Position numbers and translations under genes: made by a program
Notes under the pieces: model-generated
What the model was told of the DNA's origin: nothing
The model's input: only the letters and a program-made list of their open reading frames with translations
Database searches by the model: none
Shown: positions 1-64,000 of the stretch, piece after piece
How positions within the stretch are numbered: the first letter of the stretch is position 1
Layout of the letters: each line of letters opens with the position of its first letter
From: Trichoplax adhaerens
Lineage: Eukaryota; Animalia; Placozoa
DNA: 64,000 bases
Assembly: GCF_000150275.1 (NCBI RefSeq)
Contig: NW_002060965.1
Coordinates: forward strand, 1-64,000
Reading direction: 5' to 3'

Positions 1-1879
1 TAAATGTCAGGAAGAAATTTATAAATTTAGCAAATTAAATTCCGATGTGTTAAGTCATAACGCCTTTATAATTATTGTAGCAGTATGTGATGTTATTTGT
101 CTAGCCGACTGTATCGACTATTACAAGCTTTGATGTACTTTCTGTTAGTAGGGAAAAGTTATACTTAACAAGTAAAACGCTGTCGTTTACTACAGTATAG
201 TCATGTTACTCAATTGCACAAAAATTAGTTAACGTAATAGTTGATGATAATTACTTATAAATTTTAAGATATCCATTTTTAATTTTGCTATTCAATTTCA
301 TTATAATACCGATATCGTTACATAGATACTGAAATTCAATATTTTTACATAGGTTGATATGCTGTAGTATGTTTGGTTTCGTAAGTACTAGATAATTGTG
401 AATTACAATTGCAGCCATTTAATTCAGTTAATATAAAGGTATTATTCCTGCGTAATTTAAATCATGCTTAAATAAATCTTTTACAAATTACTTGTATCCA
501 GTACCAAAGTTATTGTGTATTATACATTCAAACAAAAACTACTTTACCTCACTCACTACTTTTATAAGGCTAATACTCTATACGTTTCAGTGATTGAACT
601 ATCTTGATCAATACTGCTAGTAACTCGCGTTTACCGCGTTAAAAGCGACTATGGAAATACTTTACCGTTCTTTACAGCCCAGCATCATACTTTCATATAT
701 CTGTTACAGGCCATATAATTAATAAAATTAAAAAGCAGCACATTAATTATATTTAGTGTAGTTGCTAGAACTTAGACGGTCGTTTCGATTATATAGCTGT
801 AATACGCGTACGAGAATAAGGAGCATTACAAAAATTTCACTAATATTAGCCAAACAGCAAAATCGTTCCAAACTTGAAGGAGAAGGACAGAAGTATATAA
901 AGACTTGAAGCAAATTCTTAGCTAATAATTTACGCTGATACTGCAATATAAGCATAGGCTAGCATTCCAAAGCAATAAGTAGAACATACATTATAGAAAA
1001 TAGATATTATTATCTATATAGCGTATAGATTTTATATAGTGCATAAACGTTTAGGACAATCTAGCACACCCTTAGTAATTATGTAATACGCTTACAGTAG
1101 TTTTGCTATAATATTCTGAACAATAATTGTATATTATAAAGAAATAAATTAGCTGTGACTTTGCTATTTAAGATTTTGATTCGTCATTCAACTTTGGAAC
1201 GAGCAGAGTCAGAATAGAAAGAGTACCAATAATTATGGAAAGTGATAAAATTCTCAAGAAATACTTTTCACGGTTTTCTATTCTATAATGACTGAGTGAT
1301 CTATCGCTGAAAACTTAAGTTTACACGACTTTGTTACGACTGTTAGTAGTATGCGTGAAAAGTTAGACACGAATTAATAAATGTGAATGATTTTATTAAA
1401 TTTTTCTTGGATAGCATTGAGTATACCGCTAATATTTTGCTAATAATTTTTAGTAGCTAAACGCTATTAAAATAGGGCTGGTATGCCGTAGTTATACCGT
1501 TAATTGTAATTTATTTCGAAAATAAATGCAGTTACAATAGCTATTTGCTATCCCGAATCGACAAATAAACTAGAATGCTGCTGCTTCTAATTTAACCTAC
1601 TAATTACACGATAATCCAAACAAAATATATTATTTACGGCATTTTGTGGTTATGTTGTAAACACTGAATAGCCCTTGAGTCTCAATAAGTATATATTTAA
1701 TTCGAATCACGAGCTAATAACAAATAATATTATAGAACTGCCATTATTAATATCTGCAATTCAGGGTACTTATATAGCTTAACTAGCCCTAAAAGTCTTA
1801 CGATGCGGTGTAATGTGTTACACAAGTAACCAATTGAAACAATAAAAATAATAGACAGTTACCAAATGAGAAATCCAAT

Positions 1880-2724
1880 TTACTCGGCATATGCCCCACC
1901 TATCCACCAAGCAGTAGTTGAATTTTTGTTGGCAGTACAAGAAAATGTTGGATTATGAGAGTTATAGTGGCCAAACACGTCTTCACTAGCCACAAAATTA
2001 GTAAAGCCAAATTTGCTACAATGGCTTACTGCGGCAGTAAGATCGATATGAAGATGATGTGAACTAGAAGCATAAAATGGCATCTGGCACTTTCTACATG
2101 ATTGCCCTCTGATATTGATATAATCTACCTCTACACAGCCACCGTTTATATTACTGAGAGTAGAAGCACCTCTACATGCCGAGAATCTTATATAGTCGCG
2201 ACGATTAGCTAGACCAGTTCCTTCAATGATATTGAAATTGCATGTTGAACGATAATGTGTGGATCCATAAGAAGATAAAACAGAAGACATATGATGGGAT
2301 GGAAGGCGAAAGAGAGACATAGAGGTATGACATTCGCCTAATGGGATATTGACACTGAAGCCCTTATTATGTTGTGCTTTTTGAGCATTTTCGAGAGTCA
2401 TAGATTCAATTAATGTCCAAGCGAAAGGCGGTTCTGATTCGAAATCGCAAAAACTTCGGAACGGGTTACCGTTAGCATCATAAAGAGTGAAAAAGCCATT
2501 TTCAGTAGCTTTAAGGAATTGTTTAACTTCATAGCATGATTTAGGTTTGTGATGTGTCTACAGAAGTAAACGTCATTATTCATATTACAGATCGAAATCA
2601 AGGGAATTAGAATTACTAAAGGTATACGAGTATATCCGATCTAAACTTGAGCTATTAGACTTACATTTGGCATGACAAGTGGCAAAAGAGCCACAATTGC
2701 AAAGAGAGACCAGATTTTGATCAT
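1880..2724 (-). CDS. Secreted intelectin/fibrinogen-N-terminal-like protein, type A copy 1 (245 aa; exons 2724-2665 and 2557-1880)
   Basis: Exon 1 encodes signal peptide MIKIWSLFAIVALLPLVMPN, then a gtaagt donor. A phase-0 ctgtag acceptor gives THHKPKSCYEVKQFLKATENGFFTLYDANGNPFRSFCDFESEPPFAWTLIES, continuous with the 1880-2401 ORF. The SCxEx..NGxxxL..FCD..WTL motif is the N-terminal FReD/intelectin signature. The Cys-rich C-terminus ends TAWWIGG. Confidence 0.85.
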
Positions 2725-4020
2725 CTTGAATTATATAAGTAAGGAATTTTATGTTACGCTACTTGCATAAAATTGATGCGGTTGTATTCAAGATTGTGTG
2801 AGAAGAGTGTAAGCTTAATTTCAATCGTGAGCGGTTTTATACTACGAACAGTATTCTGCTATTTTAGTGGCTCACTTGTGGACTAAAAATAGCCTGCTGT
2901 GTTAATGGGAAAACACTAAAATGTTTATTCCTTTATTCCATGTTCTACTTTAAATACAATGACTATTATGCAAGATAGAATCTGAATTTTCTATTAGTCT
3001 AGCATCGCACCAAATAATGTCTGCCTCAATTTGATGGATATTAATTAACGAGTAATTGTAAAAGCGGGTTACTTCTTCTTCTAAGCTTATAATTTATACC
3101 AAGTACCGTCACAAATATTAACAATTGCTTAGTAAGCAAACAGAATTGTCAATAATGTCTAATGTATATGTTATTTCGCTCTTTTATACTGTTTATCCCT
3201 TAGCTTGTACTGATTTAAGTGTATCAATATAGGAAGATTAAAATTTGTCCGGGTTGGATATCAAGTATAATTTTCATGACGATTTTCTTAGAACGATGAA
3301 CCTTGATTAACCTTGTTGAAAGTTTATCATGACTGCAATTCCTTTACTACACTATTACATAAAGCTATTAATATCGAATTGATAGTAAGAAAACAACTTG
3401 CTGAGATATCAGAACTTAAGAGAATAAAAGTTAATTCGATTTGCGATTTCGAATAGGCGTTGAAAAAAATTGTCACCTCATTCGTAAGTTAGTTATTCGA
3501 TTAAATACGAGAAGCAGAAATCCCTTGCTATTGTCATTTATTCAACGCCTTAATAACCTTTCGATTACTTTACTGAATGATTCCAAGAAATCACACGTTG
3601 AGTAAGTTAAAGACTTCTGTAAAATAAATTGACACATTCTTGAAAGCCTGCCCTACATTAGATGGTCGTATTTAATTAATAATCACAATAGCTACAATAA
3701 CCTTCATATGGCATGTTTAGGCATAGCCTCGCTTCGACTTTCAATCTAGATGATATATTTATCAATAGTATATACGATTTTATTCTTAATAAATAAACAT
3801 TTATGATTTAAATTTTCTATTGTAGTTTATCTGATTGATAAATACTTGTTAATCGATGATGCTCACATTTATGTATACGGTAGACATGATTCTATTATTA
3901 TTGAATAAACTTACACAGTTTAATTTCCCACTGAAGTAGGCGAAGTTAATTGTATTCTTTTCTGCTTAATTATACTCTCTCCTTTGTAGATTGTAGATAT
4001 GATTCCATTATATTTATATA

Positions 4021-4922
4021 NNNNNNNNNNNNNNNNNNNNNNNNNNNNNNNNNNNNNNNNNNNNNNNNNNNNNNNNNNNNNNNNNNNNNNNNNNNNNNNN
4101 NNNNNNNNNNNNNNNNNNNNNNNNNNNNNNNNNNNNNNNNNNNNNNNNNNNNNNNNNNNNNNNNNNNNNNNNNNNNNNNNNNNNNNNNNNNNNNNNNNNN
4201 NNNNNNNNNNNNNNNNNNNNNNNNNNNNNNNNNNNNNNNNNNNNNNNNNNNNNNNNNNNNNNNNNNNNNNNNNNNNNNNNNNNNNNNNNNNNNNNNNNNN
4301 NNNNNNNNNNNNNNNNNNNNNNNNNNNNNNNNNNNNNNNNNNNNNNNNNNNNNNNNNNNNNNNNNNNNNNNNNNNNNNNNNNNNNNNNNNNNNNNNNNNN
4401 NNNNNNNNNNNNNNNNNNNNNNNNNNNNNNNNNNNNNNNNNNNNNNNNNNNNNNNNNNNNNNNNNNNNNNNNNNNNNNNNNNNNNNNNNNNNNNNNNNNN
4501 NNNNNNNNNNNNNNNNNNNNNNNNNNNNNNNNNNNNNNNNNNNNNNNNNNNNNNNNNNNNNNNNNNNNNNNNNNNNNNNNNNNNNNNNNNNNNNNNNNNN
4601 NNNNNNNNNNNNNNNNNNNNNNNNNNNNNNNNNNNNNNNNNNNNNNNNNNNNNNNNNNNNNNNNNNNNNNNNNNNNNNNNNNNNNNNNNNNNNNNNNNNN
4701 NNNNNNNNNNNNNNNNNNNNNNNNNNNNNNNNNNNNNNNNNNNNNNNNNNNNNNNNNNNNNNNNNNNNNNNNNNNNNNNNNNNNNNNNNNNNNNNNNNNN
4801 NNNNNNNNNNNNNNNNNNNNNNNNNNNNNNNNNNNNNNNNNNNNNNNNNNNNNNNNNNNNNNNNNNNNNNNNNNNNNNNNNNNNNNNNNNNNNNNNNNNN
4901 NNNNNNNNNNNNNNNNNNNNNN
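4021..4922. other. Assembly gap (run of N)
   Basis: Continuous N bases; the long ORFs spanning it are artefacts. Confidence 1.
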
Positions 4923-5268
4923 CCAACAAATGGTGTATCGGATTCAAAATCGCAATAAGTAGTGTAAGGACTGCCTAAGCTATCGAATAGATTATAAAAT
5001 CCATTCTCGTTAGCTTGAAGATACTCTTTGACTTCATAACAAGATTTAGCGCGATGCTTGATAACCACCTATCAACAGTAAAATATGATTTTAATACTAG
5101 TCCTATTAGTAGAAATAGTAATTTGCTAAAAATGTTACTGTAATCATGAAGCATAGCAACAGCAAAGAAAAGAGTTTCTTCATTAAGTATGTAGCTAGAA
5201 TATACCGAAGAAAATCCATTGGGTACAATAGCAGCTAGGATAACAACAAATGCGATCAATCTGGACAT
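4923..5268 (-). CDS. Secreted intelectin/FReD-N-like protein, type B copy 1, 5' part only (exons 5268-5206 and 5068-<4923; remainder in the gap)
   Basis: Signal peptide MSRLIAFVVILAAIVPNGFSS|gtatat, then gatag|VVIKHRAKSCYEVKEYLQANENGFYNLFDSLGSPYTTYCDFESDTPFV. Paralogous to type A with the same phase-0 intron. Confidence 0.8.
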
Positions 5269-8115
5269 TTTTCTAGCTAAAGGTAGAAAATAGAAAAGAA
5301 GACAAGCAGTAAAATATTGAATAGTATTCGAATTCGAACTGCAGTTCACACACTCTCTACAATTCAAACTGGAAAATATGAACAATTGGGCGCGATGCAG
5401 TTATATATATTGCAGGATTAAAAATGTCTATATCTAATGTTATTGTTATACATAAACCTCAACACATCATAGACCGGGTATCAAGCTGATGGCGGTAATT
5501 AACTATCGCTTTACGTCTGATCTTACATCAGCCTCTCTTTGATGCCCAAACATATTTTGTAATAATTAATTACAATGTAAGCTACTAAATTCGAGATTGA
5601 TTTAGATTATATTATTCACTTTCCTCTCTCTCTAAATGTAATTGAATAGACTAGAAAAAATTCTTCATCACCAGCTGTAACCTTTATTCTACTCGAGTAA
5701 ACTTGTTAAAGTAAAGATTCTTTCGTGTATATAACGGGATAACCGTATGCTGAATTATAAAGCGAACAATGAAGTGAGAGTTTTTTTAATTTTATCAGTT
5801 ATCAAAATACGAACTACATTAGCATCAAGTAAAAAAAACTTAGTATGGCGTACTGTATTGGCATATAGAAATGCAATGCTGAGGTACAAATTATCATATT
5901 TTCTACAAAGTAATTTAAAGCAGAATATCTACGTGATAAAATTAAGTAAAATAGTAGATAAAACTATCGCTAATTGATTATGGCTATTTTTATTTGATAT
6001 CCAGTTAAGATATTAACACCATGGCCACATTTTATACATCTTATTAAGGAAATCATTTCGATTAATATTGACATATGAAATAGAAAGTATTATAGTAGAT
6101 AATGCGTACATAAAGTTTTTAGCAGACAGTAGTTGCTAATAAGACAACTCAGGTACTGTATGAACTACTTGTAATAAGTGCTTAATTAGGGCCACGACCG
6201 ACAGCCTCGATGCTATCTTCTAGTAATTATGTACTACAATGTCATATCGTTAGTAAGATTCGCATTTTCGCCAGTTCTTGCATATTAGGCCTTAATCTGC
6301 TTTGCAAATAGTACTGGTCAAAGACCATTTAGAATAGTAAAATAAGAGCCTTAAATATAGTAGCATATAGACTATTACGCTTATCCAAAGGCTAATCATA
6401 TAAGAGTAAAGATAAATACAGTACGATGGTAAACTACTTTTACTGGACAAAACCACCTTTAAGGAACTATTACTAAGCATAGTATTGATACTAACTTGTT
6501 TCTAACTGTATCAACTAATGATTATAAAAAGTATGCTGTAGGATTGACTATAAGCTATTTCAGCGGTTGTTTATTATTAATACGTGATCACTGCAGATTA
6601 TAACAGATTGTGTGCCAAGGCTATCTTGAAAACGGAGTATCGTTTACACGGAATAGAACAAATTACAACATCAGAATTAGCAGTTTCATTGGTTATAATA
6701 GTTAGCTCCTTACTCGATGAAGTAAAAATTTCAATTCCTTCAACAGCTGCTTAGCTGCTTTTTACTTGCCAAATATTAAGACGGCTTCTATTTTTATAAC
6801 AATCAACATAAGAAATAAGCCTCAGTTTCATGTAGCCATTGCAAGAAAAATGAACATTTCATTAGAATACTAGTATAAAATTGTTGTAATGGTAATTTAT
6901 TAAATTTCTTAATCAATTATCATTTGATGATATAATTAATTGAACGATTACAACCATTACTGTATATATTGAGCGGTAAGCTCAAAGGCTGATATAAAAT
7001 AAAATTTATAAGTTCCTTTGAAAAACTGTCCTACATAGGTTGTCTTATTTAAATGATTACAATAAATTTAGTAGCCTTGGCGAGACATGTTTAGTTCCAG
7101 CCTCGTTATGAAATCAGATCTTACCTACTATTGATTATTTCCATTAGCAAAGTAAAGGATCTTGATGGATTTATTGACGAATATGAATAGAGTTTGGCTT
7201 TATGATTTACTTGCCGCTTAAAGTAGATTTGATTGATTGAACTATTTTGTTAGCTATGCTCACGTTCGTAGATGGTAGATGCGATTCTAATATTAATTAA
7301 TTAATCAATAATCTCTTGTAATTCAGTTTCCGATTGCAGTAGATCTTATTAAGAACTTCTACCGCATTATCTCCACCTTTTCGATAGCAGAATGTGATTC
7401 TATTATTGACTGAACTTTCGTGATTCAATTTTCGATTGAAGTAAATCGGATGAACGATATTGCCTCCAGATTGATTATACTGTACTTTATGCTGTATAAG
7501 CTTATATCTGATTCTATTATTATTATTCCATAACCAGTCAATACAAATGACGATTTATGGCAGACTGAGAGAGAGTTGAAGATACTCTGCTATTGATGTT
7601 GTTATTGTAGAGCTGTTGTGATTTGGTTACCAATATTGGTTAGCAGAAATTAAGTTTAAAGCATTCAATTGATAAGGTTAAAATTAATGCAATACTAGGA
7701 ATTCTCTAAGTCCATGAGTGATCCATCGTTGATCGATTTTAAGTTTACATGATTTTGTTAGAAACTGCTAGTAACATTCATAAAAAATTAAACACGAATC
7801 GATAAACCTAAAAAATTTTATTACATTCCTATTGGATAACATTGAGTATACAGCTAATATTTCGCCAATAATTAATAACAGCAATACGCTATTAAAAATA
7901 GGGCTGCCATTATTATACCGTTAATTTTAATCTATTTGGAAAATAACAACAGTTATAATAGCTATCTGCTGTCCAGAATCCACAAAAAAACTGAAATGAT
8001 GCTTCTTATTTTAACCTAATGGTTACATGATAGTACTAACAAAATACATTATCTATAGTATTCGGTAGAGATGTTGTAAAATACGAAATAACCCTTGAAA
8101 TACGAGATCCAATTT

Positions 8116-8960
8116 TTACTCGGCATATGCCCCACCTATCCACCAAGCAGTAGTTGAATTTTTGTTGGCAGTACAAGAAAATGTTGGATTATGAGAGTTA
8201 TAGTAGCCAAACACGTCTTCATTGGCTACAAAATTAGTAAAGCCAAATCTACTACAAGTAGTTGTTGCGGCACTAAGATCGATATGAAGATGATGTGAAC
8301 TAGAAGCATAAAATGGCATCTGGCACTTTCTACATGATTGCCCTCTGATATTGATATAATCTACCTCTACACAGCCACCGTTTATATTACTGAGAGTAGA
8401 AGCACCTCTACATGCCGAGAATCTTATATAGTCGCGACGATTAGCTAGACCAGTTCCTTCAATGATATTGAAATTGCATGTTGAACGATAATGTGTGGAT
8501 CCATAAGAAGATAAAACAGAAGACATATGATGGGATGGAAGGCGAAAGAGAGACATAGAGGTATGACATTCGCCTAATGGGATATTGACACTGAAGCCCT
8601 TATTATGTTGTGCTTTTTGAGCATTTTCGAGAGTCATAGATTCAATTAATGTCCAAGCGAAAGGCGGTTCTGATTCGAAATCGCAAAAACTTCGGAACGG
8701 GTTACCGTTAGCATCATAAAGAGTGAAAAAGCCATTTTCAGTAGCTTTAAGGAATTGTTTAACTTCATAGCATGATTTAGGTTTGTGATGTGTCTACAGA
8801 AGCAAATGGCATTATTTTTATTACAGATCGAAATCAAGGGAATTACAATAACTAAGGGTATACAAGTATATCCGATCTAAACTTGAGCTATTAGACTTAC
8901 ATTTGGCATGACAAGTGGTAAGAGAGCCACAATTGCAAAGAGAGACCAGATTTTGACCAT
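8116..8960 (-). CDS. Secreted intelectin/FReD-N-like protein, type A copy 2 (245 aa; exons 8960-8901 and 8793-8116)
   Basis: Same two-exon structure as 1880-2724, offset 6236 bp; signal peptide MVKIWSLFAIVALLPLVMPN. Confidence 0.85.
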
Positions 8961-9917
8961 CTTGAATTAGATAAGAAAGGAAATTTGTGTAACGCTACTT
9001 GCATAAAAATGATGCGGTTGTATTCAAGATTGTGTGAGGAGAATGTAAGCTTAATTTCAATCGTGAGCGGTTTTATACTAAGAGTATTATTCTACTATTA
9101 CAAGGCTCACTTGTGGACTACAAATACCTGCTGAGTTAATTAGAAGACTGCGGGGTCAAATTTCTATTTTCATTCCCTGTTCTAACTTGATATACAATGA
9201 CTATTATATAAAATAGAATTAAAATTTTCTTCAGCCTAGCCTCACCAAATGATATCTGCCTCAATTTGATGGATATTAATTAAGCTAGTATGAAGCAGGT
9301 TCCCTCTTCTAAGTTTACAATTTATACCAAATACTATTTCAAGTATTTACTATTCCCTAAGTAAGCAAACAACATTGCCAATAATGCCAATTGCATGTGG
9401 CATTTTACATTTTTACACTGTTTACCCTTTAACTTTATGCGGATGTAAAAACTAATATAGAAAGATTGAACTTTGCCCAAGGTTGGATATTAAGTATAAT
9501 CTGTCATTGTTGTATTATTAGTACTGTGATCGCATTATTCTCTGCTGTTTTCTCAGTGCTCGTATACAAGCGTTCACGATTGTTAAATTGAAGTTTCTCT
9601 CCGGAGATTACAAGTCCTACATCGCCAAGCAATAACTTAGGATCTACAGATATTGCGTCATTCGTAGCTTAAATTGTGTTTAGTGTTGTATGTAGTGAAA
9701 TAAATTATTAGTTAACTGAGAGTTACTAAATTTATTTATTATTTAGTAGAGCATATATCTCAGCTAGCTAGTAATCAGTGTACCTTGTGAGCTACCCCTG
9801 CTCCGTCAAAATAAACTGAGCGGTAACAATCGCCACAATTTTCAAGAATTATGACCTTTAATTAATCATGCTGAAAGCTTGTTATTACTATAATTCATTT
9901 ACTGTACGCCATTAATA

Positions 9918-10165
9918 TTCCTAAGCTATCAAATAGACTATAAAATCTATTTTCGGTAGCTTGAAGATACTCTTTGATTTCTTAACAAGATTTAGCGTGA
10001 TGTTTGATAAACTGCTAACAGTAAAATATGATTTTAATATTAATTTTATTAGTAGAATAAGAATTTGTTAAGAATGTTACTATAGATAGCATAGCAATAA
10101 CAGTAAAAGGAATCTATCCATGAAGTAAGTAGCTAGAATATACCCGATAAAAATCCATCGGGTAG
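9918..10165 (-). pseudogene. Pseudogene of type B lectin
   Basis: Reads QFIKHHAKSC*EIKEYLQATENRFYSLFDSLG (TAT to TAA at 9982-9984). Homology ends after DSLG, and the signal-peptide exon has a deletion removing the ATG relative to 5206-5268. Confidence 0.8.
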
Positions 10166-12595
10166 CTAAAGATGAACTTAAGAAAAGATGACATGCAATA
10201 AAATATTAAACAGCATTCGAATTCGAACTGCAATTCCCATACACTCTCTTTAATCTAAACTGAACAATATCGATAATTGGATGCCATACACTTATTTATA
10301 CAGCAGGATTACAGAAGTCTATATCTAATGTTATTGTTATACATCAGAAGTTGAGGGCGGTAATTAATTATCAATTTAGGTCTGATCTTATACTAGCCTC
10401 TCTTTCATGCCCAAATTGTTTTTTGCAGTAATTAATTATAATATAAGCTACTAAATTTGAGATTCAGATTACATTCATTATTTTCTTTTCTCTCTAAATA
10501 TAATTGAATAGACTATGCATGCTGAGTTATCAAGCGAACAATGAAGTAATATTTATTTCTAAAGTTATCATCGGCTATTATCAATATACCGGACTATATC
10601 AGCAGCAAGTACACAAAAACTTTGCATAATGTATAGATATAATCGATAGCGCAATGCTTAGGTATAGCTTTTCATATTTTTTAGAGAGTAATTTATAGCA
10701 TAACTTCTTCGTAATAAGATTGATAAAAATAATAGATAAAATAATAGAATGCAGCCTTCGCATGTCTATGTAAGTACGGCTAATTTATAGTTGTGATGAA
10801 ATTTCATTGTAAATGAACGAAAAATCATAATAGCTGACCACCGTTGCTTAATCATTTTTTGTCCAATTTTTTTTGATATCTAGTTAGATATTCATAAAAC
10901 AGCTGTATACAGTACATCTTATTTAGGTGATCATTTCGATTAATATTGACCTACGGAATAAAAGATATTGTAGTAGATGATGCATAAATAAAGCGTTTAT
11001 TAGATAGTTGCTTCTAATAAGATAACTATAGTACTCTTTGGGCTATTTGTATGAAGTGTTTAAGGCTAACTAAGGTTATGACCAATAGCCTCGAATTATT
11101 CCTATTTGAATAATCACGATGGCTGCAATGCGGAATATGCTTAATTCCGAGCTCATTTTAAAATTTGAATCTTGCCTACTAATTACCGTTTTCACTGACA
11201 TAGTAAAAAGATCTTGATGACTTTATTGATTAAGATGAAAATGATTCTGTTGAATGATTCACTGTTCAAATGAGAATAAATCCGATTGATGTGCTGTTGT
11301 TTACAGTATACTGTCATTTTTATAGATAGTAGTTGTGGTTCTATTATAATCTGGTATAATTTTATAAACTTTGATGATTCAATATTTGTTAAAGTAGATC
11401 TGATTGATTTTATTAAAATGATTTGTGGTAGATTATATTCTCGGCTTTGTAGTTACTTGAAATTTCTATAATTACGCAATAAAATTTCAAAAATCAAATT
11501 ACGATTGTATCGATTGTAGTAAGATTCTAATTTTCAAAACCTCGTTGCTTTTGTTAGTTGCATTTATAAAGTGTTAAATACTAGCAGATTGGACCGAAAA
11601 ACTTTATTAGATTCTTACACGTTTTAAAGCTAATAACAATCTTATATACGAGTATATCGCTAATTCTAATCTACCAGTCCGTAAAATAATTATAATAGTA
11701 AAATTTATTTGCTATCCAAGGTAGATAATAAGAACTATATCGATGCTACTTGTTCTGATCTTATAGTTGTGAGAATTTAGTTAGACGATGTAGAAAATTA
11801 TATTGGTTATGCCATTTCATCATGATACTGTAAAATATGCAATTGTATAAAAGTCGCTGAGGGCGCATTGAATTATAGTGACTAGGTCATATATGTAATT
11901 CTTTAAATCAACCGCTATTAAGATCCGTAGTTCAAATAATTATAAGTTGAAGTTTATATCGATTTATTCATGGATGAAATTGAATAGAGATTGGCTTTAT
12001 GATTTACTTACGGATTGGACTAAATACGATTGATTGGACTATTTCGTTGATTATGCACATGTTTAAATACTGGTAATCAATCTCTAGTGTTAAAATTAAA
12101 ATTGCATATTGAAGTAAGAATTTGTTAATTATAAGATACCAAATAATGATGCTCATAATTTCAAAAGATATCTTTCTAGATTGCTAATTAATAGCGTTCA
12201 TGAGATATTTAATTAAATCAAAAATTATAAGACATTACATGCCCTAGAGATGAAAAGCAGTTGTTAGATGTAGTTTGTACATAAGCAATTTATACAAAGG
12301 ATTTTAATATATTCTGATTTTAATCTATTCGTATGCAATGATTTGTGTCTTTTCTTTACTCAAGCACAAATATAAATGGTATGAAAAATCGATATACCAA
12401 AAGTATATCGATGAATACATATTGTCGAAAACACATAAATACAAATTTACTTTTTGGTACATAAGTTACCGGTAATTTTTGCGAATTAAATTAATTGAAG
12501 ACATCTTCGCTAAATAAAACGAATGCTTGAAATATCAGCTTCTTTTAGTATCGCATATTTGTATCATATAGATTCGTTTGCGTTTGAATTTTAAC

Positions 12596-15500
12596 TTATT
12601 TATCTCGATTTAATATGGTTTCCGCGACCGAACGAAGACCACAAGCAAAGAGAGCCTTTACTAGTGCCAACTTTGTAAATGTTTCACCCATTAACTTACA
12701 ATGTGAATCGAGCATGTCTACACACTGTTGATCAGTATCATTACTGTTGTCTTGAGAAATTTTCTTAATGTTAGTGTTGGTGAAATCTAACTCTCTAGCT
12801 AAATTTTTCCAATCAGGACCTACTTTCTTAGAAATGATATTGATATAGGAGCTTGCAGCTACAAATTTACAGTATTAACAATTCATTAAATTTCAATTTA
12901 CTCTTACATTAAGCTATCCGTAAAGCATTTGTAAATTCATTTAATGCATACTACTAAGCACGATACAGTAATGAAGTTAAAAAACAAATAGCAGCCGGGA
13001 GACAAATTACATTTGGGATTAAGCTCAATAATGTAAGTAGAGTAAAAATGGATAATGTTAAATTAGTACGGTCATAAACTTACGCGAATCCGGGCTGACG
13101 ATGTAAATATCAACTTTTTGACCTTCGATATCATCAATTTGTCTTAGAACTGCATCATTTCTACCATTATCGTCCGTATCTTCTACTATCGCAGTCACAA
13201 GGATAAATATAAATGTTTAATAAGAGCAAATATAGGATTGAAGAAATTGTCTAATGGCATGTCTTAAAGGTAAGTTCATTAATTTGGCGGTACAAGGCAC
13301 ATTGAATGCGTTCGAGCGAAAACTAAAATCATTTCTGAGCTAATATAGCCCGATTTTATCAGTGTTGGTACCGTACAGCTGTTTTATTTTAAAATATATG
13401 CGGTTGTTTGCTAGCAGTAGAATTTACATTAAGCTTTTTAATTGACGACGTTAAAGTCAATGCGCATATTAAAATGGAAGGGATTGAATCAGTAAACGAT
13501 AAAGCTAGTATAGCTAGCACTTTAAGTCATCTATACAGAAATGAATTAAACTTTTTAGTCTACAGTGGGCTAGACTAGGAATTTCTTACAGACTTAATAT
13601 TTATTGATATTATACACGCAAAGAAAATGAGGGGAACTGATGTATAACTCAGTGTAAGAAATTATCGATTTACTAATAAATACGAAAGCAAAATTAGTTC
13701 CGTAAATCTAATAGCTCATTTACGTCAAGTACTACAAGAATATAAATCAAAATCCAAGAATTGCGAATTAACTAATGTTTATCAAAATTTATCCAGCAAG
13801 GACGCGAATTTATCACTAATTAACTTACCGGATGACATAACCCACTTATGGATAGATCCGCATTCATAAACATCGCTGCAATCGCAAAATATCACATCGG
13901 AGCTGCCATCGATAGGATTAGATGCAGGATTAAAGAGATTACAGCTAGGACATTTTATAAAGTAAGAACAATCTGATTTTTCACATCTTGGCATCCTTTC
14001 TTTAATCAGGGATGATAGTTTATTCCGAAGAAATTCATATGGCTTCTTCTCATTTATGGATTTTTTCACCTTTGCTTCTATTTGTAGCTGTAATTGTGGT
14101 TTATTTGGTACCATTCGATAGCGATATTGGATACCAATATAGGAACTCTCTTTTTTAACTACAATATCATAACAATCTTCTTTCAGCCGATATTTTGCAC
14201 ACTTGTAACGTGGCTCAATCTCTGACTTTTTCCATTCTTTATAGCAAGATACAAGTAAACAAAATAAAATGCCATCAGGAATATAAGGCATTTGTGATGG
14301 CTTAAATCCAACGTAAAGCCATCCTGACACTTTAAATCCCTGGCAATCAAATTCTTGGCTATTTGAACGAAATAAATAGGGCACGAAATACTGATCAGGA
14401 CAACCATCATCTTCTTTACTGACCTTGCAAATAATGTCATAAGATTCCATTAAATCTAATAAAAATTTTCTTTCCTTTTCTTCTACTCCGAGCTTGTCGA
14501 ATTTGTCATTAATATAGTGTTGCGACATGATTCCTGTATTTCGAGCAACTTCATATTCTGCATTTATTGCTAGTCCTTTACTATCAGGTTTATCTAACTG
14601 AATAATTGAACGAAATACATTTAATAGCCATTCAACTTGAGTAACAACTTTTCCTTTGACAGGTTCTTTTTGGCAATAAACGATTTCTCCTAGATCATGA
14701 AGATAGAGTAACATTTGATGAATATCTTCAATGCCGTCGCATAATTTGTATTCTTTGGCTAATAGCTCGATTTCTTCAGCTGTCATAATTCTGCTAACAC
14801 TCTGATTTAACTTTGTATGAAACTTTGCCGCTTCTTCATTAAATCGATCAGGAAATGTATGTAATATAGCTGCCATAATATACCATTTAAGTGGAATTTG
14901 AGAGAAACGATCAATGAAGGGTTGATGATTAACAAAGTCCCTTAGAATATTATGTAATTGTCCGCAATTTTTTTGACGCTGCAATCGCGTTTCTTCACTG
15001 TTATCCTTGTCATTACAGTTAAATATAATTCCAGATCCATATATATGATCAGCATAAGAAGGAAATTCTCGAAGAATAGTATTTTTAAATATCTCAAATC
15101 TTTCTTGACAGGCCTTTTCGTCACCTAATTTATCAGCGTGTGTCCCGACTAAAATAACCATAGGCCAAGCGATATCTTCTAAAATATCATCTATTTCGGC
15201 CTTTGTCCTAGCAATACTTTTACTACTACCTATAATTGAAGCAAGCCATTCTTGTAGGGCTTCCAAGTATGTCATTTCAGTATTATTGCCTTCTCGATTA
15301 ACGACATGATTGTTCATATCTTGAGACATATCTAGGACGAGAAGATAAATGCAATTGTGCGATAGGAATGGTTGATGAGTTATGTGATAAATAGAATGAC
15401 CAGCAAAGTCCCATAGTTTACCGTAATGGCAGTGATCTATTACTGAAGCTTGATCTGATTCAGAGCTTCCTCGAAAGTAATTCTCAAGAAAATCTAGTGG

Positions 15501-18500
15501 AATCATGTCTTCATCAGCCGGCATAGCCTGAGGACTGGTCTCGACGAGATTGCTTGCATAAGCAGTACTATCTAATCGAATTAGTGGCGATGGTGTCGAG
15601 GATTCAATATCATTCAAGCTGGAATCAGAATATGATTCCTCTTCTCGTATTTGGCGTTTAACAGTTTCGATCGCTGTAATGACTTTTCTAGCTAGAACTG
15701 CTTTAAAATCATCAACTGATTTATCATCCATGTTATAAGTGACCAATTTGACAAGTTCTTTTGTAATTACTGCTGCTGTTGTCGCTCCAACTGCTAGAAT
15801 CAAGCCTTGTCGTATAAAAGCTTGAATAAGACATGATTTTCCAACATTTTGCGGACCGGTTATCATGATCCTAATAAAGTCATTACGACAGGATCCGCAT
15901 CTTCTAGCTTTAACATAGGCTTCCTTATATTCTTTTTCTTAGGATAAATATGAATATTAAATATGAATAAAGAACGAATAAAATTATTTTATTCATGCTT
16001 CATTTTCAATTAACTTTAGCTATAGTATTCTACGAAGTAATCCAATCTGTAAATCTGCACTACAATGCATTTAAAATTATCTCAGTTTGAATCTAAATAC
16101 ATAAGACAACGGTACGAATTAAGGCTGTTGCCAATCCTAACAACTGTACAACCGTATCTATGGCTATTTAACTACTCGATAAAAATAATGACTCTATTGG
16201 TGTAACTTAGAATACCTTCGGCAGACTTCGATGCCTTTATATTTTCGTCTTGAGTTTTATCTTCCTGTTCAGCTAATGGCTCTTCTCCTACATTAAATGA
16301 ATATCGATCTTCAGAGTAACTTACGTCATTTTAATTCAAAAATTATTTATAACTATATTCCTCGAGCTGATACAGTAAAGGCTAGCGATAGTAGCAAAAT
16401 TCTTTACCTTTAAGAATGCTTTCTATACTGATCCCACAGTATCGTAATGCATTACATAATTCGTTAAGCACCTTATCGTCATGCTGAGGTAGTGTTTCTA
16501 ATAATGTTTTCATGCTCCTAGAATGGAAGTAGGCTTAGTTTAAGATCTCGCCTTAAAGTGATTTATTTTAGTATCAAATACGGTGTTTCAGTTCACTACT
16601 ACTTCCAAATAAATAATGTGAAATAATGATAGCAAATATTAAAATGCTAACTCATGGTCATTTGGTTTGGCAAAAATAGCAGATTGTTGAGATGGAGTTA
16701 AAATTTCTTTTGATCGCAGATATGAAGTAACCGCAGCGAAATTTTGTAGACAATCTCTGCTTTGTAGTGCGTAAATGTAAATTCGGTTCTGCTTTTGCTC
16801 ATTAAATGTTTCAGAAGCCTTTTCAGATGGCAATTTAGTATCAGATGTTGCGGCATCTAGACATTGTAGACGATTAATACCATTACTTGCTCGTCAATGA
16901 AAGAAATAATGATCGCATGCTCATGGTCATGACTGCTGTATTAACAAGTCTGGCGATTAATAAATTCTCACTGTTGGTGGATACTACACCTTTGTATATG
17001 TCATAACTGGAATTCTCTGAATCTACTGTATCTTCTTCGTCTATATATAAAAATAAAATCAAATTTAAACTCTAATGTAAAGATTGAATTTTCTTACCTA
17101 GAAAGGGTTCAACGTTCGACCACTAGAACTACGTTTTAAATGCAAAGTACAATCTTAATTAGATTACTAACCTTCAGTATCATCTGTTGCACTAATTCTG
17201 GGATCTACATTTTCCAAGTCTATAAATGTTTAGATAAAAGGATAACGTAATAAGTCTAATTAGCATAGGCTTCTAAATATCGATTATCGCATAAATGAAC
17301 TCTAATTTTCTCAGACTATGTAAGTATTAAAAAATATATTCGCTCCGTCTATTTAATGAAGTTTTGATTTTCAGTGCTTTATAGTTGTAATGGCTTGACT
17401 GTGTGTTTGTTCATAACTTTAAAGAGTCTTAATTTTTAAAGTAGTTGTATACCTTGATAAAATTCTTCCTCGTGAATAGATTCATCATCAATCTGATTGC
17501 CTAATATTATCAAGAAATCATAAGATGAAACTAACTGAATCAAAGACTCACAATATAGCTACTAAGGTAAGTCAATTTCAGCGGGAGTATACTACAATGC
17601 ATTACAACCACATTTATCGTACATTAAAATTACCTTCAGAGGATCCACGGCCATCGCCGTAAAAAAGCTTCAATCTAGCTTCTACCAGAGACAAACGATG
17701 CAAAATATTAGTTTAGGCTCAAAATCCATAATGAATAAAGACATAAACGTTTGCTAAGGTATTGCATTGCGATTAGTAATTAGAACTGTACCTTTAACAC
17801 CAGGTTCACTTTTGCTTGTAAGGATTTTGCTTGATGGACTTTCTGATTATAATTATTTAGAGTAGAGAAAGTGAGCGGTGGTAATTCGTATAAGTTTACA
17901 TACCAGTATAAGAGAAATGCTCATTATACCGTACTTTTGATAATGCTTTTAAATTCTTCTTCATCTGTAGAACTTTCTTGTAGCTTAGCTTTAAATGTCG
18001 AAAATTTCGAAAGGGTATTTTAGACTGACAAAATTTATAACAGCAAAAGGTATAAAAAAAATATTGGCAATGAAATCGATTACTACGATACCTTTACTAG
18101 AAACGATTTACCAATATTAGAGAAATGTACAGAGTATATTTATAGGTTAAGATGAATTCATGAAATATCAAAAATGCTAGGTACTTGACAATTATAATCA
18201 GATGGTTGCTAACTAGGATGAAGTTCTATTTTCCAAAATGATATGATTGCAATTACTCGACTGCATGGTTAACTTTAATTAATCATAATATTAAAGCGGT
18301 TGCATACCTTGATGGAACTTTCCGTCTTTAACGGATTTGTTATCCACTAGCATATCTAATAATTATAAATAAATATATTGTCATTAATTGTCCTGTTGGA
18401 GGTACTAAATTAGATTAATTTAGCAGGAGCATACTGTGATATTACATAGCCATGTTTATCAAAAAAAGGAAATTACCTCGAGAGGACTGAACTTTAGTAT

Positions 18501-21310
18501 CAAAAGAAAGTTTTATTCTAGCTTCTAATTTAAAAATTGATATGAGTAATAAGCTTTAGCCCATGACATTGATGACAGATAAAGAGAAAACTTTGGTAAG
18601 GTATCACCAGTTGTGATTATTACTGTACCTTTAGCGGGAGCTTTTTTCCTGCTATAAAAACTTTCATCTGTTTTATTTCCTAATATTCAAGGAAAAGACA
18701 GATAGATAGTCGTAATGAATTGTGCATACAGATTGACAGACTTAAAACAAATTATTGAAAGATACATAGTACTCATTGATTGATTCGTTATGAACAGAAA
18801 TTGCGTTACAATTTCGAACATAATTGGGCATAATTATATACCACTGAATATCAGACTGAGATAAATATGTAGTTTGATTCTTAAATTATTTGCACTCATT
18901 CATAATTCTAAGGTATAATTATTGCTGAAGTAGCAAGATACCATGAAGGAATTCTTGGCCAATGGAAGACTCATCAACAGAGTGATTGCCTAGTAATTAA
19001 TTATAAGAAATCATCTAGATGAAGTAAACTTAATCAATCTGTTATGATAATTAGCAGTCCCATGATCCAACATAAAGGAAGATTACTTAATGCATCGTAT
19101 AGTAAAATCACCTTGAGAAAACTTAATTTCTTCATCCAAAGAACTTTCTTGTAACTTGGCTTCGAACACCAAAAAATTAAACAAAAAGTGCATTTTAGAC
19201 CAACAAAATTCATGACAGCATAAGGCATAGAATATTGGCCATGAAATTGATTACTACCGTACCTTTACTAGAAGCAATTTCTTGATGTGGTAAGCTGTTC
19301 TTTGATTTTCTTTCTGATATTCAAAGCGAGAAAGAAAATCAATCTGAATTCATGTTTTAGCTGAGAATACAAATCATCAAACGATGTAATACAGCCTAAT
19401 ATAAGTTACCGATGCCTTGAGGTGTATTCTTTTTCTTCTTTGCCTTACTTTTACGGCCTGATGCTAATTGCCCTATCTTACTTGCAGTTGACCCAATCAA
19501 TCCTGAGAAAGTGCTACTAGCGGCGACTATTTTTGATTCTACAGCAACGCCAAAAATTTAGTTAGCTGTTAAGTATCTATTTTACTCATATCGTTTCTTT
19601 GCGTAACAGAATACTGTTCTAATGCGATAAAGTTTCTTTCTTATAGTTATCAGACGAGCATAATATAAATAATACGTTTAGAAGCTAATATCTTATGATT
19701 GATTACTTACAGTCTGAAAATAAAATTAAAATATATCAGACACCATAATGAAAGCCAAACAGTAACGAATACAGGTCAACTGATATCAACCTAATATAAG
19801 CTAGTTACTGCTTTTTTAAGAGATTACATGTCTGTATTATGGTTAGTCTCCATCAGCAAGCTATGACTTTGCGTTAAAAAGTAGCATAGTAATATAGTTT
19901 GAAGCTAACATTATAATTATGGATATTGAACTTAATTGCACGGTTTGGTATCTTATATTCAAGCTCACAATAAGTTAGCTCCTGTAATAAGATTGGATCT
20001 TCGAAGTACTTGCACTATTTTGCTTTCGATATATCAAATGGATAATTCAACGTAGTTTAAACTATTATTTCAATGGTAAAGTCGAGGTGATTACTGCTTT
20101 AGCTGACATTTAAATAAATGGTTAGTGGAAAACTTTTCCAGATAGCACAAATAGAGCTGTTATGGAGCCAAGCTCCGAAATAATAAAGGCCTTGTTAATT
20201 AAAACATCTCATATAAATCGTTGTTTGTTCCAGTATTCTAATAAACGTTAATGAATACTTATTTATTGATAAGGTTAATGTCTAAGTAATTGAATACTAA
20301 TACCTAAATGTAAGGTGTAATTTGTGCGGAGCCTTAAGGCTGTAATTAGCTTAAATAAATTTATTATTGTTAATTAGCGTTAACTTATACTGATTTATGT
20401 TAACTTCTTCTATTTAAATTCCTATACTATACAGTGTAAGTCGCTATGTCTAAGATACCAATACATGAACCGTCGGCGGAGGCCGAGACTATATAGACTC
20501 GAGGACTAAATTAGCTGTTCAGTTCCATTTTAATCATTTTTAGATCCACTTGATCATTATTGCTAGGAATTTCTAACGTACTTTTTAGTAAATTCTTTTA
20601 CTAGGATTTATCTCAATAAAGTAAAGTCCTTAAACCTATTACCCGTTGGCTACTTATCTGTGTAGTCGAGAGTTAGTTCAACTACGATAAATCGCCTAAG
20701 TCAGTTGGAGACACGAGTAATCGTGACACTAGTGTAAGACCCGTTCGAAAAGGGAAATTCGTAACAAAACCCTATAACTTTTTATGAAGTGAATCACCTA
20801 CAGAAATCCGGACTGATTGATAACGGGACTATTCCTTACATTGAGGTACATCTACAAGTTCTATCAACAGTTTCCTTCATCTATTCAGTTTAGAGTTACT
20901 CATTTAAATGACTCCTTCCTTTCAATATAGTGTAGGTAACGGCATAAATCACTGACGTGAAGTACGATATACCTACTAAAGGTAAAATGGCTTCATAACC
21001 ATCTGAACTTACCTTCATTAGCAGGTTCATTTTGCTTTGCTTCTTGTCGTAACGTTGTACCTAATTCTTTAATCGACTGCATTAAAGATCCTTCTAAGAC
21101 TTCACAAAATCCATAAAATTCTAAGTCGTTTTTTCTTCTTAAAATTGATATAAAAGATTTCGGTCCTTGATTTTTTATTTTTCTTAACTCCTGATCTGAT
21201 AGAATGCTTCGATTATGCAAAGTAATGAAAATGTCCAAAGAAGTAATGTTAACTAGGATGTCATGCTTATATTGACGGATAACATCGTTAATATGCCAAC
21301 TAAGACCCAT
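12596..21310 (-). CDS. Roco GTPase 1: CARD - micro-exon linker - CARD - Roc - COR - Cys cluster - death domain (~1290 aa, ~20 exons)
   Basis: Exons: 21310-21013 (CARD-like), 19538-19410, twelve 48-54 nt exons between 19313 and 16990, 16856-16652 + 16517-16408 (CARD: ..LRSKEILT..LLETLPQHDDKVLNELCNAL), 16287-16216, 15937-13829 (Roc-COR), 13182-13084, 12858-12596 (DD: ISRKVGPDWKNLARELDF..LVKALFACGLRSVAE*). Roc motifs: GPQNVGKS, WDFAGH, YHITHQPFLS, VGTHAD. COR motif: LLYLHDLGEIVY..VEWL. All junctions are GT-AG and in frame. Confidence 0.85.
16990..19313 (-). repeat. Array of phase 1-1 micro-exons built from a repeated three-exon unit
   Basis: Exons 19313-19263, 19159-19112, 18989-18942, 18679-18629, 18524-18477, 18355-18308, 17988-17935, 17842-17792, 17681-17634, 17500-17453, 17219-17172, 17040-16990. 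Recurrent types, e.g. EARIKLSFD/EARLKLFYG, AKLQESSLDEE/AKLQESSTDEE, GNHSVDESS/GNQIDDESI. Confidence 0.75.
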
Positions 21311-21499
21311 CTTTGCAATTGAATTTTATTCACCTAGCAGCTATTGCTCCTAAGTCAAAGAAAATGGTAAAGATTGAAGAGTGGCCTTTCTTTATTTCGT
21401 CAACAAGCGAAATAATATCAACTGGATCGAAGAAATTCAATTAAATTAATCGGCCTATTGAATTTTAAACATCAGAAGGATGCTAACAGAATAATTACC

Positions 21500-22175
21500 C
21501 ATTATTTCAATTGCGAAAGTTACCTGGTGCAATATTCGGTAGAAGCTTCTTCTTACTAATTTCCACAACAATGATCACTTTAAATAGGCATAAAATGATT
21601 CCAGATGATTAGAAAATCACTTAAAAGTGAAATAACCTTTAGATGATCTTTTAAACACCCAAAATAAACTGTAAACTGCTTATCTAAATGTAATCCAGAC
21701 TCTTATGTAATAGGCCTCAACAGGGCGTAGTCGATAGTAATATATTATTATAGCAATTTCCCTCTAGATAGCTGATGTCGATAATCAAAACTAAAACTGG
21801 CTTGTGATCTACTTAATGATCTCATTAGAAGGATGTTTATCATTAACAAAATGCTTCTTCTTTTAATTGCCAAAGTTGTTTGATGCCATATACCGTAGAA
21901 GCTCGTCTTTACTAGTTGTTGCGGCAATGATACCTTCCCAGGGCAAAAAATGTATATTGATGATAGGAAATGACTTCGAAATAAAATAAATGATATTTAA
22001 AAGGGCTTCGAAGAACTGTAAATCGCTTATAAAAGTGCTATCCGAACACTTATCGAATAGAATACAACATGCCGTAATTGAAACTTATATTGCTTTGTAG
22101 AAATCTTCCTGCGTGTAGACAGTTCGTATCGATGATCAAAAGTATATTAGACTTGTGATCTACTTGGCGCTCTTC
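21500..22175. repeat. Diverged two-copy tandem duplication (~355 bp unit) upstream of Roco 1
   Basis: Collinear shared blocks such as aattgcgaaagtt..gtagaagct..tacta (21510-21560 vs 21865-21915) and cttgtgatctactt (21801 vs 22152). Confidence 0.6.
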
Positions 22176-22269
22176 AGTGGTATAGTCACAGTTGCAAGCG
22201 AATAGCAACTCTATCGAATAGGATTTCCTGCTTATTGATGGCCTGAAATGGACACATGAACGATCATTA

Positions 22270-22450
22270 TGGCTTTACTACCATAAACGGGAGGCAATCT
22301 CTATAGATTTGTATAGCCGGATGAACTGATCATTTATATAAACAAACTAATTTTTATCTGTTCGAGGAGCTAATCATATTGTTATGATTTCTTCGCCATC
22401 ACGTGATCAGTTTTGCATGATAAAGGAGCTGATCGAACGAGGTAAATTAA
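22270..22450. promoter_or_regulatory. Conserved non-coding block with E-box TCACGTGA, paralogous to 35150-35330
   Basis: actaccataaacgggaggcaatctc vs actaccgcaaacgggtaggcaatctc; atcacgtgatc..aggtaaa vs atcacatgatc..aggtaaa. Regulatory function is inferred. Confidence 0.4.
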
Positions 22451-23809
22451 TTTGCACATTTGCAATGATCGACTGCCATCAATTTATTTATAAATCGATC
22501 GATTGGCGCTTTTAAAAGGATCATGCTGCTCCATCTGGTCTCCGCATCTTACTAATTAATTATTGAATGAATGAATCGAATTCAGCTGTATCGCAGTTTC
22601 AGGCTTGCATAGGCCTTGCCAAGAACGAAAAAGATTTACAAATTACTTTATTTGGGTATCATTTTGAAAATTTTAGCGATTGTAGATTGCAAATTGTAAT
22701 TATTTTATTAGCAGTTTTAGTGGCTTGTGTAAAGCTAAAGAAAGGTAAACAGCTACATCCACGTGATGCTAATAGAAATACTGTCTATGCATGAAAATTT
22801 TGTACAGGCAGTTGACGTAGGTTTAACTCTCAATAAAAGACTTTTTAAGTAAAGGATCACTACTTTCTAATAGTGGAATGAAATGAGCTAGCTATACATA
22901 CTAAGAGAGATAGGAGAGACAGCAAAGGTGAGAATGAAACGATGGTGCAAAATGCAACACTTAAATTAGATATAGAGCTCAAACGTTTTAGTTTTAAATA
23001 ATTGTAAAATAGAAATTGGATAGCTTAGGAAGAGCAAAATCCAGTTTTAGGAGCTTGAACAGCTTGTGAATGGAAAAGAAATAGAAAAAATTTATTGCAG
23101 CAGCAGTCAAGATATCTAAATCTTTGCTCATATCAAACCACTTACTTCCTATATCCTCATAATAAAGCTGATAGTAAACTATCTATATATCGGATTTTTG
23201 ATCAGAGAGCTGATAGAGCATTAATTTTCACTGAAGAATTATTGATATAGAAGATAATTACTTTCCATAAGCGAAATAAAATCAGTTAGATATAAATACG
23301 ACTAGATGGAATGAGAGAGCGAAGATGGGAATGGAACGTATAACTTAGAATGTCACAATTTAAATTGGATACAGTTTTCAAACGCTGAAATTGATTGTAA
23401 ATAACTATACTGCATACGCAGTAGCACTCTTTTTCCGGCTTCAAATAATTAATCTGAATTTTTTAATCTCTTTGTAGTCTTGCAATATCGTAAGTTGTAA
23501 TGTCGTCATCTAATATTATATTTACCGGCGAGGACCGATACTTAATATAGTCTGTATTGTTATATATTATAAGAATAATCTGTAACAAGATTTATTTATA
23601 TTTTAAAAACAATTGCGTAACAACAATATATTAGATACTAAATAGAATTTACCATTATAATCAAGCAAATTAATCATACTTTGAAAGCTAGAATATTTAT
23701 CACGATACGAAAACTAAGCTAGAATAATTACAATGTAAAAACTTGCAGGAAAATTCTAAAAATTTACCTTCATTACATGAATGAATCGTATATTTTAGTA
23801 TTCATGCAA

Positions 23810-24205
23810 CTAAATTGAGGATAAAAGATGATATTTCGTAGCATCATGTATAGCGCACTCGTATATCTTGAAAGTTGAAAATGTTAAACCTGGATATTGT
23901 AGACGATTGTCCGAAAACGCAATACTGTACTCGTAAATCCTATTCCACTCTTTTCTTTGTATAGGGTGATCTTTTTTCAATTTTTCAACTATATTTGGTT
24001 CTCTGCACTCGCATAAAACTTCTAATATTGTATCAAGCTTTGCTTTTGAGCCGAATTCAGAATACCATGCATCCAACAGATCATTACACTGGCGAAATCT
24101 GCCATGGTTTGAATCAACTATTTCATCAATGTTATTCGAAGACAAATGTAACTTTTTACCAAATTCGGTAAACTTTGCTTAATTTATATTATCCGCAATA
24201 TATCT
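23810..24205 (-). pseudogene. Dead duplicate of the terminal DD exon of Roco 2
   Basis: Reads YIADNIN*AKFTEFGKKLHLSSNNIDEIVDSNHGRFRQCNDLLDAWYSEFGSKAK.. and aligns with exon 26221-26492. TAA at 24179-24181 replaces TCA. Confidence 0.75.
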
Positions 24206-26220
24206 ATATATAGATATATGTAGCACATATATATTTAATGTATCGAATGTGGAATAATAATTGTATGGTTATGGTACACTCGTACGGTTATTGTACGGAT
24301 ATACTTACATTAAAATGAATGTATTACAATACTCAAACACGAATTCGGCGTTATATGGGATTACAATTACTACTCTATTTTCCTACTTGTATACGCTAAA
24401 ACTACACCAACTTTATCAATTTTTATATGATTGCAGAATTAGATATCAATGATACTACTCATCCTACAAATATTACATATTGTAAGTATCGTTATTTTCG
24501 TATATTAAATATAGAATGCGATAATTAAATAGACCATTGCAGGCACTGTATAATTTTTATTATTATTTACTGTATAATTACAATAATACTTGTACGATAA
24601 TTATATTATTGAACATTTTAAAGAATAAATTATCTGGTTATAATTTTATTATGTCTTTAGAGAAATTAGTTTGATTAATGTGAATAATGGCAGTATTACG
24701 TTTAACTTACTGTAATTAAGTTTAATAAATCTATGAATAAAATGATAAAGCATAGACTACAATGAAATCCGTTAGGCTAAACAGCATTGATAAGCTCCTT
24801 TATGATATTTATAATATCTTATTAAACACTGCAGAATATGTAAGATGTAGTCCATATGTAAATTAGTATACATTTTATAAAATTTTAATTTAAACGACGA
24901 AATAGGTGATCTTCATCCTCCTCAATAACTTTCGTTTCCTAATACAGTGGGACTGGAATATTTGATAATATTGATAACGATAATAATAGGAATATAATAT
25001 AATATTTTATAGGATTTAGCTATCTATAAGTTTGATCATAAAGTTGACTCTCAGTTCCACTGAGACTAGCGAAGAGTATACTGGTACTAATTTACAATAG
25101 CTAATAATATTAACAAAGCTCAATTAACTAAAGCATATTGTTTGACTGGATGCTCTAGTATTGGCTCGTAGACTAATTTCCTTATAGAGTATACCCCGAT
25201 ATTAATCTAAGATTACATAGAGTAGATACACTAGTTTAAGTTCGATCACGAAAGCTGTTTTGTGATAGTCGCAAATAAAGATTAACGTACGAAGTAATAC
25301 GAAAATTTTAACATTAAAGGAAATAAGCTATTTCTTGACATTGCAATCAGTCGTATAAGTTACTAGCACTATTTAAAGTCTTTGCTTTATTAATAGACGT
25401 TTAACTATAGTGTAAGTAGTAGAATTAGCACGTTAAAAGGATAAACCTTAAATGCTAAATATATCAGATACAAAAGTAATAAAAGTCGTCAATTTTCTTC
25501 AGCAAAGAAGTAAAATAATAGCTACTTCAATAACATTAGTAGTTACCAACTAAATTGTGTTATCTATTACATAAATTATATTCTGAGTCAAAGAAACTGT
25601 TGAAGAACCTCGGTTTTGTACGTTTATGTTGTCTTCACTGCTGCATGATCATTATAAATAACTTTAATCATCAGCTCGAAATTTATGCATCGTATATTTT
25701 AGTCTTTATACAATTAAATAGCGGATGCAAGGTAATACTTTGTATCATCAATTGTATCATACTTGTTGTTACACTTTCTAGTTTATCGTAACAATAATTT
25801 AATTGTCCAGTAGGGCTTGAGTACTGAACAATCACGAGTCCAATAGAGCTTAAGTACCGAACTAACTTTATTATGCGTTAGGAGCCGTTATATATAAGAG
25901 ATAATTACCAGTAATGTGCAATAACGGACATACCATGAATGTTAACGACAATCTTATCTTATTCATAATAAGATAACAACTTATTTTTCCTAGATATGCT
26001 ATCTAGGACTTAATCGTCATCATTACAGAACAACTGCAGAAAGATACTGAATAAACAGGCTTATTCAAAATGATAGATCTTATCGATACTATGTCTACAA
26101 CAACTGTATTATTTCGTAACACTTGTATATCTTGAAAATTGAAAATAGTGGGCCTGGATATTGTGGATGATTACTCTAAGAGGTAGTAAAATACCCATAG
26201 ATCCTGTTTCACTCTTATAT

Positions 26221-29200
26221 TTATTCTAAATAATCCTTTTTCAATTGGTCCGCAATTTTTGTCTCTTTGCATCCACGCAAAATTCTAAATATTGTATCAA
26301 ACTCTGCTGCTGAGCCGAATTCAGAATACCATGCCTCCAACAAACGAAAGCACTTGCTAAATCTGCTAGCATTCGAATCGACTATATCGCTAATGTCATT
26401 CGAAGATAAATATAACCTACGACCAAATTCTTCTAACTTAGCTGATTTTATGTTATTGGCGATGGATACGAAGATATCATGCCTTTTAGAATCTAAAGGA
26501 CATCAAAATATTAAAGCAATCAATAAATTGGGAGGAATTGTTAATTCATTGTCATTGCCTAATTTCCAATTATAGCACATCTATATCTATATATTATTAG
26601 GAATACTGAAAATCATAGACAATGAATTATTTTATTTTAGGTAGTCTTAACTTAGTATTGAACAAATGAGTAGATTTTACATTGAAACTAGTTTTAGTAT
26701 GATAATGACAATTCATTCCTGTTGCGAAACTATGGCAATGGATTAATAGTTTTTAAAACAATGAAATGACTGCGCTACAAAAGTTATACCGTACTTAGTG
26801 AGAAAGTATCATCAAGCTGTTACATGTTCTTAAAAGCTATTTGAGACAGCTAGATGACCATTACTGACTTACCATCTTGTATTGGATCCATAGCGTTTTG
26901 AGTTGCTGTTCCTCCTTGTTCAATATTTGCAGATTCTTGTGCAACGCGTTTAATATCCACAGATTTGCGTTAATAGAAGCAAGTAACATATAAATAAACA
27001 TGAAATTATTAAATTTTTTCACATTAAAACTACCGGCTCATTCAAGTTGCTTGATATGAAATTACTGCAGGTTTTGCAACATAATTCTATGCATATATTT
27101 TTAACGAACTCTATACTTACTTCTATGAAATTAAAAAAGCGACAAAAAAAACAATCAGGATCAATTTGAAAGATTCTATTAACTTATATAATTTAGAGCT
27201 CCTTCTTCCTTTTATAATACTACTTTAAAAGCCTAAATGAGATCTACGTTAAACTATTTATCACTATTCAAACATTTACGATTTTATTGGAATATGAGTG
27301 AGGCTCCAATTTCAGACATCAAAACATTATTTTACGGCAAAAAGAAATGAGAAGGATAATAAAATTGTAGCATTTATTCGCTAATAGTTCAAATATTCAC
27401 TGCTAATAAATTGATTAACATTTAATCTAGTTAAATCGATAAAACGACTAAAAACCCATTTATTTTTACGTACGTAGTTTATGGGTGTCTACCGCTGATT
27501 GAGACTAAAACTGATGTAATGTTGATTATTATTCGTTAAATAGACGGTGTCAACTCCAAAACTCATAGATAGATTTCAAGTTTTTTGCTAGTGACTTAGC
27601 TGACTAAAGCTAAATTAAATAGAAATATCGGTAGTATCCCAGGTAATATTAAAATGTCCAGCCAAAATCAAGTTATAACCTTTAGGTCAATTTTACTTGC
27701 ATTTACTGTTATCAGACTTAGCCATGAATATCTAGCAGAATTGGGATAACTTAAAAATTAACCTTATTGGCCGGAATCGTAATGAAAGAAGGAATTGAGA
27801 TATTAATAGATTCTTAATGAATCAACTCTCAGCTACCCGTCTAGTCAAGAGAAGTAACTTATAATTCATTTTGCTAATATGATATTTTTTAAATTTAGTC
27901 TGCAATTAAACATAAAATTTTTATCTTATTTGGCTATACCTAATGATATTGTCCACCCATGGGCAGATTCACATTCATAAATTCCATTGCAATCGCAATA
28001 GAGCAGCTTTAAATTATCTTGAACCGGATTCTTTATTTGTAAAAATCTATCGCAAGGAGATAGAGGACATTTTATAAAATATAAGCAATCTGAATTTTGG
28101 CATCTTGGCATCCTTTCCTTAATCAATGATTCCAGTTTATTTCTAATAAATATATACGGTGGCTTTTCATATATCAGTTTTTTTACTTTATCCTTTATCT
28201 GTCCCTGTAGCCTAGGGTTATTAGGTATTATTCGATAGCGATATTGAATACCAATATAGGAACTCTCTTTTTTAACTATAATGTCACAAAAATCATTTTT
28301 CAGGCGATATTTTGCACACTTGGAACGCGGTTCGATACTTGACCCTTTCCATTCTTTATAGCAAGATACAAGTAAGCAAAAGAATATACCATCTGGAATA
28401 TAATGTAGTTTTGATGACTTAAACCCAACATATAACCATCCCGACGTCATAAATCCTTTGTGATCAAATTCTTGATTATTTGAACGAAATAAATAGGGTA
28501 CAAAATACTGATCTGGGTGATTATCATCTTTATTACTGATCTTGCAAATCATGTCATAAGATTCCATTAAATCTAATAAAAACTTTTTTTCCTTTTTTTT
28601 TACTTCTAGCTGATCGAATTTGCCATAAATATAGTGTTGCGACATAATTCCTTTATTTCGAATTGCTTCATATTCCAAATCCATAGCTAATCCATTACTG
28701 TCAGGCTCATCTAGCTGAATAATTGTACGAAATATATTTAATAGCCATTCAACTTGAGTAATGACTTTTCCTTTGACAGGTTCTTTCTGACAATAAACAA
28801 TTTCTCCTAGATCATGTAGATAGAGTAACATTTGGTGAATATCATCTTTTCCTTCACATAATTTATACTTTTTCGCTAGAAGCTCGACTTCTTCAGCCGT
28901 CATAATTCTACTAACACGTTGATTTAAATTTGTAGAAAATTTTACCGCTTGTTCATTAAATCGATCAAGAGATGTGTGCAATATAGCTGCCATTATATAC
29001 CATTTGAATGGAATTTTAGAAAAGTGATCAATAGAAGGTTGATTATGGACGAAATCTTTCAGGATATTATGCAATTGACCACAATTTTTTTGACGTTGCA
29101 ATAGCGTTTTTTTACTGTTATCTTTATCATTGCAGTTAAATATTATTTTTGATCTGTATATATGTCTAGAATAAGAAGGAAGCTTTTCATTAATACATTG

Positions 29201-32200
29201 ACAAAATTCCTTAAATCTTCGTTGGCAGGCCTTTTCATCTCCTATTTTATCAGCGTGAGTTCCGATTAAAATAACTATAGGCCATGCGATATTTTCTGGA
29301 GCGCCAATAATTTTGTTCTCAGTTCGAACCTTACTTTTACTACTACCAATAATCGAGACGAGCCATTCTTGTATAGCCTCTAAGTATGTCATTTTGGTAT
29401 CATTGCCACTTCGATCAACGACGTTTTTATCTATATCTTGGGACATATCAAGGACTAGAATGTAGATACAATTGCAAGATATAAATGGTTGATGAGTTAT
29501 ATGATAGATAGATTGACCAGCAAAATCCCATAGTTTACCATAATGATATTCATCTATCATGATATCTTTATTTAATTTGTAGCCCTCTCGAAAGTATTTC
29601 TCGAGAAAATCGAGAGGAATTGTTTCTTCATCTATCGGTACAGGCTGAGATGCGATATGATCAGCGTTATTTGCAGAGCTATGACTGTACACGTATGGTG
29701 GAAATTGCGATGCTAGTGTTGTTCGTGGGTTATCGCTGAAGGAAAAATCTGTAAATGGTCTCTCTTCTCGCATTTTACGTTTAACAGTTTCTATAGCTGC
29801 AACTACTTTTCTAGCTAGAACATCTATAAATTCATCGACCGTTTTATTATCTACGTTATATGTTAGCAATTTGACAAGTTTTTTCTCTACTACTGCAGCT
29901 GTTGTTGGTCCAATTTTACGAATCAAACCTTGTTGAGTGAAAGCTTGGATAAAACACGATTTTCCGACGTTTTGAGGACCGGTTATCATGAATCTAATGA
30001 AGTCATTGCGACAAAATCCTTCTCTTCTAGCTTTTGCATACGCTTCCTTATATTCTTTCTCTTGAGTAAACATAAAATTGAACGTTAAATAATAATTATT
30101 AATTCTTATTTCTAATGTATCGCGGAAATGCGTTAACGGATATTTTATTTGAAAATTATAATTATAAACTGCATGACTTGATAATATGGCTACAGTAATA
30201 TTGCATGTCACAATATTTCATATGAAAACATGCTACTATTATCATATTTTTGCAGCTAATCTTAAGCCAGAGAGTATCATTACCACCTTAATAAAATACA
30301 GTTATTGCGAGAAATAAATCGTCACCTTTCAGTGCGGACGGCACATCTCGATAGCTGTTTTGGAGTCCATCCTTTTCTTTTTTATCTACTGCTAATATAG
30401 AAAATCAATGATTAGAATAATTGTTAACGTACATATTAGAAATATTCTATTATAATGGGAGCAATAGCGAATTGCTATTTGATATTCTTGTGTAGATGGT
30501 GGCTTGTTACCCATTTAGTAAGTATTTAATTAATTTTTCGTAGAGATTCTCATAATAATCAACTCTTTTTATCCAAAAAATTGTAGAACTTAAAGAGTAA
30601 AATCTCTAGTACGTCGCAACTTTACTATTTAAAACCCATCTAGATTTTTACATTGCTTAATTGCAGTGCTGATAAAACTACTATCGTTATTTGCAGTTAA
30701 AAATGTAAAGTAATAATGTATCTAACATTTCATGTAACAGAGTTCGCAAAAATATAGTATTCGTATGATTATGTTTATTCAAGTTTATAAATACTTGTAT
30801 TCCTCAGAAATAAACGGATCTCACGCCATCAGCCGATTGTTAACAGGAAAATCATTCTCGAATTTCAGTGAAAGCGCAATTTAATCGCTATTTGAAAAGT
30901 AAGCACATTATTTCACATTTACTTTGCGCTGTGCTGTTAATGTTTTGTAGCATTTATTCTCGTATTTGATAGTACAGTTTACGTGTTTTTAAGTTGACGG
31001 AAATCATAGACTGTAATACACTTGCTTAAAACTACTCGTATCCTACAGTATAAAGGATTTAAATATCTAATAGTTATTAAAAATGCATACAATTAAGATT
31101 GAATGGAGTCAATAATCTGAACTCTAGGTACATCTTCCTAGGAGTATAATATAACCTGATAGACTATCGCGATCGTCCAGAGGGTAATTACTTTTTCCAT
31201 TTGAAGAACTTTCTCCTATGGATAACTCAGCTTTAAATAGAGAAAATTGCAAAATTAATGTAGGAGCTACTAAATTACTCTTGATCAAAATTCGACAAAC
31301 TTAATAACGTAACTCGACGTGCTTAATAAAGTGAAATTATTTTTTCGAATATGAAATACCTCCTATAGACTTTGGCATTTTCTTATTGTCGTCTTTAATT
31401 TGATTGTCCAGTTCACGTAGTCTCCTTTTCTCTACATTAGTAAGGTATAAAACTAATGTTATATTGAGGTTGTATTGCTTATCAATTCTTATAACACCTC
31501 ACAGCTATCAAAGAATGGCAGTTCTTAAGAGAATTCACTGATACAGTAAATGAGTAAATCGGTCACTTTTAACGAATTCATGATAATAATATTTGTACTG
31601 TACATATGTTGCAAATTCGTATGTAGTGTGCTATGATTATAATCTACGTTAGAGAACGTGTTAAAGGTAAAATAATTTTTCATAGAAGAACCTTGATTGC
31701 TATTTATTCCTTCGACAATATCATATCTATCAATGTGTAGCAAAGCGTCTTCCAGATTGCTAAGAATATCACATGGATCATGTCTCTTTCCCCAGATGTT
31801 AAGTAATTCTAGCGCTTGATCAAATACATGTTGGTGCTGTGACTTGATGACTTCGACGTTAATAGAATGATCTAAGATTGCTGCCAATTTTGTCCAATCC
31901 ATTCCAATCCTGTTTGCAATGTCGTAAAAATACAGCGTAGGATCTATATAGTGTATCCAACAGATTAATTTTAAACAAGAAGTAGCCGAAGAATGCTAAC
32001 AGTTTAAAGTCAGAAGCCGTTATTAAAATGGAGTAATCATTTCCTTGAGCTACATTCGTAGTAGCAATGAATTAAAGAATACACTTAACAGTACTCTAAC
32101 CCTAAAATCTATTTTGAATTACAATTAATTACATGCTTAATGAGGTAAAATTGTTTTCTTAAAATATGAAATACCTTCTGTAGACTTTGATGTCTTATTA

Positions 32201-33194
32201 TTGCCTTCTTCAATTTGATTGTCAAGTTCACTTAGTGGCGGCGACTCTAGATTAGTATAGTATAAAACTTATATTACATTGATGTTGTAACAGCTAAAAT
32301 ATGTTTGATCTGTATGATTGTATGGCATAATGAGTGAATTGAATACTGTAGTTCATACTAATGTTATTATCTAAAAGTCAATTTAATTTAATTTGCTAAT
32401 AATCATATAAGGATATAGGTATTATCAATATTTCAAGCTTTTAAAAATGCAGTAACAATATATCTGAAGTCTTACACAAAATGGCCAACAAAAGTGATAA
32501 ATTCTACCTTATTTGATTTTTAAAAAATATTACTACTCGCCAAAATACTCTCAGCTATCAACGAATAACCGTGCATAAGAGCATTAGCTGATTCAGTGTA
32601 TAAGCAAATCAGTCATTTTCAACAAAGCCTCCACATCAATATATGTATGTTACGTTTGTATATCTAGTGTGCCATGATTATAATCTACTAAACAAATCGT
32701 GTTAAAGATACAAGTAACTTGTCCTACAAGAACCTTGATTGCGGCTTATTTCATGGGCAATATCGAATCTACTAATGCGTCGTAAGCCATTTTTCAGTTC
32801 CTCAAAGGTGGAATACGTGTATGAGCCACGTTTCTGGTACCAGATATAGAGAAATGTCATCGCTTGATCAACTATGTTATAATTTTTTGCCTTAATTGCT
32901 TCAATGTCAATTAAAGGATCTAATATCGCTGCTAATTTTATCCAGTCCATGTCAATCTTGTTTGCAATTCTGAAAAAAACGGCTGTAGGATCTATAAAGC
33001 GCATAAAATACACCAATCTTAAACATGCGGTAGCAGAAAAATGCTAACAGTTTGCAGTTCGAATTATTAATTATTAATAGAATAATCAAGTTATTAAACG
33101 AAACAATCAATTCGATTAACTTTCCTAATCGTAACAACGTTGAATTTAAGAATCGATATTCAAGGTAAGGTTACGGACCTTCTATGCTATCCAT
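26221..33194 (-). CDS. Roco GTPase 2: DD - DD - Roc - COR - Cys cluster - DD (~1090 aa; start uncertain)
   Basis: Exons: 33194-33179 (putative ATG, aaaATGg), 32991-32734 (DD), 32246-32175, 31943-31692 (DD), 31431-31360, 31230-31156, 30391-30326, 30060-27940 (Roc-COR; GPQNVGKS, WDFAGQ, IGTHAD), 26935-26873, 26492-26221 (DD: IANNIKSAKLEEFGRRLYL..LLEAW). All internal introns are phase 1. Confidence 0.8.
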
Positions 33195-34189
33195 TTTTGG
33201 TAAGCGGAGAGCTTGTTAATTTTATGCCTGAAACCTGAAATTCAGAATATGAATGAAAGCCGACTGCTATCATTTTAAGGATAAGTAATACATAGAAAGG
33301 AAGTAATGATGCTGATATAAATTATTGATACCTTCAGGAGGACTTATTTTTCTCGATTATTCTTTTTATGTGGATTATTCAATCGGATGCTTGCTATCCG
33401 TTCAAATTTTGTTTCTTTGGACAATCGTAGAAAATTAGTACCAATAGTTATTATATTTCGCGCTGAATCAAACGGTAACACCAAAACATTAATTATTATT
33501 TTATCTACTTATCTAATATTGATAACTTTTTTTATTAAAACAGTAGTGATATCGAAAAACTCTAGCTATTGCAATTATTCACTATCAAATTTAAAATCAA
33601 TGATGCAGTTTAAAAGTTATCGTAGCTATTCCACATTCCATCTCTAATAGACTGAGAATTCAAAATTACAAGACGCTTTACAAGGCGCTTTACAAGACAT
33701 GAACAAGATAAAAAATAGTACAACAGCAATGATCGCAGATTAATTGTAAAATTTCTGTACCGAAATTAGGTTAGCGTTGCTTTTTAAAAGTATACGCGTT
33801 AAAGTACGAACAGAATGCCAGTTCAAGACTACCGATAATTGTTAATGTTACAGTTATAACATCTCGATTATGATATTATAAGTAGGCGTCCTCATTTCTT
33901 ATTAAGTCTCATTTTATTACATAAATGAGTGCTTTTGGATAATATTTTGCTGCAATAATGCTAATAATTTAATATAAAAAGGATGACAAATTGAGCAAGT
34001 ATTGAATAATTATTAAGATGATCTTAGCATCGGTTAACGTACACGGTTCACATTTTACTTTGATTAATTCACATCCTACGCAACAAGTTATCTAAATTCG
34101 TTGCCTAGATCTTATGACATCAGGTAAATCCGATATATAGGCTAATTGAAGTCTAAACTTCAAAATTATATAATCTTAAAAGTTATTAC

Positions 34190-34509
34190 CTCGTTAATTA
34201 GCGATGATTGCTACTTTGTCTAATACGAGAAAGAAGCTTTTTTTACTGTACAGAATCTTACAGCAAAAGTGTACTTCAAATGGGAAACCAAATGAGTTTC
34301 AGTTGATTCAAAAAGGTATTAATAGGAGTAAACTGAGTGACGTTTTCAAAATTTCCAAAACAAGCTATTAGGTAGTCATCCAAATTGTGTCAAATCTCTT
34401 TACTACGCTATAACTAGGTATAATCAAGCCTTTTATGTAGTCTTCTTTTTCGATCAGTATGCGTCGATGATCATGCCTTAACTGGTCTATTGCCGAATTT
34501 ACCGCTCAT
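34190..34509 (-). pseudogene. Decayed CARD-like first exon of Roco 2
   Basis: ATG at 34509 (MSGKFGNRP), then across frameshifts LRHDHRRILIEKEDYIKGLIIPS .. VLEILKT .. NTFLNQL, ending at a G|gtaata donor. Resembles CARD helix 1 (MTQEHRKMLIDKR in the adaptor at 47670) but has stops and frameshifts. Confidence 0.45.
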
Positions 34510-35149
34510 AGCTAGCAATAACGGACTCAGTTGGAGTAATAGGCCACCCAAACATTAGTCAATCTTAGCGCATTTGGACAGTAGGATTAATCGAACATGT
34601 CTATATAACTGTAGTAGATTAATTATAATTATCTATTTTTTAGCGAATTACGTACTTTTACCACTGTCACATGACGCCCACAACGCGATAATGGTAATTA
34701 GCTAAAGAATCAAAAATCAATTTTATAAAATTACGTTGTAAAGTTCTATGTAGGCCAACTAGTTGGTTCCAACTGTAGATTAGCCCGAGCTGATCCTCTA
34801 TAAATGGCCTCCTATGCAATTAGCGCTTTTTGGCTCTATAAAATGATTTCGTACCAGTTCATGACATGAGATAGACAAGTAAATAACCATTGTAGGTCAC
34901 ACTAAGATTCAATACGTGCTTCGAGTGTTCTAAACTGGCGCACAGGGTAGGCAGGCTTTCTACTAGACTGCAATTGTACATTTAGCGGCATTGATGATCA
35001 TGACCGCGGCAAATGGCCTACTATTATACACTTTGCGCACTTTGACTATAAAGAATTCATTTGGCAGTGAAAGGAAACTCTTTCTGAAATGATATCCCAG
35101 CTAATGTGTGACTTATAAATGATCATTTTACTAGGATTTACTTAGCACT

Positions 35150-35330
35150 GTGAGAGTAATAAACTACCGCAAACGGGTAGGCAATCTCGATACATGTGTT
35201 TAGAAAGATTAATCAACTATTTATCAAAGTAGAGTATAGATATCTTTTTGGGCAGCGAATCATGTGATTTCTCTACGATCACATGATCTCATTTACATAA
35301 TAAAAATGCCGCTTTAATAAGGTAAAATCA
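35150..35330. promoter_or_regulatory. Putative shared promoter block between divergent Roco 2 and Roco 3, with inverted TCATGTGA/TCACATGA E-boxes
   Basis: tcatgtga at 35260-35267 and tcacatga at 35279-35286; the block is homologous to 22270-22450. Confidence 0.4.
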
Positions 35331-35632
35331 ATCTTGCTGTTTGCTTTAATAGACTACGATGGAGATAACGTCAATACTAGATCCATCGATGTTTATAATC
35401 GGAAAAGTTGTGGTTCTCTTGGATTTACTATCATCCGATTGACAATAATTATCTGTTTAGCTTATACTAATGGTTTCAGATTTGTGGAGACTTTGCCAAT
35501 AACGGTAAAAGTGTTGCAAATTAACCAATAGATCTATTTTCTTGAGGGATGCGTTGGCTCTTGTTAATGCCTTGTAAACGCTGTTTTCATTCTTGCAGTT
35601 GAAGAAGTGCTAAAGCAAGTGAATAGTGAAAA

Positions 35633-38600
35633 ATGAGTAACTTTTTTCAAAAACTTGGAAAAATTGGGGCTGAAATTGACAAGTCAACTAGGCATTTTTT
35701 AAGGGATGCTGGAGATGAAATAGAGAGAGCATCTTCGCGCATAGGGGATGAACTCGCGAGAGTATCTACGCGGGTAAGACGTTCCTTGCGTCGGGGTCTT
35801 CAACGGAATCCTCAGAGGAAGAATTAGAAGAAATAAAGATTGAAAATAATGCAATCGAAGCTACTGCGGGGGCTGAATTTTCCAACACAGAATTATCTAA
35901 TGACCCGAAAATGTCGGCAGACATTCCTACAACTGAAGCTACCAAATCAGGTACCAAAAATCCTGTAGTAGATAATTTAAAATGACTGTAAGATTTAAAG
36001 ACTCTGGATAGGATAGAAGTGAGTTATGGAATTATTTCTCTAGATCAGCAACTAGAAAAATCTTTGACTATTAATGCATTACTTTCCAATGCGTTACCCC
36101 AAACTCTACCATATTTATAAGTACATCAGCTTTCAATTATAAATTGATTTTCGCAAATCATCGCCAAGATAGTCCTGACTAAACTGATTGTTAGATAAAT
36201 CTATTCATAAATTTTGATTTTTTTAATCAACAAACTGCGGTACTATACAATCAGCTGTAATAAGTTCGAAATTATTTGATCGAATTAGTATTGTGCAAAA
36301 CACTCCATCCTATGCTGCCTTTAATTACTATTTCTATAAGAATTAGTTGTTGCAGAAGCTACATGGACTGTTCAATCTTCAATGTAAATCATATAATTCG
36401 AAAGTAATTTTGAATAGAGTTCTATGGTTTAAAATGACAGCCATGTTCTGTTTTTGTTCGGTATATTGCCTATTAATAGATATTAAAGCGTGGTTTAACC
36501 TAATTAGTTTGACTAATTATAATAAAAATTTATTATATCATCATTGCATGTCATATACGTACTAGTTTTTGTAGCACCTTACAGCTATTTGTGGCACTTT
36601 ACGTGGGCTGCTCTAATAAATATGTTATTGTGCCTAAATATTTCATAGAACAAGAGTACCATGAAGCTTACCACAAAGCAAAAAAGCATGGATTCTGTCG
36701 TAATGACTTCATCCGCTTTCTCATAACTGGTCCTCAAAATGTTGGCAAGTCATGCCTTATTCAAGCATTAATTTATCAAGGACAGATCAATAAGGTGGAA
36801 GCTACAACTGCCGCAGATATCATATCTGAACTACTAAATCTGATAACTTATAATATGGACGATAAGTCAATAAATGAATTTAAGAAAATCTTAGATAATA
36901 AAGTCAATACAGCGATAGAGACGGTTAGAATATTAGTCAAGAAACCATCAAACTCATTGAATTCTCAAGTCGATGACGATTCACAATCTACTACGGAATC
37001 GAAAGATGAATCTAATAGTGTAGTGATGATAGATAATACTCCAATTGAAGAAGAATTTCTGAATAAATCAGTTTCCTTAGATATTTTGGCAAAATATTTT
37101 CAACAAAATCGTAATTTACAGGCACAATTTCAGCCAGATTATTGCCGATATGCCAAATTGTGGGATTTCGCTGGCCATTCTATCTACCATGTAACTCATC
37201 AACCATTTCTATCTGATCATTGCATCTATATTTTGGTTTTAGACATGTCTCGAGACATTGATAGCTATGTCATTAATAGGGAAGGTCAAGAGCTAAACTT
37301 GACTTACCTTGATACATTACAAGAATGGCTAACTTCCATAATTTGTAGCCGTCGGGATCAATGTGTGACAAGAGCTTTAATTGATAACGCTTGGGAAGAA
37401 ATTGCTTGGCCTGTCATTATTCTAGTAGGTACACATGCTGATAAAATAGGCGATGGACAGGCTTGCAAGCTACGATTTAGTGAATTTACTTGCAAGCTAC
37501 GACAAGAATTTCCCGCTTATGCTAAAAATATATACGGTTCAGGGCTCATATTTAACTGTGATGATTTAGATAATACTACAGGTGTTATTGAGCAACGTCA
37601 ACGTGATTGCTCTGTCTTACATAATATCATGAAACAATTTGTGATTAATTCTCCAATTATCGATAACTTTAGTAAAATTCCGATTCGATGGTATCCCATG
37701 GTAGCTCTATTGCATAATTTCTCCAACATTAAAGATGCAGAAAGTGCAAATGGAGACTATCAACAAGTAGAAGCGATTAGTAAAATCATATCGACTGAAG
37801 ATGTACAACGATTAGCTGAAAAACATTATTTATGCGATAAAGATGAAGATATTCGAATGATGTTATCGTATCTACATGACATCGGTGAAATTGTATACTG
37901 TCGAAAAGGATCTGCTAAGGGCATGATTGTGACTCAAGTTGAATGGCTTTTGAATATTTTTCGTTCTATCATTCAACTACGTAAACCTCATACTAAAGGT
38001 TTAGCTACGACAGATGAATATGAAAAGGCGAGAAATACAGGCATTATGTCATTTTCTTACATCGACTTCCAACTGAATAAGCTTAACGTGGCAGAAGATG
38101 AGAAGAAATACATACTCGATCTAATGGAATCACACGATATGATTTGCAAAATCAACTCTAACAATCTTGATAGTACCAGCGAAAACGTCCAATATTATGT
38201 CCCCTATCTATTTCGCTGGATAAGTCAAGATATCGATTCGAGTCAATTTAAAACATCCAATTGGCTTTACATTGGATATGAACGTTGCCATATACCTTAT
38301 ATCCCAGATGGTATTTTATTTTGTCTCCTTATTTCATGCTTAAAAGAATGGAAAAACTGTATTATTGAGCCTGGATATAAGTGTGCTAAATATCGATTTA
38401 AAGATGATTATTACGATATTATTATTAAGAAAGTGAAATCATATATTGCTCTTCAATACCGTTATCGAGATCTGAGTGACAATCCCGAGTTACAAGAAGA
38501 AATTGAACAAAAGATGACAGAATCAATCCAAAAAAATAAACCTTACGAGTTTGTTCGACATAAAATAGAATTACTAATTGAAGAGAGAATGCCAACCTGC

Positions 38601-40049
38601 CACCCATTTCGAAGTCACTATTTCACAAGATGCCCTCACTGTCAGGCTTTCAATATGATTGAAAAAAGCTTAGAAAATAGTGGTAAAATATTTTGTGACT
38701 GTAACGAAATTTACGATCACGCATCTTCTCATGGATGGATAGCTGGTAGGGTAATAATTAGTACTACTAGTTAAAATCATATTATCTATTAGTTTATCAG
38801 ACATGCAACAACTGTACCTTTGATGCTGTAATTATCTAGTATTGCATTTTAAGATTTTCACTAATTCAGCAGTATAGCCAATTGATCTCAATTTATTAAT
38901 TATTACTTGTTTAATAGAATGTCTCTTACCATCATACAAATCACAGGTAGTAAAAAATAACATGAATAATAATTGACGTTTTCACTCTATTTTCCTACAA
39001 TAACGCGATTCAATACTGATGATGATTTAAATTAGGCTTTAATTAAAGAAACACTTACGCTTCAGTAATGATAAGACTAAATCTAATAGGATAAATGACA
39101 GTCGATGATCCAATTAATCATTACGTAACGATATAAATAAACATTAAGATCTTCATTCTCGACATAATTCGATCACATGTATTATTTTAGCTTGTACATT
39201 GAATAAAACGAAAGTTTCAAGAAAACTGGCCAGGTTCAAATCGGATGATAATCTAAAAGAATCGAATCTAAATAACCTGTTACACAATGGTAAGTAATGA
39301 AATTGCTCTTCATCAATACCAAAATATCTTAAAACAGAGAGTTATCTTTGACATTTTAGCTGTAGTACTGTCGTTATTTGATATATTGTTTATAACTCAT
39401 TGCCAACATGATTTCCTCGCATAGCAGAGCATAAATGAGAATGTTAATGCCTGTATTGTTGCTATCCTTTCTCACCCAGCAATGAAACCAATACTCATTA
39501 AAACCAAAATTCGTAATAATTGATGAAAGGTCGCATTAGCCGATACCAGTAGGATACGATAATGCACAGTTATAAGAGTAAAATCCAAAAGCAATAATCT
39601 TTTACAATTTAAAGTAGTAAAACACATTTAGACTTGATTGCAATTATGATGTGAAAGCTACCTGATGTAATCGTTAGTGATATTTTAGCTGCTTCAGTAA
39701 AGTAATTTACATGTATATTCAGGCACAAATTACGCTCAAGTAATGCAATAAATTTCGCATTTCAGAGAGTAAAAGAAATCAGTGCTTTATCACTATTGCT
39801 GATAATATGAACGGAAAAAAGTTGAAAGAATTTGGCTGGAGATTAGGTTTATCTTCTATAGATGTAGGAGACATTGTTGATAGCAATGAAGAAAGATTTG
39901 CAAAGTGCATGAAATTGCTGGAAGCATGGCATCTTAAATTTGCGTCAAAAGGGAATAAGGATAGTTTATTGGAGGCCTTAAATAGTTGTAAACTTGCTAA
40001 TATAAGTGATAGACTTATCAAGATATTTACTATCGATGATAAAAATTAA
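35633..40049 (+). CDS. Roco GTPase 3: amphipathic N-terminal helix - acidic linker - Roc - COR - Cys cluster - DD (apparent 1-nt frameshift in the first coding exon)
   Basis: Exons 35633-35950, 36649-38745 (Roc-COR; GPQNVGKS, WDFAGH, VGTHAD, LSYLHDIGEIVY), 39191-39289, 39766-40049 (DD: IADNMNGKKLKEFGWRLGL..LLEAW). The 35633 ATG frame stops at 35825. One extra base near the G-run 35783-35786 would join it to the open frame ending in the phase-1 donor at 35950. An in-frame ATG also exists at 35911. Confidence 0.75.
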
Positions 40050-40957
40050 ATTCAATCTCTTTTGAAAGCACTCTAGGCTGCAGTATTATACTGTCACAAA
40101 ACAGCTTTGCAACAAGATAACGCAATATACGATCAATAAGTCAATTCATTGAACCACGTATCAAGGAACGATATCTGCACTATCACGAACACTTTTGCTC
40201 TACTAGCAGACTACACAAAGACTTAAACGCCTCGTATTTTTCGTTAAACACTAAGTTGGAGAAATTCTTCTTTATTTCACGATATACTACATTTATATAC
40301 TATTCCTCAATAGTGCATGAGTCATAGTTAATACAATTAACATTGGAATCATTTACTGAATTAGATATTAATTATAGCTACTGCTCCCTTAATGCAGACA
40401 ACAGTATTTACAAACATAGACATGTAATGACTAATACAGAATAGCCAGATTACGATATGTCCTATCACGGAACATTTCCATGATAATTTACAGTCTACCA
40501 TAAGTAAATTACAATCACAATGATTCGAACTGTAAGCAAATGATTTGCATTCCCTATTATAACTATTAATTTCAGTATGTGTATAAGTGTCACTGTCATA
40601 AAAAGTCAGTGCTATATTAAAACACAGTATATCCAAATTATAAGTTAACTAAATAAGGATAGTCTAACAGAATTATCCTAACATAGATATTTCTACTGTA
40701 ATACAGTATTTAACACTGTAACATATGCTTACGTCGTTATTAAAGTGAATACTAAAATTAAAATGGCAAAAACCAATGCCTTTGTCTACCTTATTATTGA
40801 TATTTTATACAGGATGTTGAAGTCCAAAATGCAGTATTTTTATTTATTTACCGATGTGGTCGTTATATAGGCTGATGAAATCCATGGAAAGCTACGAAAT
40901 TTGAAGCTTATTTTTTTACAAGAATGATTAGTTATAGACTTGTTTTAACAAACACTA

Positions 40958-41375
40958 TTTTTATTGAGAAATTTCTTTACTATTGATGCCGCTTTTATGC
41001 AGAGAAATAAAAATTATACTAATGGTAATATTGGGCATTTGATTAGATACTAAGATGCAATAATTTCCATTTATCTTAAATTATGCGAAGATAAGCATTG
41101 GTAAATGATTATGGCTATCGGATTAGTTACGCATGTTAGTATTTTGGGAGATATTTCTATGTATATTTTTATTGAAATATTTCTTTACTATTGACGCTGC
41201 TTTTATGCAGAGAAATAAAAATTATGCTAACGATAATAATATTGGTCATTTAATTCGATACTAAGATGCAATAATTTGCATTTATCATAAATTATGCAAA
41301 GATACGCATTGGTAAATGGTTATACCTATCGGATTAGTTACGCGTATTTATATTTTTTGAGATGCTTCTATGTAT
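40958..41375. repeat. Two-copy tandem duplication (~210 bp unit)
   Basis: ttctttactattga..gcttttatgcagagaaataaaaattat..atcggattagttacgc occurs at ~40972 and ~41180. Confidence 0.85.
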
Positions 41376-41696
41376 ATATATCGCTGATAATACAAATTCA
41401 ATTAAAGTAATCGGATTTGGTCGAAAGTTATATTTATCTCATAATGATGTTGACGATATAGCCAATTCGAATGGTACCAGATTTGATAAGTTTATTTATC
41501 TTTTGGAGGAATGGCACTCTCAATTTGCCTCCACAAAGCAACGTTTGATATATTATTAGAAACTTTGTATTCTAGTACTGAAGTAGTAGTAGCTGAGAAG
41601 TTGAAGAAGAAATACCCTATATCAAGTAGAAGTGGAGCTAAGACACGATTTACGAGTACTGTATTGTATTTTAGGATAATTATCCACAATATCTAA
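41362..41696 (+). pseudogene. Dead duplicate terminal DD exon downstream of Roco 3
   Basis: YIADNTNSIKVIGFGRKLYLSHNDVDDIANSNGTRFDKFIYLLEEWHSQFAS / KATFDILLETL..VAEKLKK is split by a frameshift at ~41533. Homologous to 23810-24205 and 26221-26492. Confidence 0.75.
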
Positions 41697-42339
41697 GCCT
41701 AATATTTTCAATATGGAAGACGTATATAAGTATTACATGATACAACTACATCCTACCTCGCACTCGGTTTTTAGTCGCATTAATACCACACATACGAATC
41801 TGATATTTCAAATAATGATTGAATTTAGCTAAAACCGATTGTTACGCATTCTAGAAAACACGAAGTTAGGTAGCCAATGTACTACTGTAGATAGTTCGAC
41901 ATAGCATATAAGCTATACAAATAAATAAATCAACTAAGCTTATAGATTGTATTCTTTAACCACAGTAATTAATAAATGAACTATTTGATTGAGTAAATTT
42001 AGAAAATATACCGGTAACTAATTTTATAGATGAAGTATTTAGCATTACAGTTTTTACCAAACTAATCTGCTAATAATGCTACCTTTAGTGTAGTTAAACA
42101 CTTATTGCGACAATTATTATGAGTTATTGATACAATCAGTTAGGTGATGAAAGCAATAAATATCATTATTAGTATCAGGCAAGAAATTTCTTGGCTAATA
42201 TCGATTCTAAATTTAAGGTACTATCTGATCTAGGAATTTCCTTTTTGTCTCGGTGCATATAATAAATTTTCTAGTTAATAATTCGCTATACTGTAATCTG
42301 TATAATGTCATCTACAATCTTCGTAATACATAACTTGGC

Positions 42340-44180
42340 ATTATTCATATGAAACACGCTTCCTGTTAACAAGAGCAGATATTACCTATCAGCCACAAGC
42401 AATCATCGATCAACCAAAGAGAAAACACCGTAAGTTATTTATCGCTGTAAATGAAAGCCTAATCAACAAATCATTACAAAAACTTGTAATGTGACAATTT
42501 TATACTTGCAAACAGTAACAAATCTGTCCTACCAACTCTACTCACGATATTAAAATTAAACATTTCTTAACATCGAACTTAATTTTGGGTTTATACCATA
42601 ACTATGGACTGTCATTTGTGCATATACACTGTTCTATTTATTTGACTCACAGCATCTCTTAGGTATAAAACTTTATTGATAAAATCAATAAATGTAGTGG
42701 TATGATAAATATTGAATTGAATTAATTTATCAAGCTATGAATTTTTGTGATTAATTTATGTTTATTACATTGAAATATGGTTTTTGATATTGCCTGCTAT
42801 AATCATTTAAAACTTTACCGCTACTTAATCACTGCATCCTAAATTTGTAATCAATTTAATATCGCTATAAATCTATCTCTCTGATAAATATTCTCTTCGT
42901 AAGTAGCTACGTAGTAACTAAATTACCAGTGGTATGTGTTATTTAGGGCGAAAATTGAAAAACTCTGAAGATATTAAAAAAGACACAGGTAATTACAACT
43001 ATAGGCACATTTTAATGCTATTATGGTTTCATCACAATTTTAAGGATATTATTTATCCTTCTATGGTCGTTAAAATTTAATTATTATAAGGATTTGTCAA
43101 ACTTTACTTAAAGTTATGTTTATACAAGATATTTAGCTGTACAGATATTGTAACATGAGATAAAGACATTCCAACCGGTGATTGTCACTTATAGTGATTA
43201 GCTAATAAAGTCATAATGTACATAAAACTATCAAAAATTGAACTTCACTGCGTGGTGATGACTATTATTGTATTATTAATGTAGCTTTTCACTTAGTATA
43301 TAAGATCAAATCTTACCGATACGTGAATTTTAATATAAGTCAAACACAGTAACATTTCACCTACAAATAATCAAAGCTAAATTGGCGCCTTTTGACTAAG
43401 CATAATCGATTAATTAGTTGTTTTTAACAATTAGTGTTGCTTACAAATGTTTTCTAGACATTTATATTATTCTTCTAAAAGCAAGTCTCATAATAACATA
43501 TTAAGTTGCAAGGCATAAATTTAAATCTAAGAGCGTCACTGCGTTGCGACACAAGTATATGAGGAAAAGCAATCGAATAATTGCTCGGTTTCTTGGTAAT
43601 CTATATGCTATTTTTCATTTTTGCCTCCAGTAAGGCTCGATAATGAGTAATGTAAAGATCGTCTTGGATTCGCATTCCATACATGCAAATGTAATAAAAC
43701 CTGTTCTACTAGCTGTACTTAGACTGCAAAGAATAAAAAGAATTTTATAATATCAATAGTTGGTAATTTCAGATTATTACGTACAGTTTTCGTATTTTAT
43801 TAAGTACAGCTTTTTTCGAAACTTGAGGTCTATAGAGTACGATGCGCTTACTGAATAGAAATTGCTATCATTTATTTTTCAATTAATTTATAGGCAAAGA
43901 ATTTTCTTTGCTAATATCGATATTACATTGCACAACTACGACATTCATTTAAAACGTAATTTAGTTACATTACTTCGCAGTATATGATGAATTCGATATG
44001 AAGCCATTTCTTTGCTTCACCTTTTATTTGTAAGCAGCCATTAATAATCATTAATTTAACAATTGTGAATCTTATTCAAATCAAAAGGGGTTGATTTTGA
44101 AGACACTCGAAAAGACACAGGTACTTCTATTTAAAGAAACAATTTGATATTTTCCGGAATTCTTTGTAATTTTATAAACA
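42340..44180 (+). pseudogene. Degenerate partial copy of the CARD-CARD-DD adaptor gene
   Basis: 42548-42700 matches adaptor intron 46805-46965. 43304-43400 is a decayed CARD exon (gatcaaatcttaccgata..ttttga|ctaag, donor lost) matching 47736-47833. 43752-44180 is almost identical to 48266-48694, including the 33-nt micro-exon. Confidence 0.7.
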
Positions 44181-46278
44181 AATTTTATTTTGTAATTTTA
44201 TAGATTGTAAAATGTCATTCTTCGTAACGTGGCTTTATAATATTTTGTGCTGTATATTAAGATGTCTATGTTATATTTTGTGCTGCTTGTGAAATCTTGC
44301 GTTCAAATGGGAAACTTGGAGATGTTTATGGTATATGACAGTCTCGATAGTGTTATTTTACTATATAGTGCGATATATAGTCTATATTTTAGTTATTTTT
44401 TATATACTAATTATAACATTTTTTTTATATGTATATTACAAGATAAGGCATAATTAACAAAGCCATGGCTAGTAATATGGAATATGTATATCAAATGACT
44501 AAACTTGATAAATTTAACAGTTACACGAGTGCATAATGATCACAATTTATTACTTACAGTAGGAATCACTGAAGTTATAATATACTAGAATAAATTATAT
44601 ATTGCACTGTAGCTATGATCTAACAGATTGCATCGACATGCGACAAGTGGCTATAAAGCATCCGCAGCTAAAATTTTTGAATCTCTAAGATGCGCTTTAA
44701 ATGGTGTATATTATCTTACATTGACTACAGTATTTTAAAATCGGATTTGAGACCTTCAATAAAATACTTCTGGCATTTATTAATCATTCATGACCACCCC
44801 CGTGTAGATTGTTACATGAAATGTTCTTTTTAGCTTAAGCCCATTCGTGATTTGTCGTTCCTAACGAAACAAATTACTGCTTGTATTTCCATTCTTTAAT
44901 TGCTCTTTGTGATGTGCCTACTTAAAAAATTGATTTGAAGCCAGATGTTTGTGAAAGTAACAATATCGAATCGCCTTATAAGCAAGCCGTGTATCCTTTC
45001 CATAAATTGATGAAAAATTTTAAAAAATAAAGGTCCAGTGTAGCTTTAGCTATTTCCTGTTGATAGTTTCAAATAGAACTATAAAAATGCTTGTAAATGG
45101 ATGCAATTAAAAGGTAATAAATTGTGAGCAATTTAATCTAGCTCTTTCACCAAGAAGGCACTCGATGCAGTAAACTGCGGATATTGGCGATAAATAAATT
45201 CCGAAATTATTCAAATACATCAGAAAGCTGATCATAAAAGCTTAAAGATAAGCTTATAATTATATAATCAATGATCGTATTTTCACCCTTCCATATGATT
45301 GTTGCAATAACTATAGCGAGACTATTTCTGCTATTTAAATGTTCCTGCAAGCAATATTTTGCTGGTGATTTGAAAAGTATCGTAGCTCAAGCATTACTGG
45401 AAGGTGTTGGCCATTGCGTTGCTATGGAGCTACATATTTCCGTATCTCGTAGAGTCTACGCTACGATCACATGATTGAATTTATATCACCTAGGTTAGGG
45501 TTCTAATGATTTGAGATACTTGATGGAATAGTTTACCAATCGTAGGGTAGGACTACTTTAAGAGAACCTTTTCTTTAGTAGTCCTAGGTCTGGACAAGGA
45601 CTACTAAAAAGAAAGAGACGAGGCAGGAAACAACCACGTAGTAAAATAATGTGGAGGCTTATCATTATTTTCGTCATTATACTATACGCTACCGATGAAG
45701 CCGTATACCATAGTGTAGTAGTTTCAGCTAATTACAGTAGTAATTGAAGTAAGGTAGTATTAATAAGTAGAATAGTTTACTATACTATAATCTTGTGTCA
45801 CGTTATTAGAGATTTGTTAAATTTCAATAACTCAGATTTTTGAGTTCGACGATTGCGAACCTAAGGGGTTGCAAAACCCAAGCACTGCATATAGTGAACA
45901 AAACCAACTTAGCAGGCTAATAGCAGCTAATTTGCATACCAATCACTGGCAGTATAGTGTGCCGTTACAGACATGTGATACACTTAAAATAACTATTAAA
46001 ATAATGTCCCTTCTCTTTCTTCTAATAATCTTTAGTCTGGGCTAGGGTTCAACATTTGGCTCGATTCGTCTAATTCGACATTCAGTACTATTCGATCCGA
46101 TTCGAGAGTTTGCACACTGTCTAGGCTCCTAATATCGGTATCGAAACGGCCGAATTACAGGAAATCAGCGGCTGATTTGCTTAATTTGTATTTTAATCAA
46201 GATAGAAATTATCCTTGTTGTTGTCCGTTAACTGTCCTAAAATTTCAAGATAGTTGTAATCGATATTAAACTGCGATT

Positions 46279-49200
46279 ATGGATCAAGAGCAACGTCAAG
46301 CTATCCTCGATCATTGGCATACACTAGCCGAATCGATGCCCAGTAATGATATGACAAATAGTCTAATTACAGAAGGAATACTCTCGCCAAATGATTTACA
46401 GGAAATTAATGCCAAAGAAACTGAAAACAAGAAGAATACTACCATTTTGACTAAAATTTTAGCCTCAGTATCGCCTGATTGCTATGCCATCTTTATTGAT
46501 GCTTTGAGACAGATTCCCAATAAGAACAGCCGATTAGCAGACATGATTGAAAGCCGTTTTAAGAAACAAGCTTCCGCTGATTATAGAAGCGACGCTAGTA
46601 AATCGAAGAATTTATCAAGTGCTCATAAACGACAAACAGTAGATCAGTTAGGTAAGGAAATAAAGTAGTAACGGCAGTTTTTCTCATTGTAAAGCGATTA
46701 AATTACTCAATTAGTGTGTTAATATGAAAGTATAACTTATAAAAATTCGAGCCTAGTCTCATTGCAGGACTAGTTACTATAGATAAGTACATTAGAACCA
46801 GCGCTATTAAAATTGAACATTTCTTTACTTCGAACTTAATTTTGGGGTTATACCGTAACCATGGACTACCATTTGTGCATATGAACGCATATACACTGTT
46901 TTATTTGTTTGACTCACCGGCATCCATTAGATATAAAATTGATTGATTTCATCGATAAAGATAGTGGTAGTAGGCATTGTAACCTGTAACTGACGATTAT
47001 GAAACAACTGTAATATTTTAAATCAGTTTTAAGGAACAAATTTCGCTTTTCGCTGTATTTAAAATCATCAGCACTCTAAATCGGCCAATGAATCTCGTTG
47101 AACTTAAGATTCGTAATTCTGCTACGGTTTCAATAGAATTTGTTAATTACTCGTGTAAATGGCACCGTGCATGCAGTAAATATGACTGATCTCTCTAGCT
47201 ATCCCTAATATACTGTACGGATACATTAACATTGAGCTATAGATACTACCTATTTCCGCTAATTAGATTAAAACTCAGCTATAGCTTTATTAATTGACTT
47301 AGAAAAATAATGAAATCGAAGGCTACTATCAATATTAAAACTTTAAAACATGTACCAGAAGCACCAGTTTACATCAAATAGATTTTGCGCAATTTTTGTT
47401 AACCGTTACCTCTTAATAAGTATGAAAATTTCTAGCATTTGCGTGAGTAACAGGAAATTAATCATAAATGAATAAGATTATCCCAAATAATTACGGATCC
47501 CCGACTACCCACACCTATAGCATACAGCGCTTATCTTAAATACGATCGTTTGTAATTAAAATTAACGCAAAAGAGAAACAGGTAAAGCTTTTGTCAAATT
47601 TGTAACTTTTCTCGAACTCAAACACTTAATTAATATTTTAGATAAGCTACCGAAAAAATGCTCAAGATCAATGACTCAAGAGCATCGTAAAATGTTAATA
47701 GACAAACGTATATTACTTACTCAAAAATGTCAGGATCAAATCTTACCGATATATGAATATTTACTTGGAACGAATGTAATAACATCATACCATAAACAAA
47801 CAATCGAATCTAAATCGACGGCTTTTGAGTAAGGAATTTTTATACAGTACATGTTCAATAACTGTTAATCAATATTCTATTCTAATATACAATGTCAAGC
47901 TAAATTACTAGTTTGCTTATTTACTGCAAGAATGAATTTTGTAGTTAGAGAGCAGTTATCGTAATTGTTAAATTTTTTTTAACAGAAAAGTTTGCACTTT
48001 ATTGGATATTCTGCCTGAACGTGGCGATAGAGCCTTTGATGAGTTTTGCAAAGCTTTAACAAATTTTAAAATAACCGTAGAAAACTTCAATACTGGTAAG
48101 CATTAAAGTTTACGAATAGGCCTAACGATTAAAACTGAACGATATGATACATGATTATCCTATTTTCTGATAGAAATAACAATAAAGTGATCAGAGTAGA
48201 AAATAGTACGATAACTACGTAATGAATTTAGATTTTCAATTAATAGTTTCATTATACTCAACTAAATCAATAGTTGGTAATTTCAGATTATTACGTACAG
48301 TTTTCGTAATTTAGTAAGTACAGCTTTTTTCGAAACTTGAGCTCTATAGAGTACGATGCGCTTACTGAATAGAAATTGCTATCATTTATTTTTCAATTAA
48401 TTTATCAGGCAAACAATTATCTTTGCTAATATCGATATTACATTGCACAACTACGACATTCATTTAAAACGTAATTTAGTTACATTACTTCGCAGTATAT
48501 GATGAATTCGATATGAAGCCATTTCTTTGCTTCACCTTTTATTTGTAAGCAGCCATTAATAATCATTAATTTAACAATTGTGAATCTTATTCAAATCAAA
48601 AGGGGTTGATTTTGAAGACACTCGAAAAGACACAGGTACTTCTATTTAAAGAAACAATTTGATATTTTCCGGAATTCTTTGTAATTTTATAAACATAACA
48701 GTGCTTATTTTACGGTAAGCTCGATAATATTCAGCTATAATAGGGTCTCTTATAGTCAAAATAGAGGAACCAAATAGAAATATATAATATTCTAAATCTG
48801 TTTCTTTAGCAAGAGAATAGTCATTAAATTTATGAAAAGACCATGCCTTTCTAAATCACTTACGATTGAAAGATATTCACATCATTACTTCATCAAATTG
48901 AATTAGAAGTGAATAAAAAAATTTTTATCTATACTAATATATATACCTTACGAATTAGAAAGGGATAGATTGAAATTCAGTGCAAAGAATTACTGTTTGC
49001 TGATAGAATTTACTTATCTATTTTAGACAAGATTTCAATTGTAGAGTCTAAAAATTGAGCTAGTGAATTACATGCCTTGATTGTTATGACCACAATTACT
49101 TGTAATATAGTCGACATTGAATCAAAAAGTGAAAATTGATAGTATGAAGATGTTGTTTCTATAATGCTTTATCGTTATGAATTTTTGTTGATGATAGTGG

Positions 49201-49809
49201 TTGATTTTATGCAAATATAATAATGAAAGAATTATCATTTTTAGATATTACCCGGTACATAGTCAGCACTAGATCAGAAATGGCAAACCGACAGAAACAA
49301 GGTATTCAGTAATTATTCACAAAAGCAGAATATTATAGAAGTAAGAGAATGCTAGTTATTATACTTATGATGATATGAAGATTATAAAATTTGTTAAGTT
49401 TAGATGTTACTCAGCAAGGATCTGACAGTGGATTAATACATGCAAACCAGCAGGATGAAGATGGTATGTAGTAGCTACTAGTAAAGAATGTAATAAAGGA
49501 ATTTTGTAGATACTAGCCATTGACTTGGAACCTATGTGATGCAATTTACAATATCTAGATATTTCTCAATACTTTTTTGATGTGGCGGAACATCTGGAAG
49601 AGGACTGGATTAACTTAAAATTAAAATTAGATAATGCTGGAAAAATTGAAATCAAGAACATTCAAGACAAATATAAGAAAAATTATGATCAGGCCTATGA
49701 ATTTTTAGAGCAATGGTTAATAATTTATGGCGAAAATGCAACAAAAAAGCGATTAATCGGAGCATTGAAAGCCATACAAAGAAAAGATATAGCAGATAAA
49801 ATAAAATAA
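46279..49809 (+). CDS. Death-fold adaptor A: CARD - CARD - DD (~356 aa)
   Basis: Exons 46279-46651 (CARD: MDQEQRQAILDHWHTL..LITEGILS..YAIFIDAL), 47642-47828 + 47986-48095 (CARD: MTQEHRKML..LLDILPERGDRAFDEFCKAL), 48603-48635, 49245-49301, 49404-49463, 49559-49809 (DD: VAEHLEEDWINL..FLEQW..LIGALKAIQRKDIADKIK*). In frame with GT-AG junctions; no catalytic domain seen. Confidence 0.85.
48266..48694 (+). repeat. ~430 bp near-identical direct repeat of 43752-44180
   Basis: Base-by-base match with only a handful of differences. Confidence 0.9.
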
Positions 49810-52431
49810 GTTCTTGATTCGTTGTCCTTTACAATATTGAAACAGTCTCGCATAAAGTTTTTTACAGAATCTCACAGAAGCTCATTATATAATCTCTATC
49901 TATTTTATTTTGATATTATATATTTCATTGTACGTAGTACGCTTCAAGAGCTCTTACGGTATCTGAAACTATTCTCTTTATAAAGATGATAGTACTAGAT
50001 TGCACCTAAATATTGACTAATACAATCTCAATTATCGTTAATAACATGTAGAATTTCTACGTAAGAAAAGCAGTAATCGTTCTTCTTGGATAAAGAATAA
50101 CTTATCCGATATTGGTTAACTAGCTAGGATATTAGAGATATCAGTAGTTATGATCACCCTTAAACTTAGTAGATCACATTTGTTGCAGACGAAAGTATAT
50201 ATTGGTCAAGAGCTCCATGTACTTTGTAAACAAATCAATTTGAGATGAAATTGTGTATGATGAGCAGTATCGAAACATAGTTAAAGCTATTTTATTACGC
50301 GCATAGTCATTAAATCGTCAAATAAACTAAAAAATTTTCGAATACAGAATTAGGACAATTTACCGCATTATTTCTTGTATTAACATGCTGCATGAAGCAT
50401 TTTCTCTCAAAAAGAGTGCTTTGTGCAGAATTAATAATTTAAATTTCTTATATCGTTATATTAGAAACCAGATATATAATACTATTACATAATAGAATTT
50501 ATTTCCAATTATCTACTATAATTGCTAGTAATCAAGTTCACATAGTATGCTTTTTGAAGTAAGCATAGAATTAAAATCTTAGCTTATACCTAAGTAATGA
50601 ACTATAGTACTGAAAAATTTAGTTACTAACTTGTTCTTTTACTTCAGAATATAATTGTTAATAAATAAGGAGTCCACACATTTATCTGTAGAAGCAGTTA
50701 CTGTATCTATATCTCGTGGATCTCTCGTAGACCAACCAGAAAACAATCTTGCTAACGAAAACAACTGTTGAGAACTTCCCTGTAATTATCCGATCATTAT
50801 CTTCTACGAAATACTATTAAATATCAGCCTTTCTGTACTATAGCAACAAAGAATTTTATGGTCTTACAAATGAATACAAGAACAATATTATTTATGCTCA
50901 ATTTTCAATTATATCAAATTTTTACAAATTCGATCTAAATAAACAACTATAGAGGAAAAAATGTTATGAATTCCGAGAAAACTGATAATAGTAAAACAAA
51001 AAACAAATATCATCATTCAGTCATATAACAACAAGTTCATGATTCTTTATGTCTATTTAATCTTCTATGTATTTAATTAGTAACGATTAGCAATTTTAAT
51101 AAATGTAACTGTGGCTGATTAATTTGCTACATCTATTATCTACTTTCATGGATAGAACTCAAACTAGCAAAATCACCAATTAAAAAAATCCCTGTAGTTT
51201 AGCAAGAAGAAGAAAACTAAAAGCTAAATAACGTCCTACATAATAGCACTGAAAGTACTTTAGCTCATGCCAACACTTGCCTAATAATCTTCACTTTCCA
51301 CAGTAGATTCTAAATAATTAGTCATTTTAAAGTTTAATCTTCTGTTATACGGTATTCAAATCTAAATATCGGCATTGATAGAATGCAATTTTTTCAATTA
51401 CATTAGGAAGGATTACATCTTTCTTTAATTTAAGACCGGTTATGCTAACTCTAGAATATAGAATGTATTTTGAGAGAACTTCAAGCGCAAAAAATCCGGT
51501 CGCCATAAATATTTTACACACGCGAATATAAATTAAAATTTAAAATTGACTGTAATATCATACCCAAATTCTTACTAGATTTATGCAGTCTGTGTCTTAT
51601 AAATAAAAATATAATTTAAATGGAAAATAGTTCTAGAAAATAGACAGATTGCAGCTATCGTACCACATAAATTTTCTAAATGGCATAACAGTAGTTAATT
51701 GATAGAGCGAGTCACTTTAAATTTTCAAGATATACTTTATCTACAAAGGGCGATCATTACAGCGATTGTAGAAATTTTATCTTCCCATAGGTTCTATTGA
51801 ATATGTAACAATTTATCAATAGCTTGTTAAAATAAAGCCTTGCGCTTTTGAAAGCAAATAATCAAACATAGTACAATTAATTGATTTCGATTAATCTGAA
51901 ATATAAACATAGTCTAGGCAGATATCGTCCGTATGCAAATATATTTTATCGACAATCACATCAAATCGAAATAGTATCCGTAGAGAATGCGTCTATAATT
52001 ATACTTAAGCTATTCTACTTAGGTACTGAGGTTGATTTTATAACATGCAATACAAGTTGCTAATTACCTATCGATTGAACTGAGTTTACCGCCATAATTT
52101 ACATTTATTCAAGAAATTACTCATTTTTGGCATAGTGCATCATTAAGGTTGAGTGAGAAATTTCACCCAATGTCTTTACCAACGTATCATTTATCCGTTA
52201 GTATAATTTGAGACTTTTATACTATTATTGAGTAAACAATTTTATTTACACGATTCTCCAGCTAATGCCTGTGCTGAGTCCCGCGAATGGAGAGTATTAG
52301 CCTATAATTACATGAAATGGAAAATAAAATCCTAACATATCGACTTATCCTCGTCCATCGAATCCACGTATATCACATTGATAATATAATTAATGGTACA
52401 GTATAGTCCTTGACCTGTACAAGATGAGAAT

Positions 52432-52677
52432 TTACAGCTCCGTAAAAAACAAAGTAATCATCTTGCAATGATCTGGCAAATTACAGCACAATATTAAGTT
52501 GAAATATCACAAAAACGAATGGAGAATCTGCTTGACGAAGATCATTAATGATACGTTATAGTTTCATCATCTAGACAACATAGGAACTTACAGCTTTGTA
52601 AGAATTAAAGTAATCTTGAAACGATTCTACAAATTGCAGCACAACATTAAGTTGAAATACCACCGAAACGAATAGAG
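52432..52677. repeat. Diverged two-copy direct repeat (~90 bp, period ~156 bp)
   Basis: ttacagct..aaagtaatc..caaatt.cagcacaa.attaagttgaaata..aaacgaat occurs twice. Confidence 0.6.
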
Positions 52678-53142
52678 TAAAACATCTAGCATCACTTAGA
52701 TTATGATAATTGTACAAAATTTAAATACCGATCAACTGCGGTGTCCTGTCTTTACTATATCAAACACGTTCACAGGGAAGGCTAACATATACGAAAAACA
52801 TGACAATTAAAGTCATCTGAAATATTTGTGATTACCAATGTTTTCTAAAATTGAAACGTTATACCGATGGAATGTACTTTCATCATCAATTCCATGGCCA
52901 ATCGTACTAATGATTGATCAGCAAAGATATTTATGAAAGACTTTTAAGCTACACCACTTGAGCCTTCAATATATCGCTATTAATATAATCGTTCGAAATG
53001 GGCTATCCTAATTCTTCTTGGAAGAGAGGTAATTGTGGTACTGACTTTACAAAATGGATATACAGTACAGTAAGCATATCGCTCCATCTCATTGACTGGA
53101 ATAGAGTAGTGTCATGGTTGAAGTTGTTGCTATTGCTAATAA

Positions 53143-55486
53143 TTAACTACTCATATTAATCTGCGAGACAAGTCTTGCATTGCTTAATTGATCTAATCTC
53201 TCAGCAATGGCTCCCAAACCTGCTGATATCAAAGCATTCATGAGGAAGCCAACATAAGCATTTTGTGGTTGAGTTTCTTTCCAATAATGAAGCATTGCAA
53301 AGCAACGTTGATCTGTAGTAGTTTGATCCACTTCTATTTTTTTCAAATCCTCAAACTCTAGATTTAATTGAATTCCAACATCCTTCCAATCAGTTCCAAT
53401 GCTTCCGTAAATATCTCTAAAAAAGCATTTCACTGAAGTACAATTAATTTGCAGTTAAAATAATGCCCTTAATAACGTTATAATCCATGTAATATGAGAA
53501 TGTTTGATTAAGATAAAAGGTAATGGAAGAGATGTTTATCTCATTGGATACAGACAAGATTAGTAAATAGTGAGGTAGATACACTTAAGTGTAGTCTTTC
53601 ATCATGGTAAGCCTCTTAACAACGACTAACAGCACGTTCTACTTTTAAAATAGAGTATAGCAAGAATTGTCTTTTATCGCATACAGACGAGACTAGTTAA
53701 GAGTTATGTGTAGTCCTTAATTGTGGTAAGCCTGCAAACACCAAGTCACTATTCAAAAATAGAGTACTCGTATAACAAGAATTGTCTTGTATAGCATACA
53801 GACAAGACTAGCCCAGAGTTATATGTAGTCCTTGATTATGGTAAGCCTACAAACACCAAGTTACTACTCAAAAATAGAGAACTCGTATAACAAAAATTGT
53901 CTTTTATCGCATGCAGACAAGACTAGCCAAGAGTTATGTGTAGTCCTTGATTGTGGTAAGCCTACAAACACCAAGTAACTACTCAAAAATAGAGTATAAC
54001 AAGAATTGTCTTCTATCGCATATAGACTTATGTGTAGTCCTTGATTGTGGTAAGCCTACTAACGCCAAGTAACTACTTAAAAGTAGAGCACAGAAAGATT
54101 TACTGGATTGCCATCTGTAGCCTGCAGACAAAACTCGTCAAGGGTGGTAGATAGTTATGTGCAATCCTTCATTCTTGAAGCCTATGAACGACTACTTATA
54201 GCATGGAACTACTTTTAAAAACAGAGTAGAACAAGATTTACCGGGTTGTCTGCTATCGTATACAGACAAGACTAGTTTAGAGTGAGGTAGACAGAGTTGT
54301 AGGTAGAGATTTATTGTGGTAAGTCTATCAACACCAAGTAATTACTTAAAAAATAGACTACAGAAGCATTTACCGGATTGTTATCTGTAGCGTAAAGACA
54401 AGAGTCACAAGACTCATTAGAGAGGTAGTTAGAGTTATGTTTAGTCCTCGATGATTGTAAGCCTATTAGCGACTACGATCAGCATGGAACTACTTCAAAA
54501 ATAGAGTACAGTAAACTTTACCGGATTGTCGAAGATGCGAAGCCGTATTCTCTTGATAGTCGAAATCTTCATCACCACTTTCTTCAGACTCTTCTATAAC
54601 AGCCATATAGAAGACAGGAGTAAGTTAGAAATAGAGCAAAGACATCGTATTACAACTATTATGGTGTGAATAATAAATGCTTTGGTTCAAAGTTTGAAGG
54701 AGACAACAAAGTGATTCCATTATTCACTGCAGTCATCTTCTTTTCAACTGTTGGGGTAAACTATACCATTTTGAATTTGAATTTTTTTACGTATTATTCT
54801 GCCACCACAACTTTACTAATAAAAATGATAAATTGCTATCAAAGACGTACAACGCTTCTATATTATTATGGCTGATTATGCCTCCTACTTTACACAAGCA
54901 TTGAATGTAGGTGAAAGACAGTCATAGCCTGTGCTTTTACCATTTTTATATACTGTCTATCAACGGACTGCTGATTCCATCAAATGCATTTCATGTACTG
55001 AATTAACACTACTGTATTTATCTCTGGATGCTAAGATCTACTGTAGTCTACTAGGAAAGTCGTTTTATGCTATTCTAGTACTTGATCCATCTCGAGTGTC
55101 CTGTCTGACGGTGCTCATTTACCTGATGGCATCCTGGCGTCCACTTCCAACTGAGTTGCTAAATCTCTTAGTCCTGCTCGCCTAATTGCGTTGACAATCT
55201 TGTGAAAATCCGATTCAAATTTTCTCAATAAAAACAAGGTGACAAATTTGGTGACCACTTCTGGCATAGGCTGTTGTTGACTACAACGCAAGAGGCCTTC
55301 CTTTTCTAAACTAGTGACCACTTTATCAGCTAAAAGGTGAGTTAGCATAACAGAAAGGCGTTCTTGAGTTAAACTACTCCTTAAACTGGCTAAATTTTGA
55401 CGTAAAGCAAGGCCTTTATAGCTCGATTGGTCCATCAGATAGGTAAAATTGCGATGATTGTGTGCTTTGGAAGCAATCTCGGCCAT
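53143..55486 (-). CDS. Death-fold adaptor B: CARD-like - acidic linker - DD (RAIDD/CRADD-type architecture, ~241 aa)
   Basis: Exons 55486-55123 (LRQNLASL..MLTHLLADKVVTSLEKE..FHKIVNAIRRAGLRDLATQL), 54593-54522 (EESEESGDEDFDYQE..), 53432-53143 (DD: IYGSIGTDWKDVGIQLNL..CFAMLHYW..LMNALISAGLGAIAERL). Phase-1 junctions. Orthology to CRADD is not established. Confidence 0.8.
53545..54520 (-). repeat. Intronic tandem array (~8 units, ~100-150 bp) derived from an exon+intron unit
   Basis: Recurring catacagacaagactag..gagttatgtgtagtccttgattgtggtaagcctacaaacaccaagt..actcaaaaatagag. The three units nearest exon 54522 keep the same caatcc(g/a)|gtaaa donor as that exon. Confidence 0.85.
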
Positions 55487-55911
55487 GTTGCTTTTCAGTA
55501 AGCCGATCCAAGGCGATCAAGATTTAAAAGTGAGATTTTGCAATCCACAACTAGTGGCACAAACAGTCTTTTGAAATATTCAATGGGTAAGGAGGAAAAC
55601 AACTGGCTAGCAAAGGTTTATGAGCACTTGGAATGGAAGACTTTAATTAATGATGGCCAATTCGACGAAGGCTTCCAACTCTCTCGTATGGGCTGTATGT
55701 AGTCTAGAACGGCAGCGCTAAGGCTGTTATTAATGACTGCTCACGAGTGATTGTTAGTAGAAACAGTATGCCGCTAAGTACTATATTGAGCACAATATAG
55801 CGGTTGAATACGGCAAGAGCACTTTATTGAAGGCGTTCTCTTACTTTCCGTATACTGTCATGGCTGTCTCGACTTCTTCATCATCAGTTTTAATCGACTA
55901 TTTTAAATTAA

Positions 55912-57158
55912 CGAGCTTGTCTATGAAGGCATTTTATTCATCTGATTAGCTTGATTCTATAGCATTCTTCCTCATAAAATCCATTACAATTTCAAACCTG
56001 TCAGTGCAGTACTAAGCTGATTTCATTAACCCTACAGCATAGCAATGCATTTTATCCATGACGGAATCAGTGCTTGGCTTTGCAACTTCTTCCAGAATCA
56101 ATACTTTTCCATTTACAGACTTTGACTTTCGTTTTCATCCATCTGTTGGGTGATAATCGTAAAGTCAAAGTCTGCAACTCCAACTCGAATCATTTTGACC
56201 GTAAAACGTTCCAATAGCGCTCATTTTGGACCATTATAGCCATACAAAATCCGATATTTCAGGCAGAGCTGAAACTACTGATGTATCAAAATGGCTGAGC
56301 AAAGGGATAGAACAACTGCGACCTAGCTGTTTGGATTAATTATTAAAGAACTTGTCAATGGAGGCATTTTATTCATCTGATCAGCTTGATTCATTGCAAT
56401 TCAAACCAGTCAGTGCAGTACTAAGCTGATTTCATTAGCCCAACAGCATAGCAATGCATTTTTTCCATGACGGAATCAGTGCTTGATTTGCAACTTCTTC
56501 CAGAATCAAAACTCTTCCCTTTGCAGACTTTGACTTTCGGTTTCATCCATCTGTTGGGTGATATTCGTCAAGTCAAAGTCTGCAACTCCAACTGGAATCG
56601 TTTTGACCGTAAAACGTTCCAATAGCGCTCATTTTGGACCATTATAGCCATACAAAATCCGATATTTCAGGCAGAGCTGAAACTACTGATGTATCAAAAT
56701 GGCTGAGCAAAGGGATAGAACAACTGTGACCTAGCTGTTTGGATTAATTATTAAAGAACTTGTCAATGGAGGCATTTTATTCATCTGATCAGCTTGATTC
56801 ATTGCAATTCAAACCAGTCAGTGCAGTACTAAGCTGATTTCATTAACCCAACGGCATAGCAATGCATTTTTTCCATGACGGAATCAGTGCTCTGATTTGC
56901 AACTTCTTCCAGAATCAAAACGCTTCCATTTGCAGACTTTGACTTTCGGTTTCATCCATCTGTTGGGTGATAATCGTCAAGTCAAAGTCTGCAACTCCAA
57001 ATTGAATCGTTTTGACCATAAAACCTTCTAATACTGCTCATTTGGGGCCATTATAACCATACAAAATCCGATATTTCAGGTAGAGCGGATACTGCTGATG
57101 TATCAAAATGGCTGAGCAAGGGGATAGAACAACTGTGACCTAGCTGTTTGAATTATTA
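55912..57158. repeat. Three-copy tandem repeat (periods 435 and 408 bp), each copy with a 65-nt hairpin
   Basis: ggcattttattcatctga at 55928, 56363 and 56771. Hairpins TTGCAGACTTTGACTT..AAGTCAAAGTCTGCAA at 56113-56177 (one mismatch), 56521-56585 and 56930-56994. Confidence 0.92.
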
Positions 57159-58481
57159 ATAGCATGATCTGAAGAATTGCAACCGATATGAATAGCTTTG
57201 CTCTTAGTGGTTTTTAAACTGGAGAAATTGGCATCGTTGCAGTTTGGCACTGACGATGCAGGTCGATATTCTACGTATCATGGCCAGTCAATGGCTGGCG
57301 GCTTCCTTTCTTCATCCATTATGACTGTCTACGTCGTACAGTATACGAGTAGCATCGATGAATAAATTCACAACAGAGCAAAGAATAATATCCCAAGCGT
57401 TGATCCATTAACAAATTAGTTCAGCAGGTAGAATAGAGAGAATATCGAGCGACAGTAGCATTATTGATAAAGAAAGCAAAGTCGCCAGCCAATGTGCTAG
57501 TCCTTGTACGTAGAAATGGCTGACATTGGAGGAGAAATCATCATCGGCTTGGATATCCAGTTGGCGATTGATTGACGACGAAATCAGTTCCCTTCTTGGG
57601 GAAGTTCATGAGCATCTCTTGGTAAATTATTCTCATGAATTCTAGTGGAAGAGATGGTAGTCGATTTCCATGAATGAGCGTCAACAAGAAAAGGGCATAG
57701 GCCAGTTTCGACTGGATGGAGAGGTAAACTGTCCACTCAAGTCTACAGCATTGACCCTGGAAGCATTCCATATTTTGCCAGTTTGCTCATGCCACCTTAA
57801 CACTATACTATAAAGTTGTGGCAAGCAATGGCCAGTGTCGGAAAATTACAGTCCAGAACAAACTCTGACAACAGCCAGTACTGAAAGATTCTAAAATAAG
57901 GGATTAAACGATTCTATGCTACTTTAAGAACCTTGAGCAATAGAAGGATCCATGACCAAGTACTATATATGGAGAGCGTAGTAGCGCAATTAGATATCAT
58001 ACAGCGTACAATCTAGCGAAGCAAAACCATTGGCGCTTATAGAACAATTTGACGACGCTGGTTGATTTTGGAAATGAGCAGCTTGTAAATTCTTGCAGAT
58101 GGGGTTTGACTTCTGCTGGACCATAAGCTAATCATTTGCACCGTACTGTGGCCAAAGTGGTCACAATAATATCATAAGCAAGATAGCTTAATGATAAATA
58201 GTGGTCCTCATTAGATAAGGTTAAGGCCATCGTATAAAAAGGCTGGAGTTATTAGCGAAGTTGTCGTTGGACTCATTTTCGATCTGAGGACAAGGGCGAC
58301 CATATCCAAACTGCTACATCCATTTCATCTTTTGGTGGCGTTTTGAATGATTCATCTACTTGACTACAGCCTCGATAGGAATTAGAAAGCTTGACTGTCG
58401 TAGTCGATAATTAAAAGGAAAGTTTAACTCCATTCTTACCCTATCCATCCCTACACGCTATTGCTGTGCTGGATGATCGAA

Positions 58482-59174
58482 ATGAGCTACGATGACGGAG
58501 TCAGTCAAGCCGAGTATTGCCAACTCATTCAAAAACTAAAAGAAATTCAAGCCAATAAAGAAGAACTTACACGCAATCTACAGGATATAGAATATCAAAT
58601 TTATTGTCGGGAACGAAAATTATTCCAAACCAGTCGAAAATTTGGCAATGTAGCCACCGGATTGAAAGTCCAAGCCATTTTCAACGACAGCAGTCAACAT
58701 GAAAGCGACAAGAGTTCAATGTGTAGTACAGATTGCTGCAAATATGGTCGTCAACGCGCTGAACGCAGTCACAGTAGCCTTGATGCTGGCGACGATTGCA
58801 TGAACTTGAGTCGTAATAGTCCTGGACAAGAAGGAGCGATGAAAGACGAATTTATTTTCTCCTTGTCGTCCATGACCTCGCCAATCTATCAAGATTACTA
58901 TGCCCATCAAGATGATGACTCTCACGACATGGACAATTCATCGTGTTCAGACCAGCACCATAGGACGAATAGCGGTTCGCAGTTATCTCCTCCATTCCAT
59001 GCTCAAAAGAAAAGATGGCAAGGTCGTACGAGTTATGATCAAGTACAGGACTTGAGCGAGACGATGAGTAGCCATTCTTCGTCAGTACCATTCAATGATG
59101 GCCCCGACACGCTGCAAAGGAATAATCGACATGGCAATGACCATCGAACGTCGCAGGAAAGCCCACAAGCTTAG
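58482..59174 (+). CDS. Divergent intronless MEAF6/Eaf6-like protein (NuA4/MYST acetyltransferase complex subunit family)
   Basis: LKEIQANKEELTRNLQDIEYQIYCRERKLFQTSRKFGNVATG matches the Eaf6 pattern LxELxxxKxELxxxLxxLExQIYxxExxYLxxTxxxGNIIxG, and EFIFSLSSMTS matches the RxFSxSSVTS motif. TATAAAA at ~58234, AATAAA at ~59585. The start may be 58473. Confidence 0.7.
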   Translation: MSYDDGVSQAEYCQLIQKLKEIQANKEELTRNLQDIEYQIYCRERKLFQTSRKFGNVATGLKVQAIFNDSSQHESDKSSMCSTDCCKYGRQRAERSHSSLDAGDDCMNLSRNSPGQEGAMKDEFIFSLSSMTSPIYQDYYAHQDDDSHDMDNSSCSDQHHRTNSGSQLSPPFHAQKKRWQGRTSYDQVQDLSETMSSHSSSVPFNDGPDTLQRNNRHGNDHRTSQESPQA

Positions 59175-62100
59175 TCCATAAATGGTAGCGAATTTGATCA
59201 AGCAAGCTTATCGCTCGCAGAATCATGATGGTCATTTTCTACCTTTGGAATGGATCACGTCGATCAAAGCAAAGGTCATAAATTCTAATAATAAGAACGA
59301 GTGCAACACTAATCCAAGCTGTTAATTCAATTTTGTTCTGTTGTATGTCTAAATTAGAAAATGTGATTTACTGGAAGCAATACTCTTACCAATGCAATGA
59401 TGCAATTGCTTATCGTTTCGATTCGTGAACGTAACTCTTTGAACAGGTGGACTCCATTTTTAGGGTATCAGTCTCCACCTTGATTGACTTCACTGCTAGA
59501 ATGATAGAAATGGGATCGGAATTGCAATTTGTTCGGCACATTAGTATGAATAAGTTGTAGGGAAGTATTGAATTCTAGAGAATCAATAAAACTTTGATGT
59601 AAAAATAGAGTAACCGATTGTGCTCCACCTTACTCGAGTTTACGTTCAAAGGGATCATTTGTATATTTCTGCAGTATTCATTTCAGCCCAAAGGCTGTCA
59701 TAATCGCTAAGTGTTTTCTTGCTACTTTATAGATAATTGAAAACTATTCTTGTTATTTTGTAAACTCTAAGTATGATGAATTATTAAAGATCAAGGATGA
59801 TTGATTGCACATTACTGCAATATTGATCCACTGCACTGCATCAGCCTACAGTACAGTGTATGTGTTGCTTGCATTCCTTTAAGTTAATATGAGATGGCTA
59901 ATTGGAATCATTGACAAATAAATATTTTTTGTGCTTTACAGTACGTTCTATTTCAATGATTAGCATGTTCTCTAATGGTCATGCACTACAGGTAGAATGG
60001 CTAATTCAATTTTGCATGCGGATTATCGACAGTAGCAAGCCGTCTATTTTTGATGACCGAACTTGGACAGTGGTGCAATGACTATCACTCTTTTACAGCT
60101 TCCTTCTTATTCACTCCGAATCCGACAACAGTTCGTCTTGCCCAATCCGAATTCCAAAACACCAGTTTTTAACATCCAATCCATTCCGAATCCACAAAAT
60201 ACAATTTTCTAAAATCCGACGAGCTATCATCTTGTACTGTATTGGGAAATGGATCCACTGCTGGTATGGTGCATCTTGAGGTTGGCCCGTGATACTTTGC
60301 ATAAAATGCAGCTCGCACGTTGCTCAACATGGATTGAAAATTTTACTGTACATACTTCAGCAGAGATCAGGAGAACAGGCAAAGCAATAGAAACATAGTA
60401 GAGCAACGCAGTGATGCAGCAGAGTAATTAAATGATTCTTTTATATCATAGCAGCTTCATACTATACAGACATTTCAATTTTCTCAATTGCTTAGTAAGG
60501 AATGATGAGGTGAAAATGTTATAGCTCAATATAACCGTATATTGACAGAATAGGTAAAGTAATACTACTACCAAATAAGCTCACAAGGTATAAAATCTTA
60601 TAAATTGCTTGGATAAAAGTCAGGCAGATATGCATATTACACATGGACAGTTTAAATCTACCGTTAATAACTCCTTTTTTTCCCCTACACAATTGGTTAT
60701 ATCCTCAGCAATTTGTTGAGAATGACTAGGAATTAATACGGTCATTTCATTTGCATCCATAATACATGGTAATTGAACACTTGCACTGATAATTATTATT
60801 AATACTATAATTGAAGATCTTTTCACGTAACAAAATGATACTTTTCTCAAGAAAAAAAAGTGACAATAAGTAACATCAAGCTAAATGCCTGATCTATACA
60901 TGAATATGCGTATTAAGATAGAATTCCAAAGTCATCTGCAAGAAGCTGTTGATTTACAGCAAGATAGCGATGACGATAGCCTATATCGCATCCGAAAATT
61001 GAGTATACAAACCTACTTTAGAGGTCAGTTGAAACTTTTTACTAATATGGCTAATTGCAAGCTTAGTGAAATAAATAAATTAAAATATATTTGATAAACT
61101 ACCTCTTTTCCTGGTATTATTGCTTAAGCAGTTATGACAGAACTATAGTACATATTTTAATGCGATTTTTAATCAATCATAGATCACCACATCATTGTAT
61201 GACTCAGTCTATAGGTAATAATATTAAGCGATAGGAGATATTAAAGTGGTTCTATTAAAAAATAGGATGCTGTGATTGAATGACTTAAAATATCAAAATC
61301 GAACAAAATTAGCAATACCGAAGCTACATAAATAAACATTAACAACAACCAGTACATGATGGGAGTAAATGCTTTTAAATGCATTTTAATATCGTATCTC
61401 TATTTGCAATGATTGCGAGTTCTTGGAAATTTTATTTGTATGCCTTTTTATGATTGGACTGGCTACAGTTGTTTACTATTTACTATTGCGACCTGTTACT
61501 GTTGATATTGAAAGACTGTGATATAAGTAAACTTGATCAAGTTTTTTACTTTAAAATTTTTGGTTTATTTAAACTGAGCTTACATCGATCTTGAGCAGTT
61601 TAAAAGAACTCATTTTGCTTTAGCATTTCCCAACAAAACCGAATTTAGATTCATTTTTTTCCATTAGGATACTTATAAACCTTTTGGGGATCATCAAAAT
61701 CTAAATCTAGCATATCTGTAATAGGCGGTTACTGACATATATATGATCATGCAGAAATTCACTACGAACTATAAAATTTCTTATTTCTGATTTTTATGTG
61801 TACATGCTGGGCTAAAGGTACATAGATTCCCAGAAATTCTACTAGAATATTGTTTATCATACATATTACGTAATGTCTTGTCATACATAATTTATAGATT
61901 CTACTGCCCTTCGCACTTATAAACACTCTTCTCTTATTTACGTACATAAACGTGTCCGAGTAAGTCATAACATTATCATATGACTACCATGAGATGTTAA
62001 TATCCTTTACAAGTAGCTTATAATTATACTTTTAATATAGTATACTGTAATAAACAGCATGACACTAGATAACTTTTATTTTTACACTTATAACTGAAAC

Positions 62101-63049
62101 TTAAACAATGATTCAATTGAACGAAACAGCATGCACAAAGAGGAAAATTTTGATCAATTTTCTTGTTTAACTTAGACTTAGTATTGATATACAGAGTTAT
62201 CTCATTATCTATCTGCATAGAATCCACGTACGGTAAAATTGATGATAATTAGCTTACCTCCGCTTTATTTACTTATTTCATCTTTTTTGATGAAACCTTA
62301 CATTTTTACTTTCTCTTAATTTCGACAAATTCTTAGTAAATAATAATGATATCGATTCCATGCTGTAACTAAGCCAGAATTTTCTGTTTGGTATCGTAAG
62401 ACTTTGAACTTGGTTACAACATTCAATAGAAGCAGAATCTTTTATTTCAAATCTCGGCTATATACTAAAATATTAGAAATAAGAAATACTACAATTGCAG
62501 CATTTCCTTTTTTATTGCGTGAATGTGGACATATAATTTTCTATTTACATAAATATTGAATGAATGCAAATGTAGTATTCAATATTTATTGAGACAATGA
62601 AGCTCATAGTATTGTAGAAGCTGTAAATATTTATAGAAATTTATCATAACTTCACAAAAAGTAAAATATTAAAATTGTTACTTATTGAAGATGACTAATG
62701 GCATGTATATACTTGCTATGCTAATATATCTCTTAAGATTAGCAACATCAGCGATTAGCCAATATCTAATATTTCGCTTCTATTTTCCAGTAAGAATTTC
62801 TTTAGGTTGCCGGTTGCGAACCTGGATCTAATGCTCAGTGAATAAGGTACTATTTCGAATTGAATAGAATTTGACTTAGGAGCCACTAATAATAACCAGG
62901 AAAGAGGCTAGATATGCTATTTACATAGGATGGTATGGCTAGTTTGACGTAAATTAGAGTTAATGCATATTTCCTGAAGTGTTTAACATTTTTATTTATT
63001 TTAGTTAGAAATGCAGGTATACCAGTAGTTCCCATCAACACGTATAATA

Positions 63050-63493
63050 TTAAGATGATGCACTTGGATCAGTCAAAGCACACATATCATCATTATACTC
63101 CTTTAACGCTGCCTTTCTTGCAGCTCGCTTTTTGTCATCTAAAATACTGAAGTAATTATAAAGTAATACGCATGGAACGATAACCAAAACGCTAGCAATA
63201 ATAAATCCCGTAGATAACGTGAAATGAGGATACCAATGAATACCATTCTTAGAAGAAAATAAAGTCCAAAAGAAGGCAACCAAAGGAGTTACTAGTGCCT
63301 GAATGATTACTAAGTAATTAGCTCCATCTGTGTAACGAATCAGTAGTAACGAAAAAAGCTGAGCTCCAGTAAAAAGTAATATAAATGCAGACGATGCGCC
63401 AGCAGCCCAAGGATAATGAATGTTAGAATTACCCGTATATTGAGCCATGAATCCGCAGTACATGCCGTCTTGAAATTGTTTGAAAGATTTAGC
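63050..63493 (-). CDS. Terminal exon of a CRT-like (chloroquine-resistance-transporter-like) membrane protein; 5' exons unresolved or outside the window
   Basis: tttctag acceptor, then AKSFKQFQDGMYCGF... Three hydrophobic helices with LLIRYTDGANYLVIIQALVTPLVAFFWTLF..HWYPHF..LYN, recalled as the C-terminal region of CRT-like proteins. Confidence 0.6.
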   Translation of the reverse strand, partial: AKSFKQFQDGMYCGFMAQYTGNSNIHYPWAAGASSAFILLFTGAQLFSLLLIRYTDGANYLVIIQALVTPLVAFFWTLFSSKNGIHWYPHFTLSTGFIIASVLVIVPCVLLYNYFSILDDKKRAARKAALKEYNDDMCALTDPSASS

Positions 63494-63528
63494 CTAGAAA
63501 AAATATAGATATATATAGCAATTACATT

Positions 63529-63776
63529 CTTAAGTCAAATTCAAAATCAGTAGTGATCGAAACAGACAATTTATAATGATTCGGGCTGAAATTTTCTAGT
63601 AAAAGATAATCCTTAAGTCAAATTCAAAATCTATAATGATCATAATAGACAATTTATAATGATTCGGGCCGAAATTTTTTAGTAAAAGATAACTCTTACG
63701 TCAAATTCAAAATCAATAGCGATCAGAATAGACAATTTATAATGATTTGGAGTGAAATTTTCTATTAAAAGATAAT
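63529..63776. repeat. Intronic minisatellite, 3 x 83 bp
   Basis: ctta(a/c)gtcaaattcaaaatc..agacaatttataatgatt..gaaatttt..taaaagataa at 63529, 63612 and 63695. Confidence 0.92.
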
Positions 63777-64000
63777 GTAAACTTCAAAATGTCTGAAAAT
63801 TTCCACTTGTAATTATGTCATTAGCTAACCTCTGCTGATGGTTGCTATAAAATTGCAGAATCATGCTGAATACAATAGCATCTGTACATTACAGGTACTA
63901 CTACTTACTATTACTTGCTACATGATGCTATGATGTTGTTTTTACTGGTAATGTCTCGATACCTTTGGTAACTAATACTATATAGAAGCTAATCAGTTAA

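Follow-up and report, generated by a model that had tools for sequence, protein, structure and literature searches.

A cluster of Roc-COR and death-fold genes in Trichoplax adhaerens is a local array of a placozoan Roco GTPase family

Introduction

Roc-COR modules switch their oligomeric state with the bound nucleotide, and CARD-DD adaptors such as RAIDD bridge death-domain (DD) scaffolds such as PIDD to CARD caspases. Both kinds of architecture meet in a gene cluster of the placozoan Trichoplax adhaerens. For T. adhaerens, Civiero et al. (2014, Chem Biol; PMC4104024) reported at least 17 ROCO genes with flanking CARD and death domains. This family combines the same Roc-COR with CARD, death, TPR and other modules and almost certainly includes the genes analyzed here. 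TRIADDRAFT_62404, which is named in that paper, is among the closest homologues (60% identical) of the gene we call R2. The original prediction for this locus noted that death-fold Rocos were already known from early-branching animals. By term search, the text of the paper contains no mention of this cluster or of adaptor neighbours, no RNA-supported DD-DD-Roc-COR-DD model and no module exchange.

Several better known systems invite comparison. DAPK1, an animal protein tied to cell death, also carries Roc-COR and then a C-terminal death domain in one polypeptide. However, its kinase, calmodulin-binding segment and ankyrin repeats are absent from the genes in our window (Pfam, Trichoplax sp. 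H2 orthologues), whereas two of these genes, R1 and R2, have extra N-terminal CARDs or DDs. We considered DAPK1 orthology and rejected it, as the window Rocos are single-exon, lineage-specific paralogues with neither kinase nor ankyrin repeats. NLRs and Apaf-1 likewise fuse a nucleotide switch to death-fold recruitment domains, and placozoan NB-ARC-TPR proteins (PMC6321704) carry TPR, as do TPR-Roc-COR-DD relatives of the window genes. In the window, however, the NTPase is of the Ras-like GTPase type and is joined to a COR module for dimerisation, instead of being a ring-forming NACHT or NB-ARC; the TPR relatives have their repeats N-terminal and their DD C-terminal, and the window Rocos have no repeats. 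Pfam finds only Roc-type GTPase matches and no NACHT or NB-ARC in the window Rocos, which were therefore rejected as NLR/STAND receptors, the resemblance being one of functional analogy only. The PIDDosome (PIDD1, RAIDD/CRADD and caspase-2) is similar in that two small genes beside the Rocos, A and B, consist of CARD plus DD and could in principle both be recruited by a DD scaffold. It differs in that A has two CARDs and the cluster has neither a ZU5-UPA scaffold nor a caspase.

Kaur, Burroughs, Iyer and Aravind (2021; PMC8195603) treat AP-GTPases as switches of apoptotic and immune complexes. In the bacterial systems they describe, an NTPase, which may be a Roc-type AP-GTPase with COR, bears a Death-like domain that recurs on the effector genes next to it. 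The original prediction follows the same reasoning, with a Roc-type GTPase replacing the STAND NTPase switch; the idea is reasonable but, given that work, not new. The bacterial neighbours carry effector domains and are linked in an operon-like manner, whereas the neighbours here are pure death-fold genes in an animal genome, linked because of tandem duplication. Mollusc ROCO-TIR/Death proteins from the Aplysia immunome (PMC9334734) are another invertebrate case in which Roc-COR is joined to adaptor domains of innate immunity (TIR, Death), but their partners are TIR, LRR, EF-hand and MBT, and the authors report no array and no CARD-DD neighbours.

Results

The window is a 64,000-nucleotide stretch of T. 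adhaerens DNA (contig NW_002060965.1). Three Roco genes (R1, R2 and R3) adjoin the two small death-fold genes A and B, and the five correspond to consecutive Trichoplax sp. H2 models, TrispH2_003507 to 003511, with the gene order kept. The H1 and H2 strains are ~99% identical at the cluster, so that shared order is uninformative on functional linkage. The features are as follows.

12596..21310, minus strand: R1 (TRIADDRAFT_61412), CARD…CARD-Roc-COR-DD, about 20 exons; H2 orthologue TrispH2_003507 (P0023, 1318 aa) mapped exon by exon
21014..21310, minus strand: R1 exon 1, CARD 1; 26 paralogue exons in the genome, many of them Pfam CARD matches
16973..19539, minus strand: R1 inter-CARD spacer, about 13 small exons, placed by exact 6-mer seeds from P0023 residues 118-365
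16406..16854, minus strand: R1 CARD 2 in two exons, 16651-16854 and 16406-16516 (Pfam CARD and H2 protein mapping)
13830..15938, minus strand: R1 Roc-COR exon (Pfam Roc and COR-A); limits from ORF and alignment, splice sites approximate
12063..13394, minus strand: R1 tail module, comprising linker exon 13085-13186, DD exon 12599-12859 and 3' flank
23813-24202, minus strand: orphan DD pseudo-exon, copy of the R2/R3 tail DD; Death match with one in-frame TAA
26221..33004, minus strand: R2 (TRIADDRAFT_61414 plus 61415; H2 TrispH2_003508), DD-DD-Roc-COR-DD; exons 32734-33004 (Death), 32175-32246, 31692-31943 (Death), 31360-31431, 31156-31230, 30326-30388/30391, 27940-30060, 26873-26935 and 26221-26492 (Death)
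35633..40049, plus strand: R3 (TRIADDRAFT_61416; H2 TrispH2_003509), short helix-Roc-COR-DD, from H2 mapping, Pfam Roc and COR-A, and Death; exons ~35633-35949, 36648-38744, 39190-39288 and 39765-40049
46279..49809, plus strand: A, CARD-CARD-DD, from an H2 gene call with CARD and Death (356 aa), exon-level Pfam and splice enumeration; CARD1 ~46279-46664, CARD2 ~47574-47828 plus 47986-48076, DD ~49559-49809, inner splice sites inferred
53143..55486, minus strand: B, CARD-DD (H2 TrispH2_003511, P0025, 241 aa); exons 55123-55486, 54522-54593 and 53143-53432

The domain content originally predicted for these five adjacent genes, seven intact DDs and five CARD-like domains, holds up. All seven DD exons score 24.8-50 bits against Pfam Death (PF00531, cut-off 22.6), including those of R1 (12599-12859(-), 50 bits), B (53143-53432(-), 39.5 bits), R3 (39765-40046(+), 24.8 bits) and A (~49559-49806(+)). 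The whole 105.6-Mb genome has 118 Death matches (Pfam Death, exon level), from which ~0.05 copies would be expected by chance in the 43 kb of the cluster versus 8 present. The five CARD-like domains are all death folds, supported with unequal strength by Pfam, paralogues and predicted fold, and in two of the five the assignment to CARD is firm. A CARD1 reaches 32 bits against Pfam CARD (PF00619, cut-off 23.9), while R1 CARD2, at 21.7 bits (E 2e-4, P0023 residues 404-459), just misses that threshold. A CARD2 is split on two consecutive exons, which cover positions 2-45 and 47-73 of the CARD model at 15.8 and 18.9 bits. R1 CARD1 has no direct Pfam match itself and is related at E 5e-12 to 1e-9 to paralogue exons that score as Pfam CARD. 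The predicted fold of the B N-terminus matches the Apaf-1 CARD at Z 11.7 (rmsd 2.2 over 93 residues), a Z value within the range that the tool warns helical bundles can reach; nearly all remaining top matches are CARDs, ranked above DDs, DEDs and PYDs, and weak sequence leads also point to CARD.

All three Rocos exceed the Pfam cut-offs for both Roc (PF08477, 36.9-43.8 bits, cut-off 27) and COR-A (PF16095, 44-50 bits, cut-off 35.3), and by Pfam their full-length H2 orthologues contain no kinase, LRR, ankyrin or WD40 part, as had been proposed. In each gene Roc-COR lies in a single-exon ORF, at 13785-15938(-) in R1, 27929-30217(-) in R2 and 36513-38771(+) in R3. The Roc domains would be expected to bind GTP because the G1, G3 and G4 motifs (GPQNVGKS, DFAGQ/H and THAD), which are conserved in all three, are intact. 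A structural model of the R2 Roc-COR exon (pTM 0.77) aligns over ~720 columns with LRRK1, LRRK2 and the C. tepidum Roco (3dpu, 6hlu) at E 1e-13 to 1e-15. A family-wide insertion of ~100 residues, predicted to be disordered, separates G2 from G3, and the "extra Ras-like domain N-terminal of Roc" of Civiero et al. may be one Roc split by it into two Pfam hits. Among solved structures, the DDs come nearest to FADD, THOC1, PIDD and ankyrin, and FADD (E ~1e-5 to 1e-6) is a better match than CRADD or PIDD. The CRADD DD appears at E 0.12 for the R1 DD and is absent from the solved-structure matches of A and B.

The original prediction would have fallen had the death-fold exons not been spliced to Roc-COR. 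For R2 this splicing is borne out by RNA-derived contigs of four runs from four studies, in which GT-AG junctions run from DD1 and DD2 through three mini-exons and the Roc-COR exon to a linker exon and DD3. Joined, these exons keep an open frame of 1086 aa with 11 differences from the H2 protein P0022, and all introns determined are phase 1. R3 lies head-to-head with R2, with 2.6 kb between their start codons, and reads as a short N-terminal helical segment, Roc-COR, linker and DD; its first exon shows a 1-nt homopolymer length difference between H1 and H2. The orphan DD pseudo-exon is 58% identical to R2 DD3, its in-frame TAA is common to the H2 strain, and no H2 gene model covers its position.

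R1 is built in the order CARD, ~13 micro-exons (mostly 45-69 nt, the first 129 nt), CARD, Roc-COR, linker and DD, and its H2 orthologue scores for Pfam Roc, COR-A and Death as well as for the second CARD. The Roc-COR exon is 91-94% identical in DNA to two copies on another contig, C1372. The tail module matches C1344:20593-21929 at 93.4% identity over 1339 bp; that 35-kb contig has A-like CARD/DD exons and no detectable Roc-COR. Body and tail thus have different nearest relatives and make R1 a recent mosaic, which is a new result. Death-fold tails accordingly move between Roco genes and loci that have no Roc-COR exon. The C1372 paralogues, the nearest relatives of the window Rocos, have no DD or CARD tail detected within 1.5 kb downstream and no adjoining adaptor-type DD.

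Across the T. adhaerens genome we count ~45 Roc-COR loci, compared with the at least 17 that Civiero et al. drew from first-generation gene models. COR-A gives 49 matches and the R2 Roc-COR exon 58 at E<=1e-20; by hand count, at least 25 Roc-COR loci are followed within ~3 kb by a Death or CARD exon on the same strand. What stays constant across the family is one Roc-COR exon of 2.1 kb, with a small linker exon and a death-fold tail exon after it. The N-terminal module varies, being two CARDs, two DDs or a short helix in the window and TPR repeats elsewhere, where TPR-Roc-COR-DD architectures occur. The three window Rocos, the two C1372 copies and one C1398 copy form a clade with SH-aLRT 100. 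Two multi-exon COR-A loci on C1408 are likelier to be canonical Rocos, and some paralogue exons elsewhere in the genome carry stop codons. The cluster is one local array of a large, placozoan-specific group of Roco GTPases, a member of a published family and no new kind of system.

The small genes have relatives of their own. The DD of A has paralogues of 67%, 53% and 52% identity on other contigs versus ~32% in the window, where the N-terminal DDs of R2 are nearest (31-34%). The DD of B has just weak paralogues in the genome and within the window is nearest to that of R1 (31%). The introns determined in B are all phase 1. Its CARD exon has a 66-68% identical counterpart in the assembly of another public sequencing run, which suggests from sequence conservation that function is retained. 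We considered A and B as RAIDD/CRADD orthologues and rejected this; the architecture of B fits, but CRADD is missing from its DD matches and its CARD is nearest Apaf-1. In the kinds of death-fold exons that make them up the two genes resemble the Rocos. They are probably placed here mainly by clustering and shuffling of death-fold genes, and they are plausible partners or competitors of the Rocos.

Discussion

We consider it probable that the cluster is an array of Rocos in which a Roc-COR nucleotide switch is fitted with death-fold recruitment modules and which has grown by duplication and module exchange. By analogy with studied Roco proteins, GTP would bind the Roc domain, and the nucleotide state would alter Roc-COR dimerisation or conformation and with it how the attached DDs and CARDs are spaced or exposed. 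These domains could in turn nucleate homotypic death-fold assembly and draw in partners with a DD or CARD, in a chain ending in CARD-caspases encoded elsewhere in the genome. We infer GTP-dependent assembly, partner recruitment and caspase output from domain architecture. Against this mechanism, the window Rocos have no recognisable sensor domain, repeat-type sensors included, and the putatively disordered insertion interrupts the GTPase between G2 and G3. Studied Roc-COR modules also dimerise and do not form rings as do the STAND NTPases that nucleate death-fold filaments, so the STAND analogy may fail mechanistically, and the C-terminal DD of DAPK1 is not known to nucleate filaments.

The original prediction went further, to a signalosome encoded as one co-encoded set. 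A GTP-bound Roco would oligomerise, its DD would recruit the DD of A or B, and the adaptor CARD would recruit a CARD-caspase, as in a PIDDosome or inflammasome. Its anatomy stands, that is, intact Roc-COR, death folds only, and adjoining death-fold-only genes; the dedicated scaffold-plus-adaptor set finds no support here. A and B do combine CARD and DD as RAIDD does, the five genes lie side by side with their order kept in H2, the DDs of B and A are most like those of R1 and R2 within the window, the B CARD exon has its counterpart in another run, and CARD-caspases occur elsewhere in the genome (also PMC6321704). However, the near identity of H1 and H2 voids the gene-order argument, the DD of A has much closer paralogues off-window, those of B are weak, and no caspase lies in the window and no effector in the cluster. 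A-like exons occur on C1344 apart from any detectable Roc-COR, the C1372 Rocos lack both death-fold exons within 1.5 kb downstream and neighbouring adaptor-type DDs, and the DDs are nearer FADD than CRADD or PIDD. In animals, moreover, functionally linked gene sets are rarely clustered while tandem paralogue arrays are common, and a dedicated set is unlikely. A different reading of A, B or both is that they cap or compete with Roco assemblies, like vertebrate CARD-only and PYD-only proteins. They are small and made of death folds only, and the same tail on R1 and on the C1344 locus with no detectable Roc-COR (~92-93% identity) is as expected of a competitor; a CARD-DD architecture fits a bridging adaptor equally well, and we regard competition as quite improbable.

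The death folds might instead act as in DAPK1, regulating their own GTPase within a molecule or dimer or docking single partners, with no filament or signalosome and perhaps in control of the cytoskeleton or of vesicles. Roc-COR and then a C-terminal DD is exactly what makes up the C-terminal half of DAPK1; Roc-COR structures are dimers by their entry titles, and sensor repeats are absent from the H2 orthologues by Pfam. We doubt this reading. R2 has three DDs and R1 has two CARDs and a DD, and so many death folds in one protein, together with rapid tail swapping, agree better with exchangeable recruitment units than with a fixed part for autoregulation; the TPR-Roc-COR-DD relatives resemble receptors. 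That the array consists mostly of functionless, decaying duplicates is very hard to credit. The array does contain one broken DD exon copy, stop codons interrupt some of the paralogue exons elsewhere and the first exon of R3 differs by a nucleotide between strains, but ORFs of at least 700 aa remain open, the G motifs are kept across the family, R2 is transcribed and spliced correctly in runs from four studies, and none of the seven DDs falls below the Pfam cut-off.

In the switch-and-module reading that we prefer, the family would have grown and diversified through duplication and exon-module exchange, and by analogy its members may serve placozoans as NLR/Apaf-1-like or DAPK1-like switches in cell death or immunity.

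Structure of the Roco and death-fold gene cluster

We scanned the genome of Trichoplax adhaerens strain H1 (105.6 Mb, 1414 contigs, ∼31% G+C), in which the window forms the first 64 kb of contig C1392, and obtained gene structures by mapping proteins of the sister strain Trichoplax sp. H2 onto it. The large ORFs of the three Roco genes R1, R2 and R3 are 100% identical to TRIADDRAFT_61412, 61414 and 61416, respectively. Their H2 orthologues are the consecutive genes TrispH2_003507, 003508 and 003509, followed by a 356-aa model with CARD and Death domains and then by TrispH2_003511, the orthologue of adaptor gene B.

Features of the window (coordinates, strand, description; DD, death domain)
1880-2401 and 8116-8637, minus strand: two 173-codon ORFs without Pfam match
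4021-4922: assembly gap of 902 N, between the two 173-codon ORFs
12596-21310, minus strand: R1, ∼20 exons (CARD, ∼13 small exons, CARD over two exons, 2.1-kb Roc-COR exon, linker, DD)
23813-24202, minus strand: eighth DD exon, 2 kb downstream of the last exon of R2, a full-length copy of the R2/R3-type tail DD
26221-33004, minus strand: R2 (DD, small exon, DD, three mini-exons, Roc-COR, linker, DD)
27941-30058, minus strand: R2 exon whose translation holds, at residues 100-168, the insertion in the Roc domain
35633-40049, plus strand: R3 (short N-terminal segment, Roc-COR, linker, DD)
46279-49809, plus strand: adaptor A (CARD exon, second CARD over two exons, DD exon)
53143-55486, minus strand: adaptor B (121-residue N-terminal domain, 24-codon exon, DD exon)
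58461-59174, plus strand: NuA4/EAF6-type housekeeping gene, at the right-hand end of the death-fold cluster

Exons were searched singly, and annotated H2 orthologues were used in place of joined spliced models. Roc and COR-A exceeded the Pfam cut-offs in three single-exon ORFs of 718, 763 and 753 codons. Six-frame scans of the whole genome gave eight exon-sized Pfam Death matches inside the window and one Pfam CARD match, and all seven DDs that lie within gene models are above the Pfam cut-off at the exon level. The anatomy of Rocos with death-fold neighbours claimed in the original prediction is thus real and well supported. Its statement that these Rocos carry no kinase, LRR, ankyrin or WD40 part is borne out as well, since Pfam detected none of the four, nor any further domain, in the full-length H2 orthologues.

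The inner splice sites of A are putative: when splice combinations were enumerated to give the 356 aa of H2, one solution was left, whose fourth exon is doubtful, and a solution with all introns in phase 1 does not fit. R2 and R3 lie head-to-head with their start codons 2.6 kb apart, a layout that would allow shared regulation. In exon 1 of R3, a run of G at ∼35792 reads GGGG in H1 versus GGGGG in H2; the H2 model reads straight through, whereas the same frame in H1 would stop at ∼35825. The JGI model of R3 cuts out a short intron of ∼57 nt here (donor GTAAGA at 35774) with the G run inside it. H2 (L001, L002) is longer than the window at ∼20.5-21.0, 35.0-35.5 and 47.5-48.0 kb, by ∼480, 490 and 700 bp, and in the H2 protein the ∼480-bp extra accompanies a tandem duplication of 18 residues where the first exon of R1 ends. 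The window begins where the contig begins, and no telomere repeats were found there.

R2 is transcribed as DD-DD-Roc-COR-DD

The annotations of R2 are in conflict, as JGI splits the gene into 61414 and 61415 and leaves out the tail DD. We therefore aligned contigs of four runs from four studies to 26260-32259; one of these runs is labelled RNA-seq in its record, and the remaining three have the behaviour of RNA. All four contained six minus-strand joints of GT-AG type (32175|31943, 31692|31431, 31360|31230, 31156|30388, 30326|30060 and 26873|26492). A seventh, 27940|26935, was seen directly in one run, with matching loose ends on both sides in the other three. A loose contig end at 32253 reads the final residues of the first DD exon. 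The apparently non-canonical first intron of R2 proved to be an alignment overhang, its true sites being 32734 and 32246 (GT..AG). Once joined, the exons give an uninterrupted frame of 1086 codons, with 11 differences from P0022, the orthologous H2 protein. Taken together, the seven joints and the open frame demonstrate that DD-DD-Roc-COR-DD is a real transcript, which resolves the conflict between the two annotations. The splicing of death-fold exons to the Roc-COR exon, fixed in advance as a test of the original prediction, holds for R2, with GT-AG joints in RNA-derived contigs.

Unspliced, retained or alternative forms of R2 also exist, as some contigs extend, at 26908-27917, over the intron of 1 kb that separates the Roc-COR exon from the linker exon, and one run contains an alternative joint, 30391|30795, with the two donor sites (30388/30391) 3 nt apart. 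In R2 and B, all determined introns are in phase 1 and the length of each internal exon is divisible by three, the 2121-nt Roc-COR exon included, so that gain, loss, skipping or swapping of an exon would keep the reading frame. No contig skipping the Roc-COR exon of R2 was seen in the four runs.

CARD-like domains of R1, A and B

The first CARD of A is clear (Pfam CARD, 32 bits), and the second is matched in two halves that complement each other, model positions 2-45 on one exon and 47-73 on the next. The second CARD of R1 scored 21.7 bits, slightly below the Pfam cut-off. For the first exon of R1 there was no Pfam match and a PDB sequence search gave nothing significant; we assign it to the CARDs because of its 26 paralogue exons genome-wide, many of which coincide with Pfam CARD matches. 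The N-terminal exon of B found no paralogue besides itself in its own genome. In a protein-atlas search CARD clusters adjoin this domain, and a 68% identical relative has a weak full-length CARD match. Its predicted structure (pLDDT 72-92 over residues 21-120) best matched the Apaf-1 CARD (Z 11.7, rmsd 2.2, 93 residues), and CARDs made up almost all of the highest-ranking matches, with DDs, DEDs and PYDs further down. Based on the evidence from A, R1 and B together, the five CARD-like domains originally counted are a fair number, with the CARD subtype firm for two of the five.

The GTPase core contains an insertion in Roc

A model of the Roc-COR exon of R2, built with 20 family members, reached a pTM of 0.77, and Foldseek matched it to LRRK1, to the Roc-COR tandem of the C. 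tepidum Roco and to LRRK2 over ∼720 alignment columns (E 1e-13 to 1e-15). The G1 motif GPQNVGKS, the conserved switch-I threonine, the G3 motif DFAGQ/H and the G4 motif THAD are intact in R1, R2 and R3. Family-wide, ∼100 extra residues, predicted to be disordered, lie between G2 and G3 (switch I to DxxG). The insertion separates a P-loop part, matched by Pfam Ras, Dynamin_N or MMR_HSR1, from a part matched by Roc. Civiero et al. (2014; PMC4104024) describe an additional Ras-like domain N-terminal of Roc in TRIADDRAFT_62404 and others; splitting of the Pfam matches by this insertion may account for such a second GTPase domain.

R1 is a recent mosaic within an expanded Roco family

Genome-wide we found 49 COR-A matches and 58 matches to the Roc-COR exon of R2 at E≤1e-20, corresponding to ∼45 Roc-COR loci, some of which may be assembly duplicates. 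Most are single exons of 700-800 codons, and at least 25 loci, counted by hand, have a Death or CARD exon on the same strand within ∼3 kb downstream. Relatives further away, at 36-40% identity, have the architecture TPR-Roc-COR-DD. The downstream death-fold exons and the TPR relatives point to a constant core of Roc-COR plus death-fold tail, with the N-terminal module varying. A quick maximum-likelihood tree of 25 Roc-COR exons places R1, R2 and R3 in a single clade with two copies on contig C1372 and one on C1398 (SH-aLRT 100). The earliest branch of this clade is R3, and the remaining members divide into R2 with the C1398 copy and R1 with the C1372 copies. Two multi-exon COR-A loci on C1408 (1571578-1572035 and 4252768-4253202) are structured unlike the single-exon family and are candidates for canonical animal Rocos of the LRRK, DAPK1 or MFHAS1 type.

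Comparison of the bodies and tails of these genes reveals exchange of modules. R2 and R3 are 50% identical in their tails, equal to their bodies. R1 and R2, by comparison, are 69% identical in their bodies, and their tail DDs lack significant similarity. At the DNA level, the body of R1 (Roc-COR exon plus a little flank; 13157/13670-16201) is 91-94% identical to the two C1372 copies (L037, L039), and its tail (linker exon, DD exon and 3' flank; 12063-13394) is 93.4% identical to C1344:20593-21929. The DD of R1 is 92% identical to one on C1344. Similarity of the C1372 copies to R1 ends inside or just before the linker exon, and no DD or CARD exon was detected within 1.5 kb after them. C1344 is 35 kb long and contains CARD and DD exons and no detectable Roc-COR, though a 50-N gap 1.4 kb further on might hide such an exon. 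R1 is thus a recent mosaic whose body and tail have different nearest copies, with breakpoints in or beside the linker exon. On C1344, a 519-codon ORF between death-fold exons (L032, L034; C1344:28737-30293, minus strand) had been guessed to encode ZU5-UPA, and it has no Pfam match.

We also considered whether A might be R1 minus its Roc-COR exon. Their architectures agree with this, but sequence identity is only 21-29% and the DD of A is far closer to relatives elsewhere; A is not a recent deletion derivative of R1. A recent relationship of this type instead links the tail of R1 and C1344.

The eighth DD exon of the window is 58% identical to the tail DD of R2. A single in-frame TAA interrupts its helix 1, a stop that H2 shares, and no H2 gene model covers the site. 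This exon could be a dead duplicate of the terminal exon, or it could be what is left of a fourth Roco gene.

Relation of A and B to the neighbouring Rocos

The original prediction read the five genes as a dedicated GTP-gated set resembling the PIDDosome or inflammasome, which implies a specific tie of R1-R3 to A and B. Nothing beyond adjacency was found for this tie. Inside the window, the DD of A is nearest to the N-terminal DDs of R2 (31-34%) and that of B to the DD of R1 (31%). Genome-wide, the DD of A is closer to DDs on C1344 (67%), C1268 (53%) and C1398 (52% and 47%), and the R2 DD ranks 18th, while relatives of the B DD are weak (25-31%). B looks single-copy. A representative search of 1.8 billion proteins with its N-terminal exon returned the H2 orthologue and one 68% relative only. 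A 66-68% identical counterpart of its CARD exon is present in the assembly of another public run, on a 2.3-kb contig that stops short of any DD exon. Among solved structures, FADD is nearest to the DDs of R1, A and B (E 1e-4 to 4e-6), and CRADD appeared only for the R1 DD (E 0.12). No caspase gene lies in the window; caspase genes are found on C1408, C1402, C1412 and C1, with a CARD exon just upstream of one on C1408. Since identity between H1 and H2 throughout the locus, in introns too, is 98-100%, their common gene order carries no weight. A complex prediction for the R1 and B DDs scored 0.00 in both runs, which we take as no answer, counting neither way.

Discussion

The locus adds one more array to a published family. 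Civiero et al. (2014; PMC4104024) report at least 17 T. adhaerens ROCO genes, with Roc-COR flanked by CARD, death, TPR, LRR and AAA domains, findings that Teng et al. (2024) restate. The survey of placozoan innate immunity by Kamm et al. (2019; PMC6321704) describes an expansion of NB-ARC/Apaf-1 proteins and CARD-caspases, and the terms Roc, ROCO and GTPase are absent from its main text. TRIADDRAFT 61412, 61414, 61415 and 61416, plus the guessed 61417 and 61418, do not occur in the searchable literature. What is new here is the RNA-verified model of R2, a family count ∼2.5 times the published figure, the likely explanation of the second GTPase domain, and direct DNA evidence, at 93% identity, of a Roco tail module common to a locus without detectable Roc-COR.

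An NLR-like or PIDDosome-like mechanism would be a sensible analogy, one for which the literature offers precedent. Kaur et al. (2021; PMC8195603) place a Roc-type AP-GTPase beside the STAND NTPases as a switch for complexes of apoptosis and immunity, and in the bacterial systems they describe a Death-like domain sits on the NTPase with copies on neighbouring effector genes. In Aplysia, ROCO modules are joined to TIR and Death domains (PMC9334734). The most extended form of this idea, which we consider unlikely, is that placozoan Roc-COR constitutes a second, GTP-driven class of death-fold signalosome switch parallel to the Apaf-1-like NB-ARC proteins. The sensor-less, multi-death-fold R1-R3 would then act as hubs that bind neighbouring CARD-DD proteins and relay or damp signals to CARD-caspases, and ongoing swaps of tail exons between Roco and adaptor genes would rewire their partners. 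At present, the function of this locus, a well-documented member of its published family, is hypothetical.

The placozoan Rocos are small, lack a kinase and have their core on one exon, which makes them convenient for studying the effect of nucleotide state on the Roc-COR dimer, a question still open for LRRK2. Their recent body/tail mosaics offer a natural experiment in the evolution of death-fold wiring. If Roc-COR gates death-fold assembly, early animal cell-death and immune signalling would have had two unrelated nucleotide switches, STAND ATPases and Roco GTPases, and the Roc-COR-DD half of DAPK1 would be the remnant of a once larger system.
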